From: an uncultured Bacteroidales bacterium
Lineage (GTDB): Bacteria > Bacteroidota > Bacteroidia > Bacteroidales > ML635J-15
Reading direction: 5' to 3'
Length of the DNA stretch: 64,000 nucleotides
Assembly: GCA_964448235.1 (NCBI GenBank)
Contig: CAYUWD010000004.1
Coordinates: 4,878-68,877 of the forward strand
Part shown: positions 1-64,000 of the stretch, piece by piece
Layout: each line of letters starts with the position of its first letter
How positions within the stretch are numbered: position 1 is the stretch's first letter
Translations under genes and position numbers: made by a program
Notes under the pieces: model-generated
Databases searched by the model: none
The model's input: only the letters and a program-made list of their open reading frames with translations
What the model was told of the DNA's origin: nothing

Positions 1-1
1 T

Positions 2-3000
2 GGTGGTACTGGAAGCTGGTCTGATGCTGATCACTGGGCTACAAGTAGTGGAGGAGCATATCCTTCTGGTGGAACATGTATCCCAACTAACGAAGACAAT
101 GTGTATTTTGATGCAAATTCATTTTCTAGTCCTGGAGAGATTGTAACAGTTGATGTACCAGCCATATGCAAATCAATGGATTGGACTGGTGCTACAAACA
201 ATCCTGATATATCACTAAATTGGCCAGGAGAATTCTACATATATGGATCTCTTACATTTATTCCTGGAATGACCATTAGTGGTTGGGGAGAATTCAATTT
301 TATGTCAAATAATTCTGGCAATACCATCGCAACAGGAGGCAATACATTTTCTGCAACTGTCTATTTTGATGGTGTAGGGGATTGGACACTTACAGATGCA
401 TTCAATTTTAATACATTATATTTTAACAAAGGACATCTAATAACTAATGATAATACTCTAAACGGTTCACTGTTCTATTCTCAATCTGGAGAAAATCGTC
501 AAATTGATCTAGGAAATTCAATCATCAATGTTAATTCAGCTTGGTCAATAAATGATAACTCCAATATGATTTTAAATGCAGGGACTTCCACTATAAACTT
601 AAATGGATATTCATTCATTGGAGGTGATTTTACATACAATGATTTAAATATCGCAAGTGGATCAAATGCAACAATATATAACTCAAACACATTTAATATA
701 GTAACAATTCTCAGTGGAAACATAATTCTAGAAGAAGGACAAACACAAACATTAAGTGATTTAATTGCTGCAGGAACTTGTGGAAATATAATAAATATCA
801 ATTCAAACACTGCGGGTAATACAACAAATATTTCCAAAGCAGCTGGGACAATAAATATCGACTATATTGCATTACAAGATATTGCTGCTATCGGCGGTGC
901 AACTTTCAATGCAAATAATAGTATTGATCTTGGAAATAATAGTGGATGGAATTTTACGTTCCTACCATCAACAGATTATTATTGGATAGGTGGCGGTGGA
1001 AATTGGAGTGACCCAAGTCATTGGTCTTTAGCAAGTGGTGGAGCTGCAAATCCAGGAGCTTGTATTCCAACCCAAGTAGACAATGTTTTTTTTGATAGTA
1101 ATTCAGGACTAAGCTTTCAAACAGTTACTATTGACCAAATTGCATTATGTAATGATATGGATTGGACAGGAGCCACTAATGGAAGAATGTCCGGCACAAA
1201 CATATTAAACATATATGGTTCATTAACATATAACGCATCAATGACTATATGGCATTCTGGAAATCTGTATTTCAAATCTGATAACCTAGGTAATACAATC
1301 GACTTTGCCGGAAAAACAGTCAGAGGACATACATATTTTGAAGGGTCAGGTGAATGGACATTACAAAATGATATAACCACATTAGTTAGCAATAATAAAA
1401 GCATATATTTGAATGAAGGAAGTTTAATTACAAATAATTATGATATAACAACTTATTATTTCTACTCAAATACAGATAAAGTCAGGCAACTAGATCTAGG
1501 AAATTCATTGCTAACTGTACAATATTGGTATTGCCTAAATGGAACAAATCTAACAATTACTCCCGGAACATCTACAATTGATGTTGCAACGACCTCGTAT
1601 TACGGTGGAGATCAATCGTATCATGATGTTAATATTAATTCTACTGGAAATATTTCCATTTACGGAGGAAATAACTTTAATGATTTAAATATTTCTTCTG
1701 CATCAAGTATAAGTTTTGAAGGTGGAAAAACTCAAACTTTTAACACATTAACAATCCCTTCAGGTTCAGACTGTAACAATTACTTTAATATTGGGACAAA
1801 CTCAACAGGTGTTATCGCACATTTATCAATGGCAGCAGGCACATTTAATGGCGATTGGCTAGTAATTACTGATTTAACAGCTGGTGGCGGAGGAACATTT
1901 AATGCTACAAATAGTCAAGGAATTGGTAATGTAACAGGTTGGAATATAACTTCCCCGGCTCCCGTTGATCTGTACTGGATTGGCGATGGTGGTGATTGGA
2001 ACGATCCTACTCATTGGTCACTATCATCAGGTGGAGCATCTTATGGATGTATCCCTACAAATGAAGATAATGTATTCTTTGATGCAAATTCTTTTACTTC
2101 TTCGTCTCAAATTGTTAATATTAATGTTGAAGCATATTGTAAAAACCTAGATTGGACTGGTGTAACTAACAACCCAGAGTTACAAGGATGGTCTCAAATA
2201 AATATAAACGGATCTTTAACATTTGTTTCAAATATGACGTGTACTTTTTCAGGAGTATTTAATTTTACTTCACATGGTATTGGAAATACTATAACAAGTG
2301 CCGGACATAATTTAAGCGGATTAAATTTTTCGGGTTCTGGTGATTATACGCTCATGGATAATCTAATACTTAGTTGGAATGGTATTACATTTAATAATGG
2401 AACATTAAATACAAATGATTTTGACATTGACATTACAAACGGTAGTTTTATTTCAAATTCATCTAATATTCGAACATTAAATCTCAGTTCTTCAACAATT
2501 TATGCTCAGACATGGGATATACAAGATAATACAAATCTTATATTAAATGCAGGAACATCTGAAATTTACACAACATTAAATTCATGGTTATTTAATGGTG
2601 GCGACATGACATATAATATCGTCACAATATTAAACCCAACTTGGGGAGGAATAGAACTTCATGGATCAAATACATTTAATGTATTAAATATTGAACCTGG
2701 AGCCGAAGTCATTTTCGAAGCTGGGACGACACAATCAACCACTGACTTCCAAGCAACCGGCAATATGGGTAGTTTTATTTTTATTCATACAACAATTCCT
2801 ACCACACAAGCCTTTATTAATCAAACTAGTCACGAATTCTGCAGTGATTATATGAATATTGAAGATATTAGTGTTGGATCTCAAACATTTTATGCAGGTG
2901 AAAATAGCATAGATCTTGGCAATAATTTTGGTTGGACATGGTCAGGTGTAACAGCAATCGACCAATATCCTGCTGCTTTATGTGAGGATATACAAGGTAG

Positions 3001-6000
3001 TGGGACTCATGGTGGCATTAACTTAACCTTATTAGAAGCAACTATAGATGGTGGAAATGCTTATACTCACACATGGTATAATGATGCTGGTCTTACAAAT
3101 CCAGTGATTTTACCTACAAACGTTACTGTAGCTGACGGACAAATATTCTATGACGAAGTTGATAATGGAATATGTACAAATGTTGCAGAGGTTATTTACA
3201 CTGTAATTTCCCCAACTCTTTCATTTAATGTAACAGATGTTTTATTATGTAACGGTGATAATACTGGTGCAATAGACCTTACGGTTACTGGAGCAACCCT
3301 ACCTTTAACATTCAATTGGTCAAATAGTGATACATCAGAAGACATTTCAGGTGTTATTGCTGGTTCATATACTGTTACCGTTACAGATGCAAATACTTGT
3401 ATAGCTACAGGTGGAGATGTAATAAACCAACCTGCTGCAATATCAATTGATTCTGAATCACATACAGATATCACTTGTCACGATGATAATGATGGAACTA
3501 TTACTATTACTGCTTCTGGTGGAACTGGGGCATTAAGCTATGATATTGGCGCTGGACCTCAAGGAACCGGCGATTTCTCAAGCTTAACAGGTGGAACATA
3601 TACAGTAACTGTAACAGACATTAATGCGTGCTCTGCAACAAGCACATCTATTACAATAAATAATCCTAATGCAGTTTCTATTGATTCTGAAGCATATACT
3701 GATATCACTTGTCACGATGATAATGATGGAACTATTACTATTACTGCTTCTGGAGGAACTGGCACATTAAGCTACGATATTGGCGCTGTACCTCAAGCAA
3801 CAGGAAACTTCACTAATCTATCTGCTGGATCGTATACTGTTACTGTAACGGATTTAAATACCTGTTCTCAGACTAGCAGTTCATTTACTATTAATAATCC
3901 TTCCGTTATATCAATCGATTCAGAAACATATACCGATATCACTTGTCATGATGATAATGATGGGACTATTACAATTACTGCTTCTGGTGGAACTGGCACA
4001 TTAAGCTATGATATTGGCGCTGGACCTCAAGCAACAGGAAATTTCACTAATCTTTCTGCCGGAACATATACTGTCACCGTAACAGATCTCAACTCATGCT
4101 TTGCTGTTAGTTCTGCCTTTACTATAAATAATCCTAGTGCTCTTTCTATAGTAACAGAATCATCAACAGATCCATTATGTAATAGCTCATCAGATGGCAG
4201 CGTTGTTATTGTTGCAACTGGTGGTACGGGTGCATTAAGCTATGATATTGGATTGGGATCACAAGCAGATGGAAACTTTACAGGTTTACCTTCTGGAACA
4301 TACACTGTAACCATAACCGATGTTAACACTTGTACTATAACTAGTAGCACCTTTGTAAACAACGACCCACCTGCTATTAGTATAGCTTCTGAATCATTTA
4401 CAGACGTATTGTGTAATGGAAACAATGATGGTACAATTACTGTAGCTGCTATTGGTGGTACAGGTGCTCTCAACTACGATATTGGATCAGGAAATCAAGT
4501 AACCGGACATTTCACAGATTTATTTGCAGGAGCCTATACTGTTACTGTAAGTGATGTTAACTCATGTTCTATCACATCCAGCACATTCAATTTAACAAAT
4601 CCACCTGCAATATTAATCTCAGAAACACATACTGATGTTACTACTTGTGGTGGTTCTGACGGAAGTATTGACATTACAGCATCCGGTGGAACAGGCACAT
4701 TACAATACGCATGGACAGGTCCCGAATCATTTAGTTCTAGCAGTGATGATATAAGCAGTTTAGTTGCAGGATCATATAATCTTGTAGTACAAGATTTAAA
4801 TTCATGTACAAATAGCATAAACGTTGGGATTAGTGAAATTGGGGCACCAACATTAAGTTTAGACGACCAAACCAATATTTTATGTTTTGGAGAATGCGAT
4901 GGTGATGCTACTGTTAGTGCATCCGGTGGAACAGGCACATATAGTTTTACATGGTCAAATTCGGACACAGGTCCTTTTGCAGATGAACTGTGTGCCGGAA
5001 CTTATACTGTTACAGTTGTTGATGACGCTGTATGTTCTGCAATATTAAATGTAACTATTAGTCAGCCAACAGAACTAACAGCTTCTCATGTAATAACAGA
5101 TGAAACTTGCTATAATGCCTGTGATGGAACCCTTACTGTTACTGCTAATGGAGGAACAGGGGCATTAAGCTACGATATTGGGGATGGATCTCAAATGACT
5201 GGTAATTTTAGCGCACTATGCGATGGGAACTACACTTACACTATTTCTGACGTAAATGGATGTGAATATATTGATAACGCTACAATACTACCTTATGATA
5301 TGTCTGACACTATTATTGCAACTAATCCTCTTTGCAATTTAGATTGCAATGGAATAGCAACATTAACAGCTAGTGATGGTAGTGGTATGTATTCATACTT
5401 ATGGGATAATGCACAAACTACACCAACCATTGCAGGACTTTGTGACGGATGGTATTTTGTTACAATAACTGATACAAATACTGGATGTACATTAGTAGAT
5501 TCAATAAAAATTATTGAACCTGATCCTCTATCTTTAACATTAACTTCTACTGTAGACACAGGTGTTGGTGATGGTACTGCAACAGTAAGTGTAACTGGAG
5601 GCACTCCTATTTATTACTATTTATGGGATGATCCGGGAGCACAAACAACAAGTACAGCAACAGGTCTTACTGCAGGAGATTATTCTGTGACTGTCACAGA
5701 CGATAATGGATGTACTGCTGATGATATTGTTACAGTGATACTCTCTGTTTTTGTAGATGATAATATTTATGAAACTTTAATAGAGTTCTATCCTAACCCA
5801 TCACATGGACTATTAAACTTCAACATTAGTGATTATCCAGATGATGAATTATCTGTAATCATATACACTATAAATGGCAAAGTAGTATATGACAATCAAT
5901 ACGAAATCAACAATGGTAAAATAAACAATATGATAGATTTATCAAACTATTCTAAAGGTGTCTATTTTATTAAAGTTACTTCGGAAAGTGTCAATATTAC

Positions 6001-6022
6001 TGAAAAAGTAATAATCAAATAA
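2..6022 (+). CDS. Giant T9SS-secreted repeat surface protein/adhesin, 5'-truncated by the window edge
   Basis: The frame is open from base 2. Bases 2-100 encode GGTGSWSDADHWATSSGGAYPSGGTCIPTNEDN, the same motif that opens the internal repeats near 978 and 1970, so the track start at 101 (a GTG) is internal. Three N-terminal repeats of about 330 aa are followed by 11 Cys-containing SprB/HYR-like repeats of about 78 aa (C..DG.I.I.A.GGTG.LSYDIG). The C-terminus is T9SS type-A-like (FYPNPSHGLLNF...GVYFIKV...KVIIK). Confidence 0.85.
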   Translation, partial: GGTGSWSDADHWATSSGGAYPSGGTCIPTNEDNVYFDANSFSSPGEIVTVDVPAICKSMDWTGATNNPDISLNWPGEFYIYGSLTFIPGMTISGWGEFNFMSNNSGNTIATGGNTFSATVYFDGVGDWTLTDAFNFNTLYFNKGHLITNDNTLNGSLFYSQSGENRQIDLGNSIINVNSAWSINDNSNMILNAGTSTINLNGYSFIGGDFTYNDLNIASGSNATIYNSNTFNIVTILSGNIILEEGQTQTLSDLIAAGTCGNIININSNTAGNTTNISKAAGTINIDYIALQDIAAIGGATFNANNSIDLGNNSGWNFTFLPSTDYYWIGGGGNWSDPSHWSLASGGAANPGACIPTQVDNVFFDSNSGLSFQTVTIDQIALCNDMDWTGATNGRMSGTNILNIYGSLTYNASMTIWHSGNLYFKSDNLGNTIDFAGKTVRGHTYFEGSGEWTLQNDITTLVSNNKSIYLNEGSLITNNYDITTYYFYSNTDKVRQLDLGNSLLTVQYWYCLNGTNLTITPGTSTIDVATTSYYGGDQSYHDVNINSTGNISIYGGNNFNDLNISSASSISFEGGKTQTFNTLTIPSGSDCNNYFNIGTNSTGVIAHLSMAAGTFNGDWLVITDLTAGGGGTFNATNSQGIGNVTGWNITSPAPVDLYWIGDGGDWNDPTHWSLSSGGASYGCIPTNEDNVFFDANSFTSSSQIVNINVEAYCKNLDWTGVTNNPELQGWSQININGSLTFVSNMTCTFSGVFNFTSHGIGNTITSAGHNLSGLNFSGSGDYTLMDNLILSWNGITFNNGTLNTNDFDIDITNGSFISNSSNIRTLNLSSSTIYAQTWDIQDNTNLILNAGTSEIYTTLNSWLFNGGDMTYNIVTILNPTWGGIELHGSNTFNVLNIEPGAEVIFEAGTTQSTTDFQATGNMGSFIFIHTTIPTTQAFINQTSHEFCSDYMNIEDISVGSQTFYAGENSIDLGNNFGWTWSGVTAIDQYPAALCEDIQGSGTHGGINLTLLEATIDGGNAYTHTWYNDAGLTNPVILPTNVTVADGQIFYDEVDNGICTNVAEVIYTVISPTLSFNVTDVLLCNGDNTGAIDLTVTGATLPLTFNWSNSDTSEDISGVIAGSYTVTVTDANTCIATGGDVINQPAAISIDSESHTDITCHDDNDGTITITASGGTGALSYDIGAGPQGTGDFSSLTGGTYTVTVTDINACSATSTSITINNPNAVSIDSEAYTDITCHDDNDGTITITASGGTGTLSYDIGAVPQATGNFTNLSAGSYTVTVTDLNTCSQTSSSFTINNPSVISIDSETYTDITCHDDNDGTITITASGGTGTLSYDIGAGPQATGNFTNLSAGTYTVTVTDLNSCFAVSSAFTINNPSALSIVTESSTDPLCNSSSDGSVVIVATGGTGALSYDIGLGSQADGNFTGLPSGTYTVTITDVNTCTITSSTFVNNDPPAISIASESFTDVLCNGNNDGTITVAAIGGTGALNYDIGSGNQVTGHFTDLFAGAYTVTVSDVNSCSITSSTFNLTNPPAILISETHTDVTTCGGSDGSIDITASGGTGTLQYAWTGPESFSSSSDDISSLVAGSYNLVVQDLNSCTNSINVGISEIGAPTLSLDDQTNILCFGECDGDATVSASGGTGTYSFTWSNSDTGPFADELCAGTYTVTVVDDAVCSAILNVTISQPTELTASHVITDETCYNACDGTLTVTANGGTGALSYDIGDGSQMTGNFSALCDGNYTYTISDVNGCEYIDNATILPYDMSDTIIATNPLCNLDCNGIATLTASDGSGMYSYLWDNAQTTPTIAGLCDGWYFVTITDTNTGCTLVDSIKIIEPDPLSLTLTSTVDTGVGDGTATVSVTGGTPIYYYLWDDPGAQTTSTATGLTAGDYSVTVTDDNGCTADDIVTVILSVFVDDNIYETLIEFYPNPSHGLLNFNISDYPDDELSVIIYTINGKVVYDNQYEINNGKINNMIDLSNYSKGVYFIKVTSESVNITEKVIIK
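3467..4168 (+). repeat. Three tandem 234-bp (78-aa) intragenic repeats inside the adhesin gene
   Basis: Units start at 3467, 3701 and 3935. A 53-nt stretch (gatatcacttgtcacgatgataatgatggaactattactattactgcttctgg) is identical at 3467 and 3701 and nearly identical at 3935. Confidence 0.85.
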
Positions 6023-6042
6023 AGCTTTTTTATAACAAAAAA

Positions 6043-6077
6043 AAGGCTGTCAAATAAATTTTGACAGCCTTTCTTTT
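6043..6077 (+). terminator. Rho-independent terminator of the adhesin gene
   Basis: 11-bp stem aaggctgtcaa / ttgacagcctt with a 7-nt loop, followed by tcttttg. Confidence 0.75.
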
Positions 6078-6090
6078 GTTATTGTATTTT

Positions 6091-6334
6091 ACTAAGTACA
6101 TGACAAAAAATTTTAATTGAGAAAATTAAACCTATTGATTTTTCACAAAAAGCCCGTTAGGGCTTAATATTTGTAACCCCAGACTACGAACAAGTTCTTG
6201 TCTGGGGATTACAAATGTATTTACACTATTTTTGGCGTATATCTTTGCTATAACTGAGGTACGAAGGTTTGCAAAAATTATGACAACCTTTAGCTCATGA
6301 GCTTGCGAATAAAAATTTTTGTCATGTACTGAGT
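6091..6334. repeat. MITE-like 244-bp intergenic element with terminal inverted repeats
   Basis: Left end actaagtacatgacaaaaaatttt (6091-6114) matches the reverse complement of the right end aaaaatttttgtcatgtactgagt (6311-6334). The core actNagtacatgacaaaaa matches 19 of 20. An internal 16-bp hairpin lies at 6169-6216. The right end (6292-6334) recurs perfectly, inverted, at 57114-57156. Confidence 0.55.
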
Positions 6335-6342
6335 GTATTTTA

Positions 6343-7302
6343 TTAAACTCCCTTCTTAAACAACGAATCAACAAATTCTCTTTTATTAAATACCTGAAGA
6401 TCATCTATTCCTTCACCTATACCGATATAACGAACAGGGATTTTAAATTGGTCTGATACGCCTATGACCACACCACCTTTTGCTGTTCCGTCCAGTTTAG
6501 TAACTGAAAGTGCAGTAACATCTGTTGCTTTTGTAAATTGTTTAGCTTGCTCATAAGCATTTTGGCCTGTAGAGCCATCAATAATTAGCATTACTTCGTG
6601 AGGAGCAGTGTCAATAAGTTTTTGCATTACACGCTTAATCTTTGAAAGTTCATTCATTAGATTAACTTTATTATGCAATCTTCCGGCAGTGTCAATAATA
6701 ACAACATCTGCATTAGCTTTCATCGCTGCCTGAACAGTATCATATGCAACAGAAGCGGGATCTGAGCCCATGTTTTGGCGTATCATCTGTACTCCTACTC
6801 TATCTGCCCAAATTTGTAACTGATCGATTGCTGCAGCTCTAAAAGTGTCAGCAGCACCAATAATAACCTTTTTACCAGCATTTTTATATTTATTTGCTAG
6901 TTTCCCTATAGTAGTAGTTTTTCCAACACCGTTAACCCCAACAACCATAATAACATATGGTTTATGTTCTTCTAATATTTCTTCCTCAATATATGTTTCT
7001 TTCTGATTTTCTTCAAGTAAAGATGCAATAGTACTTCGCAACAACTCATTTAATTCTTCTATACCAACATACTTTTCCTTACGTACTCTTTCTTCAATCC
7101 TTTCAATAATTCTTACAGTTGTTTCAACGCCAACATCTGATGTAATTAAAACTTCTTCAAGTTCATCCAAAACATCTGCATCTACCTTTGATTTAGCAAA
7201 AACGATTCTGTTTAATTTATCAAAAACACTAGTGCGGGTTTTCTCAAGACCTTTATCCAGTTTTTCTTTTTTATCCTTTCCAAAAAGACCAAATAGAGCC
7301 AT
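6343..7302 (-). CDS. ftsY: Signal recognition particle receptor FtsY
   Basis: SRP GTPase motifs GVNGVGKTTTIGKLA, DTAGRL and TKLDGTAKGG. The start was moved to the ATG at 7302 (MALFGLFGKDKKEKLDKGL), the typical FtsY N-terminus. Confidence 0.9.
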   Translation of the reverse strand: MALFGLFGKDKKEKLDKGLEKTRTSVFDKLNRIVFAKSKVDADVLDELEEVLITSDVGVETTVRIIERIEERVRKEKYVGIEELNELLRSTIASLLEENQKETYIEEEILEEHKPYVIMVVGVNGVGKTTTIGKLANKYKNAGKKVIIGAADTFRAAAIDQLQIWADRVGVQMIRQNMGSDPASVAYDTVQAAMKANADVVIIDTAGRLHNKVNLMNELSKIKRVMQKLIDTAPHEVMLIIDGSTGQNAYEQAKQFTKATDVTALSVTKLDGTAKGGVVIGVSDQFKIPVRYIGIGEGIDDLQVFNKREFVDSLFKKGV

Positions 7303-7421
7303 AATCTGTTTTTTTACAAACTTACATAAAGTTTTCAATTAACACAATATCCACAATCTAATAAAATACAAAAAGCACCTCTCCCATATGGATAGGTGCT
7401 TAATAATATTTTAAAAATAAT

Positions 7422-7577
7422 TTATTTTTTTGCGAAAAATTCTTTTGATAATTCTTTATCAATAATTGTTTCTTTAAACTGGTATGCACCTGTTTCAGGA
7501 GACTTAACCATCTTAATACATTTAACGATGCTACGGCCGCCTTCTTTCTTAAGTGTTGCAACTACTTTCTTTGCCAT
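7422..7577 (-). CDS. Small DUF4295-family protein (51 aa), below the ORF track cut-off
   Basis: Manual translation gives MAKKVVATLKKEGGRSIVKCIKMVKSPETGAYQFKETIIDKELSKEFFAKK*. It sits immediately downstream of rpmG, as in many Bacteroidota. Confidence 0.7.
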   Translation of the reverse strand: MAKKVVATLKKEGGRSIVKCIKMVKSPETGAYQFKETIIDKELSKEFFAKK

Positions 7578-7585
7578 AATTCAAA

Positions 7586-7774
7586 CTATTTAATTTCTTT
7601 ATGTACTGTTACCTTTTTCAAGATAGGATTATACTTCTTTAGCTCCATTCTGTCAGGAGTGTTTTTTCTGTTTTTCACAGTAATATATCTAGAAGTTCCG
7701 GGCATTCCAGAGTCCTTATGCTCAGTACATTCTAATATAACCTGAACGCGATTTCCTTTACTTTTTTTTGCCAT
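7586..7774 (-). CDS. rpmG: 50S ribosomal protein L33
   Basis: [20 protein letters not shown]...[21 protein letters not shown] is L33-like in size and sequence. Confidence 0.9.
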
Positions 7775-7790
7775 TTTTTATCCTCCTGAT

Positions 7791-8027
7791 CTATTTAATA
7801 TATCCTTTTTCTCTTGCTTCTTTTAAAGCTACACTTAGTCCTTTTTTGGATATAGTTTTAATTCCTCTTGTTGAGACTTTTAATGTAATCCACTTTCCTG
7901 TTTCTTCATTAAAAAAACGTTTTGTATGTAAATTTACATCAAATGTTCTTTTTGTTCTACGCTTTGAGTGAGAAACATTGTTTCCAACCATTGCTGTCTT
8001 TCCTGTAATTTGACAAATTTTTGCCAT
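7791..8027 (-). CDS. rpmB: 50S ribosomal protein L28
   Basis: [33 protein letters not shown] is the typical L28 N-terminus. Confidence 0.9.
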
Positions 8028-8317
8028 AACTGTATACTCTTTAATTTTTTAGGACTGCAAAAATCGTTATTTTTATTTTAATAGCAAAACTTTTTACTAT
8101 TTTTTTTTACCATTTAATCAAATTTCATGTTAATAAGTCCATAAACGACTGAAATGCAATATGTACATTGTTAATACTTAATATTAATATTTTACTCAAT
8201 ATTGACTAAATATAATAATATTCAAAAATAATTTATTTTAAGGTTTGAACTACAGCAAATAATTTTTAATTTTACAAATTAAATTTAATCTAAAATTATT
8301 TTTATAAACCAAACAAA

Positions 8318-9427
8318 GTGGAAAAAAACAATTTAGATCCTCAATTATCCGAAACGAATCAAGAAGAAATAATTTGTAGCAACTGTGCTGCAAAACTCGA
8401 ATTTGAACCAGGAACGAGCTCATTAACATGTCCATATTGTGGAACAAAAAACGAAATCGAAATTAGCGAAGATTCTATTGACGAACTTGATTTTGACAAA
8501 TATCTTCAAGAGGCAGAAACATCAAGTGATAATTTAGAAGAAGTCACAACAATTGCGTGTAATGCATGTGGAGCAATTACTACACTTGATCCAAACATAG
8601 TATCAAGCGATTGTCCCTTTTGTGGAAATAAATTAATTGTAAAAAATGAGAGTACTAGCAAACAAATAAAGCCAAAATCTATACTCCCATTTAAAATAAA
8701 ATCAAAAGAGGCCCTTCAGTCATTTAAAAAGTGGTTGAAAAAATTATGGTTTGCTCCTCCGGGTCTAAAAAAGTTTGCAACACAATCAGAAAAGATTGCA
8801 GGTATGTATATACCGTATTGGACTTATGACTCTGATACATTCACACACTATAAAGGTCAAAGGGGAGATGACTATCGCACAACAGAAACTTATACAGAAA
8901 ATGGCGAAACAAAAACCCGGACTGTCACTAAGACTCGATGGACAAACGTTCGTGGCAGCATAAAACTCTTTTTTGATGATGTTTTGGTCATTGCATCAAA
9001 ATCTTTACCAAACAAAAAAACCGACAAACTAGAACCTTGGGACTTAGAGAATTTAGTGCCTTTTGATGAAAAATTTCTTTCAGGTTTTAGAACTGAAACT
9101 TACAGTATAGGATTAAAAGACGGATTTGTTGTAGCTAAAGACAAAATGGAACCAAAAATCAGAGAGACAATAAAACACAATATTGGTGGAGATCATCAAA
9201 GAATAACATGGACATCAACATCTTACTCTAATACAACATTTAAACATACCCTTCTCCCTATTTGGATTAGTGCATATCGTTTTAAAGACAAAGTGTATCG
9301 CTTTATTGTAAATGGACGAACAGGTAAGGTTCAAGGAGAAAGGCCTTGGTGTTGGTGGAAAATAGCATTACTAATTATTGCTATACTTGGCGTAATTGGA
9401 GCAATTTATTACTTTTTTGGACAATAA
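8318..9427 (+). CDS. Double zinc-ribbon protein with a C-terminal transmembrane anchor, function unknown
   Basis: GTG start at 8318. Two CxxC-x(n)-CxxC ribbons (CSNCAAKLEFEPGTSSLTCPYCG and CNACGAITTLDPNIVSSDCPFCG), a domain of about 230 aa, and a C-terminal hydrophobic helix WKIALLIIAILGVIGAIYYFF. Confidence 0.6.
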   Translation: MEKNNLDPQLSETNQEEIICSNCAAKLEFEPGTSSLTCPYCGTKNEIEISEDSIDELDFDKYLQEAETSSDNLEEVTTIACNACGAITTLDPNIVSSDCPFCGNKLIVKNESTSKQIKPKSILPFKIKSKEALQSFKKWLKKLWFAPPGLKKFATQSEKIAGMYIPYWTYDSDTFTHYKGQRGDDYRTTETYTENGETKTRTVTKTRWTNVRGSIKLFFDDVLVIASKSLPNKKTDKLEPWDLENLVPFDEKFLSGFRTETYSIGLKDGFVVAKDKMEPKIRETIKHNIGGDHQRITWTSTSYSNTTFKHTLLPIWISAYRFKDKVYRFIVNGRTGKVQGERPWCWWKIALLIIAILGVIGAIYYFFGQ

Positions 9428-9464
9428 TAATTTAGACAATAATAATTTAGACAATAATAATTTA
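9420..9464. repeat. Perfect 15-bp x3 tandem repeat (gacaataataattta)
   Basis: Copies at 9420-9434, 9435-9449 and 9450-9464. The first copy contains the TAA stop of the zinc-ribbon gene. Confidence 0.9.
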
Positions 9465-9476
9465 AATAATATAACT

Positions 9477-11132
9477 ATGATTTCAAAAATTACAAACATT
9501 CTGGTATTACTTGTTGTATTTGCACTATTTTCAGCATGTAATACTACTACAGAAAAAAACGACAAACAAACAGAACCTACAGAAATGCAAAAATTAGTAA
9601 ATAATTATGCCGAAGTTGAATTAAACGCAGATCTAAGTCATCTTTCTGATAATCAAAATGAAATGCTAAAAAAACTTATACAAGTAGCAGAAATTATGGA
9701 AGAAATTTTTTGGAAAGATGCTATTGGCGATAAAACAACATTTTTATCAAATATAGAAGATGAAGCTACCCGACAATATGCTATGATAAATTATGGCCCA
9801 TGGGACAGATTAAACGGTAATGAACCATTTATTGAAGAATTTGGAGCAAAACCTCTTGGAGCAAATTATTATCCACAAGACATTACCGAAGAAGAATTTG
9901 AAAATTTTGAAAATCCTGATAAAAATAGTTGGTATACACTTTTAAGAAGAGATGAAGAAGGAAATTTAAAATGTGTATGGTATCATGAAGAATATGCAGA
10001 TGAAATTAATAAAGCTGCAACTCTCCTTGAAGAAGCAGCTGTTCTAGCAGATGACGAAGGCTTTAAAAAATACCTAGAACTGCGTGCAACTGCATTACGT
10101 ACTGACGAATACCTTGCCAGTGATCTTGCATGGATGGACATGAAAGACAATATGATAGATTTTGTTGTTGGACCAATCGAAAGCTACGAAGATGGTTTTA
10201 AAGGCTTAAAAGCTGCTCATTCTGGGCAAATTCTTGTGAAAGATTTAGTTTGGAGCGAAAATATTGCAAGATTTAATTCAATGCTTCCTGAGTTACAGCA
10301 GAGTTTACCTGTACCTGACGAATACAAAAAGGAAGAAGCTTCAACATCAGGAGATATGAATGTATATTACGTATTATATTATGGCGGAGATTGTAATGCC
10401 GGAAGCAAAAATATTGCAATAAATTTACCTAATGATCCAAGAGTACACTCTGCAAAAGGATGTCGAAAATTACAACTTAAAAATGCTATGCAAGCTAAAT
10501 TTGAAAAAATATTAGTCCCAATTGCAGAACTTCTTATTGACGAAACACAATTAAAACACATTAAATTTGAAGATGGATTTTTTCAAAATGTAATGTTCCA
10601 TGAAGTTGCTCATGGATTAGGGGTTAAATACACAATTGATGAATCTTCAAGCGTAAGAGACGCATTAGAAGCTTATTACAGTCCTATTGAAGAAGCTAAA
10701 GCAGATATCGCAGGATTATACCTAGTTACTACTCTTTATGAAATGGGTGAATTTCCGGAAAAAGATTTAATGGACAATTATGTTACTTTTCTTGCAGGAA
10801 TATTTCGTTCTGTTCGATTTGGAGTTGCAAGTTCTCACGGAAAAGCTAATATGCTAGAGTTTTATTACTTACAAGAAAAAGGTGCTTTTACCAGAAATGA
10901 GGAAACAGGCAGATATTCTGTTAATTTTGAAATTATGAAGGAAGCTGTTGCTTCTCTTGTTAACGAAATAATTGTAATACAAGGAGATGGAAATAAAGAA
11001 GCTGCTAAACAATGGATAGAGACAAAAAGTACTGTTGGAGAAGAATTACAAAAAGACCTTGACAGAATTGGAGAAACTGGTATTCCTAAAGATATCGTAT
11101 TTAAACAAGGTACTGATATTTTAGGCTTATAA
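9477..11132 (+). CDS. M49 (dipeptidyl-peptidase III)-like zinc metallopeptidase, lipoprotein
   Basis: The start was moved to the ATG at 9477, giving MISKITNILVLLVVFALFSAC (lipobox). Contains HEVAHGLG and EEAKADIAGL, resembling the HExxGH / EExRAE metal sites of M49. The upstream 27 codons of the track ORF are just the 15-bp repeat (DNNNL). Confidence 0.55.
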   Translation: MISKITNILVLLVVFALFSACNTTTEKNDKQTEPTEMQKLVNNYAEVELNADLSHLSDNQNEMLKKLIQVAEIMEEIFWKDAIGDKTTFLSNIEDEATRQYAMINYGPWDRLNGNEPFIEEFGAKPLGANYYPQDITEEEFENFENPDKNSWYTLLRRDEEGNLKCVWYHEEYADEINKAATLLEEAAVLADDEGFKKYLELRATALRTDEYLASDLAWMDMKDNMIDFVVGPIESYEDGFKGLKAAHSGQILVKDLVWSENIARFNSMLPELQQSLPVPDEYKKEEASTSGDMNVYYVLYYGGDCNAGSKNIAINLPNDPRVHSAKGCRKLQLKNAMQAKFEKILVPIAELLIDETQLKHIKFEDGFFQNVMFHEVAHGLGVKYTIDESSSVRDALEAYYSPIEEAKADIAGLYLVTTLYEMGEFPEKDLMDNYVTFLAGIFRSVRFGVASSHGKANMLEFYYLQEKGAFTRNEETGRYSVNFEIMKEAVASLVNEIIVIQGDGNKEAAKQWIETKSTVGEELQKDLDRIGETGIPKDIVFKQGTDILGL

Positions 11133-11151
11133 AATAAATTTAGCGCAAAAA

Positions 11152-11188
11152 AACAAAAGCTGTCTCAAATGTGACAGCTTTTGTTTTT
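11152..11188 (+). terminator. Rho-independent terminator
   Basis: 12-bp stem acaaaagctgtc / gacagcttttgt with an 8-nt loop, followed by tttttg. Confidence 0.75.
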
Positions 11189-11247
11189 TGAAAATTATAA
11201 ATCATTGGGCAGAGTTCAGATTACAATCTCCATAAACATAATAACAA

Positions 11248-11503
11248 TTTAACCCGGATTATTCATGCGGTTAACTTTATGTAGCTGCAAGACGTCCAAC
11301 TCCACCGACATATCTTTATATTTACTCCCTTTGGTCGTGAGCTAAAGGTTCAAGGAGTTAGCAACGAAGCAGATGCATGAAGATAATCGCAAACAATACC
11401 CAGATTTGGGGTTCGTTTATTTTGAGGTATTTAAGCGTATGACATTGTGTAACAATACATTGCAAGCTAATATAATTAGTTGTGGTGAATAATTCGGGTT
11501 AAA
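11248..11503 (+). repeat. 256-bp intergenic element closed by an 18-bp inverted repeat (structured ncRNA or MITE candidate)
   Basis: tttaacccggattattca (11248-11265) pairs with tgaataattcgggttaaa (11486-11503). The single non-Watson-Crick position is G.U on the plus strand and C.A on the minus strand. The interior is visibly more GC-rich than its surroundings. The right arm overlaps the stop codon of the LuxR-type regulator. Confidence 0.4.
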
Positions 11504-12146
11504 CAACTACGAGTTTATTCTTAATAGCTTTAAACATTAAGCTAATTGTATTTTTACAATCAAACTTTGCAAATAGATTCGATTTATGCCCCACAATTGT
11601 TCTTTCGCTAACAAATAAAATATCTGCAATTTCCTTATTACTCAAACCTTCACAAACTAATTGTAATATTTCCTTTTCTCGTTTTGTAAGTTTAATATCT
11701 GTTTTTGTGTCTTTTTCTTCTTGACTAATCTGTCGTGTAAAAAAGTCGAAAAGCTCTTCACTGTAATAATTACCCCTGTTGTACACTGTTTGTATTGCCT
11801 TATTTAAAGTGTCTTTATTAATGTTTTTCATCAAAAAGCCCTTTACTCCTGCATCAATCATACTTTTAATATAATCGTTCTCATTAAACATTGTTAATGC
11901 AATAATTTTAAGGTCAGGATACTTTTCTAGAGCTTTAACTGTAGCATCAATACCATTCATTTCAGGCATTTGTATATCCATAAGTACAATATCCGGTTTA
12001 TTATCAACCAACAAATCCAAAAAATCTTTCCCATTTGAAGCCTCTGCAATAACTTTTACATATTTAATCTTACTTAAAACTAATTTTAACCCCTTTCGAA
12101 ATATTTCATGATCATCAACTAAAATTATTTTTATTCCATTTTCCAT
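11499..12146 (-). CDS. NarL/LuxR-family response regulator (receiver + HTH)
   Basis: The start was moved to MENGIKIILVDDHEIFRKG. Receiver Asp context VLMDIQMPEMNG. C-terminal LuxR HTH LTKREKEILQLVCEGLSNKEIADILFVSERTIVGHKSNLF. Confidence 0.85.
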   Translation of the reverse strand: MENGIKIILVDDHEIFRKGLKLVLSKIKYVKVIAEASNGKDFLDLLVDNKPDIVLMDIQMPEMNGIDATVKALEKYPDLKIIALTMFNENDYIKSMIDAGVKGFLMKNINKDTLNKAIQTVYNRGNYYSEELFDFFTRQISQEEKDTKTDIKLTKREKEILQLVCEGLSNKEIADILFVSERTIVGHKSNLFAKFDCKNTISLMFKAIKNKLVVV

Positions 12147-12212
12147 ATTATACCTTTTATGTATTAAATATAGCCTTCTCAAATATTGTAAATATCATTT
12201 AATAAATTGAGA

Positions 12213-14306
12213 TTATAGTTCTATACTTATATCAATTTTAAAACCCTTACCTATTGCACTTTCAAATTTATATGCCCCATTTATTGATTTTATTCTACTT
12301 ATTATATTTCGCAATCCCATTCCTTTATGTTCTAAAATCATTATTTGATCAATATCAAAACCAATCCCATCATCATCAAAATACATTATCACTTTATCAT
12401 TCGATTCTTCTAGAACAACATTAATATTTTTAGCATTAGCATGTTTTAAAGTATTATTAACTAATTCTGTAATTACTCTAAAAAGAATAAGCTCCATATT
12501 TTCATCTAAACGATTATCAAAATTAATTTTATCAAATCGGATATTAATTTTATTAGTTTTATTAACTTTTTCAAAAAAAGTATCTAAAGCATTTACTAAT
12601 CCATATTTAGAAATCGTCATTGGCATTAGATTATTTGATATTTCACGAATTGTACGGATTGATTCATCAATAATAGAATTAACTTCACCAACATATTCAT
12701 TTCTCTCGTCCAACTGAATAGAAGATGAATTTAATTCATTAACATATAATTTTATGGTAGACAATAAAGGTCCAACACTATCATGCATATCTTTTGCAAA
12801 TCGAGCTCTTTCTCTTTCTTCAGTTCTAATAACAGTACTTAATATTTCCTTTTCTGTTTCTTTTCTTAAAGTAATATTACGTGCAATACTTAAGAAAAGC
12901 TTTTCATTATTATAATCTATTAATCTAGAGATAATTTCAACTGCAATTTTTCTTCCATCCTTTGTTAAATGTTCCGATTCATATGTAAGAAAACCACTTT
13001 CTGATATTTTCTTTCTATTACTTCTTACTTGCATAGCATAAGAAGATGTCTTAATATCTGCAATTTTCATTTTTAGAAATTCTTCCTTTGTATATCCCAA
13101 ATTATTACAACTAGCCTGATTTACTTCGATAATATTTTCATCAATATCTGTAACAAAGATACTATCTCCTGCACTATTAAAAAGTTTACGAAAACGATCC
13201 TGTGATTGTTGTAATTTTTCAGTTGTTGATTGTAGTTGTTTTTTAGAAATATTAAGTTCTTTAAGATAATTATATATTCTATCAGCAGTAAGCAAATACA
13301 AGATTACCAACATCAAAATAATAGAACTAAAAGCAACAATAGATGATGTAAAAATTGTATTTCGAACAAACACTTTGTTTTCAGCCTTAATATCCAAAGT
13401 CGCAACAACAAACAATTCAAAATCTTCAAAATATCGACAAACAGCTAACTTTTCTACATTATTATATCTATAAGTAAATGGTTGTGTAACATTACTCACA
13501 ACAGTATTAAATAATACACTATCTTTCCAATTTTGACCGGCAATCTGGGGATGAACAATAATATTACCATTTTTATCAAAAACAACTGGATAACCAGTTT
13601 TTCCAATTTTTATATCTTCGAGTACAGATCTCAATTTTTTCAAATCTTTTTCCTGATTCCCCACATATAAAATCCCGACAATCTCATCCTTATACCAAAT
13701 AGGCTCGTATGCAGTTATATACCAATCATTTACTACATAAGCCCTTCCATAATAGATCTCTCCATTCTCAATTGCCTGTACTACAAGAGATGAATTTGAG
13801 ATATATGAATTAACAGCCCGACTACCATCAAGATTTAGTACATTTGTTGAAATTCGCACATAACCACTATCAACTTTCTGAAAAATAGTCGCTGTTCCTC
13901 CTAAAAGCGACTTAATACTATCAACAAACACAAAACTCTCGCTCAACAATTCTCCGTCTAGATACCATTCGTAGATATCTTCTTCATATGTTTGATTATT
14001 AACCTGATTTTTAATTTGAATCGGTTTCCTTTTTTTAGTAATATAAAAATCTTTGCCCATAAAATAATTATGTGCGACATTAAGATTTATCTTAACTTTT
14101 TCCAGCTTTAATTGCCTCTCTCTCTCAAACATTTTAGTAATTGTTTCTACTTCGAGAGTAAGGCTATTTTCAAGCTGTTCATTAAAAGTTCTAATAGAGC
14201 TATTTATAAATAATAATGTTACAATAGTTGTTATAATTATTATCAATGCCGCTATAGGTAAAAACAAACGAAGTTTTAATCTAATTCGCGACTCTCTATT
14301 ATTCAT
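12213..14306 (-). CDS. Sensor histidine kinase: extracytoplasmic Cache-like domain, PAS, HisKA_3, HATPase
   Basis: An N-terminal TM helix, a loop of about 280 aa, a second TM helix, a PAS region (FRKLFNSAGDSIFVTDIDENIIEVNQA), the HisKA_3 H-box ERARFAKDMHDSVGPLL, and an ATPase (NTLKHANA...DDGIGF...GMGLRN). Confidence 0.8.
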   Translation of the reverse strand: MNNRESRIRLKLRLFLPIAALIIIITTIVTLLFINSSIRTFNEQLENSLTLEVETITKMFERERQLKLEKVKINLNVAHNYFMGKDFYITKKRKPIQIKNQVNNQTYEEDIYEWYLDGELLSESFVFVDSIKSLLGGTATIFQKVDSGYVRISTNVLNLDGSRAVNSYISNSSLVVQAIENGEIYYGRAYVVNDWYITAYEPIWYKDEIVGILYVGNQEKDLKKLRSVLEDIKIGKTGYPVVFDKNGNIIVHPQIAGQNWKDSVLFNTVVSNVTQPFTYRYNNVEKLAVCRYFEDFELFVVATLDIKAENKVFVRNTIFTSSIVAFSSIILMLVILYLLTADRIYNYLKELNISKKQLQSTTEKLQQSQDRFRKLFNSAGDSIFVTDIDENIIEVNQASCNNLGYTKEEFLKMKIADIKTSSYAMQVRSNRKKISESGFLTYESEHLTKDGRKIAVEIISRLIDYNNEKLFLSIARNITLRKETEKEILSTVIRTEERERARFAKDMHDSVGPLLSTIKLYVNELNSSSIQLDERNEYVGEVNSIIDESIRTIREISNNLMPMTISKYGLVNALDTFFEKVNKTNKINIRFDKINFDNRLDENMELILFRVITELVNNTLKHANAKNINVVLEESNDKVIMYFDDDGIGFDIDQIMILEHKGMGLRNIISRIKSINGAYKFESAIGKGFKIDISIEL

Positions 14307-14384
14307 ATCACTACAAAAGTATTTATTGATTACAAATTTAATCTTTTTTAAGGAATAGAAATAAATAATGATGAACTTTTAAAA

Positions 14385-14421
14385 GAAACACGCAGCATAA
14401 AAACCAAATACCACGTGTTTC
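14385..14421 (-). terminator. Weak terminator-like hairpin downstream of hydF
   Basis: 8-bp stem gaaacacg / cgtgtttc with a 21-nt loop. On the minus strand it is followed by TTTTAAAAG, so the U-run is only short. Confidence 0.3.
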
Positions 14422-14448
14422 AATAAAGCTATTATTATATAACGTGAG

Positions 14449-15651
14449 CTATATACAATTAAAAATCTCTGTGACTCGTTTAAGAATCCCGTTTACTTTT
14501 GCAATAGTAAGTCCATAATTAGTAATTGGAATATTTTTACTTGTAAAATAATCAATTCTACTTTGGATCTGTTTAGCTGTTGCAACACAACCACCGCACT
14601 GAATCACTAAAGCATATTTATCCACAGTTTTAGGTATATTATCTACACCTGAACTAAATTCAAAAAAGAGTTTTTTTCCTGTATATTCTTGTAACCATTT
14701 TGGAATCTTATACCTGCCAATATCTTCGCAACTAATTTGATGAGTACATGATTCAAGAATTAATATATTGTCATTTTCTTTTAATGAATCAATTTTTTTT
14801 GTCCCTTCTATATATTTATTGATATCTCCTTTTAAGCGTGCAAACAAAATACTAAAACTAGTTAAAGCCCAATCTTTAGGTATATTTTGTTCTACATAAT
14901 CAAAAACCTGACTGTCAGTTACAGTTAAATCAGGTTTTATACCTAGTTTTAAAAAGTCACAAAGTTCTGTTTCTTTTACAGACATAAAAATACAATTTTT
15001 ATCTAGAATATCTCTCCAAGCCATAACTTGTGGTAAAATCATCCTACCCTCCGGAGCTTCAGAGTCTATTGGATTTACAAGTAACACTATATCCTTTGGC
15101 TTAATAATATCAGCAAATAGAGATGGTTTAACAAATGAACTTTCAGGTATTTTAGTTTTAATCGCCTCAATAATTTCTTCTCTATTTACAAAATTAACAG
15201 ATGAAAATTCCAAAACCTTTTCACTAGTCTCTTTTTTTATATCATTTATAGTATTTTCCTTAATAGAAGCAATATCAGATTTATTGTGTATAATAATATA
15301 AGGAATAGAAAACTCATTAAATTGTTTTATTTGATTTATCTCTATATCATCAAAAGAATTATCGGCAATCACTAAAACTGCCAAATCTATATTTTTAATT
15401 ACATTATTAGTTTTCTCAATTCGTTTTATCCCTAACACTCCTTCATCATCAATTCCTGCTGTATCAATCAATATTACAGGACCTATGCCAAATATCTCTG
15501 TGGTTTTTTTAACTGGATCTGTTGTAGTTCCCGGATAATCAGAAACGATTGCGACATCTTGACCAACTAGAGCATTGATAAATGAACTCTTACCATTATT
15601 CCTTTTGCCAAAAATTCCAATATGTGGTTTTAAATCATTTCCTCTTTTCAT
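14449..15651 (-). CDS. hydF: [FeFe]-hydrogenase maturation GTPase HydF
   Basis: P-loop GKRNNGKSSFINAL, DTAG, NKSD, and a C-terminal cluster-binding CTH...QCGGC pattern. Adjacent to hydG. Confidence 0.85.
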   Translation of the reverse strand: MKRGNDLKPHIGIFGKRNNGKSSFINALVGQDVAIVSDYPGTTTDPVKKTTEIFGIGPVILIDTAGIDDEGVLGIKRIEKTNNVIKNIDLAVLVIADNSFDDIEINQIKQFNEFSIPYIIIHNKSDIASIKENTINDIKKETSEKVLEFSSVNFVNREEIIEAIKTKIPESSFVKPSLFADIIKPKDIVLLVNPIDSEAPEGRMILPQVMAWRDILDKNCIFMSVKETELCDFLKLGIKPDLTVTDSQVFDYVEQNIPKDWALTSFSILFARLKGDINKYIEGTKKIDSLKENDNILILESCTHQISCEDIGRYKIPKWLQEYTGKKLFFEFSSGVDNIPKTVDKYALVIQCGGCVATAKQIQSRIDYFTSKNIPITNYGLTIAKVNGILKRVTEIFNCI

Positions 15652-15666
15652 AATTAAATTAGTTTT

Positions 15667-15853
15667 TTAAAAACACAAAATCCGAACAAAAGAGGGAGAT
15701 AATTTAGAAATAATATTAGGAGTTTTTTTGAGTATAGAAAAACTAAGGAGTTTTTGATATTTATAAAATTGTGCCTAAGCATTGAAATGAATTGATATTT
15801 TTGCACTATAATTATCATGTTTTCTATCTCTGTATCGGATTTTGTGTTTTTAA
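15667..15853. repeat. 187-bp element bounded by 19-bp perfect inverted repeats, in the hydG-hydF spacer
   Basis: ttaaaaacacaaaatccga (15667-15685) is the exact reverse complement of tcggattttgtgtttttaa (15835-15853). Confidence 0.6.
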
Positions 15854-15865
15854 AATGTTTATAAA

Positions 15866-17296
15866 TTAAAAATATAAATCTCTTTCACCATTTTTAATCC
15901 TATCTATTCGAGATTTAATCTCTTTTATGTCTCTGTACTTTTTAATATCTTCAAGATTTTTTTGAATAACTTCCCAGCCTTTTTGCGCTGTTGATTTCGG
16001 AGCATAATCAACAAGATACTCTGATAAAGTTAATATCGCATTTGCAGAACAGAATCTTTTAATAAAACCTGGTACTGAAAACTCCATAAAATGTTCTCCT
16101 GTCCTACCTAAACGATAACATGCAGTACAAAATGATGGCAAATAACCTTCATCTAACAATTCATCAATAACTTCATTTAGTGATCTATTATCATTTATTA
16201 GAAATTGTTCCTTATTCAGATTCTGATTTTTCTTAAATTTCTCTGCATAAGCTCCTATTTCAATTTTTGTTCCAGCATCAACCTGAGAGCAGCCATATTG
16301 TAAAACTTCTTTACGAATTTTTTCCGGTTCTCTGGCAGTTAATATCAAACCTGTATATGGTACAGCCAAACGTAATATTGCTACTATTCTAGTAAATTCT
16401 TCATCATTAACAATATGTTTATATTTTTCATTTTCATCATTTAGTGCTTTCTGAATTCTTGGAAAGGATATGGTATGAGGTCCGACATTATAGCAAGCTT
16501 CAAGATGATTTGTATGACGTACTAATGATAAAACTTCAAATCTCCAATCATCTAATCCAAACAAAGCTCCAATTCCAACATCATCAATACCAGCTTCCAT
16601 TGCTGTATCCAAGGAGGTAAGACGATAATTATAATCAGCCTTTTTACCTGATAGATGATACTCTTTATATGTTTCAGGATGATAAGTCTCCTGAAATATT
16701 TGAAATGTACCAATTCCAGCTTCTTTAACTTTTTTAAATCCATCAAAATCAAAAGGTGCAGCATTAATATTTACTCTTCGAATCTCTCCATTTCCATTCT
16801 TAATACTGTATACATGTTTTACAGTTTCTGCAATATAGTCAGCACTATAATTTTTGTGCTCACCAAATACCAAAATTAATCGTTTTTGACCATTTTGTTC
16901 AAGAGCAATAACATTTTCTTCTAATTCTTCAGGACTAAGCGTTATACGTGTGGCATTAGCATTTGAAGTTCTAAAGCCACAATACTTACAATTATTACTG
17001 CAAAGATTTCCAACATATAAGGGAGCAAACAAAACAATTCGATTACCATAAATTTTTTGCTTTAGCTCTTTAGCACCTTCTTTTATCAATTCGACAAATT
17101 CAGGCTTATCAGCTTGAACAAGCGTTGCAACTTCAGCTAAATTAAGCCTTTCCTTATTAAGAGATTTAGCAATTATTCTTTTTATCTCCTCTTCGGTAAG
17201 TTTTGCATGATTAATAAAGTCCCATATTTCCTCAGAATCTATAAATCTCTGGAGTGGTTTATCTTCTATCTTATATTTCTGTGGTTTAAAAATCAT
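15866..17296 (-). CDS. hydG: [FeFe]-hydrogenase radical-SAM maturase HydG
   Basis: Radical SAM motif CSNNCKYCGF, ThiH-like body, and a C-terminal CxxCx22C motif (SFCTACYRLGRTGEHFMEFSVPGFIKRFC). Confidence 0.85.
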   Translation of the reverse strand: MIFKPQKYKIEDKPLQRFIDSEEIWDFINHAKLTEEEIKRIIAKSLNKERLNLAEVATLVQADKPEFVELIKEGAKELKQKIYGNRIVLFAPLYVGNLCSNNCKYCGFRTSNANATRITLSPEELEENVIALEQNGQKRLILVFGEHKNYSADYIAETVKHVYSIKNGNGEIRRVNINAAPFDFDGFKKVKEAGIGTFQIFQETYHPETYKEYHLSGKKADYNYRLTSLDTAMEAGIDDVGIGALFGLDDWRFEVLSLVRHTNHLEACYNVGPHTISFPRIQKALNDENEKYKHIVNDEEFTRIVAILRLAVPYTGLILTAREPEKIRKEVLQYGCSQVDAGTKIEIGAYAEKFKKNQNLNKEQFLINDNRSLNEVIDELLDEGYLPSFCTACYRLGRTGEHFMEFSVPGFIKRFCSANAILTLSEYLVDYAPKSTAQKGWEVIQKNLEDIKKYRDIKEIKSRIDRIKNGERDLYF

Positions 17297-17317
17297 AGCT
17301 AAATATTTTACAATACA

Positions 17318-18454
17318 TTACTTTGTGTCATTATTAACTATAGGAAGATAAACAATAAATTTACTCCCAACATCAGGTTTACTATCAAGATGTATTCGTC
17401 CATTATTTAATTCAACCATTTTCTTTACAATTGATAAACCTAATCCGCTTCCAGTTACGTTTTTAGTTTTAGCATTTTTTATCCGAACAAATTCCTGAAA
17501 AAGATTTTCTTGTTCATCTATACTCATTCCTATCCCAGTATCTTCTACCGATATTTTTGCATAGCCATCATTTTCTATAATATCGACAAAAACTTCTCCA
17601 TCATCTTTATTGTATTTTACGGCATTAGACACCAAATTGTTTAAAATAATTTCAACTTCTTCTTTATCGGACTTAATCCAACAAGTTTTATTACCAGAAA
17701 TGTTTAATTTTACATGTTTTTGAATTGCGGCAGGCTCCATAGTTGCCATAGCAATTTTTGCAATCTCGACAACATCAACTTTAGATATTTCTCTATTCTT
17801 TTTTCCTGACTCAAGTTTAGTTAAATCCAAAAGATCAAATATCAAAGTACGCATACCTTTAATTCTCTCAATTGAACGATCAATCATAACCTTATAATCA
17901 TCTATAGAATCTCCAACTTGTTTATCCTGCATAATTTTTAGGTAACCTTCAATTGCATTTATAGGAGATTTTAACTCGTGAGAAAGAACAGAAAGAAACT
18001 GAAACCTTATTTCTTTTCCTTCTTTCTTCATTTTACGAGTCATCCTTTGTAAATAAAGACGTTTAGTAATATCTTCAATTGCAGATTTTAATTCCTGAGG
18101 AGTAAATGGTTTTGGAACAAAATTATATGCTCCATTATTAGTTGCTTTAACAGCAAGTTCTAATGATGCATAACTAGTAATCATCATCACTAATGCGTCA
18201 TATTGCTTTTTGTTTATATATTCCAAAACCTCAATCCCATCAATACCAGGCAATTTATTATCAAGTAAGATAATATCAACTTCATTATTTTCAACAATTT
18301 CTATAGCTCTTTCACCTGTTTCTGCTTCAATTAGTTTAAAATCGAAATCATCATTCAAGAAAGGATAACTAACAGTAAAGTTTCTCAAAATGCGTTGAAT
18401 TCCACTACGAATACCTGGTTCATCATCAACAATTAAAATCTTTAAAGTTTCCAT
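17318..18454 (-). CDS. Hybrid receiver-histidine kinase (N-terminal REC, HisKA, HATPase)
   Basis: REC region ILIVDDEPGIRSG...IILLDNKLPGIDG. H-box LSVLSHELKSPINAIEGY. ATPase boxes NLVSNAVKYN, DTGIGM, GSGLGLSIV. Confidence 0.85.
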   Translation of the reverse strand: METLKILIVDDEPGIRSGIQRILRNFTVSYPFLNDDFDFKLIEAETGERAIEIVENNEVDIILLDNKLPGIDGIEVLEYINKKQYDALVMMITSYASLELAVKATNNGAYNFVPKPFTPQELKSAIEDITKRLYLQRMTRKMKKEGKEIRFQFLSVLSHELKSPINAIEGYLKIMQDKQVGDSIDDYKVMIDRSIERIKGMRTLIFDLLDLTKLESGKKNREISKVDVVEIAKIAMATMEPAAIQKHVKLNISGNKTCWIKSDKEEVEIILNNLVSNAVKYNKDDGEVFVDIIENDGYAKISVEDTGIGMSIDEQENLFQEFVRIKNAKTKNVTGSGLGLSIVKKMVELNNGRIHLDSKPDVGSKFIVYLPIVNNDTK

Positions 18455-18456
18455 AA

Positions 18457-18855
18457 CTATACTTTTAAAAGTTTGTTTATTTCTCTATGTAATTGATCTG
18501 ATCTTATTCCTTTTTCAAGATAAAGATCTGCTTTTATCCATTTCCGTTCATCATCAGTATCAAGAGAAAACACCATTCCAGTATCAGCAGTTACAGCAGT
18601 AGCAAGAATAATAGGAACATCCGGATATTTATTCTTCATTTTATAACTAAGAATAAAACCACTATCTTTATTTTCCATCATTAAATCAACAATTGCTAAA
18701 TCTGGTTTTGTGTTTTCAATTATCTCTTCCCCTTCTTTTTGTCCATCTGCAATAATAGTATTAAATCCAAAACTCTCAACCTGAATTTTCAACTGATTTG
18801 CGTAATCTACATCATCATCTACAATTAAAATTGTCTTGTTCATCTTGTCTTTCAT
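18457..18855 (-). CDS. Stand-alone response-regulator receiver protein (CheY-like)
   Basis: 132 aa. ILIVDDDVDYANQL...LAIVDLMMEN...LEKG, with no output domain. Confidence 0.85.
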   Translation of the reverse strand: MKDKMNKTILIVDDDVDYANQLKIQVESFGFNTIIADGQKEGEEIIENTKPDLAIVDLMMENKDSGFILSYKMKNKYPDVPIILATAVTADTGMVFSLDTDDERKWIKADLYLEKGIRSDQLHREINKLLKV

Positions 18856-18885
18856 AATTATATATTTTTAAATTTATTCATTACA

Positions 18886-20865
18886 TTAATTCTTTGGAAT
18901 ATCAATAATAAAAGAGGTACCTGTAGGCCCATTTTCAGCTTTATCATTTGTAACAATATCTATTTTCCCATTATGCATTTTAACAATCCCATATACAAGT
19001 GGCAATCCCAAACCAGTTCCTTTACCCATTTCTTTAGTTGTAAAGAATGGAGTAAATAATTTTTCCATATTTTCTTTAGGGATACCCACACCAGTATCAG
19101 AAATAGTAATTTTAACTTTATCTTCAGTTTCCGATAATTTAACACCTAATATACCTCCTTTAGGCATAGCTTCAATAGCATTTTTTTCAAGATTTATAAG
19201 TACCTGCATCATCTGATCCTGATCAATCATTACAAAATAATCTGAAATTTCTAATTTAAGGTCGAGACTTATCTCTTCGGGTATTATAAGAGCTTCAAAA
19301 CTATGTTTAATAAAATCTCTAATATCTGTTTTTTGCTTTTTCACATTGTTCTTTCTGGCAAAATTCAATAAACCACCCACAATTTTTTTACATCTTGCTG
19401 TTTGTTCAACAATTAATTCCAAATCTTCATACATTGGGTCATTTTTTGCTACCTCCTCTTTGAGTATATTACTATACATTGTAATAACACCCAACGGATT
19501 ATTGATTTCATGTGCAATCCCAGCCGAAAGTTGTCCCATATTTGCCAGTTTTTCTGACTGTTTTAATGCTTGTCTTGCATCTGCCAAACTTTCATTTGAC
19601 TGATTCAATTCCTGTATAGATTTATGCAATTTCTCAATTGTGTATGGTAAACACATCTCAATTTCTGCCAATCCCTGTATTATAGCAATTGCATGCTCTC
19701 TACAGGTCGCATATCCACAAGCACCACAATCTAAATAATCAGATTTATCATGTTTACCCATATTTCTCAACACAGCTAAAATTTCTTTTTCGTCAGGTTG
19801 CACAACTCTTCTATCAAGAGGCTTAAAGGATTGTGATAAATCAATATTTTTAAATTCTTCAAATTCTTTTGACCATGCTTCATGATCAAAATCTCTGAAT
19901 TTTTGTTGAACATAATCCCTAATTTTAGTACGCTTAAGATATCTGTCATTTTTTTCAGTCATACCAGGTCCCATGATGCAACCTTTACAGCATAATAATT
20001 CCATATATTTACAATTAAGCTTACCATTCTCAAATTCAGAGATTATTTCTTTAAAATTATTTTGCCCTGAAGCATTAATAATTTCTCCCTCCATTATATT
20101 ATCAGTTTTGTTTATTGTTTGCAATAAACCTCTTGACACTGCAAGAACAGACCCTTTCCCTGCCTCAGGAGAATCAAACCTCATCATTTTACTATTTTCA
20201 GGCTTTATATTATACCTAGCAAATAGCTCTCTTAATTCTTTATATGTAATTACTTCGTCAACTTCATCAGATTCTGCTTTTTTGGCAATACAAGGTCCAA
20301 TAAATACAACTTTTACATCATTACCATATTTCTTTTTAACAACTCGACTTGTAGCTACCATCGGCGAAACTATAGGAGCAAGATTTTTAACTAAATAGGG
20401 ATGATAATGTTCAACATAAAAAACAATTGATGGACAATCAGATGATAAATAACTTACCCCATTATCATTTTCAATAAGTTCTTTATATTTTGGTGCTATT
20501 AAATCTGCTCCAAATCCTACTTCGACAACTTTTGCAAATCCTAATTTCTTAATCATACCAACCAAGTATTGGTAATCAGGAATTTCTGTAAATTCTGCAG
20601 GAAAACTAGGTGCAATAATAGCAATTACTTTATTTTCGGAACTTAGTAATTTTTCTGTGGCAGAGCTGCAATCAAGGAACACTTTTGCCCCCTGACTGCA
20701 GACTCTAACACAATTACCACAGCCTATACATTTCTCATTTATTATTTCAGCTTGGCCATTAATTATTCGAATAGCTTTGACTGGACACTCTCTCACACAA
20801 GTATAGCAAACACGACACTTATCCTTTACTGTAATTACTAAACTATTTCTTTTTATATGTCCCAT
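18886..20865 (-). CDS. Sensory [FeFe]-hydrogenase-like domain fused to a histidine kinase (candidate H2-sensing kinase)
   Basis: Two ferredoxin motifs (CRVCYTCVRECP and CIGCGNCVRVC). H-cluster-like motifs SSDCPS, GPCIAKKAE and CCKGCIMGPG. A Cx2Cx4Cx16C motif (CGACGYATCREHAIAIIQGLAEIEMC). A coiled coil, the H-box AHEINNPLG, and ATPase boxes NLEKNAIEAM, DTGVGI, GTGLGL. Confidence 0.8.
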   Translation of the reverse strand: MGHIKRNSLVITVKDKCRVCYTCVRECPVKAIRIINGQAEIINEKCIGCGNCVRVCSQGAKVFLDCSSATEKLLSSENKVIAIIAPSFPAEFTEIPDYQYLVGMIKKLGFAKVVEVGFGADLIAPKYKELIENDNGVSYLSSDCPSIVFYVEHYHPYLVKNLAPIVSPMVATSRVVKKKYGNDVKVVFIGPCIAKKAESDEVDEVITYKELRELFARYNIKPENSKMMRFDSPEAGKGSVLAVSRGLLQTINKTDNIMEGEIINASGQNNFKEIISEFENGKLNCKYMELLCCKGCIMGPGMTEKNDRYLKRTKIRDYVQQKFRDFDHEAWSKEFEEFKNIDLSQSFKPLDRRVVQPDEKEILAVLRNMGKHDKSDYLDCGACGYATCREHAIAIIQGLAEIEMCLPYTIEKLHKSIQELNQSNESLADARQALKQSEKLANMGQLSAGIAHEINNPLGVITMYSNILKEEVAKNDPMYEDLELIVEQTARCKKIVGGLLNFARKNNVKKQKTDIRDFIKHSFEALIIPEEISLDLKLEISDYFVMIDQDQMMQVLINLEKNAIEAMPKGGILGVKLSETEDKVKITISDTGVGIPKENMEKLFTPFFTTKEMGKGTGLGLPLVYGIVKMHNGKIDIVTNDKAENGPTGTSFIIDIPKN

Positions 20866-20896
20866 AATTAAATGTCCAACTTAATTTCAATTATAT

Positions 20897-22621
20897 TTAT
20901 TTCAACACCTTTCTTTGACAATACTCGGTATGCAATAAATCATGACTAACATGACTTAAAGGTTCACCTAAAAACTCTTTATATAATTCAATAATTTCCG
21001 GATTTGAGTGAGATGTTTTCACTTCCTCAGTTTTATCAATATTATATAGTAATTGCATTCTTGCCTTTAGTTGTTCTTCAGTAGTCCCAATATGCTGACC
21101 ACCACCATTAATACAACCTCCAGGGCAAGCCATTATTTCTATAAAATGGATATCTTTTCGCCCTTCACGTATTTCATCTAATAAGATACTCGCATTTTTT
21201 AATCCATTAACCACAGCAATTCCAAGTTCTAAATCACCAATTTTAACTTTTGTTTCTTTACGACCTTCAAGTCCTCTGATTTCATCTATTGTATAATTCT
21301 TCAGTTCTTCACCTGTAAGTTTAAAATATGCAGTACGTATAGCTGCCTCAGTCACACCACCACTTACACCAAACAATTTTCCTGCAGAACTTCTAAAACC
21401 ATGAGGAGAATCAGCTGCTTCGGGTTCAATATTATGAACATCCACCCCCATTGTTTTAACAAACTGACTAAATTCACGTGTAGTTAATACTGCATCTACG
21501 TCAGAATATCCATTTTTAGTCATTTCTTCTCTTTGAGCTTCGAATTTTTTTGCAGTACAAGGCATAATAGAAACCGAGTAAATATTTTCCGGTTTCACAT
21601 TACTAATTTTAGCCCAATATGATTTAATAACAGATCCTAACATTTGTTGTGGAGACTTACAAGAAGAAATATGCGGAAGCATATCAGGATAAAACTCTTC
21701 TGCAAATTTTATCCATGCAGGACAACAACTTGTCATCATAGGTAAAACTCCATTATTTGTAACCCTATGGATAAGTTCGGCAGACTCTTCCATAATAGTT
21801 AAATCGGCAGAGAATGAAGTATCAAAAACATAGTCAAATCCAATTTTACGAAGAGCAGTATTCATAATTCCATTTGCATCTGTTCCTGCTTTCATATTAA
21901 ACTCTTCAGCTAAAGATACAGATATTGCAGGAGCATATTGCACAACTACTACTTTTTTAGGATCATTTAGTGCTAACTGAATCTCACCAAAGTGATTTTT
22001 CTCACTTAAAGCACCTGTAGGGCAAACAACAACACACTGTCCACAATTTACACAACTTGAAGTATTTAAACCTTTATTAAAAGCTGTACCAATGACAGAT
22101 TTACTTCCCCTATTTATAATATCAATAGCAGAAACACCCATCATTTCTTCACAAACTCTCACACATCTTTCACACAAAATACACTTATTAGGATCCCGCA
22201 CAATACTAGGGCTAGAACGATCCATGTGATAATCATTTTTTATTCCAATGATTCTTCTTTCTCTTACATTTAAGTCTTCTGCTAACTTTTGTAATTCACA
22301 ATTCCCATTTCTAGAACAATACAAACAATCATCCGGATGATTTGAAAGCAATAATTCTACAATAGTTTTTCGTGCTTCGATAACACGAGGAGAATGAGAT
22401 TTAATTTTCATCCCATCTTCAACTGGTTGTGAACACGAAGGTATAAGACGACCAGTTTTTTCATTTTCCACAACACAGATTCGACATGCTCCCGTTGGAA
22501 AAGAATCCTTTAAATGACAAAGCGTTGGGACTTTTATCCCATTCCTTGTTAATGCGTCAAGAACAGTTTCACCTTTAACTGCTTCAACCTTTTTATTATT
22601 TATTTCAATGTAAATACTCAT
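20897..22621 (-). CDS. hydA: [FeFe]-hydrogenase catalytic subunit HydA (multi-FeS, NuoG-like N-terminus)
   Basis: Canonical H-cluster motifs TSCCPAW, MPCTAKKFE and EIMACPGGCINGGG. N-terminal 2Fe-2S and 4Fe-4S Cys motifs. The ATG at 22621 (MSIYIEINNKKV) is preferred over the TTG at 22630 used by the track. Confidence 0.9.
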   Translation of the reverse strand: MSIYIEINNKKVEAVKGETVLDALTRNGIKVPTLCHLKDSFPTGACRICVVENEKTGRLIPSCSQPVEDGMKIKSHSPRVIEARKTIVELLLSNHPDDCLYCSRNGNCELQKLAEDLNVRERRIIGIKNDYHMDRSSPSIVRDPNKCILCERCVRVCEEMMGVSAIDIINRGSKSVIGTAFNKGLNTSSCVNCGQCVVVCPTGALSEKNHFGEIQLALNDPKKVVVVQYAPAISVSLAEEFNMKAGTDANGIMNTALRKIGFDYVFDTSFSADLTIMEESAELIHRVTNNGVLPMMTSCCPAWIKFAEEFYPDMLPHISSCKSPQQMLGSVIKSYWAKISNVKPENIYSVSIMPCTAKKFEAQREEMTKNGYSDVDAVLTTREFSQFVKTMGVDVHNIEPEAADSPHGFRSSAGKLFGVSGGVTEAAIRTAYFKLTGEELKNYTIDEIRGLEGRKETKVKIGDLELGIAVVNGLKNASILLDEIREGRKDIHFIEIMACPGGCINGGGQHIGTTEEQLKARMQLLYNIDKTEEVKTSHSNPEIIELYKEFLGEPLSHVSHDLLHTEYCQRKVLK

Positions 22622-22638
22622 GATAATCAAATTAAATA

Positions 22639-24588
22639 TTAGACAATTTCAATTGCATTAAATTTACAAGCCTCAGCGCAAGTCCCACATCCGATACACT
22701 TATCTTCAACAATAAAATGAGGAGTTTTCTTTGCACCAATAATTGCACCTGTTGGACATTTCTTCGCACAAACAGTACAGCCTGTACATGCATCCACATT
22801 AATTTTAAATACTCTCAAATTAGTACAAACACCAGCAGGACATTTTTTATCATATATATGCGCATCATACTCATCTTTAAAATATCGCAAAGTACTCAAT
22901 ACAGGATTTGGAGCTGACTGTCCTAATCCACAAAGAGATGTTTCTTTTATTACTTTTGCTAATTTTTCTAGCTGTATTACACTTTTAAATCTATCTAAAG
23001 CTTCGTTTCCTTTTGGATTTGTAGGTTTAGATGTAATACTTTCAAGAATTTCAAGCATTCTTTTTGTTCCTTCACGACAAGGTATGCATTTACCACAAGA
23101 TTCTCTTTGTATAAAATCCATAAAGAACTTAGCAACATCAACCATACATGTATCTTCATCCATTACAACCATGCCACCAGATCCCATCATAGCTCCCACT
23201 TCTAATAATGAATCATAATCTATAGGAATATCTAAGTTTTGTTTAGTAATACACCCTCCTGATGGTCCACCAATTTGTACTGCTTTAAATTCTTTACCAT
23301 TTGGAATTCCTCCGGCAATATCAAAAAGGACTTCACGAATTTTGGTTCCAATAGGAATTTCAACTAATCCAGTCAAACTTATTTTTCCAGACAAAGCAAA
23401 TACTTTTGTCCCTTTGCTTTTTTCTGTACCAATAGTTATAAATTCATCTTTCCCCATTTCCATAATACCAGGGATATTTGATAATGTTTCTACATTATTT
23501 ATCACAGTTGGTTTTCCAAAAAGGCCACTTGTTGTTGGAAATGGAGGTCGAGGTCTTGGCATTCCTCTTTTACCCTCAATACTATGAATAAGAGCTGTTT
23601 CTTCTCCACAAACAAAAGCCCCTGCACCCATTTTAACTTTAATATTAAAATCAATACCAGTATTAAAAATATTCTCACCCAACAAACCATACTCTTCAGC
23701 TTGTTTTATAGCAATTTTTAATCTATCAATTGCCAAAGGATATTCGGCTCGAATATATACATATGCCTTGGTTGCTTCGATAGCATATGCTGCAATTACC
23801 ATTCCTTCAATTAACCTATGAGGGTCTCCTTCAATAACAGCTCTATCCATAAACGCTCCAGGATCACCTTCGTCAGCATTACAAATTAAATATTTTTGAT
23901 CACTTTTTTCTTTATTTGCAAATTTCCATTTCATTCCTGTCGGAAAACCTCCACCACCACGACCACGTAAACCAGAATCTAAAATAATCTGACAAACTTC
24001 TTCACTTTTATAATTCCCAATAACTTTAATGATATTTTTATAGCCTCCCCTTGCAATATACTCATTAATACTAACCGGATCAACAACTCCACAATTCTTA
24101 AGAACAATTCTTTTTTGCTTCACAAAAAATGGATGTTCATTAATATCTCTTATCCCTTCCCATTCTTTACTATTTTGATTCTTAAATTGACCTAAAATAT
24201 CTTTTTCAGGTAATTTAAAATTAAATACATCATCTAATAAAGTATCAACTTTATCTTCTGTAACATGTTCAAAAGAAATTCTGTTATAACCAGGCAATTG
24301 CACATCTAATATTGGTTCTGATGAACATAAACCAATACAGCCTGTCTTTATAATTCGCCCATTAATGTTGTGATCTTTTAGATATGTTTCAACTTTCTCA
24401 AATGTTTTACCAGCCCCTGCTCCTAAACCGCAAGTACCTGTTCCAACATATAAAATAGGTTCATCTGTTAATACATTTTTATAACGAGATATTTTATCAA
24501 TCAATTGATCATCTTTTGAATTTGATGAATAATCTCTCAAAACCTCATCTACAAAAAATTCCTTTTCTATATTTGTACTTTTTTCCAT
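22639..24588 (-). CDS. hydB: NuoF-like flavoprotein subunit HydB of the hydrogenase
   Basis: FMN/NADH site GRGGGGFPTGMKW, N3 cluster ESCGKCIPCREG, N-terminal thioredoxin-like 2Fe-2S region, and a C-terminal 2x[4Fe-4S] region (CTGCTVCAKKCP and CIGCGTCAEAC). Confidence 0.9.
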   Translation of the reverse strand: MEKSTNIEKEFFVDEVLRDYSSNSKDDQLIDKISRYKNVLTDEPILYVGTGTCGLGAGAGKTFEKVETYLKDHNINGRIIKTGCIGLCSSEPILDVQLPGYNRISFEHVTEDKVDTLLDDVFNFKLPEKDILGQFKNQNSKEWEGIRDINEHPFFVKQKRIVLKNCGVVDPVSINEYIARGGYKNIIKVIGNYKSEEVCQIILDSGLRGRGGGGFPTGMKWKFANKEKSDQKYLICNADEGDPGAFMDRAVIEGDPHRLIEGMVIAAYAIEATKAYVYIRAEYPLAIDRLKIAIKQAEEYGLLGENIFNTGIDFNIKVKMGAGAFVCGEETALIHSIEGKRGMPRPRPPFPTTSGLFGKPTVINNVETLSNIPGIMEMGKDEFITIGTEKSKGTKVFALSGKISLTGLVEIPIGTKIREVLFDIAGGIPNGKEFKAVQIGGPSGGCITKQNLDIPIDYDSLLEVGAMMGSGGMVVMDEDTCMVDVAKFFMDFIQRESCGKCIPCREGTKRMLEILESITSKPTNPKGNEALDRFKSVIQLEKLAKVIKETSLCGLGQSAPNPVLSTLRYFKDEYDAHIYDKKCPAGVCTNLRVFKINVDACTGCTVCAKKCPTGAIIGAKKTPHFIVEDKCIGCGTCAEACKFNAIEIV

Positions 24589-24590
24589 AA

Positions 24591-25055
24591 TTAATCGGCT
24601 TTATTTCTATAGTTTTCTACAATACCCTTAATTGATTCCTTTGTTACTTTAGCATGAAAGTTCCCATTTACACATATTACAGGAGCCAACCCGCATGCTC
24701 CAATACAAGCTACAACTTCTATACTAAACATCTTGTCTTTTGTTGTATCTCCAGCTTTTATTTCCAATATTTTCTCCAACTCCTCCAACACTGTTGCAGA
24801 CCCTAAAACATGACATGCTGTTCCTCTACAAACCTGTATGTGATATTTACCCTGAGGCTTAAATCTAAATTGATTGTAGAAGGTTGCTACTCCATAAATT
24901 TTACTTGTGGGCATATTTAAATATTCGCCTACTTCTACAATCAATTCCTCTGATAAATACCCATTAGCTTCTTGCACATCCTGTAAAATTGGAATCAGAT
25001 TATCCTGACTAGCTGTTGGATACTTTGAAAAAACATCTTTTACTTTTGCTTCCAT
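24591..25055 (-). CDS. hydC: NuoE-like [2Fe-2S] subunit HydC of the hydrogenase
   Basis: CRGTACHVLG...CIGACGLAPV pattern and a size of 154 aa. Confidence 0.9.
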   Translation of the reverse strand: MEAKVKDVFSKYPTASQDNLIPILQDVQEANGYLSEELIVEVGEYLNMPTSKIYGVATFYNQFRFKPQGKYHIQVCRGTACHVLGSATVLEELEKILEIKAGDTTKDKMFSIEVVACIGACGLAPVICVNGNFHAKVTKESIKGIVENYRNKAD

Positions 25056-25076
25056 AATTATTATTTATTTTTTTAT

Positions 25077-25107
25077 AAGTAAGTAGCAGATAAACTGCTA
25101 CTTACTT
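25077..25107 (-). promoter_or_regulatory. 13-bp perfect hairpin between the leading receiver gene and hydC
   Basis: aagtaagtagcag (25077-25089) / ctgctacttactt (25095-25107) with a 5-nt loop. On the transcribed minus strand no U-run follows, so it is not a canonical terminator. Confidence 0.45.
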
Positions 25108-25114
25108 AATAATA

Positions 25115-25612
25115 TTATTTTAATAACCTTTTAACTTCTGGTAATAGCTTATCAGCACTTGTAGGTTTTGCTAAGAAACCACCTACAGGAAATAATATTG
25201 ATTTACCATCTTGAGTTCTATAATCAATTGCTGCTGTCCCATCTGTAATGTTTTTCACAAGTAGTACTTGTAAATCTTTATAATTCGGATCTTTTCTAAA
25301 CTCTCTTGCCATATCCACCACTGATGCTTTTGTTGTAGTTAATACATCTATAGAAGTTTGCATTAAAAATGGAATATCCTTTAAATCAGGATTGTTATAC
25401 ATTTCATTTGCAAGTTCAAATCCCTCATAATGAGTAGTCATCATTACATCCAAAATAGCTAGATTTGGCTTTTCGTTTCTTAATAATTCAATACCTTCTT
25501 CTTTACTTGATGCTGAAATCACTTCGTAGCCCTCTTTTGTTAAGATAGCATTAACAACGTTTATTACATCAATGTCGTCGTCTACGATTAAAATTTTCTT
25601 TGTTGTTTCCAT
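25115..25612 (-). CDS. Stand-alone receiver protein with an atypically long beta4-beta5 region
   Basis: ILIVDDDIDVINV...LAILDVMM...LMQTS...FLAKP. About 60 residues separate the conserved Ser/Thr position from the Lys-Pro, far more than in ordinary receivers. There is no output domain. Confidence 0.75.
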   Translation of the reverse strand: METTKKILIVDDDIDVINVVNAILTKEGYEVISASSKEEGIELLRNEKPNLAILDVMMTTHYEGFELANEMYNNPDLKDIPFLMQTSIDVLTTTKASVVDMAREFRKDPNYKDLQVLLVKNITDGTAAIDYRTQDGKSILFPVGGFLAKPTSADKLLPEVKRLLK

Positions 25613-26118
25613 AACTCATAATTTTTTATTGTTAGTAATTGTGTTTAATAATCTTTTAAAGAACCTTGATATTGTAAAGGTAATTCAACACAACAATTAA
25701 AAACAGGTAGGGTTTTCCCTTTTTAATACGATAAAATCAAGAAGGAATACTCACAAAAACCAGTAAAAAAAGGAAGGGTTTTAATAGTAAAATATTACTA
25801 TACAAAAACACAAACAAATCATAACAACCTAGGATAGTGACTTTTAAGAAATAAATAAACAAATATTATATTACATATTATTTTACCGTTATTTAATTAA
25901 CAGTAGATTCCTAAAAATTATCAAAAAAGAAAATTTATGCTTTTTTAAACTTGAATTAATTATATCTATTTCTTCCAGACAAACGCTTTTAGCTTTGAAA
26001 TAAATTCGGAATTTACTCTTTGTGTAGTAAATGCTATTGTCTATTTTGCAACTCAAAATATTTAATAAAATATCTATTTATCAATAATTATTGTACAGTA
26101 TTACCCACTAAACCAATT

Positions 26119-26838
26119 CTAGATATCATAAAACTTACAATTTTCATACTTACATTCCTTATTATCTAAATTAAAATTGCATACAAAATCACGCATTAGT
26201 ATAGTAGTGTTTAGATATTTTTTCATGAAGTTAACAGCAGTTTCAATTGCAATAAAAGTATTTCTTTTACAACATCTTGGTCCACCTGCATTTGCAATAT
26301 TATTAAGTGTTTCTGAAGTAATTTTATTTGCTAAAGAATATTCTTTTTCAGAAACAGGTGTAGCATTTAAAATGATACTCATAAAAATCCCATTTCCTAT
26401 TCCTGCTCCACAAGCTCCATAAAACCCACAAAAACCTCCTAAAACATTTGCTGCCCTCTTTCTGGCTTTTTTTAAAGCTCCTTTTAGTTTTTCTGATTGT
26501 CCATTTAGAGAATAAATAGTTGTCAACAATACCGCAGGCACAAGAAAATGATGCTCTGGGCCATGCATATTAATTGATTTATGCCTTAATATTTGTGAAA
26601 TAATTTCGAAAGGAGATTCCAATTTAGTATTTAAACAAAATTGTTCGATAAAATCATATGCATTCATTTGATGACATTGATCACAGATAAAATGACCATT
26701 CACACAATTAGCATTAGAATCATACTTATTACCACAAACACTACAAATCATTTCGTTAGAATTTGTATAATACTTTAAATCCTCACCACATATTAAACAA
26801 CCAAAGTTTGACATACTTTTTATTGTAAAATTATTCAA
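26119..26838 (-). CDS. Cys-rich protein: N-terminal zinc-ribbon-like CxxC pairs plus a GCAxxG-type motif
   Basis: CLICGEDL...CSVCGNKY...CVNGHFICDQCHQ, then GGFCGFYGACGAGIGNG and further Cys residues (GPRCC, C..N.DNKEC.YENC). No radical-SAM CxxxCxxC motif. Confidence 0.5.
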   Translation of the reverse strand: MNNFTIKSMSNFGCLICGEDLKYYTNSNEMICSVCGNKYDSNANCVNGHFICDQCHQMNAYDFIEQFCLNTKLESPFEIISQILRHKSINMHGPEHHFLVPAVLLTTIYSLNGQSEKLKGALKKARKRAANVLGGFCGFYGACGAGIGNGIFMSIILNATPVSEKEYSLANKITSETLNNIANAGGPRCCKRNTFIAIETAVNFMKKYLNTTILMRDFVCNFNLDNKECKYENCKFYDI

Positions 26839-26883
26839 TTTATTAAATGAGATTTATTTATTTATCCAATTTTATACAAAATA

Positions 26884-27582
26884 CTATTCTTTTATTAACC
26901 TTACTTCTGTTCTACGATTTTTTGCTTTCCCTTCTGGAGTAGTATTATCTGTAACTGGTTGTGTTTCACCATAACCCTTTGCTTGAATTCTAGTTGATTT
27001 TATTCCTTTTTTTATCAAATAATTTCTTACCGTTTCTGCTCTTCTTTGAGACAAATCAAGATTATCTTCATCTGAACCAACATTATCTGTATGACCAGAT
27101 ATTTCGACAATTGTAGTTTTCTTTAAACTCAAATATTCAAATAACTCATCAAGTTCCTTATAGGATTCTTGTTTAAGGCTAGCTTTTCCTGTATCAAAAT
27201 ACACATTATCCAAAGTAAAAAGTTTAGGCATCTCTATTTGTATATCAATATTAAAAGATAAGCCGATTTGATTTGGTTTTAAGGCAGGTATCTCAAATTC
27301 AGTATAGTATTTTTCCTCATTAAATCCTTTAATTTTAATAACATAGTTTTGATTATATGGTAATTCAACAGAAAATTCACCATTATCATTACTAACTGCC
27401 ATAAAAATTTTCTTCGAATTAGAATTCTCAAAGATTATTGTTTCTCCTATTTTAATATTATTATTAAAATCTGTAACCTTACCATCAATACGTGCTTTTG
27501 TATTAGAATTATTATCCTGAGCATAATTATTTATTATCCCCAATACCATAATAAATCCAATAATAGAGAAAAAGAATTTCAT
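26884..27582 (-). CDS. OmpA-family protein with an N-terminal carboxypeptidase-regulatory-like domain
   Basis: Signal peptide. OmpA C-terminal motif ISGHTDNVGSDEDNLDLSQRRAETV...GYGETQPV...NRRTEV. Confidence 0.85.
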   Translation of the reverse strand: MKFFFSIIGFIMVLGIINNYAQDNNSNTKARIDGKVTDFNNNIKIGETIIFENSNSKKIFMAVSNDNGEFSVELPYNQNYVIKIKGFNEEKYYTEFEIPALKPNQIGLSFNIDIQIEMPKLFTLDNVYFDTGKASLKQESYKELDELFEYLSLKKTTIVEISGHTDNVGSDEDNLDLSQRRAETVRNYLIKKGIKSTRIQAKGYGETQPVTDNTTPEGKAKNRRTEVRLIKE

Positions 27583-27680
27583 GGGTTTACATTTTAAATT
27601 TGTATTTTTCTTAAATCACTTTTCTTGTACCAAGATCATTAATTTATTAAACGAAACCAAAAAGAAATAGTTATGTTTAA

Positions 27681-28469
27681 TCAAAACTTAATAATAAAAT
27701 CATCTGCATCTTTCAAAACAGGAAATTTTTCCTGAAATTGTCTTTGTGCATTAAAGTCAAGACTCGAATAAATTAAAGTTTCTTTATTATCTTCTGCATA
27801 TGCTAAAGTTTTACCCTTATAATCAATAATACAAGAACCGCCATCATAAGCAATCTGATTAGCATCTACACCAATTCGATTAGCAGCAATAACATAAGAT
27901 TGATTTTCTATTGCCCTTGCTCTTAATAGTGTATCATAAATATAACGACGATTACCTGGCCAGTTGGCAATAAATACTATTGCATCATAATCGTTACGAT
28001 TTCGACTCCAAACAGGAAATCTTAAATCATAACAAATTTGCAATAAAAATCTTACCCCTTTATAATCAGCAATAACCCTATCTTGACCATAGGTAAACAT
28101 TTTTGCTTCTCCTCCAATCTTAAATAAGTGTCGCTTATTATATTTTATGATTTTGCCATCTGGTTTTACAAAGACAAATGAATTATAAAACTTTTTATTC
28201 TCAACAATAATCAAAGATGCACATACAATAAGATTTTTCTTTTTAGCGATATTTTTAAGAAAATCGACAGACTCTCCATCAATTTGTTCTCCAAAAGCTT
28301 CAACATCATTAGTAAATCCAGTATTAAACATTTCAGGTAAAACAAGAATATCTATATCTTGAATTTCTATAAGCATGTCGTTAATTCTGTCAAAATTCTT
28401 AGATGGATTTTGCCAAACAATATTATTCTGTATGACTGCAATATTAATTTTACTCATACCCTGTTTCAA
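27681..28469 (-). CDS. Carbon-nitrogen hydrolase (omega-amidase/YafV-like)
   Basis: Nitrilase-superfamily pattern PEMFNTGF...KRHLF...QICYDLRFPVWSR. An alternative start is M5 at 28457. Confidence 0.75.
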   Translation of the reverse strand: MKQGMSKINIAVIQNNIVWQNPSKNFDRINDMLIEIQDIDILVLPEMFNTGFTNDVEAFGEQIDGESVDFLKNIAKKKNLIVCASLIIVENKKFYNSFVFVKPDGKIIKYNKRHLFKIGGEAKMFTYGQDRVIADYKGVRFLLQICYDLRFPVWSRNRNDYDAIVFIANWPGNRRYIYDTLLRARAIENQSYVIAANRIGVDANQIAYDGGSCIIDYKGKTLAYAEDNKETLIYSSLDFNAQRQFQEKFPVLKDADDFIIKF

Positions 28470-29004
28470 ATTTACCTTTATGAATTCCCTGTAGACCTAT
28501 ATAATTTCTTTTTAATCTTTCCATTATTTGTTTATCATCACCTGACATATCTAATATACCCAGTATTCCCATTTTTCTATTTTCACAATCAAGATATCCC
28601 ATTAAAACAGGGACATTTGCAGATTTAGCTATTCGAATAAATCCTTTTTTCCAATTTTTTGTTTTTTTGCGTGTCCCTTCTGGTGTAATAACAAGATAAA
28701 ATCTATTTTTTGTTTCATTAAAATGTTCTATAGATTGATTAGTTATGCCTGTTTTCCTACCTCTATCAACAGGAATTCCACCCATACTTTTTAGAATAGG
28801 ACCAAAAGGCCAAAAAAAGACTTCTTTTTTTATTAAAACTGTTGGTTTTAATCCATGAGCTGCAAAATAAATTTTCCCCAAAACGAAATCACGCATACTC
28901 GTATGAGGTGCCATTATCACAACTGCCTTCTTAACATCAGGAAACTCATTAAATTCCCATCTGAAAATTTTCAAATATAATTTAGCACATATCTTACCCA
29001 TCAC
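28450..29004 (-). CDS. 1-acyl-sn-glycerol-3-phosphate acyltransferase-like (PlsC family)
   Basis: HxxxxD motif (HTSMRD) and the ITPEGTR motif. Confidence 0.75.
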   Translation of the reverse strand: MMGKICAKLYLKIFRWEFNEFPDVKKAVVIMAPHTSMRDFVLGKIYFAAHGLKPTVLIKKEVFFWPFGPILKSMGGIPVDRGRKTGITNQSIEHFNETKNRFYLVITPEGTRKKTKNWKKGFIRIAKSANVPVLMGYLDCENRKMGILGILDMSGDDKQIMERLKRNYIGLQGIHKGKFETGYE

Positions 29005-29602
29005 TCAATATTATTTCAATCTTATGATTTTTACTCAAGCTTTCTATTACATTATCAAATTGTGATGATCTTATCGAAAAAACAATACTACAATTCTCTA
29101 AGAAAGTTTGATTTATTATTTTTGCACCTTCATTATTAAGCGACTTCATTACAAAATTCATATCATCATAAGCAAATTTAACTTCAGCTGATTCAGTAAC
29201 AAACTCTTCAATAATTTTAGCATTATCTAAAGCATCTCGAGCAGCCGATTTATATGCATTTATTAAGCCTGGTACACCCAACTTAGTACCTCCAAAATAT
29301 CTAACCACAACTATAAGAATATTTGATAATTCAAATGAACGAATTTGCCCCAAAACAGGCATTCCAGAGCTATTGGGTGGTTCTCCATCATCACTTGCAC
29401 GATAAATTTGTTTTTCTGCTCCTAATACAAATGCATAAACATGATGTCTGGCATCATAATATTTTTTTCGTAAATTTTGTTGAATTTCTTTAATTTTCTG
29501 TTCACAATTTACCGGAAAAGCAAAAGCATAGAATTTGCTCCCTTTTTCCGAATAAAACCCAGAAGATTCTGTTTCTATAGTATAAAATGCATCTGTTTTC
29601 AT
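28994..29602 (-). CDS. YigZ/IMPACT-family protein
   Basis: SKFYAFAFPV...ARHHVYAF...DDGEPPNSSGMPVL and a C-terminal DUF1949-like part. Confidence 0.7.
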   Translation of the reverse strand: MKTDAFYTIETESSGFYSEKGSKFYAFAFPVNCEQKIKEIQQNLRKKYYDARHHVYAFVLGAEKQIYRASDDGEPPNSSGMPVLGQIRSFELSNILIVVVRYFGGTKLGVPGLINAYKSAARDALDNAKIIEEFVTESAEVKFAYDDMNFVMKSLNNEGAKIINQTFLENCSIVFSIRSSQFDNVIESLSKNHKIEIILSDG

Positions 29603-30474
29603 AACATATCTGCAATTGTAAGCAAAATTATTGTTATAACGGAAAGAACAATCCCTGATATATTAAGTTTTGATAATTTTTCTTTAAAGAACAAGGTCCC
29701 AATTAATACAGTAAGAATAACTATTCCTACATCTACAACTCCATATGTTACAGAATTAGCAAGCAACCCAGAATTCATTGCAAGGAAGATAAAGTAAACT
29801 GCACCAAAATTCACAGCGCCCAAAATTAAGCCTAAATACCAAGTCCGCATTTTCATAAACCCTTTATAAGTATTACGTCTAAACAAAACTATTAATAAAC
29901 CAAATATAAGGGAAACTCCAAAACACGTAGATGTAAAAGTTGAAGACATTTGTGCGTCCACATAGTTTTCCTTTGAAAAAATAAGTAATGAATTATTTAC
30001 TCCCATACCAATAAATAAAGCAAAAGGTAAGGCCATTACAGCAATGCTATTAACTCTATTTTTTACAGGTTTAACATAAACACTCATGACCACCGCTATA
30101 ACAGCCATAGCAACAGCAACTATTTTAAGAGCATTTACACTCTCATTATAGGCAATTATAGCAAATGTCATAGGAATAACAACTGACATTTTACTTGCTA
30201 CAGTTGTTATTGATATACCTGCAGTTTGGGAGGATCGTCCTACGACAAAAAACAAAACAATAAAAAAGAAACCTATAATGATTGCCGAGAAAATAAAATC
30301 AGAACTGACAATATCTACCACAGAGAAACTACCATTTATAATAAAACCTAATGTAGCTGCTACAATATAATTTATAACTATTACATTAATTAATGGAATT
30401 CTGTACTTATCAACAAATTTAAAGATTACGAAAATCGCAGTTGCAGAAATTATACTTAATATTAACCAAAGCAT
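29599..30474 (-). CDS. DMT/EamA-type integral membrane transporter
   Basis: About 10 hydrophobic helices over 291 aa. ATGA overlap with the yigZ-like gene. Confidence 0.6.
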   Translation of the reverse strand: MLWLILSIISATAIFVIFKFVDKYRIPLINVIVINYIVAATLGFIINGSFSVVDIVSSDFIFSAIIIGFFFIVLFFVVGRSSQTAGISITTVASKMSVVIPMTFAIIAYNESVNALKIVAVAMAVIAVVMSVYVKPVKNRVNSIAVMALPFALFIGMGVNNSLLIFSKENYVDAQMSSTFTSTCFGVSLIFGLLIVLFRRNTYKGFMKMRTWYLGLILGAVNFGAVYFIFLAMNSGLLANSVTYGVVDVGIVILTVLIGTLFFKEKLSKLNISGIVLSVITIILLTIADML

Positions 30475-30505
30475 ATAAAAAATAAGGGGCTAAAAGCCCC
30501 ACATA

Positions 30506-31933
30506 TTACATTTTAAGTCTTTTTTCTATTTCTTCAAGATCTAATCTAAATCGTTTATCTGTTTCGATAAGATTATTTACAGTTTTACAAGCATGTAAAA
30601 CTGTAGCATGATCTTTCCCACCAATTGATGCTCCAATTGAAGCAAGCGATGCTTTAGTCATACTTTTTGCAAAAAACATTGCAATTTGTCTTGCCTGAAC
30701 AATTTCTCTTTTACGAGTTTTACTGCTAAGTAATTCAACAGACATTGAAAAATAATTACAAACAACTTTTTGAATATAGTCGATTGAAATTTCTCTTCTT
30801 GTACTTTTGACAAGTTTATCTATCATATCCTTAGCCAACTCCATGGTAATTTCTTTTTTATTAAGTGTTGACTGAGCTAATAAAGAAACTAATGCGCCTT
30901 CAAGTTCACGAATATTACTTGTTATATGAGACCCAATATATTCAAGAATTTCTTCATTAATAATAATTCCATCTTTATATGTCTTTTTCTTTAATATTTT
31001 TATCCTAGTTTCAAAATCAGGTTCCTGCAAATCAGCTGACAAGCCCCATTTAAATCTAGACAACAACCGTTGCTCCATCCCATTAAGCTCAACCGGAGGT
31101 TTATCAGATGTTAGCACTAATTGTTTCCCATGTTGATGTAAATGATTAAAAATATGGAAAAAGACTTCTTGTGTTCCTTCTTTCTTTGCAAAATATTGCA
31201 CGTCATCAACAATCAAGACATCAATCATCTGATAAAAATGAATAAAGTCATTACGATTATTATTACGTGTTGCTTCCATATATTGAGTAAGGAACTTATT
31301 CGCATCAACATAAAGAACAACTTTTTCTGGCATCAATTTTTTAACTTCTATTCCTATTGCTTGTGCAAGATGAGTTTTTCCTAAACCCGATCCGCCATAC
31401 ACAAAAAGAGGATTAAACGCAGTTCCTCCCGGATTTTGAGCAACAGCATATCCTGCTGAACGAGCTAAACGATTACATTCTCCTTCAACAAAATTATCAA
31501 AAGTATATTCAGGATTTAAGTGTGGATCAACATGTACCTTTTTAATCCCTGGAATAATAAAAGGATTTACAATATTTTTAGTTTCAAAATCCAAAGGCAT
31601 TTGAACAGGTCTGTTTACCAACTGGGTTTTATCACGTGCAGGTATTTTAACGGTATATGGTTTATCGGAATGGGTATTATTCTCCATTATAACATGATAC
31701 TCAAGTTTAGCATCAGGTCCAATAACTTTATGTAGAGTCTTTTTTAGTAAGTCAAGAAATTGTTCTTCTATGAATTCGTAGAAAAATGTACTTGGCACCT
31801 GTATCGTAAGCACATTTTCTTCAATATCCAATGGAACTATAGGTTCAAACCATGTCCGGAAACTGTTTTTAGGAACATTATCCTTAATGATTTGCAAACA
31901 TTTAGACCATATCTCTTCACACCTTTTCACCAT
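30506..31933 (-). CDS. dnaA: Chromosomal replication initiator DnaA
   Basis: AAA+ Walker A GGSGLGKTHL, VDDVQYF, and C-terminal DNA-binding domain IVQARQIAMFF...GGKDHATVLHA. Confidence 0.95.
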   Translation of the reverse strand: MVKRCEEIWSKCLQIIKDNVPKNSFRTWFEPIVPLDIEENVLTIQVPSTFFYEFIEEQFLDLLKKTLHKVIGPDAKLEYHVIMENNTHSDKPYTVKIPARDKTQLVNRPVQMPLDFETKNIVNPFIIPGIKKVHVDPHLNPEYTFDNFVEGECNRLARSAGYAVAQNPGGTAFNPLFVYGGSGLGKTHLAQAIGIEVKKLMPEKVVLYVDANKFLTQYMEATRNNNRNDFIHFYQMIDVLIVDDVQYFAKKEGTQEVFFHIFNHLHQHGKQLVLTSDKPPVELNGMEQRLLSRFKWGLSADLQEPDFETRIKILKKKTYKDGIIINEEILEYIGSHITSNIRELEGALVSLLAQSTLNKKEITMELAKDMIDKLVKSTRREISIDYIQKVVCNYFSMSVELLSSKTRKREIVQARQIAMFFAKSMTKASLASIGASIGGKDHATVLHACKTVNNLIETDKRFRLDLEEIEKRLKM

Positions 31934-32352
31934 TTATAAAAATATTTTTAAATTTCACATTGTCTTTAAAAAGCGCAAGTTTCACTTTTTTTTTTGAAGA
32001 AAAAAATGAAAATGCTATTGTTTTTTAAAAAATTTCGTTTAAGCAACTACAATTATTTACATACAAACCACAGTTTCTACACTCCACAATATACTTAAAA
32101 TCAATCTATTAGAAAGCTATGTTTATTTTTCCACATCCAACTTTAGCGCCTAACTTTATAAGTCATAAAAATAGTAATAAATATTTGTACTCAAAACATT
32201 TTTTGGTTTTTTTTTGGGTTTTTTTATTTCGTTGGAATAAAACCTACATTATCAGTAAATAAGCAGCATTATTTATATAATTAGTTAAAGCATAATACTG
32301 TAGAATAATGTACCTCAATATGTTGTATAACTATTATAATTTACATATACAA
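31934..32352. other. Candidate oriC region upstream of dnaA
   Basis: One near-consensus DnaA box TTTTCCACA (32127-32135, one mismatch to TTATCCACA). Weaker CCACA-containing sites lie at 32065-32088. Long T-tracts lie at about 32200-32227. Local gene orientation switches from minus (left) to plus (right) near here. Confidence 0.35.
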
Positions 32353-32721
32353 TTATTCTAATTTACTTTTATAATAAAAATAGAAATCATTCTTCCTTTT
32401 TTCAGTATTTACAATCCATTCTGGTTCTATAAAGACAGTTGTATCGTTTCCAAATATTGTAAGCTTTATAATCATTGATTCAAAATCCTTAGGCTTGTTA
32501 TTTAATTGAAGTGCTTTTTTATTAAAAATCAACAAACAGTCTCCCTCTGAAATGGTAAACTCATATAAACAACCATCTTTTGTTTCACAAGATACCATAA
32601 TAATGTTTTCCGAAGTGTTTTTTAAATAAAAGTTATTGTCAATTAACAAAGCTCCTGTTCCAATAAAAATTATTGAAATAGCAAATAAAACCCAAAGAAT
32701 AATTTTAAATTTCTTTTTCAT
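32353..32721 (-). CDS. Small membrane-anchored hypothetical protein
   Basis: N-terminal hydrophobic helix ILWVLFAISIIFIGTGALL. No recognisable motif. Confidence 0.4.
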   Translation of the reverse strand: MKKKFKIILWVLFAISIIFIGTGALLIDNNFYLKNTSENIIMVSCETKDGCLYEFTISEGDCLLIFNKKALQLNNKPKDFESMIIKLTIFGNDTTVFIEPEWIVNTEKRKNDFYFYYKSKLE

Positions 32722-32847
32722 ATCTTTTAATAATACACTAAGATAAAATATTAATACAAATAAATAAATATTTATGCTTAAGATTTCTAAAAAAAATTGT
32801 AATTTTCGGAATATAATAAGACTATCAAAAATAAATTAAACTAATTA

Positions 32848-33423
32848 ATGAAAACGATATGTGTATTTTGTAGTTCTAGTGATGATTTAAAAAAAGAATA
32901 TTACAATCTTGCTAAAGATTTAGGAATACTTTTAGCTAAAGAGCATTATTCTTTAATTCATGGTGCTGGAAGCATCGGTCTTATGGGTACTCTTATGCAA
33001 ACAGCCTCAAAATTAGGTGTAAAAATAACTGGTGTAGTTCCAGAAAGGTTAAATAGAAAAAATATTGTTAACGATAAATATCAGAAACTTATCATAACAC
33101 CAGACATGAAAGAACGTAAAGAATATATGCGAAAAAATTCTGATGCATTTATAATACTACCTGGTGGATTTGGAACTATTGAGGAACTTATGGAGACCTT
33201 AACCTTAAAACAACTAAAATATCATAGTAAACCAATAGTAATAATAAATTATAATGGATTTTATGACAATCTCATAAAAATGTTTGACGTACTTTATTAC
33301 GAAAATTTTACTAATAAATCTTACAAAAATCTTTACTATATCTGTGATAACACAAAAGATGCTATTGATTACATAAAAAACTATGTTCATACTAATATTT
33401 ACGATAAATATTTACGTGAATGA
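32848..33423 (+). CDS. LOG-family (TIGR00730) nucleotide phosphoribohydrolase
   Basis: GAGSIGLMG and PGGFGTIEEL motifs. Confidence 0.8.
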   Translation: MKTICVFCSSSDDLKKEYYNLAKDLGILLAKEHYSLIHGAGSIGLMGTLMQTASKLGVKITGVVPERLNRKNIVNDKYQKLIITPDMKERKEYMRKNSDAFIILPGGFGTIEELMETLTLKQLKYHSKPIVIINYNGFYDNLIKMFDVLYYENFTNKSYKNLYYICDNTKDAIDYIKNYVHTNIYDKYLRE

Positions 33424-33445
33424 ATAATCTTAAAACTATATATTA

Positions 33446-34558
33446 ATGAAAAACCATTTCCCAAAAGAGATTTATTTAACCAGAACACGTAAACGTGAAA
33501 TTGATATTCGTGGAGATTTCTTTCGGGATCAAACTGCAATTATTCATTCTACTGCTTTTCGCAGATTAAAAAATAAAACTCAAGTATTTTTTGCTCCAGA
33601 AAATGATCATATCTGTACTCGTATAGAACATGTGCTACATGTAGCTACAATTGCTGCAACAATTTGTAAAGGCTTAAACTCTCATGGATGGAATTTAGAT
33701 ATCGATATGGCATACGCTATTGGACTAGGACATGATTTAGGACATACTCCATTTGGACATGCCGGAGAAATGGCATTAAACAAAATACTTGGTGGGAACA
33801 ATGCATTTATCCATGAAATAAATTCATATAGACAAGTACAATATCTTGCAAATAATGGACTCGGATTAAACCTATGTTATGGAGTCAAAGATGGTATAAT
33901 ATGTCATAATGGAGAAAAAGATGAACAAATATTAAAACCTACAAAATCATTAAACGAACTTGACGAAATAAAAAACAGAAAAGTTATCCCAACATCCTAC
34001 GAAGGATGCATAATGCGCTTTTCTGATAAAATTGCTTATCTGGGTAGAGATATCGAAGATGCCTTTGTTGCAGGATTTATTACAGATCAAGACATCCCTA
34101 AAGATGTAAAAAATCTTTTAGGAGATAGAAATGGTCAAATAATTCAAACTCTTATTGTTGACATAATTAACAATTCTGCACACAAAGATAGCATTGGTTT
34201 TTCTGATGAAACTTTCGAAATGGTTACAAAATTAAAACATTTTAACTACAAAAATATATACGGACATCCAGAATTAAGAAAATATGATGTTTTTTGTGAC
34301 AGAATAATAAATAATCTTTTCGAATATACTTTTGAATTATTATCTAAAATCGGTTTTGAATTTGAAAGATATTCTTCATCCGGAATTGAATTAGATAAAA
34401 ATTTTGGAGAATACCTAAAAGGACAATATAATTTTTACAACAAAAGCAATGACAGTAAAGAACAGATAATAACAGATTACATTTCGGGGATGACTGACTA
34501 TTATGCTTTAGAATCAATAAAACAAATTACCATTCCAAAACCTATACAATTTAAATAA
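33446..34558 (+). CDS. dGTP triphosphohydrolase-like HD-domain protein
   Basis: FRDQTAIIHSTAFRRLKNKTQVF, TRIEHVLHVA, GHDLGHTPFGHAGE. Confidence 0.8.
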   Translation: MKNHFPKEIYLTRTRKREIDIRGDFFRDQTAIIHSTAFRRLKNKTQVFFAPENDHICTRIEHVLHVATIAATICKGLNSHGWNLDIDMAYAIGLGHDLGHTPFGHAGEMALNKILGGNNAFIHEINSYRQVQYLANNGLGLNLCYGVKDGIICHNGEKDEQILKPTKSLNELDEIKNRKVIPTSYEGCIMRFSDKIAYLGRDIEDAFVAGFITDQDIPKDVKNLLGDRNGQIIQTLIVDIINNSAHKDSIGFSDETFEMVTKLKHFNYKNIYGHPELRKYDVFCDRIINNLFEYTFELLSKIGFEFERYSSSGIELDKNFGEYLKGQYNFYNKSNDSKEQIITDYISGMTDYYALESIKQITIPKPIQFK

Positions 34559-35026
34559 ATGTCAAAAGAGATTATATTCGAATTAGAAACATTATCCGAA
34601 AATATAGCAAATGATTTTGCGAATCTTCTGATAACAAATCTAAGTTCAATATATCCAATCAGTCTAAAGAAAAAAATCATAGCCTGTAGCATTGAATTAA
34701 TACAAAATAATTTAATTCATAATAATCAAAATGCTAGTTTAAAAATACTGGAAAACTCGTATAACTATTATATTAATATAATAGAGCTTATAGATAAGGA
34801 ACATTTTGAAAAACTAAAACAAAGCATTAATAGAATCAACAATTCTCAAACAAATATCTTACGAGAGAAGTACTTACTTAATTTATCAACGAATAAAAAA
34901 AATACGGGAAATGGTTTACTATTTTGCAGTCTAAAATCAAAAAACAATATAATAATTGAAAATCAGAACTTTTATAAATCTGAAGTTACAAATATGTCAA
35001 TAACAATAAAATTTAATAAAACATGA
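34559..35026 (+). CDS. SiaB-like / RsbW-like small GHKL-type kinase candidate
   Basis: 155 aa. N-box-like ELIQNNLIHN and a Gly-rich NTGNGLLF. The ATG immediately follows the dGTPase stop codon. ATGA overlap with the downstream DUF1987 gene, the usual SiaB partner. Confidence 0.45.
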   Translation: MSKEIIFELETLSENIANDFANLLITNLSSIYPISLKKKIIACSIELIQNNLIHNNQNASLKILENSYNYYINIIELIDKEHFEKLKQSINRINNSQTNILREKYLLNLSTNKKNTGNGLLFCSLKSKNNIIIENQNFYKSEVTNMSITIKFNKT

Positions 35027-35385
35027 AAATACTAATCTCCAAAGATAAAAAATCTCCAGAAGTAAAATTTAATGATAACGATAGTATTTTATATATTGAA
35101 GGTTTGCTAATACCCGAAAACCCTGAGATTTTCTTTAAAAAGCTCAACAATATCATATTTTCATCGTATAAAGACAATATTAAATTTGTTATTTCATTTA
35201 GTTTAGAATATTTTAATACAGGTGCAGCAAGATTTTTATACAAATTATTTGTAAAACTTAAAGAATATAAAAACATTGAAATAATATGGGAATACGAAGC
35301 TGATGATGAAGATATATTAGAAAGTGGGAAAGAATTTGAAACTCTTACCAATCTTCCATTTGTTTTTAAGGAAATAAAAAAATGA
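35023..35385 (+). CDS. DUF1987 / SiaC-family regulatory phosphoprotein-like
   Basis: SPEVKFNDNDSILYIEGLLIPENPEIFF...LEYFNTGAARFLYKLF...IIWEYEADDEDILESG follows the DUF1987 pattern. Confidence 0.7.
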   Translation: MKILISKDKKSPEVKFNDNDSILYIEGLLIPENPEIFFKKLNNIIFSSYKDNIKFVISFSLEYFNTGAARFLYKLFVKLKEYKNIEIIWEYEADDEDILESGKEFETLTNLPFVFKEIKK

Positions 35386-36656
35386 TAAAACTTAAACACA
35401 TTATTTTTTTCATACTTATATTTTATTTATCTAAGATATATTCACAAACCCTCTATAATAATGGCAACAATATCTGGCTAAATAATTCAGCCATTATGCA
35501 AATAAACGGAGATATTATTAATGCATATGGAGACATAAATTTAACAAAAAACAATGAAACAACATCTGAATTACATATTACTGGAAATTTAATCAATAAC
35601 TCTACAATTAATGCAAATGGTATTATTAGTATTATAAAAAACTGGTATAATAACGCAAGTTTCGAATCACAATCTGGAATAGTATTACTAGCAGGCACAA
35701 ATCAACTAATAAGCGGATCTGTCTCATCTACATTTTATAATCTAAAAGCAAGTTCGGATGGATTAAAAACTCTTGAAATAAATCAATATATAAATGGAAA
35801 ACTCGACTTATATAATTCGGAGTTTAATACACAAGAATATATATTAGAAATATTAAACACATCACCAGATGCTATTATAACAACCAATGGTTATGTATCC
35901 TCTGATCAAGGAGGATTTTTGGCCAGAATGATGCAATTTGATGAAAACTATGTTTTTCCGGTAGGATCACATACAGGAACTGATAGAATTAGATTTGTAA
36001 ACATAAAACAATCAACAGAAGAAAATTCAAGATTTCTGGTACGATTTATTAACCATAGTGCAGATAATGATTCCTATCCAACATCTAGTCATGACACATT
36101 ATCAGATTATATTAATACATATTATTATCACCAAATAAACAGAACAGATGGTAATGCAAGCGTAAAACTAGAAATCGAATTTGAAGAACAAGATGGAAAT
36201 TTTAATGCTATAAGTAATTGGGATACAAATAATCAATTATTATGGAGAACAATTGTAAATTCATACTCAAATGAAACTACTTATAGTTGTATGGCAGACA
36301 GTATTGATTTTGACAATTATGAATACTTTGCCCTTAGCACAAAAGCCGTTATAGAAGAGCCTGTAATACCCATTGAACCAATTGTCCCTGAATTTAATGT
36401 TTATAATTCTTTCTCTCCAAACGGAGACAATTACAATGACACTTGGGTTATTGATGGAATTGGATCTTATCCCAATTGTAATATAAAAATTTTTAATAGA
36501 AATGGTAACCTGATTTTTAATTCAGATGGTTATCAAACGCCTTGGGATGGGAAATATAAGAATGACAATGTACCTGATGCAACTTACTATTATATAATAG
36601 ACTTGTATGGAGATGGGAATAACTTAATAAAAGGTGGTGTTACAATAATTCGTTAG
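35382..36656 (+). CDS. T9SS type-B (gliding motility-associated C-terminal domain) cargo protein
   Basis: Signal peptide. C-terminus FSPNGDNYNDTWVIDGIGSYPNCNIKIFNRNGNLIF...PWDGKYKNDNVPDATYYYIIDL...GGVTIIR. Confidence 0.8.
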   Translation: MIKLKHIIFFILIFYLSKIYSQTLYNNGNNIWLNNSAIMQINGDIINAYGDINLTKNNETTSELHITGNLINNSTINANGIISIIKNWYNNASFESQSGIVLLAGTNQLISGSVSSTFYNLKASSDGLKTLEINQYINGKLDLYNSEFNTQEYILEILNTSPDAIITTNGYVSSDQGGFLARMMQFDENYVFPVGSHTGTDRIRFVNIKQSTEENSRFLVRFINHSADNDSYPTSSHDTLSDYINTYYYHQINRTDGNASVKLEIEFEEQDGNFNAISNWDTNNQLLWRTIVNSYSNETTYSCMADSIDFDNYEYFALSTKAVIEEPVIPIEPIVPEFNVYNSFSPNGDNYNDTWVIDGIGSYPNCNIKIFNRNGNLIFNSDGYQTPWDGKYKNDNVPDATYYYIIDLYGDGNNLIKGGVTIIR

Positions 36657-36657
36657 A

Positions 36658-37614
36658 ATGAAAAAATATGCTTTATATATATTATTACTATTTTTTACAA
36701 ATATTTGTATAAGTCAACAATTACCACAAATAAGTCTTAGACACAAAAATTTGTTTTTTTTAAATCCAGCAGTTGCAGGATCAACCAGTTCACAGGAAAT
36801 AAAGATATTGCATCGTGAACAATGGGCAGGTTTTGAGAATGCACCAACGACTTCTGTTATTAGTTTCAATAAAGAAATAAATACGACAAACGGAATAGGA
36901 GGATACATTATTAATGATATTACAAATCCTACTTCAAGGTTAACTCTAAATCTTTCCTATGCATACATTATTGATATGGATGACATTTTTTTATCTTTTG
37001 GATTGTCCGGAAAAATAATACAATATCGAATAAATGGAGCAGATTTAACGTATCGAGATATAAATGATCCTGTTATGGCTTTTGGGACAGAAAAGAAATG
37101 GCGCCCCGAAGCAAATTGTGGGGTATTATTATATAGTAGAAATTTTTATACAGGCTTTTCTATTAACAATCTTATAAAATCTCAATTTAGACCTTTTGCT
37201 AACGATGAATTAGGTGAAATATATATGGTAAGACATATCTATTTTATGGGACAATATGATTTTATTTTTGAAACACATCGTATAAGTCCAGGAATTTATA
37301 TTGGTTATGCAAAGAAGAGCCCAATAAATACAGAATTAAATATATCATGGTTATATAATAATAGCTTACATTCTTCACTAGGATATCGTTTTGGTGATGC
37401 AATTAACTTAGCCTTAGGATATCGCTTTGGCAGATTCTCTCTATACTATGGATATGATATTGTTACATCTGCTTTACGAAATGTAAATAGCGGATCACAT
37501 GAAGTAATGTTAGGTATAGATATTAGCAGAGAACAAAAAAACATCCCTATGTTTTCCTCTGGTGGCAGTTCAAATCGACATAAATACAATCGTTCAAAAA
37601 AGAGAATGTTTTAA
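36658..37614 (+). CDS. PorP/SprF-family T9SS outer-membrane protein
   Basis: QQLPQISLRHKNLFFLNPAVAGS N-terminus, beta-barrel-like alternating pattern, and a position directly after a type-B cargo gene. Confidence 0.8.
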   Translation: MKKYALYILLLFFTNICISQQLPQISLRHKNLFFLNPAVAGSTSSQEIKILHREQWAGFENAPTTSVISFNKEINTTNGIGGYIINDITNPTSRLTLNLSYAYIIDMDDIFLSFGLSGKIIQYRINGADLTYRDINDPVMAFGTEKKWRPEANCGVLLYSRNFYTGFSINNLIKSQFRPFANDELGEIYMVRHIYFMGQYDFIFETHRISPGIYIGYAKKSPINTELNISWLYNNSLHSSLGYRFGDAINLALGYRFGRFSLYYGYDIVTSALRNVNSGSHEVMLGIDISREQKNIPMFSSGGSSNRHKYNRSKKRMF

Positions 37615-37738
37615 TATTATATCCTATTACTTAAAAAACCTTTTACTGTAATTAAAATTAAACATTAAAATCATATAAGCAATAAAAATTAAATATATAT
37701 TACAACTATTTTACTGTTTATATATTACATAATCAAAT

Positions 37739-39076
37739 TTAGAAAAAGGATGCAATCTTATGAATTGCTCCGGGTAAAGCAAAAATAACAACTTTATCAT
37801 TTGGTTTAATTTGTGTATCTCCCATAGCAATAAAACTTTTAGCCCCTCGTACTATACCGGCAATAATAACACCCTCAGGAAGATTCACATCTCGCAATTT
37901 ATTTTTTGAGATTAAAGCATCACGAGAAGTAATAAACTCAAGCACCTCTGCATCTGTTCCAGTAAGGCATTTAATCGAAGACACTTCTGCTTTCATGGTA
38001 AATGTATATATAGTACTTGCAGCACTTAATTTCTTATTAATAATTGTATCAATCCCCATTTTAGATGCAATATCTATGTAATCCAAATTCTCAACTTCAG
38101 CAATTGTTTTCTTTACTCCGTAACGTTTTGCTAACAAACAAGTCAAAATATTTGTTTCTGCATCACCAGTAACAGCAACAAATGCATCTGTTTTTGTAAG
38201 TCCTTCTTCAAGTAAAACATCAATATTTCTGCCATCACCATTAATTATCATAGATTTAGGAAGCATATCTACAAGTTTAAAACTTTTATCAGGATTATGT
38301 TCAATCATTTTAACATTCAAATGATTTTCAAGAAATTTTGCAGATTTAATACCAATCCTACTTCCTCCTAAAAACATAACATTGTCAAGCTCTAATTTTT
38401 CTTTCCCGGCAGTTTTAAGAAGACTTGATATTCCATTTGGATTGGTTATAATATATACGAAATCTCCTTCTAGTAATTTATCATCTCCTTTAGGAATAAT
38501 CGTTTTACCATTTCGGGTAATTGCTACAGCTCTATAATTTTTATTTTTAGCAAGAACCGCTGCTTCGCGTAATGTTTTATTTATTATTGGGGATTTATCG
38601 TCAAGTTTTAATACGAATAATGTAAGTTTCCCACCAGAAAACTCAAATATTTCTGTTGTTCCTGTTTGTTTAATAACGCCTACAACTTCTTTTGCCGCAA
38701 TATATTCAGGATATATCAACCTATCAACCCCTAAATTAATAAAAGTAAGTTTATTTATTGGGCTTAAATACTCCATATTATCAACTCTAGCTACAGTTTT
38801 TTTTGCGCCCAGTTTCTTGGCAAACACACATGATAAGATATTTGTGTCTTCAGAATTTGTTACAGCAATATATAAATCACAAAATTGAGTATTTGCTTCC
38901 TTCAAAGTTTTAAAAGACGTACATAAACCTTCAACACACAAAACATCATAAGTATTATCCACCTCCTTTAAGATATCACTTCTTGTATCAATAATTACAA
39001 TATCGTGATTTTCCTTAGTTAACATTTTAGCTAAATAAGACCCTACCTCTCCTGCACCAGAAATAACAATTTTCAT
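37739..39076 (-). CDS. trkA: Trk potassium uptake system protein TrkA
   Basis: Two RCK/NAD-binding repeats (MKIVISGAGEVGSYLA and VMFLGGSRIGIKSA), 445 aa. Confidence 0.85.
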   Translation of the reverse strand: MKIVISGAGEVGSYLAKMLTKENHDIVIIDTRSDILKEVDNTYDVLCVEGLCTSFKTLKEANTQFCDLYIAVTNSEDTNILSCVFAKKLGAKKTVARVDNMEYLSPINKLTFINLGVDRLIYPEYIAAKEVVGVIKQTGTTEIFEFSGGKLTLFVLKLDDKSPIINKTLREAAVLAKNKNYRAVAITRNGKTIIPKGDDKLLEGDFVYIITNPNGISSLLKTAGKEKLELDNVMFLGGSRIGIKSAKFLENHLNVKMIEHNPDKSFKLVDMLPKSMIINGDGRNIDVLLEEGLTKTDAFVAVTGDAETNILTCLLAKRYGVKKTIAEVENLDYIDIASKMGIDTIINKKLSAASTIYTFTMKAEVSSIKCLTGTDAEVLEFITSRDALISKNKLRDVNLPEGVIIAGIVRGAKSFIAMGDTQIKPNDKVVIFALPGAIHKIASFF

Positions 39077-39954
39077 AATAAATTCTCTTTAAATATTTCT
39101 TTAATTTGATTAGCGTATTTTAACTCAAACCCATTGAGATTTTTATGTTTCAATGCAAGAATTCTAATATCAAAAAAGAAGGATAAGTAGTTTAAATATG
39201 TCATATTTTCAAAATCCTGCAATTTCTTTTTTATTTTTCTTTCTTCTAAATAATTTTCTACAATTTGATGATTAATAAACTCTCCTTTATCAAAAGGGTT
39301 TATATAAAATACGGCACCATTATTTTTTTCTTCAAAAACCACATCAGCCAATTCAGGATCGACATAGCTTAGAATAAACAATCCAGGTAATGCAACGGGA
39401 TATAATGGTAATTCTATTTCTTGAGCGATTATACAATATAATAAGCTTATATTCGGAGCGACATACTTTTTTTCAGCAATACAATTAAAAAAACTAAGAT
39501 ACTCTGGTTTAAAACTAGATACGGGATATTTTCTAAACTTTAGTTGTTCAAATAGTGTTTTTCCAATTAACTTAACTTTTTCAATACCAGTAAGCTGATC
39601 ATTTAATTCAATCCAAATACTTTGTATGATTTTAGTTGTTTCCTTTTTTAAATAATTTACATCTATTTCCCTATTAAAATACTCTTCTAATAATAATACT
39701 CCCTCAAGTAAATTTGGTTTATTAGAATTGATATATTTTTTAAGTTGTTTTTTAAAATAAAGAAGGAAAATCTCTTCAATTAAGAGTTCTGATCTTTCTA
39801 TAGCTAGTTCATTTACAGATAGTGCATGAAAATTATCTAGATATACTTTAAACATTTCTGCATCTGCAAGAATTTTAGTTTTAATCAACTCAAAAACTTT
39901 TTCGTCAGGATCTTCCAACAGTTTCAATAATGATATTATTTCATTTTTATTCAT
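39073..39954 (-). CDS. Hypothetical protein, translationally coupled between the RelA/SpoT gene and trkA
   Basis: Open frame of 293 aa with overlaps at both ends. No motif that I can name. Confidence 0.5.
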   Translation of the reverse strand: MNKNEIISLLKLLEDPDEKVFELIKTKILADAEMFKVYLDNFHALSVNELAIERSELLIEEIFLLYFKKQLKKYINSNKPNLLEGVLLLEEYFNREIDVNYLKKETTKIIQSIWIELNDQLTGIEKVKLIGKTLFEQLKFRKYPVSSFKPEYLSFFNCIAEKKYVAPNISLLYCIIAQEIELPLYPVALPGLFILSYVDPELADVVFEEKNNGAVFYINPFDKGEFINHQIVENYLEERKIKKKLQDFENMTYLNYLSFFFDIRILALKHKNLNGFELKYANQIKEIFKENLL

Positions 39955-42157
39955 TTTCTAAATCTTCTAATCTAGTCACTTTACTAACACCCTTAATACG
40001 AATAATTCTACTAATTAAATCCTCCAAATCCTGTGCATTATGTACAAAAAGCTTAATCTCACCATGAAACACGCCATCATTTGTTTCTATTTTTATTGAT
40101 TTTATATTTACATCTGCTTCTTGAGATATTACTTTTGTAATGTTATAAACAATACCTAATTTGTCGACACCTTCGATTTTAATTTTAACCAGAAATGATA
40201 ATAATTTATAACTCGACCACTTTACAGCAATTATTTTATCTCCATGTTTTGCTGCAAGATTATTTAATACGGAACAAGTTTTTTTATGTATAATGACTGA
40301 ATTATTAGGATTTAAATAACCTGCCACTTCATCACCAGGAATAGGATTACAACAAGATGCCAATGTAAATCTTTGACTGTTTATATCATCAACTACGTAG
40401 GTATTCTTATCTTTTGAGAGTTGTTTATTTTTAGGTTTACTTCTGGTTAGTCTCCAATATTTTACAAATATATTAGTTGGATTTTTCAATAATTGTTTTT
40501 CAATATCATCCATTTGGATTGTTCCTGAACCTATTTTTCTGTAAAATTCTTCTTTATTAGGAACATTATAATTTTGTCGAAGTTCTTTAAATATTTTGTG
40601 ACTAAGATTTAATTTTAATTGTCTTACTTTAGTAATAAAAATTTCTTGACCTTTTTCAATATTATGTAATCTTTCCTCTTTAAGAGAACTCTTAATCCTT
40701 GATTTAGCTTTAGTAGAAATAGCAAATCCCAGCCATTCTCTCTTAGGTGCTTGTTTTGAGGATGTAAGTATTTCTACCTGATCGCCACTATGTAAGACAT
40801 GAGATAATGGTTGTAGTTTATGATTTACTTTAGCGGCAATTGCTTTATTGCCAATTTCTGTATGAATTTCATATGCTAAATCAATAACAGTAGAAGCTTT
40901 TGGCAATTTTTTTATTTCTCCCTTTGGAGTAAAGACATAAATTTCTGTTGTAAAAATATTTAATTTAAAGTCATCTAAAAAAGACAATGAATCAACCTGA
41001 TTATTTGTTAAAGAATTTTTTAAAGTTTCAATCAAAGCATCTAAGCTACCAGAAGCTCCATTTTCATTAGTTTTGTACTTCCAATGTGATGCTAATCCTT
41101 TCTCTGCAATATCGTCCATCTTTCGACTTCTGATTTGAACTTCGACCCAAAGTCCTCTTGGCCCCATTACCGTAACATGTAGAGCTTCATATCCATTGGC
41201 TTTGGGATTTTTAACCCAATCTCTAATACGTTGTTCATGATGTGGATATATATCAGTAATTATAGACATAATATGGTAACATTGAGACCTTGCTTTTTGA
41301 TCAGGATAATCATCTTCGTGGTCAAAAACTATTCGTATTGCAAACAAGTCATAAATTTCCTCAAAAGTAACTCCTTTAGTTTGCATTTTATTCCAGATAG
41401 AATAAATAGATTTCAATCGACCCTTTATTGTAAATTTTATTTTCTCTCTATCTAAAACAAGTTTTAACGGGTCAATAATCTCTTGAATATACTTAGTTCT
41501 TTCTTCCTCTGTTTCTTTGAATTTACGTTCAATTTCACGATAAATAAGTGGATGTTCATATTTTAAAGCAAGATCTTCTAACTCAGTTTTTATTGAATAT
41601 AAACCTAATCTATGAGCCAGCGGAGCGTATAAATATACTGTTTCACTACATATTTTCACCTGCTTATATTCGGGCATTGAATCTAAAGTCCTCATATTAT
41701 GCAGTCTATCAGCAAGTTTAATAAATATAACACGAACATCCTGAGACATTGTCATCAGCATTTTACGGAAATTCTCTACTTGCAAAGAAGTATCCTTATC
41801 TAAAACATTTGAAATTTTTGTTAACCCGTCAATCATTCCGGCTATTGATACGCCAAAAAGTCGTTCTATGTCTAATAAAGTAAAATCAGTATCTTCTACA
41901 ACATCATGTAATAATGCACTAGCAATTGATTTTGGGCCAAGGCCAATTTCTTGAGCAACAATAAAAGCAACAGCAATAGGATGAGAAAAATATGGTTCCC
42001 CAGATCTTCGCCTCATTTTTGAATGAGCATCATTTGCAAGATCAAATGCTTTTCGCACTAATTGAATATCTTCTTTTGATTTAATTCTTTTACTCGCCTT
42101 AACTAACTTGTCAAACTGATCTTCAATCCATATTTTTTCATCTTTGGTAAGGCTCAT
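39947..42157 (-). CDS. spoT: Bifunctional (p)ppGpp synthetase/hydrolase (RelA/SpoT homologue)
   Basis: HD hydrolase domain (RRSGEPYFSHPIAVA...HDVVEDT), a synthetase domain, TGS and a C-terminal ACT-like domain, 736 aa. Confidence 0.9.
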   Translation of the reverse strand: MSLTKDEKIWIEDQFDKLVKASKRIKSKEDIQLVRKAFDLANDAHSKMRRRSGEPYFSHPIAVAFIVAQEIGLGPKSIASALLHDVVEDTDFTLLDIERLFGVSIAGMIDGLTKISNVLDKDTSLQVENFRKMLMTMSQDVRVIFIKLADRLHNMRTLDSMPEYKQVKICSETVYLYAPLAHRLGLYSIKTELEDLALKYEHPLIYREIERKFKETEEERTKYIQEIIDPLKLVLDREKIKFTIKGRLKSIYSIWNKMQTKGVTFEEIYDLFAIRIVFDHEDDYPDQKARSQCYHIMSIITDIYPHHEQRIRDWVKNPKANGYEALHVTVMGPRGLWVEVQIRSRKMDDIAEKGLASHWKYKTNENGASGSLDALIETLKNSLTNNQVDSLSFLDDFKLNIFTTEIYVFTPKGEIKKLPKASTVIDLAYEIHTEIGNKAIAAKVNHKLQPLSHVLHSGDQVEILTSSKQAPKREWLGFAISTKAKSRIKSSLKEERLHNIEKGQEIFITKVRQLKLNLSHKIFKELRQNYNVPNKEEFYRKIGSGTIQMDDIEKQLLKNPTNIFVKYWRLTRSKPKNKQLSKDKNTYVVDDINSQRFTLASCCNPIPGDEVAGYLNPNNSVIIHKKTCSVLNNLAAKHGDKIIAVKWSSYKLLSFLVKIKIEGVDKLGIVYNITKVISQEADVNIKSIKIETNDGVFHGEIKLFVHNAQDLEDLISRIIRIKGVSKVTRLEDLENE

Positions 42158-42339
42158 ATATAACTAAATTCCTTTAAAAGTCCGTTTTTTACAATTTACA
42201 TTAACATACAAACTTACATAAAGTTTTTTATTAATACAATATAGTTTATCAATGAGAGTTTAATGAATTTACCAACTAAAATCGTTCAAATAAAACACTC
42301 AGATACAAGTGATTATTATAAAAAACATTTCTTTCAGAA

Positions 42340-43860
42340 TTAATCTATAAACAAAAAGAAGGTTCCTGTTTTTTGATGTTCTTTTCCAGTATGGTCATAA
42401 TATCTTAAGAAATATGTATAAAACTGTGATGGAGCTAAATTAATATGGTTAATTGTCCCATTCCAACCTTCATAAGTTTCTGTTGTTCTAAAAAACTCTT
42501 CCCCAAATCTATTATATATAACAAACTCATAAGGTTCTTTTTCGACAAATGACAAAACAGGCTTAAATTCTCTATTTTCGGTTTCAAATGAAGTTGCATT
42601 AAATGCATTTGGCATCCAAACTACAGGATAATGATTCACACATTTCATATTCGAACGACTAACACCCATATTATCGGCATACTCAGGGCTTTCGCTTTCA
42701 ATTGCTTCTACATAGTAGCAAAATTCGTTTGTCATATGAATTTTTCTATCATGACAATAGTCTACATACCACTCTATATTATAAACACTTGCCGTATTAC
42801 CTGGTGTGTTTACAGCAATTTCCGAAGCAGTACCATTAAAAAATCGATAAACTTTATAATTACTAACACCATTGGGCCAAGCATAATAATCTGTCCAACT
42901 CACATTATGTTGAAACTCATTATCATTAGTTACAGTTATTAAAATATTCGAACATATATTAGAATATGAATCAATAATACCACAAGGATTTACAGAAGCT
43001 AACCTATAATAATACCTGTTTTCATCTACATTAACATCATAATCAGTATGCATAATATTATTCTGGCCTGAATTAGGATATGATTGAATAGTAGAAAAAT
43101 TACCATCAGGTGAATTTGCTCTTTGAATTCTATACTCAATAGCTTCAGATGAATTATCCACTAAAAAATTAACAACAATATTTTCTCCATTAACAGTTGC
43201 ATATTGTGCATGCATATAAGACGGGAAACTATATGCACCTGTTAGAATTTCGACAGAATTTGTTGTTGCTTTATTTCCGGAATTACTTGTTGCTTCAACA
43301 TAATAATAATACTTTTCATTGAAATCAATATCATTATCCTCATAAGACAGTTCAGTTGAAGACAAACTAGAGAGTATTGTATAATTAGAAGTTTCAGTTC
43401 TACGATAAATTTTAAAAGAATTTAATCCATTATCCCATCCACTATAATTTGTCCATTCAAGTTTAACAGTAGTATTACACTTATCATACTCTAAAGATAA
43501 AAACATTGTTGTATGAGGATCTGTGATACTTGATTTATAAAACAAATCATCAAAAGCAGCGAGACGAAATTGTTCAGGTTTTGTAATAATTGAAGACATA
43601 TTATACTCATAGGTTGTTGATAATCTTCCCCAAACAGTATCAATAGTTTCTGTAACTCCTGAAATGACTTGATAAACAATATATCCTTGCACATCTAAAG
43701 AATCACTAGGACTCCAGTTTAATATAACAGATGTAGGATTCGATTCTGGAATAATACTTGCAGAAATAAACACTGGTGAATCAGGATGATCTATTTGAGA
43801 AAAAACCTGACTTGAAAACAAAAATGCTATTCCCAAAAATATGTATCTTAATTTACTCAT
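42340..43860 (-). CDS. FN3-repeat surface protein with a T9SS type-B-like C-terminal domain
   Basis: The start was moved to MSKLRYIFLGIAFLFSSQVFSQ (ATG at 43860). Repeated W..Y.GW.NG..S.KVYR modules. C-terminus VWMPNAFNA...FKP...YEFVIYNRFGEEFF...GWNG. Confidence 0.65.
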   Translation of the reverse strand: MSKLRYIFLGIAFLFSSQVFSQIDHPDSPVFISASIIPESNPTSVILNWSPSDSLDVQGYIVYQVISGVTETIDTVWGRLSTTYEYNMSSIITKPEQFRLAAFDDLFYKSSITDPHTTMFLSLEYDKCNTTVKLEWTNYSGWDNGLNSFKIYRRTETSNYTILSSLSSTELSYEDNDIDFNEKYYYYVEATSNSGNKATTNSVEILTGAYSFPSYMHAQYATVNGENIVVNFLVDNSSEAIEYRIQRANSPDGNFSTIQSYPNSGQNNIMHTDYDVNVDENRYYYRLASVNPCGIIDSYSNICSNILITVTNDNEFQHNVSWTDYYAWPNGVSNYKVYRFFNGTASEIAVNTPGNTASVYNIEWYVDYCHDRKIHMTNEFCYYVEAIESESPEYADNMGVSRSNMKCVNHYPVVWMPNAFNATSFETENREFKPVLSFVEKEPYEFVIYNRFGEEFFRTTETYEGWNGTINHINLAPSQFYTYFLRYYDHTGKEHQKTGTFFLFID

Positions 43861-43909
43861 AATATACCCTTCATAATATAAACGCATACGACACTATAAA
43901 AGTGGCTTA

Positions 43910-44527
43910 TTAATCAATATTTTTTACAAAAAATAATTGATTATCAATATATGTTTTTTCAAAATCCATTTTTTTTAGAAATTTACTATGTCCCTTATGA
44001 AAAGATTTTGCAACAATTTTTTTAATTCCCATCTTTTTAAAATGTCCTGGATTTTGTCTAAAAATATAATTACCTATTTCTTTATCACGGTATATTGGTT
44101 TAGTATAGTCAACTTCTATTGTTAAAATATCTTCAGTAATACTACCTATTAAGATGCCTGCTAAATTCATATCTCTCATAACTAAAAAACATTTATGTGA
44201 TTTATGGGGCTCATAAAATGGAAAAAAATTATAAATATCTTTTTTATAGTTTTTAATAAATTCAACAATATAATTATTATCATGTTCTACTTCTACAAGT
44301 TGTATCGAGACTTTGCTTTTATATATTTCTCTTAATTTAATAATAAAATAAACTAAAACAATTATCATCAATATAGCAAATGGATAAATTGGTTTTAATA
44401 AACTATATATTAGCAATAAAATAATTGCCAACAAGATTATCAACCTTCTTTGAATTCTACCATAAGCAAAGAAACCCAACAAACCTGCTGCAACTCCAAC
44501 AAATCCTATGACATCAATTTGTTCCAT
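43910..44527 (-). CDS. Membrane protein (three N-terminal TM helices) with a soluble C-terminal domain of unknown function
   Basis: Hydrophobic N-terminus VIGFVGVAAGLLGFFAY...LIILLAIILLLIY...AILMIIVLVYFII. The C-terminal domain could be GNAT-like, but I cannot verify that. Confidence 0.4.
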   Translation of the reverse strand: MEQIDVIGFVGVAAGLLGFFAYGRIQRRLIILLAIILLLIYSLLKPIYPFAILMIIVLVYFIIKLREIYKSKVSIQLVEVEHDNNYIVEFIKNYKKDIYNFFPFYEPHKSHKCFLVMRDMNLAGILIGSITEDILTIEVDYTKPIYRDKEIGNYIFRQNPGHFKKMGIKKIVAKSFHKGHSKFLKKMDFEKTYIDNQLFFVKNID

Positions 44528-44633
44528 AAAAATAGCATCCCAAAAGTATCACTATATTTTGCAATAACAAAGTAAATATACAAAATTCGTACAAGAATAA
44601 TACTTAAGAGATGCTACTTTCTATATTAATGCA

Positions 44634-47600
44634 TTAAAGTTTTATTATTTTAGATATATAGACTTTTTCATCATTATATAATCTGATAAAGATATTACCT
44701 TTACTACAAGTAGAAATATCTATTTTTTCAAAACTATTATTTAGTTCACCATTAAATAAAACTCTGCCTGTAAGATCGATAATTTCATATTTAGCTCCTT
44801 GACAATTCAGCACATTAACAAAATCACATACTGGATTAGGAAATATCTCAACCTGACCAAAACCAAAATCAACAATATTATTGGCATCCACTTTAATTTT
44901 AAAATCTTGGGTATCCTCAAACATTCCATCACTAACGACTAAAACGACATGAAATCCCAAAAAGCTAGTGGTTGTTGGAGTCCCTGTTAATTGAGCAGTA
45001 CCATCACCATTGTCAACAAAATTAGCCCAACTAGGCAATGTGTTAGCATCAATTGTTAATACGTCATCCTGTTCATCATCAGTTGTTATATCATAAGTAT
45101 AAAGAGTATTCTGCAAATGAGTCAAAGATGGTGTAGATGTAAACTCTGGTGGAGTATTGGAGGTATTTACTGTAATTGTAAATGGTTGACTTGCGTCAAA
45201 TGTTCCATTAGTTACGCTCAATTCTACACTAAAATCTTCAGACACACCAACAATTGTTGGAGCTGTTCCCGTCAAAATAGCAGTACCATCACCATTATCA
45301 GTTAAAGAAAGCCATTCTGGAATAGTTGTAGCAGTAATTATTAATGCTAATTCATTTGGATCAACCGTAACAACATTATAAGTATATGTTTCTGTTTCAA
45401 TTACCTGCAATTCTGGAGAAGATGTAAAATATGGTTCATCTGTAGGAGCCAAACCAACCCATTTATAAATACCTCCGGTATTTTCATCCCAGTTAAATCC
45501 ACCAGCCCATCCACATTGGTCGTTAAGCATTTTAACATTTGTATATTGAACAGAATCGTCTAATTCTGTCCAAGTTGTTCCATAATCAAGAGTATAAGTA
45601 GAGAAATTATCTGCCTCCGTAGCTGATATTTTTATTCCAACATACATACCAGGTGTACCTGGCACAGCAGACACATCAGACAAGAATTGATCGTCAACTG
45701 CAATCGTAGACCAAGTTTCTCCGCCATCATCTGTTTTTATCATAGACCAACTTTCGATTGTTCCGGTTGTTTGATTTGTTACCTGACAAATTGCAACACC
45801 ATTATCAGCATCAGCAAAAGATAATGAACTAATATTATCTTCTCCTGTAGCATATACAGTCCAAGTTGCTCCTTTATCAGTTGTTTTATATACTCTACCT
45901 GTATTGGTCCCAAACCAAGCCACATCACCAACAGCGTCAGCAACACCGGTCCATCCCATTTCACCGGATTCTGGATCTGGTAGGTTCGCACCATCAACCA
46001 AAGTCCATGTTGTTCCTCCATCTGCAGTAGTATATATTTCAAACTCACCGTTTATTGGATCCCCCTGACAATATCCTTCATTTTCGTTAACCATATGTAT
46101 AACATTTGTAAAACTAGCAGCATCCGCAAAAGCAGCTGTAGTTTGTTGAGTCCAGATTGCACCAGCATCCTCTGTTTTATAAATTCCACCACCACCATTA
46201 ACATCATAAACAGCAACCCAAGCAGTTGTACCATTAATTGCGCTTAAGTCTCCGGGAGCATAATTTTCTGCAATATCAATAGTATCAGGAGTCCAAGTTT
46301 CACCAGCGTCTGAAGTAACAGCAAAATCACGAGTGATACTTCCACCGCCACCACCGTCATATGTTAACACCCATGCTGTGTTCTCATCAACAATCTCGGT
46401 AAGAAATACCCCCCTGTACGGGCTATTAAAGTGAGTATTTTGTTCAATCCAGGCACTTTCTGCAACACTTCCACTTTGTCCTACAATAATATAATAGGTT
46501 TTAATTTCTGTATCTGTATTTGTTCCATCACCAGCTATTAAAGAAACTTGATAAATTCCTTCTGTATCATATAGTATTGCAGATGGATTTTGATCAGTAC
46601 TAGTTGCTGGGATACCTCCTTCAAATTCCCATGACCACTCGGTGGGTGATCCTGTTGTAAGGTCAGTAAAATCTACTGTTTCACCAACTGCAACAACAAC
46701 TTCACTTGCCATAAAGTCAGCAACAAGGGGAGCATTTGCAGCCGCAGCTGCAGTAACAGCCTCATATGCATTTATTCTACCTGCACCAATACTATCAACA
46801 AACTCAGGATTAAGAGCATCAACATTATCACAAGTAGCTTTTAAGATTGCTGTAAGTTCTTCAGGTGTAAGATCAGGATTTGCTGATAGCATCAAACCAC
46901 ACAAACCTGAGGTAACAGGACAAGCCATAGAGGTTCCCTGCATACTATCATATTTACCTTCAACACCAAAACCAGCAGCACCACCACCTGTACCATCTAG
47001 CATTCCTGTTATATCACCAGCTTCTGAAGCAGTTGTACTTAAAACAGAAAACATCATACTTCCCAAAAGTCCACCTTCAGCAGCAAAACCTCCTGGAGCA
47101 AGTACATCAATCCAAGTTCCATATTCTGAAAAGCTTGATTTAGTATCTCCTAAATCAACAGAACCAACTGCAATTACATGATCCAATGCTGCCGGATATC
47201 CAATATAATTAACAGGGATATCAGGATTTGCTTGAGTTTCAGCACCATCACCATTGTTACCAGCGGCACCAACTAAAACACAACCAAGATTATATGCATA
47301 GTTTACAATATTCTGCATTGTTTGGAAATACTGAGGAGAACCCCATGACATACTAATAACGTCAGCTCCGTTATCAGCTGCGTAAGTAATACCTTCGTAT
47401 CCAGCAGCCATTGCCTGACCATCACTAGCATCATCACCTAATTTAATAGCCATGATACTAATACCATTACCAATTGATGCAACACCAATTCCATTATTCG
47501 TTTCTGCACCAACAAGTCCTGCTGAGTGAGTTCCATGTGACCAAATATAAGTAGCTTCAGGTGGATTAGGATCATCGTCACCATTACCTAAGTCAACAGC

Positions 47601-48179
47601 ATGTACAACCTGATTTATTAAATCTGGGTGATCAACATAAATAGCATTATCAAGAACCGCAACAACAACACCTGCATCACCGGTGGTAACATCCCAAGCT
47701 TGAGAAGCATTTATTGCATTTAGGTGCCATGAACTATTTGCTGTTCCATATAAAAACCCACCATCTAAAGTCACATCATAATATGTATCATCAGGAGGAG
47801 TTAAAGAAATGAAAAACAACGGTGCAGGCTCTGCATATTCAATATCAGGATTATTATTAAGATCTTTTAATAATCCTGCAATATCTTGTATTTCTTCAAA
47901 ATCCATTTTAAAAGTACGCTGGAGAATATCGCTCTTTGCACTTTTAAATGGCATTACTAACTCAGAAATTTGATATTTTTCAACTAATCCATCCAGAAAA
48001 TAAACATCCTTAGGATTAATACTTCCTTCATCATCAGCAACATTAAGTACCGCATTATCCGAAAGTTTAAAATATACTCGCCCGTCAAGCCAGAGCGAAT
48101 TTACTGTCTGTGCATAAGAAATTGTTACTACTGAAACAACAAGAACTAATGCAAAAACAAATCTAGTAAATGTTCTCAT
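44634..48179 (-). CDS. Secreted S8 subtilisin-family peptidase fused to PKD, an Asp-box (BNR/sortilin-like) propeller, Ig-like repeats and a T9SS type-A CTD
   Basis: Catalytic triad contexts AVLDNAIYVDHPDL, SHGTHSAGL and GTSMACPVTSG. PKD-like VDFTDLTTGSPTEWSWEFEGG. Six S/T-x-D-x-G-x-T-W motifs. C-terminus IFPNPVCDFVNVLN...IFIRLYN...ISKIIKL. Confidence 0.85.
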   Translation of the reverse strand: MRTFTRFVFALVLVVSVVTISYAQTVNSLWLDGRVYFKLSDNAVLNVADDEGSINPKDVYFLDGLVEKYQISELVMPFKSAKSDILQRTFKMDFEEIQDIAGLLKDLNNNPDIEYAEPAPLFFISLTPPDDTYYDVTLDGGFLYGTANSSWHLNAINASQAWDVTTGDAGVVVAVLDNAIYVDHPDLINQVVHAVDLGNGDDDPNPPEATYIWSHGTHSAGLVGAETNNGIGVASIGNGISIMAIKLGDDASDGQAMAAGYEGITYAADNGADVISMSWGSPQYFQTMQNIVNYAYNLGCVLVGAAGNNGDGAETQANPDIPVNYIGYPAALDHVIAVGSVDLGDTKSSFSEYGTWIDVLAPGGFAAEGGLLGSMMFSVLSTTASEAGDITGMLDGTGGGAAGFGVEGKYDSMQGTSMACPVTSGLCGLMLSANPDLTPEELTAILKATCDNVDALNPEFVDSIGAGRINAYEAVTAAAAANAPLVADFMASEVVVAVGETVDFTDLTTGSPTEWSWEFEGGIPATSTDQNPSAILYDTEGIYQVSLIAGDGTNTDTEIKTYYIIVGQSGSVAESAWIEQNTHFNSPYRGVFLTEIVDENTAWVLTYDGGGGGSITRDFAVTSDAGETWTPDTIDIAENYAPGDLSAINGTTAWVAVYDVNGGGGIYKTEDAGAIWTQQTTAAFADAASFTNVIHMVNENEGYCQGDPINGEFEIYTTADGGTTWTLVDGANLPDPESGEMGWTGVADAVGDVAWFGTNTGRVYKTTDKGATWTVYATGEDNISSLSFADADNGVAICQVTNQTTGTIESWSMIKTDDGGETWSTIAVDDQFLSDVSAVPGTPGMYVGIKISATEADNFSTYTLDYGTTWTELDDSVQYTNVKMLNDQCGWAGGFNWDENTGGIYKWVGLAPTDEPYFTSSPELQVIETETYTYNVVTVDPNELALIITATTIPEWLSLTDNGDGTAILTGTAPTIVGVSEDFSVELSVTNGTFDASQPFTITVNTSNTPPEFTSTPSLTHLQNTLYTYDITTDDEQDDVLTIDANTLPSWANFVDNGDGTAQLTGTPTTTSFLGFHVVLVVSDGMFEDTQDFKIKVDANNIVDFGFGQVEIFPNPVCDFVNVLNCQGAKYEIIDLTGRVLFNGELNNSFEKIDISTCSKGNIFIRLYNDEKVYISKIIKL

Positions 48180-48264
48180 AATTAAATTTTGTTTAATTGG
48201 TTAATAATTTTTTTCCTCAAAAGTCAAAAATAATAAAATTATTTTGAATATTAAATGCTATTTT

Positions 48265-48930
48265 TCAATGTTTGGTTGCACGAACTACATGCCTTTTACC
48301 CGGAGGACCGGGAAAACGTTTTACCTTCATTCCTAAATCACGGAGTCTACTTTTCAAAACACCTCTACTACAATATGTTACAAAAACTCCATCTGTTGAT
48401 AACACTGTTAATATTTTTTTGAGATTTTCAAAAGACCACATCTCCGGTTGAATATCAGGTGAAAATGCATCAAAATATATTAAATCATATTCGATATCGG
48501 ACTTAAAATCTGCAATATCAATCAATTGCTTAAATAATTCAAACCTCGAATCAATAGCTACTTTTTTATCCCATTCTATACTAAATAAAGACATTTGATC
48601 CTTATTTATTGGACAGATACTAGAATATTCCAACTCTTCGATAATTTTTCTATCAAGTGGAAATTTTTCAATACCGTGATAAAAAACACTTCTTTTCCTT
48701 TCAATATTCATTAAGAAAGTACACATAGCATTAAGTCCAGTTCCATAACCAATTTCAAGAATATTTATCTTTTCTTTATCAATTGTATTAAATCCCAAAT
48801 TAATAAAAATATGCTTTGTTTCAGTGTATGCCCCATTTATACTATGATAATATTCATTAAATTTTGATGAAATAAGAGTCCTGCTTCCATCTTTTGTTAA
48901 GGCAACTTTTACAGTTCTTTTTTCTTTCAT
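48265..48930 (-). CDS. mnmD: tRNA (mnm5s2U34) methyltransferase MnmD-like SAM-dependent methyltransferase
   Basis: ILEIGYGTGLN SAM motif and DLIYFDAFSPDIQPEMWS, typical of the MnmC methyltransferase domain. Confidence 0.7.
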   Translation of the reverse strand: MKEKRTVKVALTKDGSRTLISSKFNEYYHSINGAYTETKHIFINLGFNTIDKEKINILEIGYGTGLNAMCTFLMNIERKRSVFYHGIEKFPLDRKIIEELEYSSICPINKDQMSLFSIEWDKKVAIDSRFELFKQLIDIADFKSDIEYDLIYFDAFSPDIQPEMWSFENLKKILTVLSTDGVFVTYCSRGVLKSRLRDLGMKVKRFPGPPGKRHVVRATKH

Positions 48931-49067
48931 TATTTAATATTTTAATTTCAATAATAAAATATGGTCAGGTTTTTGAATAGCCATTTGCTAAAACTATTGT
49001 TTTTTTTCTTATTAAAAACAAATAATTCATATTTTTGTCAATATATTAAAATTTAATACTCAATCTA

Positions 49068-51566
49068 ATGAAAACTATCAACAAATTTACTTTTCTAACA
49101 ATTCTAATTTTTATATTTAATTACACCAATTTTGCTCAAAACCAATCCAATAATATCCCGGATAGTTTTATTGAACATTTATCAATTGAAAATGTAGATC
49201 ATATTCAAATTCCTCCACCTTCTTTAGAATTAATAAAACTAGAAGACATTGAAGATGAAAAAAATGGGCAGATGATGAAAATTGCACGCTTACTACCTGT
49301 TAATTTAGATTTAACTAATAGTGGGACGTGGTCAAATCTTTCAAATGAAAAAAGTATCTGGAGGTTACATTTATCAAGTCAAGGGGCAAAATCATGCGTA
49401 CTTCATTTCGATCGTTTTATTTTACCTGAAGGCTCAAAAGTTTATGTTTATAATACAGATCATAGTGTAATATTAGGTCCATTCACATCTAAAGATAATC
49501 CCAAAAAAGAGGAATTTGCAATAGGTTTAATATACGGCGAAGATGTTATTATCGAGTATTCAGCACCAAAGACAAAATCTAAAAATGGGAAGGTTGATAT
49601 TGTTTTACCAGACATTAAAATTGCAGCATACTCATATGTTTACAGAGGAGAGCATTTATTTGACAACAGAAATAAAGCTACTGGCTTTGGCACATCTCAA
49701 TCATGTCAGGTAAATGTTAACTGCAGTGAAGGAGCCAATTGGCGAGATGAACAAAAAGGAATAGCCAGAATATATTGTGTCGAAGGATATGATGCTGGAT
49801 ATTGTTCAGGTACATTGATAAATAATACAAGTAACGACCAAACACCATACTTTTTAACTGCTGATCATTGCGGTACAAATTCTAATACTAGTGATTTTAA
49901 TGAATGGATTTTTAAGTTTAACTACGAATCTTCGGGATGTGAGGCAACTACAGAACCTTCCGGAAACAGCGTTTATGGTTGTACCCGCAAATCACGTGCA
50001 GAACTTGATGGTGGTTCAGACTTTTTATTAGTTGAATTAAACACAAGCTCAACAAATTTAAAGAATATCGGAGCAGTATATAATGGTTGGAGCAAATCTA
50101 CAAGTGCGAGTCCCAGTGGTGTCAGCATACACCATCCTAATGGTGATATAAAAAAGATCTCAACTTATACAAATTCATTAACATCAACCACGTATGAAGG
50201 AACAAGTGTTACAGGAGCGACAAATGCGCATTGGGAAGTATATTGGGCTGAAACCACTCATGGTCATGGCGTTACCGAATTTGGATCTTCCGGATCACCT
50301 ATTTTCAACAATTATGGACTGGTTGTAGGAACTCTATCCGGTGGCAGATCAGAATGTGAACACACATATTGGGAAGATTTGTATGGGAAATTTTCATATC
50401 ACTGGCAATCTAATGGAAGTGCATCATCTCAACAACTAAAGTATTGGCTTGATCCAGACATTACTGGCGCAACAACATGCACTTTTCTTGACCCTAACAA
50501 TCTTGGAATTGTAGCTAATTTTAGCGGCACACCTACAACTGTTACTACAGGCAATTCTGTTTCTTTTACTGATTTGTCAAGTGGCGGAACAGTAACTAGT
50601 CACTCCTGGTCATTCCCGGGAGGTATCCCATCTTCTTCTACTGCAGAAAATCCAACAGTCACATATAATACTCCCGGAACCTATGATGTTACTTTATCAG
50701 TAAACTCGAATACAGGTAATGATACTGAAATAAAAACAGATTATATAAATGTTATTAGTGGAGGTAACTTTTCTTATGATTTTGAAGATTGTTATGATTT
50801 TGAAGTTGATGACTTTAACCCATGTACAACTTATGACGGAGACGGTTATAATACTTTTGGGATAGACATAGTAGATTACAATAACGAAAGCTATATTGGA
50901 TCATATATAGCATTTAACGCAACAACTACCGTACCTGCCAGTAGTGAAACTTGGGAAGCACACAATGGACTTCTTTATGGAGCCTGTTTTGCTGCTACAA
51001 CACCTCCAAACAATGATTGGTTTATTACTCCTCAAATAAACCTGCAAAATAACTCAGCATTTATTTTTTGGGCAAAATCTGTTACAGAACAGTATGGTTT
51101 AGAAAGATTCAATGTATATTTATCAACAACAACAAATAGCATTAGTAGTTTCACGCAAATTTCTAGTGGAAGCTTTATAGAAGCTCCAATAAACTGGACC
51201 AAATATGAATATGACTTATCTGCCTACGACGGGCAGTCAATTTATATTGCCATTCAATGTGTATCACATGACGCATGGGCTTTTCAAATTGATGATTTAC
51301 TTATTGAAACTGAAGCAGGAGTTAATAATCAAATCTCTGACATGATACATGTTTATCCAAATCCAAGTACAGGAATATTTACAATCTCATTACCAGGAAC
51401 AAATGTAGAAATTAGTATAAAAAACATACTTGGACAAGAAATATATTCTGTCGTAACAAATAGCAAAGACACAAAAATTGATTTAAGCAATCAAAATGCA
51501 GGATTATATTTTGTTGAAGTAGAAATTGGAAACAGAATCTACACAAAAAAAATATCAATAGAGTAA
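49068..51566 (+). CDS. Secreted S1-family (lysyl endopeptidase-like) serine protease with PKD and a T9SS type-A CTD
   Basis: His LTADHCG, Asp GGSDFLLVEL, Ser GSSGSPIF. PKD-like VSFTDLSSGGTVTSHSWSFPGG. C-terminus VYPNPSTGIFTISL...GLYFVEVEIGNRIYTKKISIE. Confidence 0.8.
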   Translation: MKTINKFTFLTILIFIFNYTNFAQNQSNNIPDSFIEHLSIENVDHIQIPPPSLELIKLEDIEDEKNGQMMKIARLLPVNLDLTNSGTWSNLSNEKSIWRLHLSSQGAKSCVLHFDRFILPEGSKVYVYNTDHSVILGPFTSKDNPKKEEFAIGLIYGEDVIIEYSAPKTKSKNGKVDIVLPDIKIAAYSYVYRGEHLFDNRNKATGFGTSQSCQVNVNCSEGANWRDEQKGIARIYCVEGYDAGYCSGTLINNTSNDQTPYFLTADHCGTNSNTSDFNEWIFKFNYESSGCEATTEPSGNSVYGCTRKSRAELDGGSDFLLVELNTSSTNLKNIGAVYNGWSKSTSASPSGVSIHHPNGDIKKISTYTNSLTSTTYEGTSVTGATNAHWEVYWAETTHGHGVTEFGSSGSPIFNNYGLVVGTLSGGRSECEHTYWEDLYGKFSYHWQSNGSASSQQLKYWLDPDITGATTCTFLDPNNLGIVANFSGTPTTVTTGNSVSFTDLSSGGTVTSHSWSFPGGIPSSSTAENPTVTYNTPGTYDVTLSVNSNTGNDTEIKTDYINVISGGNFSYDFEDCYDFEVDDFNPCTTYDGDGYNTFGIDIVDYNNESYIGSYIAFNATTTVPASSETWEAHNGLLYGACFAATTPPNNDWFITPQINLQNNSAFIFWAKSVTEQYGLERFNVYLSTTTNSISSFTQISSGSFIEAPINWTKYEYDLSAYDGQSIYIAIQCVSHDAWAFQIDDLLIETEAGVNNQISDMIHVYPNPSTGIFTISLPGTNVEISIKNILGQEIYSVVTNSKDTKIDLSNQNAGLYFVEVEIGNRIYTKKISIE

Positions 51567-51621
51567 ATAAATATTTATAAAATATCTAACGGGATAATTC
51601 CCTTACATATATTATTTTATT

Positions 51622-52092
51622 ATGAGAAAAGTTAATAATGCTTTTGCAGAAGCGATGCCAAACTATCAATGTTTTGCATGCTCACCAGCAAATGAACACG
51701 GTTTGCACATGGAATTTTTTGTCGATGACAATTCAGTTTGGAGTGAGTGGCAACCACGTCCTGAATTTGATGGTTGGAAAGGCGTAACACATGGTGGAAT
51801 ACAGGCAACCTTAATGGATGAAACAGCCGAATGGTACGTTTTTGTAAAGCATGGTTGTTCAGCTGTTACAATGAAGCTAAATTGCAGATATAAAAAGCCT
51901 CTTAGCTCAGAAAAAGGAAAAATTACAATAAAAGCCAAAGAAATTTCTTTTCGTAGAAATGTTTCAGAAATAAACATTAAAATTTTTGATACTAATGGAA
52001 CATTATGCAGCGAAGCAAATGGCAAATTCTACGTTTTTTCCGAAGAAGAATCAAAAGAAAAATATAAGTTTCCGGGGAAAGACAGGTTTTGA
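51622..52092 (+). CDS. Hotdog-fold (PaaI-like) thioesterase
   Basis: CFACSPANEHGLHMEF and HGGIQATLMDETAEW motifs. Confidence 0.7.
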   Translation: MRKVNNAFAEAMPNYQCFACSPANEHGLHMEFFVDDNSVWSEWQPRPEFDGWKGVTHGGIQATLMDETAEWYVFVKHGCSAVTMKLNCRYKKPLSSEKGKITIKAKEISFRRNVSEINIKIFDTNGTLCSEANGKFYVFSEEESKEKYKFPGKDRF

Positions 52093-52190
52093 TGGAGCAG
52101 AGGGCTTGGAGCAGAAAGCATGGAGCAGAAGGCTTGTAGCAGAGGGCTTGAAGCAGAAGGCTTGGAGCAGAGGGCATCATGCATCATGCT
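52093..52190. repeat. GC-rich 14-bp minisatellite, six good copies plus one degenerate
   Basis: tggagcagagggct / tggagcagaaagca / tggagcagaaggct / tgtagcagagggct / tgaagcagaaggct / tggagcagagggca / tcatgcatcatgct. It starts on the base after the thioesterase stop codon. Confidence 0.9.
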
Positions 52191-52229
52191 CAAAACTTAT
52201 TTTTTAATATGATTCTTATTGACTTCCTT

Positions 52230-54686
52230 TTAAAACTTCATTATCAATTTTAGGTTTATTCTCCTACCTGTAAGGTAATTAGGAACACCATATTGCCATC
52301 CTCGAATATCAGTAACATAGGTATAGGATATTTCATTATTAATATCCAATAAATTAAATGCTTCGAGACTAAGCCAAATGTTTTTAAAGTATCTAAAAGG
52401 ATTACCCTCAGGTAATACTTTATCATCACCTTTTAACTGTTTAGAAAGTCCTATATCGACTCTACGATATGGATTAAAACGAGGATATGGCTTATCAGTT
52501 TTTTCGACAGGTAAACCTGTTCCAAAAAGTAAATTTATATATGCCTGCCATGTCTCATGTTTTGGGATATAGTCTTGAAAAAATATTCCAAAATTTAATC
52601 TTTGGTCAGTTGGTCTGGGAATCATTCCTAGATATACCGTATCAACATTCCCTTCCTCATCACGAAACTGATAAAAGTCACCTTCAATATCTTCCATAGT
52701 TTGCATTAAAGCAACACTAATCCATGATTCAGTACCAGGGACAAACTCTCCATTTACTTTTGCTTCTATCCCAGTAGAATAACCATGTGCCAAATTTTCA
52801 CCATAATATCTTATTCGGACATTATCAATATCATAAGGAATAAGATTATACATGTATTTATAATATACTTCGGTCACAAGTTTAAATGGTCTATTCCACG
52901 CATGAAATTCATAATCACTCCCAAAAACGACATGAAAAGAAGATTGAGCTTTAATATCTTTATTTAAAGTACCATCTAGTTTTCTAACTTCTTTAAAAAA
53001 TGGTGGTTGATGATACAATCCTGTAGAAAATCTAAATACGACATCTCTATCCCAATTTGGCTTAAAGCCGGCATTAAATCTTGGACTTACAAGAAATTCA
53101 TTATTAAAATCCCAATAATTAAATCTCAAGCCTCCACCTATAGAAAGCTCACTACTATCAAATTTAATTCTATAAAAATCCTGAATAAAAGCATTAAACC
53201 TGTTACTATTTATTCCAAGCTCAGTAATATCAGTTGAAAACAAGGGAACCAAATCACGATCTGCAGGATAATTACCCATTTCATAAGGAAGCGAATATCC
53301 GGCAGAATCAACCATCTCCCATTCTCTTATGCTGTAATTAAAAACTTCGCGATTGTATTGTCCTCCCCATGTAAAATTATGATTGTCCTTTTTATATTCA
53401 CCAATATACTTTGCTGATGTTACAAAACCCGTCAAATAGTTTCTTGCATGATTCAAAAACGAACCTACACCAATATTTGCGACACTATCTCCAAGATTAT
53501 CAGAACCTAACTGTTTATCCAGCTCATTTAAATAATACTGTCCCAAAATATCGTAAGATTCGGTTTCGCTTGTAAAATAGCTAGATAAAATATATTTATG
53601 AACGACTCCTTTTCTAGGTTTGTATGTTCCTGTAAAAGCAGCTGTTGCATTTGAAAACTTATCTACTTCCTGACCTTCGAAGTACATCATAATTTTCAAA
53701 GCTTCATTAACTGTTCCCCATGAAGTTTCACGATCTTCAGGAACAAAGCTATAAAAGTTATTATTCAGGTTTCCCAAAAAAGATAATTCTAACTTATCGC
53801 TAAAATCATATGTAAGATATGTTTGAAAGTCAAGATAAGTTGGATCATACTGTCCTCCCATATCCATAGATGATAAGAGATATTTAGTCGTTTTGTATCT
53901 AATCCCAGTATTATATTTAAAGAGATGATTTTTACTAGTCCCTTCTAAATGTAAATTTGATCCTAACAAACTTGCTGTAACAGATCCACCAAACTCTTTT
54001 GGTTTTCGATATTTTATATCAAGCACAGATGACATTTTATCGCCATATTTAGCATCAAATCCACCTGCTGAAAAGACTATTGCAGAAACCATATCAGAAT
54101 TTATAAAACTAAGTCCTTCCTGCTGTCCAGAACGAATCAACAAAGGTCTATAAATCTCTACATCATTTACAAAAATCAAATTCTCATCAAAATTTCCTCC
54201 ACGCACATTATATTGGCTACTCAATTCATTATTAGAAGAAACTGAAGGTAAAGCTTTTAAAATATCTTCAAAACCACCAACAGTAGGTATATTCATGGAT
54301 ATTTCTGGATTTAACCTTACTGCTGGAATAAATCTATCTGAATTTGCTCCGACATTTGCTTCGGGTAAAATAGTATATGATTCTTTTAAATATACATCAA
54401 ATTTAATATCCTCACCAAACTTAGGGATAATATACTCACTATATGTATTATATGACACATATGAAAACTCTATTTTAAGTTTTTGATCAACAGGAATTGT
54501 CAATTCATAAAAGCCTTCTTGATTTGTTGCGGTTCCAATAGCTTTTCCTTTAATACTAACATTTGCAAATTGTATTGGTTTTGCTTTTTCATCAAAGACA
54601 TAACCACTAATGGAAACTGTTTGACAAATCAGAGATGAACTAATCAGACATAAAAAAAATATATATATTCCTTTTCGTTTATTCAT
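52230..54686 (-). CDS. TonB-dependent outer-membrane receptor with a carboxypeptidase-regulatory-like N-terminal domain
   Basis: Signal peptide, VSISGYVFDE...ANVSIKG, a plug region NVRGGNFDENLIFVNDVEIY, a long beta-barrel and a terminal aromatic residue (F). Confidence 0.85.
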   Translation of the reverse strand: MNKRKGIYIFFLCLISSSLICQTVSISGYVFDEKAKPIQFANVSIKGKAIGTATNQEGFYELTIPVDQKLKIEFSYVSYNTYSEYIIPKFGEDIKFDVYLKESYTILPEANVGANSDRFIPAVRLNPEISMNIPTVGGFEDILKALPSVSSNNELSSQYNVRGGNFDENLIFVNDVEIYRPLLIRSGQQEGLSFINSDMVSAIVFSAGGFDAKYGDKMSSVLDIKYRKPKEFGGSVTASLLGSNLHLEGTSKNHLFKYNTGIRYKTTKYLLSSMDMGGQYDPTYLDFQTYLTYDFSDKLELSFLGNLNNNFYSFVPEDRETSWGTVNEALKIMMYFEGQEVDKFSNATAAFTGTYKPRKGVVHKYILSSYFTSETESYDILGQYYLNELDKQLGSDNLGDSVANIGVGSFLNHARNYLTGFVTSAKYIGEYKKDNHNFTWGGQYNREVFNYSIREWEMVDSAGYSLPYEMGNYPADRDLVPLFSTDITELGINSNRFNAFIQDFYRIKFDSSELSIGGGLRFNYWDFNNEFLVSPRFNAGFKPNWDRDVVFRFSTGLYHQPPFFKEVRKLDGTLNKDIKAQSSFHVVFGSDYEFHAWNRPFKLVTEVYYKYMYNLIPYDIDNVRIRYYGENLAHGYSTGIEAKVNGEFVPGTESWISVALMQTMEDIEGDFYQFRDEEGNVDTVYLGMIPRPTDQRLNFGIFFQDYIPKHETWQAYINLLFGTGLPVEKTDKPYPRFNPYRRVDIGLSKQLKGDDKVLPEGNPFRYFKNIWLSLEAFNLLDINNEISYTYVTDIRGWQYGVPNYLTGRRINLKLIMKF

Positions 54687-54737
54687 AAGTTATAAAAACA
54701 TGTTTATAACACAACACTTGAAAAAATATTGTTTTTA

Positions 54738-56855
54738 TCATTCATTTTTGCCATTTATTTCCGGGTAAACAATTCTAGAATGATAAATATTACTAATTTT
54801 TTCTGTAAAAATCTTTTTAGCTAAAGATATTTGCCTCATAGTAATTTCGACATTATCATATTGTCCATCATTTAATTGGGCATCAATAATAGCCAATACA
54901 AGTTTTTGGATAGATTCAGGAGTATATACTTTCAGTGTTCTCGATGCAGCCTCTATAGCATCTGCCATCATCATAAACACTGTTTCAATATTATTCGGTT
55001 TTGGTCCGGGATACATAAAATTTTTAATATTAGGTTCTGTATCCGGATTCTGATTTATCCATGAATTATAAAAGTACTTTGTTAAACTTGTACCATGATG
55101 CATTTTAATAAAATCTACAACCTGGTTTGGCAACTTATATTTTTTTGCTAATTCCACTCCCATACTCACATGTGAAATTATTCGCTGGGCACTCTCCTCT
55201 AAACTAAGTTTATCATGAATATTTTCACCACTTTGATTTTCAATAAAATACTCCGGATGAACAGATTTTCCAATATCATGATAGAGCGCCCCTGTTCTGG
55301 CTAGTAAATAATTACCTCCCAATTCTCTAGTTATTGATTCTACCAAATTGGCAACTTGTACAGAATGCTGAAACGTTCCAGGAGATTCTTCAGCAAGTTT
55401 TCGTAATGCCGGATTATTAGTATCGCTAAGCTCCATTAAAGTAAAATCTGATAAAAAACCAAATATTTTCTCATATAGATACACTATTGGAAGATACAAA
55501 AGAATAAGCACCGAACTAACGCCATACATGTATATATTACTGGATATCAAGTCCTTAAATTCTCCCTGCTTCATTAGGACAAAACCGGAATTTAATATAA
55601 CATAAGTAATGAAAACATAAATCATACTAACAAAAATCTGAGATCTTTTACGTGTATTACGCAAACTAAACATCGCAATCAATCCCGTAACAGTTTGAAT
55701 AAATATAAACTCAAAACTTTCTGCAGCAAAAAACCCTGCAATCAAAATAGATGCAAAATAAATTATGAAAGAAACATTAAATCTATAAAATGTAAATAAC
55801 AATAATGGGAATAATGTAAAAGGAATAATATTAATACTAATATTTGTATAATTAAAAACAGCAAGTACACTCCCAATAAGTAACAACATTTGTAATGTAA
55901 AGAAAGTATTTGCTTTAAAACTTGTCAATATCTTTCTATCATGATAATATAAATAAAGAAAAATTACCAAATAAAGAGCTATAAATAATAAAGATGCCCC
56001 AAAACTAATTATATAATGATTTACATTTGAATCATCAGCTTCTATTTCTTTTTTTAATGAGAGAAGAATTTTATTTTCGTATGGACCAACAACATTTCCT
56101 TTTAATATAATTAGTTCTCCTTTTTGCACTAATCCACGATATGCCGAAACAGCATCAAGCTGATTATTGAGAATATCCACATTCAATTGTTTATTATAAA
56201 TAATATTTGAATGCATTGTATGTTTTGAAATATACTTGCGTAAATTATAACCCGTTAATGAATCTACATTAAATAAACCTGAATTTCTATATAGTTCTAC
56301 AAGTTTTTGTTTAAAATCATTATATTCAATAAAATTATTTGAATAAAACAATTTGCTGACACTCTCATCATATAAATAAAGCCTAAATCGATTTATATCT
56401 TTAACAGTATCGGGTAATTCAAACACTCCTTTTTGATAAGAATCACATAAATAGTTTTCGGTAAATATTTTATACAACTCAAATTTCTTTTGCAATAAGT
56501 TTTGTTCAAAATTATTTAAATCGACATTATTAAATTTGGGAACAATATTATTATTCCATATTTTTTCAAGATTATCTAAATACTCAGGCACACTCTCTGT
56601 TAATGCCAATGTGTCAGTGACAAAATATGGAATAAAATTTTCGACAATGCTATCCTTTTCCAAATTTATTTCTTCATCTGACTTATATATAGGGAAATCA
56701 AATGGCGCCATCAAATCATCATGTAACCAAGGGCTACCCAATGTAAAAGAATACTGAAAGCGCTTTTCATTAGGAAATAAATATACAACAATGCCAACAC
56801 TAATTAAAAAAAGAAGTATAGCATAAACAAATACTGAATATTTCTTAAATTTCAT
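54738..56855 (-). CDS. 7TM-HD membrane phosphohydrolase (PgpH/YqfF-like HDIG protein)
   Basis: N-terminal extracellular domain, seven predicted TM helices, and a C-terminal HD domain (FQHSVQVANL...GALYHDIGK...HHG). Confidence 0.85.
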   Translation of the reverse strand: MKFKKYSVFVYAILLFLISVGIVVYLFPNEKRFQYSFTLGSPWLHDDLMAPFDFPIYKSDEEINLEKDSIVENFIPYFVTDTLALTESVPEYLDNLEKIWNNNIVPKFNNVDLNNFEQNLLQKKFELYKIFTENYLCDSYQKGVFELPDTVKDINRFRLYLYDESVSKLFYSNNFIEYNDFKQKLVELYRNSGLFNVDSLTGYNLRKYISKHTMHSNIIYNKQLNVDILNNQLDAVSAYRGLVQKGELIILKGNVVGPYENKILLSLKKEIEADDSNVNHYIISFGASLLFIALYLVIFLYLYYHDRKILTSFKANTFFTLQMLLLIGSVLAVFNYTNISINIIPFTLFPLLLFTFYRFNVSFIIYFASILIAGFFAAESFEFIFIQTVTGLIAMFSLRNTRKRSQIFVSMIYVFITYVILNSGFVLMKQGEFKDLISSNIYMYGVSSVLILLYLPIVYLYEKIFGFLSDFTLMELSDTNNPALRKLAEESPGTFQHSVQVANLVESITRELGGNYLLARTGALYHDIGKSVHPEYFIENQSGENIHDKLSLEESAQRIISHVSMGVELAKKYKLPNQVVDFIKMHHGTSLTKYFYNSWINQNPDTEPNIKNFMYPGPKPNNIETVFMMMADAIEAASRTLKVYTPESIQKLVLAIIDAQLNDGQYDNVEITMRQISLAKKIFTEKISNIYHSRIVYPEINGKNE

Positions 56856-57113
56856 TTTAAAAAATTTTTGTAAAGATAAAAAATCTTATCAAAGCTAAAT
56901 TACATGATTTCGTTTTTCTGCCTTAGATACATAAGATTTAAAACATTACTCCCTAATAAATTCAATTGTATAATACACTAAGTTTGCAATAAAACATATT
57001 TTTGGCATGATTTTTCATTAAAAATCCCGCCAAAAACAGTCTTTATCATTGTTTAAACAATACCACTATTCTAAAAATATTATATTCTTAATATTTCAAA
57101 TAAAACTATAAAT

Positions 57114-57169
57114 ACTCAGTACATGACAAAAATTTTTATTCGCAAGCTCATGAGCTTGCGAATAAAAAT
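57114..57169. repeat. Second copy of the MITE-like terminus, embedded in a 38-bp perfect palindrome
   Basis: 57114-57156 is the exact reverse complement of 6292-6334 (43 nt). 57132-57169 (atttttattcgcaagctcatgagcttgcgaataaaaat) is a perfect palindrome. Confidence 0.8.
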
Positions 57170-57439
57170 AACTTCGGATATAATCTCATTATAACTATTC
57201 AAATCGTCACAAACAAAAACATTCACATAAACCTTAATACTAGTACAATACAGATGAAAGCAAACAGGTTTTCTGGCACGCTAGTTACAAATTTTTAATA
57301 TGCTTACATAGTATTTCAAGAATAGAGTAAATATTTATAGAGTATTAGCATTTTGACAAAGTATTGTTAAAAACAATTTTATCAATAATAATTTTTATCT
57401 ATTTTATCTACATACCTTTGACTTTTAAATTAATGTAAA

Positions 57440-58225
57440 ATGAAAATTGGAATTTGTGAAAATAGTTTTATCCCTCTAAGATCTGGGATATCTCATAAAT
57501 CAGAAATGATAAACCAGATTTTATTTGGAGAATTATTTGAAATTTTAATTCATCGTAATGACTGGACTAAAATAAGATTAATTCATGACGAATATGAAGG
57601 ATGGATAGACACAAATGTTATTACTTTCATAGACGAGTCTGATATTATTACAAAGGATTATTTGTCAGACAGAATTATTTGCACAGAAACAGTACAAAGC
57701 CTGGAACTTAACAAATCACAAGTAATTAACATCCCAATTGGATCTATATTACCAAATTCGTTAAACACAAGTCCTGAATTTCAAATAAAAAATAATAATT
57801 ACAAATATATTTCTACACAAAAGACAAAAAGCAAAAACAAACCAAGAAATATCATTTCTACAAATGCCCACAAATTATTAAACACACCATATCTCTGGGG
57901 TGGCAGAACTGCTTGGGGAATAGACTGCTCCGGTTTTACTCAAATGTTATACAGACTAGCCGAAATTTACATTCCCCGTGATGCATCACAACAAATCGAA
58001 AATGGAAAGACTTTGAACTTTTTAACAGAAGCTTTACCTGGAGATTTAGCTTTCTTCGATAATGAAGATGGTGACATTATTCACGTTGGTATTATCCTTG
58101 ATGGTTCAAAAATCATTCATGCTTCAGGTAAAGTAAGAATCGACACTATTGATCATCAAGGAATATACAATAAAGAATTAAAAAGATATACTCACGATTT
58201 GCGTGTCTTAAAATCATTGATTTAG
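57440..58225 (+). CDS. NlpC/P60 (C40) cell-wall peptidase with an N-terminal SH3-like domain
   Basis: GGRTAWGIDCSGFTQMLY (catalytic Cys) and GDLAFF...IIHVGI (His). Confidence 0.85.
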   Translation: MKIGICENSFIPLRSGISHKSEMINQILFGELFEILIHRNDWTKIRLIHDEYEGWIDTNVITFIDESDIITKDYLSDRIICTETVQSLELNKSQVINIPIGSILPNSLNTSPEFQIKNNNYKYISTQKTKSKNKPRNIISTNAHKLLNTPYLWGGRTAWGIDCSGFTQMLYRLAEIYIPRDASQQIENGKTLNFLTEALPGDLAFFDNEDGDIIHVGIILDGSKIIHASGKVRIDTIDHQGIYNKELKRYTHDLRVLKSLI

Positions 58226-58375
58226 TTATTATAACTGATTTCAACCAAAACCTAAAAAAATAAAAAGCAAAAACAATCAATATATATAACCTTTTTTTTA
58301 CATTTTATTAAACATTTTTGTATATTAGATGTTTCTTTTCATAATTAAAGAAGTTTAACATTAAAACAAAAAGAA

Positions 58376-58945
58376 ATGATAAAATTACCTAAATTACCTT
58401 ATGAATTTAATGCCTTAGAACCTACCATTTCAGCAAAAACCGTTGAGTTTCATTACACAAAACATCATCAAGGATATGTAAACAAACTAAATGGTCTTAT
58501 AGAAGGAACTAATTACGAAGGCAAAACTCTTGAAGAAATAATCAAAACATCCGAAGGTGGAATCTTTAACAATGCTGCACAGGTATGGAATCATACTTTC
58601 TACTGGGAAGGTTTTGGACAAAATCCACAAACTGCTCCAACAGGAAAACTAGCAGAAATGATTAATGAGACATTTGGGTCATTTGATAAATTCAAAGAAG
58701 AATTCAGTACAAAAGCTGCTACATTATTTGGCTCAGGTTGGGCTTGGTTAGTTCTTGATAACGGGCAATTAAAAATCACAGGGACATCAAATGCCGGCTC
58801 TCCATTAACAGAAGGCCAAAAACCTATTCTCACATGTGATGTTTGGGAGCACGCTTATTATCTTGATTATCAAAATCTAAGACCAAAGTACATCGAAAAC
58901 TTTTGGGAATTAGTTGACTGGAAGAAAATTGAAGAAAGATTGTAA
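58376..58945 (+). CDS. sodB: Fe-type (or cambialistic) superoxide dismutase
   Basis: HYTKHHQGYV, NNAAQVWNHTFYW and DVWEHAYYLDYQN. Confidence 0.9.
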   Translation: MIKLPKLPYEFNALEPTISAKTVEFHYTKHHQGYVNKLNGLIEGTNYEGKTLEEIIKTSEGGIFNNAAQVWNHTFYWEGFGQNPQTAPTGKLAEMINETFGSFDKFKEEFSTKAATLFGSGWAWLVLDNGQLKITGTSNAGSPLTEGQKPILTCDVWEHAYYLDYQNLRPKYIENFWELVDWKKIEERL

Positions 58946-58960
58946 TAATAAAATGTTAAA

Positions 58961-58992
58961 AAAAATCACCAAATATTTTGGTGATTTTTTTT
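58961..58992. terminator. Bidirectional terminator hairpin shared by sod and the convergent lipoprotein gene
   Basis: aaaaatcaccaaa / tttggtgattttt. An A-run precedes the stem and a T-run follows it. Confidence 0.7.
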
Positions 58993-59443
58993 AACATTTC
59001 AATATTATCCCCAAATATGCCTCAAAGACTTTACCGTTGAGTGATTCATCAAATGTTAATTCTGTAAAATAACGCATCAAGTCTGATTCCAAACCTTTTG
59101 GAACTTTGTCCCCACACACATTGAAATTTACAATCTCATAAGCTACAAGCTTTCCATCCTCACCTATTTTCATTATAACACGTAAAGCAACCCGAGGACA
59201 ATCTGAACAATTAACTTTTATCTTATATTTCTCAAGAGTAGGATTTAGAACATTAACTTTCCAATCATCTTCTATTCTCTGCCAATCATCATATGCATTA
59301 TCATCAAGTTCCCAGGCTTTTACACTTTGTTCTTCAATTTTATCAACTCTAAAAGCTATTACTTCGTCGGACACCTCTGCTTGAGGCTTACAAGCAATTA
59401 TTATTGTAGTAAAAAATATCAGTGCTAATAATTTATATTTCAT
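58991..59443 (-). CDS. Hypothetical lipoprotein
   Basis: Signal peptide with lipobox (FFTTIIIAC). No recognised domain. Confidence 0.55.
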   Translation of the reverse strand: MKYKLLALIFFTTIIIACKPQAEVSDEVIAFRVDKIEEQSVKAWELDDNAYDDWQRIEDDWKVNVLNPTLEKYKIKVNCSDCPRVALRVIMKIGEDGKLVAYEIVNFNVCGDKVPKGLESDLMRYFTELTFDESLNGKVFEAYLGIILKC

Positions 59444-59457
59444 GATTTACATATTTA

Positions 59458-59843
59458 TCAGTTCATCTGCATTTGTGATAATAACCATTTTTCTCCACCT
59501 TCAATAGTATTAAATGTTGCCAAATGATAATCTCTTATACTTTAAACACTATTTTCAAAAAGCATGCTCATAGCTGTTTGACCAGGGCTTTCAACTAAAA
59601 GTGCTACGTATATTTTATCAAACTTTTTCATAAGCTCATTAATCTTTCCTATAATATTACATAGTCATTCTTACTAAAAGTAGAAAATAATTCTCTCGCA
59701 TCTTCAAGCACATAGAGCTTATCCAGATAATCATATTTTGAACTTAGTTCATTGATATGATTAATTAAATCCTCATGACTTATATCACCCTGTCTCTGTA
59801 CCCGAACAATTCCGGTATTCTCATCAAAAAAATTCTTTATCAT
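59458..59843 (-). pseudogene. Decayed small gene (about 128 codons), possibly STAS/SpoIIAA-like
   Basis: The 64-aa ORF ends at a TAG (59649-59651). Translation continues in another frame as GKINELMKKFDKIYVALLVESPGQTAMSMLFENSV, then an in-frame TAA, then SIRDYHLATFNTIEGGEKWLLSQMQMN*. That is one frameshift plus one premature stop. Confidence 0.45.
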
Positions 59844-59962
59844 ATAGCAATCAACAATCTATATATCGACCAAAAGTACGAAAAATATGATATTATACAT
59901 TTTTTTACGAATTGTAATTATTGTATAAAATATTTAACAATAAATTTACCTGACAGATATGT

Positions 59963-60874
59963 TCATTCAACCTCTAAAATTGCGCATATCCTTTCCCAAT
60001 ACAATGGTGCATACACAAACGCATCATCGCTGGTATATGGAATATTATCCACACCAGCATAGACCTGTATAAGATCCTGTGTATTAAAACTAATCGTCCC
60101 ATTCATAACTACAGTCCCCCCATCGATAGGGCTGTTGAATATCATATTGTTATATTTTTGACTCCTGATAACAAGGTCTTGTTCAGGAATAGCGATAGGA
60201 CAATCATCAGACAAATCAACATATTCACCGTTTGGATTAACAACATAAGTTGAATCTGTTTTACCGAAAATATAATAGATAACAAGATTTGTTTTTGCAT
60301 AAGGAAAAATCTTGTCAATCATGGCGTATTGATTAACTGTAATAACATTATTGATGATTTGTTCATCAGGAAACATTTCCAATTGATCAACATTATATTC
60401 CTCCGGTAAATGTATCTCCTGAATAAAATTATAGGGAATAAAGTAAAAGTAAATAAAGTCAATCTCTTCATCCTGAAATAATCCGTCATTGTACAAATTC
60501 CCTGCAATTAAAGGTTCAAAGTTAACAACATTATTTTCCGAAAAGTCAATATATCTTGATGTATCCGTAGGGCTTAGCGTTGCACCGTTTTGATTTATAT
60601 ACTGCAACATATTTGCATCATTTGTTGAAAAATTCAACACTGTGTCAATATAACCTATTGTCCATATATGTGCAGTAAACTTTGTAGGTGTTAAACTCGT
60701 AATGTAGTCACCAAATTGTGTATATAAACTGTCGGTAACTTTAGTGTTCTTACTTAGATTTATTTCTTCGGACGTAAAATTGATTTTATATATAACTGTT
60801 CCCCCTTCAGGTTCTTCATTTTTACAAGAATTTAGGAACAACAAAATGATGAGAAAATAATATATCCTCTTCAT
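59963..60874 (-). CDS. Hypothetical lipoprotein
   Basis: Lipobox LFLNSC. No recognised domain. Confidence 0.55.
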   Translation of the reverse strand: MKRIYYFLIILLFLNSCKNEEPEGGTVIYKINFTSEEINLSKNTKVTDSLYTQFGDYITSLTPTKFTAHIWTIGYIDTVLNFSTNDANMLQYINQNGATLSPTDTSRYIDFSENNVVNFEPLIAGNLYNDGLFQDEEIDFIYFYFIPYNFIQEIHLPEEYNVDQLEMFPDEQIINNVITVNQYAMIDKIFPYAKTNLVIYYIFGKTDSTYVVNPNGEYVDLSDDCPIAIPEQDLVIRSQKYNNMIFNSPIDGGTVVMNGTISFNTQDLIQVYAGVDNIPYTSDDAFVYAPLYWERICAILEVE

Positions 60875-60969
60875 GACTGGTTTTGGTTTTGGTTTTGGTA
60901 ACTATCGTTAGTTATACGAAATGAAAATAATTTAGTTATAGCAATATGAAACTAATGCTTACTAAAATT

Positions 60970-62385
60970 TTAATACACAAAATCCTCAACTGCAGTTTTT
61001 CTACTTTCAACATGCGAATGCAATTGAGTAAATGCATTTTCAAAATCAGAATCTGAATTCAGGAAAGTAAAATTAACAATTTCGCCATCACTGCCGGTAA
61101 CATAAGGTTTAATCAAATCATAATGATGATCGTATATACCATGCATTCTTGAAGGTTCAAAAGAAGTATTTACAAATTCAATAAGATAATCCTTATAAAC
61201 TTGGCGATAATCCGGTTGATTCATTAAAAAACGTATTAATGGCCAATCGGGTCCAACTTCAGTTAAATCAAGTTCAAGCGCACTATTGACACCTCCATCA
61301 CTTTGTAAAGCTTCATTATTATCCCATGGAATCCATTTAATAAGGTCATCAGCAGGATCGTGATATAAATAATAATTATGTGTCATCCTACCATAAGTAT
61401 CCCAATTTTGCATTGTGGTGTTTGCAGCTAACCATTTTAGAAAATAATCCACATCTAATATAGATTCCAAATCTTCGCTCCACTCTATCTGATTACTAAA
61501 TCTTCGCTCATCGTGCAGAATTGTATATAGCTCTTCTACATCACTCCAATCTGCCAGTTCTTCATTAGTCTTTTTGGTAAAATTAAAAATATTAAAACTG
61601 CCTAATGAAAAAGATGCTCCCTGATCCTCAGGTTTGTAACAATTACCAGAATCAGATCCAAATTGGTCTTGAAGCATAGTATCAAAAACTATCTCCACTA
61701 GCGTATAAAGACCAAAATAAACAGGGCCATCACCATAATCAACATATAATCGGCAAAAACTTGTGTGAGCAGCATTTATCCCAAAATCACGAAATAAATC
61801 TGATGCAATTTTCTCTCTAACTAGTGACATATCTCTAAAGTTATTACCTAATGATAATTGCTGGAATCCATAAAATGTCTGACCTGTAATCTGAGGATAG
61901 TCATCAGCAAAGTGATCAAATTCCAATCTAAAGGGTAGCTTCATAATTCCTTGTTGAGTAGCTGATCTCAGGCTGGAATTCCCTTTAAATCTAATTCCAA
62001 CATAATACCATTCTTTATCATTATGAAAAACAGAACACGGAACATAAATTGGGTTATCTGATTCAGATTCAATAATTATTTCTTCTTCCTCCACTTCTTC
62101 ATGTTGCTGTCCGGGAGGTGGAGGTAGTTGATGATTATCAACTCCGAAGCGGTCTTCCAAATCATCTGTCATCAACTCCCAATATACCGGATCAATAACA
62201 ATATCTAATCTGATTACCTCATCATCATTAAACACAATACTATAATCTGGCGTTGCCAAGCTACTATGTGTCGAAGTACTCCAGTCTGAAAGACCTTCTC
62301 CTCCTTCAAAGATTTCTTCTTTATAACATGAGCTTAACAAAATTAATATTATTAAGCCTGATATTAAAATGTTTCTATTCTTCAT
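60970..62385 (-). CDS. CotH-family (atypical kinase fold) lipoprotein
   Basis: Lipobox LLSSC. CotH-like stretches FRLEFDHF...GFQQLSLGNNFRDMSLVREKIASDLFR...FGLYTLVE...NYYLYHDP...WIPWDNNEAL. Confidence 0.65.
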   Translation of the reverse strand: MKNRNILISGLIILILLSSCYKEEIFEGGEGLSDWSTSTHSSLATPDYSIVFNDDEVIRLDIVIDPVYWELMTDDLEDRFGVDNHQLPPPPGQQHEEVEEEEIIIESESDNPIYVPCSVFHNDKEWYYVGIRFKGNSSLRSATQQGIMKLPFRLEFDHFADDYPQITGQTFYGFQQLSLGNNFRDMSLVREKIASDLFRDFGINAAHTSFCRLYVDYGDGPVYFGLYTLVEIVFDTMLQDQFGSDSGNCYKPEDQGASFSLGSFNIFNFTKKTNEELADWSDVEELYTILHDERRFSNQIEWSEDLESILDVDYFLKWLAANTTMQNWDTYGRMTHNYYLYHDPADDLIKWIPWDNNEALQSDGGVNSALELDLTEVGPDWPLIRFLMNQPDYRQVYKDYLIEFVNTSFEPSRMHGIYDHHYDLIKPYVTGSDGEIVNFTFLNSDSDFENAFTQLHSHVESRKTAVEDFVY

Positions 62386-62397
62386 AATACTTGGTTT

Positions 62398-63096
62398 TTA
62401 TTTTAGTAAGTTACCAAAATCGTATTTATAACCTATACCTATCACATGAATCATTTTTGAATAACCTAAACCTAAGGGTTTATCAATCTGATAAAATCCT
62501 TCAATTGTTCCAAACTTTCCTAAATCATAATCTGTACCCATTCTTATCCGAAGATTTTCAAAATATGGAATTGTGTATCTTTCGTATTGTCTGAAAATTT
62601 CAGCACTAAAAACAGGATCAAACTTCCAGTTCTTAATTTTATACTCTCCTTTTAAACGAAATCTGTAATTATGTCTAGGGTAATCACCCATTTCTTTTGT
62701 TTCACCAATATCATTTCTGTTAGTGTACCGAAATCTTGCGTTTAATCGCAACTGATTAAAAGAATGCTTATAAGTAAAATCAAGATTAAATCTTTGTTCT
62801 TTATCTTTTTCAATATCATCATTCATATCACTTATAAAACGATAACCCATACCAACATACAAGTGTTTCTTAATTATTGTATATCTAATAGAACCATCGG
62901 TAAAATACTCATCTATACTTGTTGAATTTTTTTGAAGTCGCAACTGTTCTTCAATTCCAAAGTCCCACCTGCTTCCCAGACCAGCTTCTACAGCAATACA
63001 CGACCATGTTTCTAAATCTCTGGTTACAACAGATGTTTGCGCAAAAGAACATAAGAATAAAACGATACCTAGAAAACTGACAACTATTCTTTTCAT
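62398..63096 (-). CDS. Putative outer-membrane beta-barrel protein (DUF2490-like)
   Basis: Signal peptide, alternating hydrophobic pattern, C-terminal aromatic-rich GIGYKYDF. Confidence 0.45.
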   Translation of the reverse strand: MKRIVVSFLGIVLFLCSFAQTSVVTRDLETWSCIAVEAGLGSRWDFGIEEQLRLQKNSTSIDEYFTDGSIRYTIIKKHLYVGMGYRFISDMNDDIEKDKEQRFNLDFTYKHSFNQLRLNARFRYTNRNDIGETKEMGDYPRHNYRFRLKGEYKIKNWKFDPVFSAEIFRQYERYTIPYFENLRIRMGTDYDLGKFGTIEGFYQIDKPLGLGYSKMIHVIGIGYKYDFGNLLK

Positions 63097-63359
63097 ATAA
63101 TTGGTTTAGTAAATTAGCAATACAATGCCTTAATTAACAATTTTACTATAATTTGACAATTACTTTTAACTAAGGTTTAATTAATAACAAAAAAATACGC
63201 TTTTGTATTATTTGATTTTAATACAATAATACTAAAAATATATGTAGTGCAAAAACAATCAGAAGTTTAGGCAAAATTTCCCGTTATTCTATTGTTATAT
63301 GTCTATAAATAATTATTCAATTTAATAATATCAGATATCATTTTCATAAATCGCATTTG

Positions 63360-63373
63360 GTTGGAATTCCAAC
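63360..63373. promoter_or_regulatory. 14-bp perfect palindrome, candidate MarR operator
   Basis: gttggaattccaac, 21 nt upstream of the marR-like ATG, abutting a TAttTTG element (63374-63380) that resembles the Bacteroidota -7 box. Confidence 0.4.
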
Positions 63374-63394
63374 TATTTTGCATATCTTTGCATT

Positions 63395-63859
63395 ATGAAA
63401 ACCGAAAACAACATTCAAGAACGTTCAGCCGGAAGGATAATAGATGAATTATCAAGAGCTGCGCATGTCTATTTTCATTCCGAATTTCAAAATCATTCTA
63501 TTGGACATGCACAGATAAAAACACTTTTACACATTTCAAGAAACGAAGGTTTATCACAATTAGACCTTTCAGAGACATTACGGCTTGATAAATCATCTGT
63601 AACATCACAACTTCAGATACTTGAAAAGAACGGATTTATAATCAGACAGCCTTCTAAAAAAGACGGAAGAAAGCATTGTATAATGCTAACGAACAAAACG
63701 CACGAAATACTTGAACCACTGAAACAGGTCTTTTCATCATGGACCACCACCTTATTAAAAGGGTTCAATGATGTTGAAAAAGAAGAATTGTTCCTATATC
63801 TTGAAAGAATGCAGCACAATGCAAGAGAGAAACTTGAATTGATAAAAACAAAAAAGTAA
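63395..63859 (+). CDS. MarR-family transcriptional regulator
   Basis: Winged-helix pattern LSQLDLSETLRLDKSSVTSQLQILEKNGFIIRQPSKKDGRK. Confidence 0.85.
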   Translation: MKTENNIQERSAGRIIDELSRAAHVYFHSEFQNHSIGHAQIKTLLHISRNEGLSQLDLSETLRLDKSSVTSQLQILEKNGFIIRQPSKKDGRKHCIMLTNKTHEILEPLKQVFSSWTTTLLKGFNDVEKEELFLYLERMQHNAREKLELIKTKK

Positions 63860-63872
63860 TTTCAGAATTTTT

Positions 63873-64000
63873 ATGGGGAAAAGAAGCAAAAATCTCACAG
63901 AAGGAAATATAAAATCTCAACTTTATAAATTAACTTGGCCAATGCTGCTTGGCATGATGGGAATTGTTATATTCAATCTTGTTGACACTTATTTTGTAGG
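63873..64000 (+). CDS. MATE-family efflux transporter, 3'-truncated by the window edge
   Basis: Manual translation from the ATG at 63873 gives MGKRSKNLTEGNIKSQLYKLTWPMLLGMMGIVIFNLVDTYFVG, the typical MATE N-terminus. Confidence 0.7.
   Translation, partial: MGKRSKNLTEGNIKSQLYKLTWPMLLGMMGIVIFNLVDTYFV

Follow-up and report, generated by a model that had tools for sequence, protein, structure and literature searches.

A conserved hydrogenase island of uncultured Bacteroidales with bifurcating-type HydABC genes and a putative H2-sensing histidine kinase

Uncultured Bacteroidales share a conserved hydrogenase island, and the minus-strand gene block described here, part of a stretch of 64,000 nucleotides (the window), is an example of it. 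In the reading that we prefer, and to which we give about an even chance of being correct, a bifurcating HydABC operon carries its own putative H2 sensor, which would signal through a core of two kinases and a receiver to REC165 and a LuxR-type regulator and from there back to the operon promoter. We compared the block with 80 related species-level loci, the denominators differing by gene. HydABC precedes the sensor-kinase fusion (HydS-kinase) in 70/71 loci, and the fusion is followed by the receiver REC132 in 71 of 72 and by a receiver-kinase (REC-HK) in all 72, with phospho-acceptor residues conserved across the relatives. The same order is found in at least 70 species-level genomes at 57-78% protein identity and with operon-like spacing; so wide a recurrence, in dozens of species, puts the arrangement far beyond chance. 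The initial annotation had staked its proposal on the signalling genes being conserved next to hydABC in relatives, and these counts bear it out. Around the core, type-1 loci such as that of the window carry REC165 and often LuxR, with or without a Cache kinase, and type-2 loci carry a classical HydS, a PP2C phosphatase and rex, which sits after REC-HK; type-2 relatives thus have both kinds of sensor at one locus.

Gene content and transcription of the block

Table 1. Features of the hydrogenase block and its upstream region (window positions)
Feature	Position	Strand	Description
Motif A	25755..25779	-	ACCCTTCC-N6-TTACTGGTTTTT; conserved, ~150 nt before REC165 start codon
Second upstream element	25704..25724	-	AAAAAGGGAAAACCCTACCTG; conserved, upstream regions aligned by eye
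-7 promoter box	25674..25682	-	TACCTTTAC; TAnnTTTG-like, likely for REC165 and hyd genes
REC165	25115..25612	-	stand-alone receiver, 165 aa, Asp55, Lys149; Pfam
Stem-loop, REC165/hydC gap	25077..25107	-	13-14 perfect pairs, no U-run after
HydC	24591..25055	-	NuoE-like [2Fe-2S] subunit; PF01257 at 1.1e-52
HydB	22639..24588	-	NuoF-like FMN/NADH subunit, 2x[4Fe-4S] domain at C-terminus; Pfam
HydA	20897..22630	-	catalytic [FeFe] hydrogenase subunit; NF040763, 821 bits (cut-off 765)
HydS-kinase fusion	18886..20865	-	2x[4Fe-4S], Fe_hyd_lg_C, FeS (PF04060), HisKA, HATPase; Pfam
REC132	18457..18855	-	stand-alone receiver, 132 aa, Asp57, Lys115; 2 bp before next gene; Pfam
REC-HisKA-HATPase kinase (REC-HK)	17318..18454	-	Asp65, His159; Pfam and NCBIfam
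HydG maturase	15866..17296	-	TIGR03955, 502 bits (cut-off 312)
HydF maturase	14449..15651	-	TIGR03918, 485 bits (cut-off 326); 214 bp after hydG
Stem-loop 3' of hydF	14385..14421	-	14-bp stem then UUUU; terminator-like, z = -2.95
Two TAnnTTTG boxes	14314..14340	-	TAAATTTG, TACTTTTG; directly 5' of Cache kinase
Cache kinase	12213..14306	-	TM, Cache_3-Cache_2, TM, PAS, HisKA_3 (His508), HATPase; PF17201, 203 bits
NarL/LuxR-type response regulator	11499..12146 (12182)	-	REC (Asp57), GerE/LuxR HTH; Pfam, NCBIfam

The open reading frames, coordinates, domains and gaps of the eleven minus-strand genes all agree with the initial annotation. From LuxR to REC165 the gaps are, in order, 30, 142, 214, 21, 2, 30, 31, 8, 2 and 59 bp; those from 25055 to 15866 span 2-31 bp, as had been claimed. 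Since the gaps between hydC and hydG are this short and a scan of the block against shuffles found no terminator-like site in them, the single transcript proposed for these genes is plausible; over the whole block, terminator-like sites are as numerous as expected from shuffles. The stem-loop between REC165 and hydC is stable (dG -20.2 kcal/mol, z = -7.1), and hairpins occur in this gap in many relatives, some with a U-run. Because a hairpin and U-run follow hydF and the two TAnnTTTG boxes come next (the sole exact matches in the block's intergenic DNA), the Cache kinase and LuxR genes look like a separate transcription unit in the window.

By sequence, the structural genes are those of bifurcating-type HydABC, a hydrogen-evolving enzyme. 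All three subunits give full-length matches to solved bifurcating complexes, HydB to the B subunits 7q4v_B, 8a6t_B and 9n5u_B. HydA, whose probable start is the ATG at 22621, has the canonical TSCCP, MPC and EIMACPGGC motifs and scores highest in the PDB with 8a6t_A (585 bits; 'Electron bifurcating hydrogenase subunit HydA1'). HydC lies above the cut-offs of the NuoE-family models NF005722 and TIGR01958 and reaches 151 bits with the HoxE model, under its cut-off of 224. Neither the block nor the rest of the window contains hydE; in close relatives it is located between hydF and the Cache kinase gene. Three kinases, four receivers and a single DNA-binding domain were counted, as in the initial annotation, with every catalytic residue kept (His452, His159 and His508 in the kinases; Asp55, Asp57, Asp65 and Asp57 as phospho-acceptors in the receivers). 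The block has no Hpt domain, and a classical His-Asp-His-Asp phosphorelay is therefore ruled out.

The HydS-kinase fusion and known systems

By its predicted domains, the fusion links a HydS-like [FeFe] hydrogenase (group C) directly to a transmitter of the HisKA/HATPase type. Aligned to HydA, its H-domain shows the motifs SSD143C144P, G190PC192 and L291..C293..C296, with four of four H-cluster cysteines present. A Cx2Cx4Cx16C motif (C380-C405), a predicted helix, HisKA (His452) and HATPase follow, and neither a PAS domain nor a transmembrane segment was found in the fusion. [ST]SDCP occurs in 119 of 120 homologs and the four-cysteine motif in all 120. This motif and the N-terminal 2x[4Fe-4S] domain are typical of HydS enzymes, and CpI C299, M353 and M497 are the three second-sphere positions at which sensory enzymes differ (PMC8163306, PMC10055695); in the fusion they are Asp143, Gly190 and Leu291. 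In prototypical enzymes Asp is the sole substitution of the proton-relay cysteine that keeps activity (PMC10055695), so that with Asp143 the H-domain may convert H2 catalytically instead of only binding it. Cys405, the last ligand of the four-cysteine cluster, lies ~47 residues before His452, and the AlphaFold model has a pLDDT below 50 over residues 399-457, the linker from cluster to kinase.

This class of architecture is already catalogued as HydDB group C1, 'histidine kinase-linked', and the window's fusion would belong to it, an assignment that rests on architecture. As in the window, the closest C1 systems have an H-cluster protein associated with histidine-kinase function, a putative H2 sensor, next to a group A3 hydrogenase of bifurcating type. 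The window's own phylum provides one of them, Petrimonas mucosa (Bacteroidota), in which the C1 gene ING2E5A_0849 is near the bifurcating HndABCD (PMC7768429), and in Hydrogenedentota C1 genes adjoin group A3 genes (PMC11406978). For these C1 systems the two papers describe no invariant REC132 and REC-HK partners, no REC165 and no LuxR link such as the window has, and the H-cluster motifs of the Hydrogenedentota proteins are hard to find whereas the window's are intact. The initial annotation's remark that no circuit of this shape was described in Bacteroidota is thus too broad for the class, which is known also beside a bifurcating hydrogenase in Petrimonas; it stands for the partner receivers and the circuit, of which we found no description or test in the searchable literature. 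The block offers a good test system.

Among characterised enzymes, the HydS of Thermotoga maritima (group C, M2f) and that of Ruminococcus albus, with its PP2C phosphatase, share with the window the order of 2x[4Fe-4S], H-domain and Cx2Cx4Cx16C and the changed C299, M353 and M497 positions; the T. maritima enzyme even has the same Gly at M353, yet both have Ala rather than Asp at C299. T. maritima HydS lies in one operon with other hydrogenase genes, a linkage like that in the window, and R. albus HydS is encoded with a ferredoxin-only hydrogenase and an alcohol dehydrogenase. Both end in PAS and presumably signal via a serine/threonine phosphatase, whereas in the window the transmitter directly follows the four-cysteine motif. 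Thermoanaerobacter mathranii HydS (group D, M2e) resembles the window in having no PAS and Leu at M497, with Ser instead of Gly at M353; it is upstream of a trimeric bifurcating hydrogenase, and its neighbours are a transcription factor and a kinase-like ATPase (PMC8163306). There, in contrast to the window, the kinase-like protein is not fused to the sensor, and the regulator belongs to the AraC type.

In the HoxBC-HoxJ-HoxA and HupUV-HupT-HupR systems a [NiFe] hydrogenase-like sensor acts through a histidine kinase and a response regulator on hydrogenase expression. Their logic (see the citations in PMC6776011) is that proposed for the window, but the metal centre is unrelated, sensor and kinase are separate proteins, the regulator is NtrC-type and the hosts are aerobic H2 oxidisers rather than fermenters. 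The REC-HisKA-HATPase architecture of the receiver-kinase recurs in Leptospira LvrB (PDB 8vc9, among the matches listed), and stand-alone receivers stand between kinases, as in the window, in Leptospira LvrA/LvrB, Myxococcus RedCDEF and Caulobacter DivJ/PleC-DivK. In FixL-FixJ a LuxR-type regulator is served directly by a HisKA kinase. The likeness to these multi-kinase networks and to FixL-FixJ is limited to homology of common domains, the window's partner relations being predicted and the window having no Hpt protein.

Receivers, LuxR regulator and promoter region

Pfam and NCBIfam find no further sensor domain in REC-HK. In both core kinases the DHp helix is nearly identical between type-1 and type-2 loci, which points to the universally present receivers as their partners and suggests for REC-HK a pairing with REC132 rather than with LuxR or REC165. 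REC165, found in 39/69 loci, heads the unit in loci of the window's type and belongs to a family of 958 proteins, of which almost all among the best 120 are ~165 aa long. A conserved insertion of ~55 residues between strands 4 and 5 splits its PDB alignment (4-87 plus 145-164); the AlphaFold model (pLDDT 92.7) has an additional beta-rich subdomain, and none of the PDB receivers extends over the insert (TMq about 0.6).

The Cache-PAS HisKA_3 kinase, whose best NCBIfam match, MctS, is far under its cut-off, is probably an extracytoplasmic small-molecule sensor. A HisKA_3 kinase and a NarL-type regulator form a canonical self-contained pair, and LuxR is the sole DNA-binding protein of the block. 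In 25 type-1 loci a LuxR ortholog is linked to the hyd cluster; six of these loci have no Cache kinase. Five different arrangements place LuxR next to the cluster. In L029, L031, L039, L047 and L077 LuxR is immediately 5' of REC165 and unrelated genes occupy the kinase's expected place; L037 and L082 have the compact order REC165, HydS-kinase, REC-HK, LuxR, with Cache kinase, HydABC and REC132 all absent from the module. The Cache-less LuxRs keep their phospho-acceptor residues and are nested within Cache-linked LuxRs in the tree. That LuxR is kept beside the hyd signalling genes without the Cache kinase favours it as the output of the hydrogen-sensing branch, and a relay ending on LuxR would fit this linkage; the H2 and Cache inputs may converge. 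Of 46 fully covered loci, no more than 19 show LuxR (none within 10 kb in any type-2 locus, and missing in ~9/28 fully covered type-1 loci), whereas the three-gene core is universal, so that LuxR cannot serve this core as its universal output.

Upstream of the operon, GTACTGGTTTT (at most one mismatch) occurs in 11/39 type-1 and 0/28 type-2 loci and in 1 of 400 control windows. We infer only that LuxR is a candidate binding factor for motif A, and the link is weak since the motif is present also in type-1 loci with no visible LuxR. The second element has as its counterpart in relatives GAAAAYCAGKAC...CACCTG, inverted relative to motif A, and is found with at most one mismatch in 18/39 type-1 loci, 1/28 type-2 loci and 22/400 controls. 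TAnnTTTG is the Bacteroidetes promoter consensus, known from Bacteroides promoters, and at the position of the -7 box relatives have TACCTTTAC, TACTTTTAC or TAATTTTGC. In many relatives the operon promoter contains one or two Rex-like palindromes, a feature shared with Rex-controlled hydrogenase operons (Rex box consensus TTGTGAANNNNTTCACAA; PMC6391272). The window differs in that no rex gene was found in it and no Rex box at its operon promoter, which leaves LuxR as the sole local DNA-binding candidate.

Proposed mechanism and alternatives

We propose that H2, or the redox poise it sets, would reduce the sensor's H-cluster and iron-sulfur chain, including the C-terminal four-cysteine cluster, and that this reduction would alter autophosphorylation of the sensor kinase. 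The phosphoryl group would then move within the invariant core of sensor kinase, REC132 and receiver-kinase. In the window's lineage REC165, at the head of the operon, and the NarL/LuxR-type regulator may provide the readout, the latter additionally fed by the neighbouring Cache-PAS HisKA_3 kinase. LuxR could feed back on the conserved promoter region 5' of REC165-hydCBA, whose conserved element is confined to the locus type with LuxR.

That the signalling genes are adjacent by accident and serve targets elsewhere is contradicted by the recurrence of the order at the above identities, and we consider it extremely improbable. We also doubt, less strongly, that the fusion, instead of sensing H2 itself, uses its iron-sulfur clusters to signal how reduced the ferredoxin/NADH pool is, or that it is a catalytically active accessory subunit of HydABC with a kinase that reports turnover. 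Asp143, as an activity-keeping substitution (PMC10055695), and the ferredoxin-like 2x[4Fe-4S] domain at the N-terminus are in line with such a role, as are the treatment of Hydrogenedentota group C3 proteins as the complex's 'T' subunit (PMC11406978) and the metabolic role raised for C1 in Cloacimonadota (PMC8542988). However, at the positions of Met353 and Met497 the fusion has changes like those of characterised sensory enzymes with low activity, it carries a complete transmitter that receivers always follow, and the compact L037/L082 module has no adjacent HydABC.

It is possible, if somewhat unlikely, that the block holds two insulated systems, the core triad (with REC165) being a closed relay whose output, a single-domain receiver, would act by binding to a protein such as HydABC or some other one, and the Cache kinase and LuxR being a standard two-component system that responds to a signal of its own and may or may not regulate the hyd promoter. 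The universal triad beside a non-universal LuxR is consistent with this, as are core-kinase DHp helices that do not differ between loci that have LuxR or REC165 and loci that lack them, the separate hairpin and promoter boxes of the Cache kinase in the window, and the established pairing of HisKA_3 kinases with NarL-type regulators. The REC165 insertion is on the alpha4-beta5 face, which receivers use for output, and many relatives appear instead to use Rex boxes to control transcription of the operon. Against insulation, and for the proposed relay to LuxR, at least two independent lineages that have lost the Cache kinase keep LuxR beside the hyd signalling genes, still phosphorylatable, and the Cache-kinase/LuxR pair accompanies the cluster across five rearrangements.

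Composition of the block and its putative sensory hydrogenase

Our ORF list, together with Pfam and NCBIfam scans, reproduced exactly the gene list that the initial annotation had read for the minus-strand block: REC165 (a stand-alone receiver of 165 aa), HydC, HydB, HydA, a HydS-like [FeFe] hydrogenase-HisKA/HATPase fusion (the sensor kinase), REC132 (a second stand-alone receiver, 132 aa), a REC-HisKA-HATPase receiver-kinase (REC-HK), HydG, HydF, a Cache_3-Cache_2/PAS/HisKA_3/HATPase membrane kinase (the Cache kinase) and a NarL/LuxR-type regulator (LuxR; REC and GerE(LuxR) domains by both libraries). The short gaps it had described are confirmed, with spacings of 2, 8, 31, 30, 2 and 21 bp from hydC to hydG. 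Its tally of three kinases, four receivers and one DNA-binding domain also stands, because the signature residues are all in place: the H-box histidine is intact in all three kinases (His452, His159 and His508), each of which has an ATPase domain, and all four receivers have an acidic pocket, the phospho-acceptor Asp (55, 57, 65 and 57) and the conserved Lys. The multi-step or branched relay that had been proposed stands in part: Pfam finds no Hpt domain in any block protein, so the classical His-Asp-His-Asp form does not hold, and the layout is that of a kinase and receiver-kinase cascade. Searches of the block and the whole window with Rfam, and for tRNAs, gave nothing above threshold. The DNA clearly belongs to Bacteroidota, since it encodes SprB-repeat and Por_Secre_tail proteins and its close homologs all come from Bacteroidales metagenome-assembled genomes.

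The HydA, NuoF-like HydB and NuoE-like HydC genes are adjacent, separated by 8 and 2 bp. With 821 bits, HydA exceeds the cut-off (765) of the NCBIfam NADH-dependent [FeFe] hydrogenase model, and the solved protein it resembles most is 8a6t_A, 'Electron bifurcating hydrogenase subunit HydA1' (585 bits); HydB, which carries an additional C-terminal 2x[4Fe-4S] domain (Fer4, residues 595-648, Pfam), aligns from end to end with 7q4v_B and 8a6t_B, B subunits of bifurcating complexes whose structures are solved. Assignment of HydABC as bifurcating-type (group A3) is therefore well supported by homology.

The sensor kinase comprises N-terminal 2x[4Fe-4S] (Fer4 families), an [FeFe] hydrogenase H-domain, a PF04060 Fe-S motif, HisKA and HATPase (Pfam). 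It aligns with HydA across the H-domain (TSCCP to SSD143C144P, MPC to G190PC192, EIMACPGGC to ELL291CC293KGC296), so that the H-cluster ligand cysteines of P1, P2 and P3 (C144, C192, C293 and C296) can be placed; they are kept in 119-120 of 120 homologs. At the non-ligand positions C299, M353 and M497 (CpI numbering) the protein has Asp143, Gly190 and Leu291 instead, and a Cx2Cx4Cx16C motif (C380, C383, C388, C405) is found in all 120 homologs. HydS enzymes are recognised by cluster ligands that remain intact, changes at C299, M353 and M497, a ferredoxin domain at the N-terminus and a motif of four cysteines at the C-terminus (PMC8163306, PMC10055695), and by sequence the fusion protein carries these hallmarks of sensory (group C/HydS-like) enzymes. 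No PAS domain, the feature of M2f/C3-type HydS, is found by Pfam after the H-domain, where HisKA follows the four-cysteine motif; the protein is therefore not of the TmHydS subtype. HydDB group C1 denotes histidine-kinase-linked sensory [FeFe] hydrogenases, and in the window HisKA and HATPase share a polypeptide with the H-domain, which is C1 by architecture.

Unlike the T. maritima HydS, the window's sensor thus has no PAS domain, is predicted to run as a helix from Cys405 into the DHp domain, and has Asp at the proton-relay position. This Asp143, at Cys299 of CpI, lies within [ST]SDCP, which is present in 119 of the 120 best homologs. Among group C enzymes the residues named at C299 are Cys (17%), Ala (about 43%), Pro and Ser (about 10% each), 'etc.', with no mention of Asp (PMC10055695). 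Since Asp is the sole replacement of the proton-relay Cys that preserves activity in prototypical enzymes (PMC10055695), the sensor may still turn over H2. An AlphaFold model of the sensor kinase was set aside as evidence for one helix joining the last cluster Cys to the DHp His, because its pLDDT is below 50 across residues 399-457 (mean 67).

Positions of features in the window and, where an L-number is given, in the locus of that relative
Feature	Location	Position	Strand	Remark
Gene block, REC165 to LuxR	window	25612 to 11499	-
Sensor kinase	window	18886-20865	-
REC-HK	window	17318-18454	-
Cache kinase	window	12213-14306	-
LuxR	window	11499-12146	-
Gap between hydF and Cache kinase	window	14307-14448
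Stem-loop, REC165/hydC junction	window	25077-25107	-	13-14 perfect pairs, no U-run; dG -20.2, z -7.1
Motif A, ACCCTTCC-N6-TTACTGGTTTTT	window	25755-25779	-	conserved upstream of REC165
Inverted partner element of motif A	window	25704-25724	-	conserved with closest relatives
TACCTTTAC box	window	25674-25682	-	conserved with closest relatives
Whole REC165-upstream architecture	window	25674-25779	-
DUF5714 protein gene	window	26119-26838	-	506 bp upstream of REC165, same strand
dnaA	window	30506-31933	-	about 5 kb upstream of block
Low-GC stretch (26%)	window	32-36 kb
OsmC-family gene	L002	12629-13066
OsmC-family gene	L081	12520-12957
hydE	L002	17023-18105
hydE	L081	16791-17873
Extra small receiver	L010	4673-5104		also L004, L008, L012, L013, L015, L021, L041, L050, L061
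[NiFe] hydrogenase set	L083	1970-6535

Two locus types among relatives

A search with a profile of 18 homologs gave relatives in no fewer than 577 species-representative genomes, of which 80 loci with 10-kb flanks were compared by calling ORFs and assigning them to window proteins by BLASTP; presence counts are limited to loci with enough flank. The initial annotation had named a lack of conservation of the signalling genes next to hydABC as grounds against its model, and the opposite was found: HydC-HydB-HydA precede the sensor kinase in 70 of 71 loci, REC132 follows it in 71 of 72 and REC-HK in all 72. Downstream, hydG is present in 37, hydF in 29 and hydE in 26 of 59 loci.

Around this core, two accessory sets occur. 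In type 1, which includes the window, REC165 is first in the operon (39/69 loci) and a LuxR-type regulator lies nearby in 19 of the 28 fully covered loci. Type 2 (L007, L024, L025, L028, L034, L036, L040, L048, L049, L052 and others) has neither REC165 nor LuxR; Draconibacterium and Prolixibacteraceae relatives are among its carriers. Here a classical HydS paralog without a kinase is transcribed divergently from an upstream position, in 28 of the 63 loci whose upstream flank is long enough; a SpoIIE/PP2C phosphatase gene follows it in 25 loci, and rex comes immediately after REC-HK in 29 loci, ribF also lying after REC-HK in 26. The type-2 HydABC operon is consequently flanked by two different putative sensory hydrogenases, the divergent HydS upstream and the kinase-fused form downstream.

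Across the 64-kb window, hydE, rex, the PP2C gene and a second HydS were searched for and none was found. In the closest relatives the Cache kinase gene directly follows hydG-hydF-hydE; the window's gap between hydF and the Cache kinase holds no hydE, which was either lost from the block or relocated elsewhere in the genome. L081, on a 4.05-Mb contig (69% identity), has the window's exact order plus hydE and an OsmC gene; this OsmC-family (peroxiredoxin-like) gene, absent from the window, lies between REC132 and REC-HK there and in L002. One sub-clade has an extra small receiver (134-184 aa) between LuxR and REC165, nearest to the LuxR receiver half and without the HTH, which gives those loci five receiver domains. 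In L083, an NAD-reducing [NiFe] hydrogenase set (HoxF/U/Y/H-like) is divergent from the REC165-hydCBA operon, so that two soluble NAD-linked hydrogenases share one intergenic control region.

The cluster belongs to an already known class, since both C1 hydrogenases and co-encoded sensory hydrogenases have been reported: published C1 genes lie beside kinases or group A3 hydrogenases in Firmicutes, Cloacimonadota, Hydrogenedentota and Petrimonas mucosa (Bacteroidota), and that a sensory hydrogenase is encoded together with other hydrogenases is an established notion (PMC6776011, PMC12578642). Its existence will not surprise specialists. Neither the set of conserved receivers nor the two kinds of accessory genes nor the link to LuxR is described in the C1 and co-encoding papers; the novelty here lies in the comparative map and in a few sequence details (Asp143, the insert of REC165 and the upstream elements) and goes no further.

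Transcription signals and REC165

To look for Rex operators we used an 18-bp palindrome, TTGTKAA-N4-WTMACAA, with up to one mismatch (consensus from PMC6391272). The loci contain 63 matches, 58 of them outside matched genes, and 51 of these 58 lie just upstream of the operon's first gene or of the divergent HydS. Counted per locus, the palindromes are present in 16 of 39 type-1 and 15 of 28 type-2 loci, and in 4 of 400 control windows; among the Bacteroidales relatives (loci L009-L080) there are often two per hyd promoter, flanking the -7 box. Type-1 palindromes precede REC165 or, in one sub-clade, the small receiver gene before it, and never fall between REC165 and hydC. This placement is an argument for an operon promoter upstream of REC165, with read-through of the hairpin at the REC165/hydC junction. 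Hairpins occur at this junction in many relatives, some being canonical terminators, and the window's stem-loop could set the ratio of regulator to enzyme transcript. No Rex operator is present in the window at 25613-26118 even with two mismatches, the window-wide match count is at chance, and the window's closest relatives have no Rex box either.

Upstream of REC165 the window instead has motif A, a conserved element found in 11 of 39 type-1 loci, none of 28 type-2 loci and one of 400 controls. The architecture as a whole (CCTTCC-N6-GTACTGGTTTTT, an inverted AAAAYCAGKAC...CACCTG and a TAnnTTT box) recurs at the same position in L002, L003, L009, L014, L019, L022, L032, L046, L077 and L081; in L017, L022, L032 and L038 its first element forms a complete palindrome, AACCAGTA-N5/6-TACTGGTT. 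Motif A was rejected as a marker of LuxR presence: it is type-1-specific, yet it is also found where no LuxR is in view. A generic sigma-70 promoter and terminator scan gave counts equal to the shuffled expectation and is uninformative for a Bacteroidota genome; matches to the combined -33/-7 Bacteroidetes pattern were likewise at chance level.

At the other end of the block, a 14-bp hairpin followed by UUUU stands after hydF. It is followed, directly before the Cache kinase, by the block's only exact intergenic TAnnTTTG boxes. The Cache kinase and LuxR are therefore most likely their own transcription unit.

The REC165 family numbers 958 proteins; nearly all of the best 120 have a length of about 165 aa, and among these 120, those named by source are from Bacteroidota. 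REC165 has about 57 extra residues between conserved Ser87 and Lys149, modeled (pLDDT 92.7) as a helix and four strands added to a receiver fold, and solved receivers cover only the core (TMq about 0.6). The insert takes the place of the alpha4 region, which normally contributes to the output face of a receiver; this makes output by protein-protein contact plausible.

Probable output of the cascade

The Cache kinase, a HisKA_3 kinase (PF07730), adjoins a REC plus GerE-HTH regulator (PF00196) across a 30-bp gap, the layout of a NarX/NarL-type pair. Equivalog models for MctS/MctR, NarL and similar systems score far below their cut-offs for this pair, so no named system applies. Either as the pair or as LuxR alone, these genes stay with the cluster in five arrangements: upstream on the same strand, upstream and divergent, directly after REC-HK, after hydE, and as LuxR without the kinase. 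In L029, L031, L039, L047 and L077 a LuxR ortholog (53-63% identical) is immediately upstream of REC165, with peptidase, transporter, GldD, RlmN or glycosylase genes in the place expected for the kinase; in L037 and the independent assembly L082, REC165, the sensor kinase, REC-HK and LuxR have nothing else between them. The Cache-less LuxRs nest within the Cache-linked ones in a neighbour-joining tree, and their receiver residues stay conserved. Together, these loci and the tree indicate that LuxR keeps its place next to the hydrogenase signalling genes whether or not the Cache kinase is there. Type 1 and type 2 hardly differ in the DHp helices of either core kinase, so that these two kinases probably have the same partners in both; this suggests the universally present REC132 and the REC-HK receiver. 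Partner prediction from DHp-helix variation was abandoned, as helices this invariant leave no covariation signal.

The most likely mechanism, which we hold with middling confidence, is that an H2- or redox-responsive kinase cascade is embedded in the HydABC operon, with LuxR as its probable transcriptional read-out in the window's lineage and the Cache kinase as a second input. The initial annotation had proposed such a convergence of H2 and Cache signals, and the proposal is partly supported: the retention of LuxR without the Cache kinase, still gene-neighbourhood evidence, is the best available support for it, and the pair's own promoter counts against it. The main rival, that the core cascade and the Cache-kinase/LuxR pair are two insulated systems, seems to us rather unlikely. 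It would account for the canonical pairing of a HisKA_3 kinase with a NarL-type regulator under its own promoter, for the absence of LuxR from all type-2 and some type-1 loci, and for core-kinase helices that hardly differ with or without the LuxR type and so point to partners other than LuxR; however, it does not sit well with the loci in which LuxR stands beside the hyd signalling genes without the Cache kinase, or with the pair, or LuxR alone, travelling with the cluster through five arrangements.

A reading that goes further, and that we consider doubtful, is that the sensor kinase, REC-HK and LuxR form the first two-component H2 sensor built on an [FeFe] hydrogenase, with REC132 and REC165 as sink or connector and REC165 acting directly on the HydABC complex. 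The four-gene module of L037 and L082 would then be its minimal form, [NiFe] HoxBC-HoxJ-HoxA would be a functional parallel of independent origin, and H2 would control both synthesis and activity of the bifurcating hydrogenase, the latter via the unprecedented insertion in the REC165 output face.

Anaerobes of gut, rumen and sediment carry putative sensory [FeFe] hydrogenases in abundance, and these enzymes are assumed to balance H2 production against other fermentation routes; we found in the literature no demonstration of how or whether they signal (PMC6776011, PMC12578642, PMC10055695). Whereas the characterised sensory examples end in a PAS domain, the Bacteroidales form is fused to a standard histidine kinase and has a small conserved set of candidate partners nearby, so that H2-dependent autophosphorylation and phosphotransfer are directly measurable by routine assays and the question becomes directly testable. 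The comparative map narrows the partners to an invariant three-gene core, two alternative accessory sets and a LuxR kept without the Cache kinase. One bifurcating hydrogenase may be controlled by H2, NADH (through Rex) and an external ligand together.

Next to the block, the gene for a cysteine-rich DUF5714 protein with N-terminal zinc-ribbon-like motifs was excluded from the hydrogenase system because it lies beside the cluster in none of the 80 relatives. With dnaA upstream and a low-GC stretch after it, the hydrogenase island may lie close to the replication origin; no clear GC-skew switch is seen.

Follow-up and report, generated by a model that had tools for sequence, protein, structure and literature searches.

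The sensor kinase and its gene neighbourhood

The window analysed here, a 64,000-nucleotide stretch of DNA from an uncultured Bacteroidales bacterium, carries on its minus strand a cluster of genes for a HydABC-type hydrogenase, two H-cluster maturases and several signalling proteins (Table 1). Among them lies a gene for a protein (hereafter the sensor) that begins with two ferredoxin-type [4Fe-4S] motifs and a shortened [FeFe]-hydrogenase H-domain, continues through an accessory cluster domain and a helical linker, and ends in a histidine kinase. The open reading frame begins with ATG, a start supported by full-length homologues (658-662 residues) that align from residue 1. All eight cysteines of the ferredoxin-type motifs (17, 20, 23 and 27; 46, 49, 52 and 56) are invariant among 50 members of its clade, and the Fe_hyd_lg_C profile is matched from position 2 to 245 of its 245 positions in 222 residues, as against 285 in the neighbouring HydA. 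Pfam gave no PAS family in the sensor at E <= 0.01, and from residue 300 to residue 510 an AF2 model shows helices and loops only, without any beta strand; a cryptic PAS or other sensor domain within the 300-450 linker was thus ruled out. An earlier sequence-only reading had described the same 659-residue protein, with the two [4Fe-4S] motifs, the shortened H-domain, an H-box, a complete HATPase and no PAS domain between the hydrogenase and kinase parts; the ORF, Pfam and AF2 analyses support each element of that description, down to the positions of the motifs it quoted.

Table 1. Coordinates of the genes of the cluster and of the domains encoded by the sensor gene.
Feature	Position	Strand	Evidence
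Response regulator, LuxR/GerE type (11499-12182), and Cache-PAS-HisKA_3 kinase (12213-14306)	11499..14306	(-)	Pfam
HydF, H-cluster maturation GTPase/scaffold	14449..15651	(-)	TIGR03918, 485 bits (cutoff 326)
HydG, H-cluster radical-SAM maturase	15866..17296	(-)	TIGR03955, 502 bits (cutoff 312)
REC-HisKA-HATPase_c hybrid kinase, 378 aa, Asp65, His159	17318..18454	(-)	Pfam
Single-domain response regulator, 132 aa, Asp57	18457..18855	(-)	Response_reg; 30 nt downstream of sensor
Sensor histidine kinase with hydrogenase-like input module, 659 aa	18886..20865	(-)	ORF, Pfam architecture, at least 7,951 homologues
Sensor: HATPase_c catalytic domain, residues 548-658	18892..19224	(-)	Pfam; PDB match ZraS
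Sensor: HisKA/DHp domain, residues 443-506	19348..19539	(-)	HisKA, E 9e-13
Sensor: helical, coiled-coil-like transmitter linker, residues 406-443	19537..19650	(-)	AF2 helices, hydrophobic spacing, linker lengths
Sensor: C-terminal accessory cluster domain, Cx2Cx4Cx16C, residues 378-407	19645..19734	(-)	PF04060 'FeS', E 6e-10
Sensor: shortened [FeFe]-hydrogenase H-domain, residues 79-300	19966..20631	(-)	Fe_hyd_lg_C, E 9e-48
Sensor: two ferredoxin-type [4Fe-4S] motifs, residues 12-60	20686..20832	(-)	Pfam Fer4 x2
HydA, catalytic subunit, HydABC-type (bifurcating-type)	20897..22630	(-)	FeFe_hydrog_A6 (NCBIfam), 821 bits (cutoff 765)
HydB, NuoF-like flavoprotein subunit	22639..24588	(-)	Complex1_51K, NADH_4Fe-4S, Fer4
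HydC, NuoE-like 2Fe-2S subunit	24591..25055	(-)	2Fe-2S_thioredx, E 1e-52
Stand-alone receiver, 165 aa, Asp55, first gene of the cluster	25115..25612	(-)	Response_reg; Asp from sequence

The sensor gene follows hydA after a gap of 31 nt, and the intergenic gaps from the gene for the 165-residue receiver (REC) through hydG are 2-59 nt. The conserved order is REC, NuoE, NuoF, HydA, sensor kinase, REC and REC-kinase, then HydG and HydF. NuoE, NuoF and HydA stood upstream of the sensor in all 67 loci compared, with HydA immediately upstream in 64, and the REC and REC-kinase genes followed it in 71 of 72; a REC ahead of NuoE was present in 36 of 67 loci and HydG downstream of the sensor in 35 of 60. 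The neighbouring HydA carries the motifs TSCCPAW and MPCTAKKFE that the sequence-only reading had quoted for it, together with MACPGGCINGGG. That reading had also placed the sensor between hydA and the maturases: hydA does adjoin it, but the REC and REC-kinase genes separate it from hydG and hydF. As read from the sequence, the receiver aspartates and the H-boxes encoded by the neighbouring signalling genes are intact. The Cache-PAS-HisKA_3 kinase and the LuxR/GerE regulator form a separate two-component pair, often found alongside the operon, that may provide a transcriptional output; the regulator was present in 25 and the kinase in 11 of the 67 related loci. HydE was not found within the window, where the sole match was a cross-match to HydG. 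An Rfam scan of positions 11000-27000 gave no matches, and a search of the operon for promoters and terminators, using a sigma-70 consensus unsuited to Bacteroidota, gave the counts expected from shuffled sequence.

Homologues of the sensor number at least 7,951, and one is encoded in at least 595 reference genomes, almost all from Bacteroidales. A one-off gene fusion or an assembly artefact was ruled out by these thousands of full-length homologues and by the preserved synteny. The kinase-fused architecture, which has had a place in classification since 2016, is very common, and the present gene, one among thousands of near-identical database architectures, has representative value and is no discovery. 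Of 146 clusters, 43 join the sensor module to HisKA/HATPase, 15 to sigma-54 activators, at least 46 to PAS and at least 1 to GGDEF/HD-GYP; judged by these domain partners, the hydrogenase-like module behaves as a portable signalling input.

Cluster ligands and group assignment of the H-domain

The H-domain contains SSDCPS at residue 141, GPCIAKKAE at 190 and CCKGCIMGPG at 292. The first of these (P1, S142-D143-C144-P145) fits the (T/S)SxCP context, and C144, the equivalent of CpI C300, occurs in all 50 clade members and in 145 of 147 superfamily representatives (clusters at 50% identity). P2 (G190-P191-C192-I-A-K195) has the PCxxK pattern, in which C192 and K195 correspond to C355 and Lys358; both are invariant in the clade, and the cysteine is found in 146 and the lysine in 126 of the 147 representatives. 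In P3 (C293-K-G-C296) the equivalents of C499 and of the bridging C503 are both present and invariant in the clade, C293 being the invariant residue of the pair that begins the motif, since C292 is only about 98% conserved in the clade and unconserved outside it. Taken over the 147 clusters, the four H-cluster cysteines (C144, C192, C293 and C296) are conserved to at least 98%. The equivalents of CpI K358 (K195) and E361 (E198), along with A85-P86-S87 and S167-P168, are likewise invariant in the 50 clade members. Alignment to HydA and CpI, with this conservation, ruled out a missing ligand, and the claim that four cluster-ligating cysteines are legible in the sequence stands.

The N-terminal 430-450 residues of the sensor matched CbA5H, HydA of HydABC, DdH and CpI at E 1e-20 to 1e-15 (sequence profiles, Foldseek). 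The Foldseek and PDB sequence matches, all to true [FeFe]-hydrogenases, confirmed the predicted hydrogenase fold of this part of the protein, and the other outcome that the sequence-only reading had raised, a plain ferredoxin or another non-hydrogenase family, was ruled out. The site is proposed to incorporate a [2Fe] subcluster; in the Group C1 sequences of one published survey, the P1-P3 motifs were hardly detectable (PMC11406978). In the sensor, P3 has the spacing CxxC, a residue less than the CxxxC found in group A and than in every structurally characterised H-cluster site; 34 of 37 direct kinase fusions share this shorter form.

Several residues typical of group A are replaced or absent (C299 by D143, E279 by K126, S319 by A163, M353 by G190, and R286 deleted); at the E279 position the clade has K or E. 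The NCBIfam group A models gave the sensor at most 95 bits against cutoffs above 400, and by these features it does not belong with the group A catalytic [FeFe]-hydrogenases. Aspartate at the position of CpI Cys299 is an invariant feature of the clade, found in only 1 of the 147 superfamily representatives, whereas the two characterised sensory enzymes, TmHydS and TamHydS, have alanine there. In CpI itself the C299D substitution places a carboxylate that hydrogen-bonds the adt amine, with 30-80% of activity retained (PMC6226526). The Met353 position, at which Gly denotes group C and Ser or Thr group D (PMC8163306), is Gly in 138 of the 147 representatives and invariantly so (G190) in the clade. 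Together with the two N-terminal [4Fe-4S] motifs and the C-terminal Cx2Cx4Cx16C, this agrees with group C (M2f/HydS), except that the PAS domain that follows the C-terminal cluster in that group is missing; the fused kinase and Gly190 do not agree with group D (M2e).

Accessory cluster, linker and kinase core

The C-terminal cluster motif is an exact Cx2Cx4Cx16C (C380, C383, C388 and C405), with cysteines invariant in the clade. It has been described for M2e and M2f enzymes (PMC8163306), which bears out the statement in the sequence-only reading that it marks sensory enzymes of the HydS type. H2 does not reduce the C-terminal cluster of TamHydS, and activity is little affected when that cluster is disrupted (PMC13104023); a simple redox relay through the corresponding cluster of the sensor is therefore unlikely.

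From C405 to the phospho-acceptor His452 the distance is 47 residues, and across the family the distances from the last cluster cysteine to the phospho-histidine were 33, 40, 47, 54 and 68 residues. Linker lengths were in heptad register in 26 of 31 cases and, with the mode left out, in 11 of 16 (binomial P ~1e-6). The AF2 monomer model has helices at 406-433 and 443-471 with pLDDT below 50 across 420-453, and because of this low confidence the coiled coil was deduced from the periodicity of the lengths and from the 3-4 hydrophobic spacing that can be read in the linker (I410/L413/I417/L420/N424/L427/L434). The heptad-stepped lengths indicate that the linker is likely to act as a rigid coiled-coil transmitter.

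The kinase core has the elements of a class I (HisKA-type) sensor kinase. His452 (codon 19510-19512), in the H-box AHEINNPLG at residue 451, is invariant in the clade, as are the N box (N558/N562), the G1 box (D590-x-G-x-G594), the F box segment FTPFFTTK and the G2 box (G614-x-G-x-G618). Its best PDB match was ZraS (9jfj, E 1e-34), and candidate cognate receivers are encoded directly downstream, that of the 132-residue protein coming first and that of the REC-kinase second. The matches to the kinase part also included the engineered LOV kinase YF1 (4gcz) and FixL chimeras, in which, as here, a cofactor-binding input is joined to the DHp domain by a continuous helical linker. In YF1, linker length matters in heptad steps. 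The input of YF1 and FixL is a PAS/LOV domain, whereas the helix of the sensor starts at the last cysteine ligand of a [4Fe-4S] domain. The invariance of Asp143, the CxxC P3 loop, the in-register linker lengths and the occurrence of the sensor module in fusions with sigma-54 activators, PAS domains and GGDEF are the details that are new with the present work.

Proposed hydrogen sensing, related systems and alternative readings

In HydDB (Sondergaard et al. 2016, PMC5037454) the [FeFe] Group C1 comprises 'histidine kinase-linked (putative)' sensory hydrogenases. Judged by kinase association within one chain, with HisKA and HATPase_c fused to the input and a second kinase gene two genes downstream, the sensor would fit this group, the C1 and C3 labels mapping poorly onto domain content (PMC11406978). 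Members such as Petrimonas mucosa ING2E5A_0849, which is encoded close to hndABCD (PMC7768429), share with it a hydrogenase-like H-domain with accessory clusters, the association with a histidine kinase, a predicted role in H2 sensing, a bifurcating-type group A hydrogenase nearby and a Bacteroidales host. In several published cases (Vallitalea, Cloacimonadota), however, the kinase is a separate neighbouring gene, whereas here it is fused and PAS-less.

TmHydS (Thermotoga maritima, group C, M2f) resembles the sensor in its two N-terminal [4Fe-4S] motifs, H-domain, Cx2Cx4Cx16C motif and Met353 to Gly exchange, and in neither is the group A proton pathway conserved; but TmHydS ends in a PAS domain without a kinase, has Ala (A131) at position 299 and belongs to a length class of about 570 residues that keeps CxxxC, where the sensor has Asp143 and CxxC and is joined to HisKA directly by the coiled coil. 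TamHydS (Thermoanaerobacter mathranii, group D, M2e) likewise lacks a PAS domain, carries the C-terminal Cx2Cx4Cx16C cluster and is encoded beside a trimeric group A hydrogenase, with a gene for a kinase-like ATPase nearby; it differs in having no fused output, Ser at the Met353 position (Gly190 in the sensor), Ala137 at position 299 (Asp143 in the sensor) and a proton route of its own through E252 and E289. In Cupriavidus necator a low-activity regulatory [NiFe] hydrogenase, HoxBC, acts with the kinase HoxJ as the H2 sensor that drives two-component control of hydrogenase genes. The sensing logic would be the same here, although the [NiFe] site and fold are unrelated and HoxJ is a protein distinct from HoxBC that contains a PAS-like domain, whereas the present system is a single [FeFe]-type chain. 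HydDB places HoxBC/HoxJ in its 'histidine kinase-linked' [NiFe] group 2b (PMC5037454). We found no biochemical study of a kinase-fused [FeFe]-hydrogenase in the literature, and the sole characterised sensory [FeFe] enzymes discussed in papers as recent as April 2026 are TmHydS and TamHydS, in agreement with the sequence-only reading, for which kinase-linked members had been predicted and none characterised.

We consider it probable (roughly 0.6) that the gene product is a soluble cytoplasmic histidine kinase with a non-catalytic, group C-type [FeFe]-hydrogenase input. In the mechanism that we propose, HydG and HydF from the same cluster, with HydE encoded elsewhere, would install the [2Fe] subcluster on a [4Fe-4S] site ligated by the four conserved cysteines. 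H2 would be bound and split at this H-cluster, where Asp143 would replace the proton-relay Cys299 of group A beside the bridgehead amine. The resulting change in redox or protonation state at the H-cluster and N-terminal clusters would alter the conformation of the Cx2Cx4Cx16C domain, and this change would pass along the continuous, register-sensitive helix 406-443 to the DHp domain and alter autophosphorylation of His452. Phosphate would then move to the co-transcribed 132-residue REC and to the REC of the 378-residue REC-kinase, possibly also to the 165-residue REC, in a multi-step relay tuning the expression or activity of the adjacent HydABC and the maturases to the H2 level. We infer that H2 is the signal, and the direction in which the kinase responds, the partners in phosphotransfer and the targets of regulation are likewise inferred, the target being a guess because the conserved core encodes no DNA-binding output.

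The sensor might instead read redox state, iron-sulfur status or O2/CO, either through a [4Fe-4S]-only site of Nar1-like type without [2Fe] or by following the ferredoxin or NADH redox state, so that the kinase reports reductant load. The shortened P3 and the largely absent group A proton pathway could be seen in this light, three accessory clusters could equilibrate with ferredoxin, and H-cluster binding in Group C1 has been questioned (PMC11406978); moreover, a related, divergent paralogue in other genomes has been retained despite losing the C499-equivalent cysteine, so an incomplete H-cluster site need not mean loss of the scaffold. However, a plain [4Fe-4S] site would hardly account for the invariance of the four cysteines and of the K358, APS, SP and E361 equivalents, the invariant aspartate occupies the very position from which a proton-relay residue faces the adt amine, dozens of species have the gene lodged between hydABC and hydGF, and the characterised relatives TmHydS and TamHydS bind a functional H-cluster. 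On balance we regard this explanation as unlikely.

The strict placement of the gene beside hydA, at 31 nt here and immediately next to it in nearly all loci, could also mean that the sensor is a regulatory subunit docked on HydABC, its clusters wired to those of the enzyme and reporting turnover or redox state and not free H2; in one published survey group C3 proteins are treated as a 'T' subunit of some BfuABC-type complexes (PMC11406978). Such docking seems decidedly improbable, as the same sensor module is found with many outputs and in many contexts and the DHp dimerisation required of the kinase would be awkward inside a HydABC assembly, though docking would be compatible with H2 sensing, the two not being mutually exclusive. 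It is hardly credible that the sensor is primarily a catalytic hydrogenase with an incidental or self-regulating kinase domain, since, although Asp at position 299 permits substantial turnover in CpI (PMC6226526), the remaining proton pathway and Met353 are missing, the kinase boxes are invariant, 71 of 72 loci have dedicated receivers after the sensor gene, the neighbouring genes encode a genuine catalytic HydABC and the rates of the characterised group C and D enzymes are low (PMC8163306).

Beyond the reading of the protein as a kinase with a group C-type hydrogenase input, we put forward more tentatively, as a possibility we rather doubt than expect, that the kinase-fused proteins of Bacteroidales are a PAS-less subclass of [FeFe] H2 sensors with a mechanism of its own, in which the aspartate at position 299 would serve as a local proton acceptor, the CxxC loop would reshape the [2Fe] pocket, switching would be mechanical through the C-terminal [4Fe-4S] domain and a register-locked coiled coil, and the output would branch to two receivers and a second kinase. 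If this is true, they would offer the simplest setting for working out signal transmission by sensory [FeFe]-hydrogenases. That route has been studied in TmHydS and TamHydS alone, neither of which has a measurable output, and redox signalling via the C-terminal cluster, the favoured idea, has lately been contradicted for TamHydS (PMC13104023). With sensor and kinase in one chain, H2-dependent autophosphorylation and phosphotransfer would offer an easy read-out, and the clade-specific Asp143, the CxxC P3 loop and the heptad-locked linker give specific points at which the mechanism can be tested. Because the family is abundant in anaerobic Bacteroidales of digesters, sediments and guts, habitats in which the balance of fermentation is set by H2 partial pressure, the kinase-fused sensors probably govern when bifurcating hydrogenases are made.

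Architecture and genomic setting of the sensor kinase

Pfam analysis of the 659-aa sensor kinase confirmed that a hydrogenase-like module is joined in one chain to a histidine kinase. The domain order proposed in the sequence-only reading was borne out, and its quoted motifs were all in place (SSDCPS at 141, GPCIAKKAE at 190, CCKGCIMGPG at 292 and AHEINNPLG at 451), together with an exact Cx2Cx4Cx16C (C380/C383/C388/C405). This last motif, given there as a mark of the accessory cluster of sensory enzymes, is indeed documented for M2e/M2f enzymes (PMC8163306). Homologues are named in databases either 'histidine kinase' or 'iron only hydrogenase large subunit-like protein / signal transduction histidine kinase'.

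Features of the window and of the sensor kinase (CpI, reference hydrogenase for numbering; REC, receiver protein)
Feature	Position	Strand	Remark
Very large ORF, window's left edge	101-6022	+	1,973 aa, GTG start
LuxR/GerE response regulator	11499-12182	-	
Cache_3-Cache_2/PAS/HisKA_3 kinase	12213-14306	-	
HydF	14449-15651	-	after 214-nt gap
HydG	15866-17296	-	
REC-HisKA-HATPase	17318-18454	-	378 aa; Asp 65 and H-box His159 intact
REC	18457-18855	-	132 aa; acceptor Asp 57 intact
Sensor kinase	18886-20865	-	659 aa, ATG start
HydA	20897-22630	-	NCBIfam FeFe_hydrog_A6, 821 bits (cutoff 765)
NuoF-like HydB	22639-24588	-	
NuoE-like HydC	24591-25055	-	
REC	25115-25612	-	165 aa; acceptor Asp 55 intact
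DUF5714 protein	26119-26838	-	506-nt intergenic gap to operon's first gene
dnaA, PorP/SprF, CHU_C-domain protein	30506-31933; 35382-37614	-; +	dnaA ~10 kb from operon
Two ferredoxin-type 4Fe-4S motifs	residues 12-60		Pfam
Fe_hyd_lg_C	residues 79-300		Pfam, E 9e-48; whole 245-position profile covered
PF04060 'FeS' domain	residues 378-407		Pfam
HisKA	residues 443-506		Pfam
HATPase_c	residues 548-658		Pfam
Ligand-site residues	C144, C192, K195, C293, C296		CpI C300, C355, K358, C499, C503

The gene cluster lies wholly on the minus strand, and its genes from the first, the 165-aa REC, through HydG are separated by 2-59 nt. The upstream neighbour of the sensor is a canonical HydA with the motifs quoted earlier (TSCCPAW, MPCTAKKFE and MACPGGCINGGG). 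The sensor had been placed between hydA and the maturases; HydA is upstream and HydG and HydF are downstream, but the 132-aa REC and the REC-kinase intervene before HydG. HydE was not found anywhere within the 64-kb window, and a HydE-like radical-SAM gene follows HydF in some relatives (loci L045 and L078).

When one genome per GTDB species was scanned, at least 595 genomes contained a relative; among the matches listed, the carriers were nearly all MAGs of Bacteroidales or Bacteroidota, and identity reached 78% in the closest. Eighty loci were fetched. NuoE-NuoF-HydA preceded the sensor in each of the 67 loci whose upstream sequence was long enough, REC and REC-kinase followed it in 71/72, and HydG lay downstream in 35/60. 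The sensor locus is a conserved operon, and this conserved gene order ruled out a chance gene fusion.

Several further features of these loci were recorded. A Cache/PAS/HisKA_3 kinase adjoins the hyd operon in 11/67 related loci and a LuxR/GerE regulator in 25/67; the pair could either provide the system with its DNA-binding output or act as a second input to it. A divergently transcribed sensor paralogue (~616-636 aa, 37-43% identity), absent from the window, was present upstream of NuoE in 29/67 related genomes (among them L006, L024, L025, L034, L036 and L047; on the minus strand at about 1,000-6,000 of the locus). In many copies Asn or Asp replaces the C499-equivalent Cys ('HFNIFYNEGC') and the aligned position carries no H-box. 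The paralogue appears to be a second sensor that is degenerate or wired in another way. The DUF5714 protein scored 148 bits against NCBIfam 'metal-binding double selenoprotein MbdU', far under the cutoff of 600, and was not observed beside the operon in the related loci. GC content is ~30% throughout the window, and the type IX secretion genes PorP/SprF and the CHU_C-domain protein confirm a Bacteroidota host.

The predicted H-cluster site and its departures from group A

Residue equivalences were assigned by aligning the sensor pairwise with the in-window HydA and, by HMMER, with solved structures. In the closest family (50 sequences, 59-82% identity) C144, C192, K195, C293 and C296 were invariant, as were A85-P86-S87, S167-P168, E198, and the eight N-terminal and four C-terminal cluster cysteines. 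An exhaustive search of 1.84 billion cluster representatives with residues 1-420 matched 5,405 clusters at E <= 1e-3, of which 990 reached E <= 1e-30, and each of the four ligand cysteines was kept in at least 145 of the best 147. By Foldseek, the AF2 model (mean pLDDT 78) aligned over ~430-450 residues to the [FeFe]-hydrogenases CbA5H, HydABC HydA, DdH and CpI (E 1e-20 to 1e-15), and its C-terminal part to the ZraS kinase core. Thus, neither a missing ligand nor membership of a non-hydrogenase family, two of the outcomes named as refuting the earlier proposal, was found.

The site departs from group A. The loop of P3, the third ligand-bearing motif, is C293-K-G-C296, a CxxC one residue shorter than the CxxxC of group A; 34/37 direct kinase fusions among the representative clusters share this spacing, whereas 52 PAS-type (HydS-like) relatives of roughly 550-600 aa retain CxxxC. 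The shortening is a possible reason that P1-P3 signatures were 'hardly' found in the Group C1 ('histidine kinase-linked (putative)') sequences of one study (PMC11406978). The position of CpI Cys299 is Asp143, invariant in 50/50 of the Bacteroidales clade and found in only 1/147 superfamily representatives, where Ala (45), Pro (23), Thr (20), Ser (18) and Cys (17) also occur. [quoted passage not shown] The group A proton pathway is otherwise lost (E279 to K126, S319 to A163, R286 deleted), with Glu at the K126 position in 27/50 relatives. At the Met353 position the sensor has Gly190, like TmHydS, whereas group D has Ser or Thr.

The linker helix

No PAS family was detected in the sensor by Pfam at E <= 0.01 and the AF2 model had no beta strand at residues 300-510, in agreement with the earlier reading of no PAS between the two parts; group C continues to be presented as 'fused with a PAS domain' in recent papers (PMC11216029). 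The model has helices at 308-324, 328-338, 359-368 and 388-396, and a further one (406-433) that starts directly after C405 and runs into the DHp helices (443-471 and 477-505). The coiled coil of the earlier reading was supported by a 3-4 hydrophobic spacing (I410, L413, I417, L420, N424, L427, L434) and by linker lengths; AF2 confidence was low at 420-453, which is to be expected when a dimeric coiled coil is predicted from a single chain. In the direct fusions, which make up 37/46 kinase fusions among the representative clusters, the phospho-acceptor His lay 47 (n=15), 40 (n=4), 54 (n=4), 33 (n=2) or 68 (n=1) residues beyond the last cluster Cys, and only five linkers were out of register. 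With the mode excluded, 11/16 were in register (binomial P ~1e-6, indicative only as the clusters are interrelated). This is the pattern expected of a continuous coiled-coil transmitter, and the periodicity argues that the C-terminal cluster domain is probably mechanically coupled to the kinase.

H2 sensing and its alternatives

We consider an H-cluster-based H2 sensor, as first proposed, the best reading (probability about 0.6), supported by architecture, ligand conservation, absence of PAS, linker periodicity and operon conservation. The H-cluster would read H2, its state would reach His452 by way of the C-terminal cluster domain and a rigid coiled coil and pass onward to the co-encoded receivers, and the output would tune HydABC and maturase expression; here we infer that [2Fe] is loaded and that H2 is the signal, and likewise the direction of regulation, the partners and the targets. 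The main rival, a redox or Fe-S sensor lacking the [2Fe] subcluster, would suit the shortened P3 loop and the degenerate paralogues of other genomes, but the invariance of the first-shell residues and the linkage to hydGF speak against it and we think it unlikely. Docking onto HydABC as an activity sensor is more doubtful still. A mainly catalytic role is very improbable. Among 146 representative clusters bearing the Fer4x2/H-domain/FeS module, outputs were HisKA/HATPase_c in 43, PAS domains in at least 46, a directly fused sigma-54 activator AAA+ with HTH_8 in 15 (among proteins P0121-P0270) and GGDEF with HD-GYP in at least one (P0194). That the module is joined to such a variety of classical output domains argues strongly, on comparative grounds, that it acts as a sensor rather than an enzyme. 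The sigma-54 and GGDEF/HD-GYP fusions, of which we found no discussion in the literature searched, would be one-protein H2-to-transcription or H2-to-c-di-GMP devices.

A C1 gene lies close to hndABCD in the Bacteroidales isolate Petrimonas mucosa (PMC7768429); in other published C1 reports a neighbouring gene of its own encodes the kinase, whereas here it is fused in the same chain. [quoted passage not shown] In line with the earlier statement that no kinase-linked member is known to have been characterised, a full-text literature search found no biochemical study of a kinase-fused sensory [FeFe]-hydrogenase. The sensor belongs to a known, predicted kind, abundant and classified since 2016, and will not surprise specialists. 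Three points that did not turn up in the literature searched are added here: Asp143 as a trait of the clade, the CxxC spacing of the P3 loop, and a linker locked to heptad steps. The window sensor is a useful experimental entry point.

Follow-up and report, generated by a model that had tools for sequence, protein, structure and literature searches.

What does a SiaB/SiaC-type phospho-switch control when its two genes lie between a dGTPase-like gene and the genes for an exported cargo protein and its partner? The question is raised by a 64,000-nucleotide stretch of DNA from an uncultured Bacteroidales bacterium (hereafter the window). A preliminary description of this DNA proposed that the switch is wired to the secretion or surface attachment of the protein encoded just downstream, a cargo of the T9SS. 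Our analysis points elsewhere. The locus is probably an uncharacterised SiaB/SiaC-type phospho-switch housed in a LOG-dGTPase operon, with an ordinary T9SS cargo/PorP cassette that joined the 3' end later.

A predicted six-gene operon

Five plus-strand genes follow one another with almost no spacers. The dGTPase-like HD gene (33446-34558, 370 aa) ends in a TAA stop (34556-34558) that abuts the ATG of the SiaB-like gene (34559-35026, 155 aa). ATGA overlaps join the SiaB-like gene to the SiaC-like gene (35023-35385, 120 aa; overlap 35023-35026) and the SiaC-like gene to the type-B CTD cargo gene (35382-36656, 424 aa; overlap 35382-35385). A single base (36657) separates the cargo stop from the start of the PorP/SprF gene (36658-37614, 318 aa). 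On re-reading of the ORFs and the sequence, these coordinates and junctions proved to be exactly as first described. A LOG/TIGR00730-family Rossmann-fold gene (nucleotide 5'-monophosphate nucleosidase-like; 32848-33423) ends 22 nt before the HD gene on the same strand and is syntenic in relatives, so that the likely operon has six genes, not five, with the LOG gene probably first. From the junctions we infer a single transcription unit, 32848-37614, in the order LOG, dGTPase-like HD, SiaB-like, SiaC-like, type-B cargo and PorP/SprF. Bacterial operons commonly have tight junctions; the spacing supports co-transcription, but closeness is not remarkable in itself.

The domain identities originally claimed were upheld by Pfam, with all matches above gathering scores, and NCBIfam agrees for the dGTPase subfamily, the type B sorting domain and the PorP family. 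The LOG protein matches Pfam Lysine_decarbox (131.6 bits) and TIGR00730 (172.6, cutoff 96.35). The HD gene, which the preliminary description had taken as a bystander, encodes a predicted dGTP triphosphohydrolase-like enzyme with HD and HD_assoc domains and a match to the dGTPase subfamily TIGR01353 (188.9, cutoff 152.35). Its RIEH, GHDLGH and RFSDK motifs leave the H...HD...D metal site intact. Every equivalog-level NCBIfam model falls below its cutoff (the anti-phage dGTPase model scores 156 against 400), so the protein carries no assigned substrate specificity.

The SiaB-like product is a putative small GHKL-type kinase of the DUF6272 family (PF19788; 36.3 bits, cutoff 26.6); its score against the NCBIfam SiaB family NF038262 is 19.4 bits, with a cutoff of 85. 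A profile built from Bacteroidota family members matches P. aeruginosa SiaB (6kko_A) with E = 1.5e-19. The AF2 model (pLDDT 84.4, pTM 0.81) has SiaB as its best Foldseek match (6kko_A, TM 0.77, E = 1.2e-6), with SpoIIAB and RsbW next; a kinase-like fold, whose absence would have refuted the preliminary proposal, is thus predicted. Residues E46, Q49, N50, G117, G119 and K126 are invariant across the SiaB-like proteins of both classes of locus described below (class A, which includes the window, and class B). H54, which completes the N-box with E46, Q49 and N50, is likewise conserved; G117-x-G119 forms the lid. The 'GN' strand motif of SiaB and class B is I-E in the window protein and variable across class A, so kinase activity is not assured. 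Class A proteins are also about 30 residues shorter than those of class B and diverge fast, with identities of 24-51% within the class.

The SiaC-like protein scores 80.7 bits against SiaC/DUF1987 (PF09345, cutoff 24.5) but 36.4 against the NCBIfam SiaC equivalog NF038265 (cutoff 150), which makes it a member of the SiaC family and not an equivalog of P. aeruginosa SiaC. Its profile matches the SiaC structures 6k4f and 6kko_C (E about 1e-15), and Y63-F64-N65-T66 aligns with their Y-L-N-T, the motif of SiaC Thr68. N65 and T66 do not vary among 154 distinct relatives, and Thr66 is the putative phospho-acceptor. Together, these matches bear out the assignment of the second and third genes as a SiaB-like/SiaC-like pair. 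From the phospho-Thr position onwards, class A reads T-G-A-A-R, class B T-S-S-S-K and Pseudomonas T-S-S-I-K. In Pseudomonas the residues following the phospho-Thr touch SiaD (PMC8457831), and the altered class A surface beside this position fits a changed binding partner.

As the preliminary description had stated, neither SiaA nor SiaD lies near the pair. Neither PP2C/SpoIIE (SiaA-type) nor GGDEF (SiaD-type) domains were found in the scanned ORFs of the window (all those of at least 90 aa at 12.2-56.9 kb and most larger ones elsewhere) or among the Pfam annotations flanking related loci. No phosphatase to reset the switch is encoded near the pair.

The cargo consists of a Sec signal peptide, an uncharacterised all-beta head (about residues 22-335) and a CHU_C sorting domain (residues 339-423; 81.4 bits, Pfam cutoff 27), and it also matches the T9SS type B sorting domain TIGR04131 (65.6, cutoff 35). 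Its hydrophobic N-terminus, MIKLKHIIFFILIFYLSKIYS/Q, has S/Q as its likely cleavage site. The AF2 model (pLDDT 94.4) gave no significant fold match in the PDB; its C-terminal domain resembles the T9SS substrate CTD 8glk_D (TM 0.72, normalised to the target). In 630 representative type-B CTD proteins the same head forms the N-terminal part. The last gene encodes a protein with scores of 200.6 bits for PorP_SprF (Pfam cutoff 22.3) and 203.7 for TIGR03519 (cutoff 90.55) and a signal peptide, MKKYALYILLLFFTNICIS/QQ; it is the presumed outer-membrane partner of the cargo. These scores and the 1-nt spacing confirm the description of the downstream genes as a type-B CTD cargo followed by a PorP/SprF protein. 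Judged by the N-termini of the translations, only these two carry signal peptides; the HD, SiaB-like and SiaC-like proteins have none, and the latter two also have no membrane segment. T9SS substrates make up 5 of the 47 window ORFs of at least 90 aa (about 10%), so that chance adjacency to such a gene is not rare.

An old core and a younger cassette

To place the window among its relatives we surveyed SiaC-like loci in genomes and metagenomes, about 165 in all. The window layout is confined to a small Bacteroidales clade of about 15 lineages, class A. Every class A locus with the upstream gene on the contig has the order HD, SiaB-like, SiaC-like, and the HD/SiaB junction measures -17 to +3 nt (14 non-redundant loci). 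This order is kept despite different downstream neighbours (TrkA, GlnA, an aminotransferase, a BspA-LRR protein). It is kept in L008-L010, the only class A loci in which the LOG gene is not syntenic 5' of HD, and it survives rearrangement on both flanks (L008, L175, L180). The SiaB/SiaC ORFs are intact in all class A lineages. By these junctions the HD gene is the constant and apparently translationally coupled neighbour of the pair throughout the clade. The HD protein itself keeps 71-86% identity throughout class A. Solitary orthologues, which have no SiaB/SiaC beside them, are 65% and 62% identical, and in other Bacteroidales and Marinilabiliales the gene stands by itself. The survey turned up no second, independent HD-SiaBC association. 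The dnaA...RelA/SpoT neighbourhood is syntenic as a whole among class A loci.

The cargo-PorP pair has a different history. It is present in three of the roughly 15 class A lineages: that of the window, L003-5/L012 and L008-10. The adjacency is thus not unique to this genome. In the two other lineages, whose SiaC proteins are about 57% and 49% identical to that of the window, orthologous cargo and PorP genes directly follow SiaC, with the same pairing and a cargo-PorP spacing that, across all three, is 1-4 nt. The start-stop overlap between SiaC and the cargo is also conserved in all three (-4, -4 and -14 nt), which argues that the cassette is properly integrated in the operon, beyond adjacency. 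In NJ trees the cassette lineages group with the cassette-free L006 and L171/L173 in one subclade (94% bootstrap). In L011 the cargo is absent and a decayed PorP 3' end is left (52% identity over 54 aa, two stops and a frameshift), a pseudogene scar left by deletion. Three cassette lineages in one subclade, cassette-free sisters and the L011 scar together imply one gain and at least three losses. Each time the SiaB/SiaC switch was retained.

Outside class A, in the wider Bacteroidota, the pair is a free-standing unit (class B): a DUF6272 gene for about 185 aa and a SiaC gene for 126 aa, separated by a 20-40 nt spacer and with about 150 nt of intergenic DNA of their own upstream. At 101 of 119 class B loci the unit faces a convergent gene for a fused ABC transporter (about 1020 aa). 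HD and T9SS genes are both absent from the vicinity of these pairs, and the 151 class B loci carry neither a PorP nor a CHU_C gene within a distance of 7-8 kb.

T9SS substrate genes flank class A blocks in other positions too. In L014 the gene for a BspA-LRR protein with a type-A CTD lies 90 nt past SiaC, and in L008-10 a type-A CTD protein is encoded 5' of HD; we counted these genes against reading the cassette as an accessory.

What the switch may control

We propose that the old and constant core is HD-SiaB-SiaC, a lineage-specific joining of the switch to the gene for a dNTP triphosphohydrolase of housekeeping type. If the pair works as in Pseudomonas, the SiaC-like protein would be phosphorylated on Thr66 by the SiaB-like kinase, and its binding to a target, most likely a cytoplasmic one, would thereby be toggled. 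The cargo-PorP pair would be a self-contained T9SS type-B cargo/anchor cassette, inserted once in one subclade and deleted several times since; it would be co-expressed with the switch here, yet be neither an obligate part nor a target of it.

By gene linkage, the best candidate for the target is the HD enzyme; the switch would then control dNTP or nucleotide pools. We offer this tentatively, as possible but doubtful. The HD linkage arose a single time in evolution, so that vertical inheritance could by itself account for it. A fuller version is unlikely but worth stating: in a clade of anaerobic Bacteroidales a SiaB/SiaC-type Thr switch would have been rewired from its usual context to a dNTP triphosphohydrolase and would set nucleotide pools by partner switching, with the SiaC-like protein binding the HD oligomer in one phospho-state. 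In some lineages the operon would co-express a minimal SprB-family surface protein with its PorP anchor, so that surface display would respond to a signal of growth or nucleotide status.

Could the switch instead be a passenger? The HD gene is highly conserved and housekeeping-like, and the SiaB/SiaC pair may simply use its promoter. The pair would then act on an unlinked target, possibly an ABC transporter of the type that accompanies class B, and pair and cassette would have landed behind a constitutive LOG-dGTPase operon with no functional tie to their neighbours. The slow evolution and solitary occurrence of HD, the single origin of its association with the pair, and the autonomy of class B pairs, with their own upstream region and a different conserved neighbour, are all consistent with this; moreover, shared ancestry of the entire dnaA...RelA/SpoT region may suffice for the conservation. 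However, HD-SiaB-SiaC stays unbroken through rearrangements on both flanks, its junctions remain at most 3 nt or overlapping although the SiaB-like protein diverges so far, and the changed SiaC surface beside the phospho-Thr suggests a new partner over the ancestral one. We regard a passenger switch as rather unlikely.

The wiring first proposed, in which the switch acts specifically, via PorP/SprF, on how the cargo is produced, secreted or attached to the surface, fares worse. The retained SiaC/cargo overlap, the unvarying position of the cargo and PorP orthologues and the further T9SS substrate 3' of SiaC in L014 do speak for it, as does the suggestion, from those who reported the SiaC-SiaD structure, that a DUF1987 protein modulates the proteins adjacent to it (PMC8457831). 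Against it, most class A lineages and all 151 class B loci do without the cassette, and its repeated loss left the switch in place. The cargo and PorP are Sec-exported and the switch proteins are not, so that any contact would have to precede export. DNA-binding domains are lacking from both switch proteins, and T9SS substrates are frequent enough here for chance adjacency. We therefore consider control of the cargo improbable, and favour the switch as part of the HD core with the cassette as a later arrival.

Finally, the short length, the missing 'GN' motif, the low NCBIfam score and the rapid divergence of the class A SiaB-like proteins could mean that the protein is no longer a kinase and that the pair is decaying or a pure binding module (sequestration, anti-sigma-like), but the invariant N-box, lid and K126, the confidently predicted fold, the partner's invariant Thr and the intact ORFs make this very improbable.

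Comparison with known systems

The closest characterized relative is the P. aeruginosa SiaABCD partner-switch, with SiaB as kinase and SiaC as phospho-protein (PDB: 6KKO, 6K4F; PMC7278518, PMC8457831). The window shares with it a small GHKL-type kinase gene (DUF6272) followed by a DUF1987 gene, a predicted kinase fold nearest to SiaB, and the N-T motif of SiaC's phosphorylated Thr68. By contrast, no PP2C phosphatase or GGDEF cyclase was found among the scanned ORFs of the window, and the pair is joined to a dGTPase-like operon, with both proteins far below the NCBIfam SiaB and SiaC cutoffs. Its SiaB-like protein has fewer residues and no GN motif, and its SiaC-like protein has G-A-A-R after the Thr where Pseudomonas has S-S-I-K. 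The uncharacterised class B pairs have the same families, order and adjacency and identical N-box, lid and N-T motifs, but are autonomous, with a spacer, an ABC transporter neighbour and no HD or T9SS gene.

SpoIIAB/SpoIIAA and RsbW/RsbV likewise combine a small GHKL kinase with a small alpha/beta phospho-protein, and both kinases are structural neighbours of the 155-aa model. Here, however, no sigma factor gene is nearby, and the phospho-protein is of the DUF1987 family, not STAS, to which SiaC is described as structurally related (PMC8457831).

For the cassette, the models are SprB-SprF and PG1035-PorP, in which a T9SS type-B CTD cargo is paired with a cognate PorP/SprF-like protein (PMC9143113). 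Unlike these, the window cassette has no adjoining porE-like gene, and it ends a cytoplasmic-enzyme operon instead of standing alone. Its cargo is minimal, a head and a CTD with no repeats, though the head domain is common to long SprB-repeat, Ig and PKD proteins. Like them, it has a CHU_C/TIGR04131 CTD, a PorP/SprF gene directly 3' and signal peptides on both proteins.

A SiaB/SiaC-like pair in a tightly packed locus

Two small proteins encoded in the window, of 155 and 120 aa, are a SiaB/SiaC-like pair at the family level. A preliminary description, made from the sequence alone, had identified them as such, and Pfam families, profile matches to SiaB and SiaC and predicted fold all agree with it. 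The SiaC-like protein belongs to Pfam SiaC/DUF1987 (80.7 bits, cutoff 24.5), and the profile of its relatives matches the P. aeruginosa SiaC structures 6k4f and 6kko_C (E ~1e-15). Its Y-F-N-T motif aligns with the Y-L-N-T of P. aeruginosa SiaC, which contains the phosphorylated Thr68 (PMC7278518, PMC8457831). N65 and T66 of the SiaC-like protein are invariant in an alignment of 154 distinct relatives.

The SiaB-like protein is a member of Pfam DUF6272 (36.3 bits, cutoff 26.6). Searched as a single sequence against PDB sequences it found no match and a family profile was needed: the Bacteroidota DUF6272 profile matches SiaB (6kko_A) with E = 1.5e-19. The known structure closest to the AlphaFold2 model of the 155-aa protein (pLDDT 84.4, pTM 0.81) is SiaB (TM 0.77); the anti-sigma kinases SpoIIAB and RsbW follow. 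Moreover, no aligned member departs from the N-box (E46, Q49, N50, H54), the glycine lid (G117-x-G119) or K126. Modelling supports a kinase fold; kinase activity is something we can only infer, because the window's clade has not kept the 'GN' motif that SiaB shares with most Bacteroidota members.

The pair sits among five plus-strand ORFs at 33446-37614. The TAA stop (34556-34558) of a 370-aa dGTPase-like protein (hereafter HD) directly abuts the SiaB-like ATG (34559), ATGA overlaps at 35023-35026 and 35382-35385 lead on through the SiaC-like gene to a 424-aa cargo gene, and between the cargo stop and the start of a gene for a 318-aa PorP/SprF protein there is one base (36657). ORF inspection and a reading of the sequence reproduce these positions and junctions exactly as first reported. 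HD matches Pfam HD and HD_assoc, and the NCBIfam dGTPase subfamily agrees. A LOG/TIGR00730 gene (32848-33423, plus strand) lies 22 nt upstream of the HD gene, and the operon-like packing takes in all six genes. These probably form one operon from LOG to PorP, whose genes would be co-transcribed. Sigma-70 promoter and terminator counts at 32.3-38.0 kb are uninformative: they equal the shuffled expectation, with no terminator on the plus strand there. The Bacteroidota -7 motif TAnnTTTG occurs in the window at chance frequency (113 matches, 114 expected). Scanning the window from end to end for Rfam families and tRNAs produced no match.

Elsewhere in the window, a minus-strand cluster (14449-25055) identifies this bacterium as anaerobic, with genes for an [FeFe]-hydrogenase (20897-22630), a Nuo51-like subunit, a 2Fe-2S thioredoxin-like ferredoxin, HydF and radical-SAM maturases, and a hydrogenase-domain sensor histidine kinase (18886-20865) adjoining a hybrid kinase/receiver. 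A CotH kinase-family protein (60970-62385, minus strand; 218.8 bits) is also present in this Bacteroidota genome.

Two genomic settings of the pair

A survey with a SiaC-like profile supplied 80 related loci in species-representative genomes and as many in metagenomes; we extended the set with contigs encoding individual homologues and annotated every locus by local ORF calling and iterated HMMs. Where a locus includes sequence 5' of SiaC, the gene immediately before it is in most cases DUF6272 (81 of the first 91). The surveyed loci split into two classes.

Class B comprises 151 loci (L016-L090 and L095-L170) in Bacteroidales, Flavobacteriales and Chitinophagales. Here the pair is free-standing (DUF6272 ~185 aa, SiaC 126 aa, spacer 20-40 nt) and, in 101 of the 119 loci with enough downstream sequence, convergent with a fused ABC_tran and ABC2_membrane transporter of ~1020 aa. 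This association is phylum-wide and uncharacterised. The median gap between pair and transporter is 90 nt (for example L023:7411-11542), and the transporter of locus L016 has a TerB-like N-terminus. HD, PorP and CHU_C genes are absent within 7-8 kb from all 151 loci.

Class A is the window's own clade of ~15 lineages, whose SiaC proteins share 42-75% identity with that of the window. The order HD (370 aa)-DUF6272-SiaC holds wherever the contig includes the upstream gene, with an HD/SiaB junction of -17 to +3 nt across 14 non-redundant loci. LOG usually precedes this block; it is absent in loci L008-L010, where the block is still intact. The block also persists despite a changing downstream neighbour, which is usually a convergent TrkA gene but GlnA in L180; L175 and L013 have an aminotransferase gene there, and L014 a gene for a BspA-LRR type-A CTD protein. 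Positions 33446-42157 of the window and the syntenic loci share the order dnaA ... LOG-dGTPase-SiaB-SiaC / TrkA-transglutaminase-like-RelA/SpoT, placing two nucleotide-hydrolysing enzymes and a (p)ppGpp synthetase/hydrolase inside 9 kb.

Within class A, HD proteins are 71-86% identical, versus 24-51% for the SiaB-like and 42-66% for the SiaC-like proteins. HD has thousands of relatives, and orthologues at 65% and 62% identity are solitary, without LOG or the pair. Highly conserved and with orthologues that occur without the pair, HD is thus a housekeeping-type dGTPase-like gene to which the SiaB/SiaC pair was added on a single occasion, at the root of class A.

History of the cargo-PorP cassette

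The genes downstream of the pair had been described as a type-B CTD cargo with its PorP/SprF partner, and both score well over their cutoffs: CHU_C at 81.4 bits (cutoff 27), in agreement with the NCBIfam T9SS type B sorting domain, and PorP_SprF at 200.6 bits (cutoff 22.3), in agreement with the NCBIfam PorP family. Of the five ORFs, only these two encode products with signal peptides. In the cargo, a Sec signal peptide precedes an all-beta head domain of ~310 residues (window 35445-36386, cargo residues 22-335), and the type-B CTD comes last; the model is confident, with a pLDDT of 94.4. Its head belongs to no Pfam family and had no significant fold match in a Foldseek search of the PDB. The same head forms the N-terminal part of 630 representative type-B CTD proteins (400-3000 aa), in which SprB, Ig or PKD repeats and a CHU_C domain are also present. 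The window cargo is a minimal member of this SprB-like surface-protein family, and its head is a candidate new domain family.

Type-B CTD proteins bind and require cognate PorP/SprF-like proteins, whose genes adjoin theirs (PMC9143113), and cargo and PorP therefore make a standard self-contained unit. T9SS substrates account for 5 of the 47 window ORFs of at least 90 aa, a density that raises their chance of adjoining any given gene. Another surface protein, at 2-6022 (plus strand), exceeds 2006 aa, is cut by the window edge, and has nine SprB repeats with a type-A (Por_Secre_tail) rather than a type-B CTD. A 515-aa protein at 42340-43887 (minus strand) has a weak CHU_C match (25.1 bits, cutoff 27) and no adjoining PorP; most class A loci, those without a cassette included, have a syntenic counterpart of it after RelA/SpoT.

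The adjacency of pair and cassette is not unique to this genome: orthologous cassettes follow SiaC in two further lineages, a Marinilabiliales MAG group (L003-5, L012) and a Bacteroidales MAG group (L008-10), and in these three lineages only. Across the three, cargoes are 51-54% and PorPs 62-71% identical, and SiaC still overlaps the cargo gene in each (-4, -4 and -14 nt). Neighbour-joining trees of HD and of concatenated HD, SiaB and SiaC place them in one subclade with 94% bootstrap. Loci L006 and L171/L173 fall inside this subclade, yet there TrkA directly follows SiaC. Locus L011 also has no cassette; the last 54-64 PorP codons remain between SiaC and TrkA (L011:831-986), 52% identical to window PorP residues 265-318 but disrupted by a frameshift and two in-frame stops. 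This remnant is a deletion scar. A tblastn search for cargo or PorP remnants in the cassette-less loci L006, L171, L173, L177, L015 and L178 found none. In the simplest history the cassette was inserted once and deleted three times or more, and every deletion left the switch in place.

T9SS substrates of other kinds also flank the block: the 972-aa BspA-LRR type-A CTD protein of L014 (8448-11366) lies 90 nt 3' of SiaC, and in L008-10 a thioredoxin-like, PKD-containing type-A CTD protein (L008:4153-6276) lies 157 nt upstream of HD. This could be coincidence, given dense T9SS genes, or a weak pattern.

Candidate targets and comparison with SiaABCD

We take as observed the family and fold of the pair, its conserved phospho-acceptor, the packing, the histories of core and cassette and the distribution of signal peptides. 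By analogy with Pseudomonas, the SiaB-like protein would phosphorylate Thr66 of the SiaC-like protein and so toggle its binding to a target. The switch proteins are cytoplasmic and have no DNA-binding domain; for them to act directly on an exported cargo or outer-membrane barrel is therefore topologically awkward, and a cytoplasmic target is more likely.

HD, the sole gene that always travels with the class A pair, is a possible target, which we propose tentatively. In Pseudomonas, SiaC residues after the phospho-Thr contact SiaD (PMC8457831). These residues read T-S-S-S/I-K in class B and Pseudomonas versus T-G-A-A-R in class A, an altered surface that would fit a new partner. Slightly less probable is an unlinked target, with the operon serving expression only. 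Improbable is the wiring proposed in the preliminary description, in which the switch controls a T9SS cargo: its genes and domains stand, but the link to secretion is weak, the cassette being present in three of ~15 lineages and lost at least three times. Because cargo-PorP cassettes are mobile, and dense in these genomes, close packing by itself is only weak evidence of regulation, a cautionary lesson for T9SS biology. Compared with the weak T9SS link, two new observations are more solid: the HD-SiaB-SiaC operon, and the association of class B pairs with an ABC transporter.

Two further readings were rejected. HD as a protein phosphatase replacing SiaA is disfavoured by its being a highly conserved canonical dGTPase-subfamily enzyme also found without the pair. 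A defence island is disfavoured by an NCBIfam anti-phage dGTPase score far under cutoff and by the position of the locus beside dnaA, in conserved housekeeping synteny; PADLOC flags HD only (dGTPase model, 197 bits), leaving LOG and the SiaB-like and SiaC-like proteins unmatched.

Our literature search found no prior description of DUF6272, no link of DUF1987 to Bacteroidota, T9SS or dGTPases, and nothing on partner-switching with T9SS. To our knowledge, SiaB/SiaC have been described only from Pseudomonas, where they drive a diguanylate cyclase, and the Bacteroidota are largely without c-di-GMP signalling. The window pair shares its Pfam families with SiaB and SiaC of P. aeruginosa SiaABCD, but falls far under the NCBIfam thresholds for both (SiaB family 19.4, cutoff 85; SiaC equivalog 36.4, cutoff 150). 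Nor is it a SiaABCD system, since a search for SiaA and SiaD found neither: as first noted, PP2C and GGDEF domains are missing from the window ORFs scanned (every ORF of at least 90 aa at 12.2-56.9 kb and most larger ORFs elsewhere). Rather than with SiaA or SiaD, the widespread Bacteroidota pair is found in one of two fixed settings, either downstream of a dGTPase-like gene or convergent with a large fused ABC transporter, and both offer candidate outputs for this uncharacterised signalling module.
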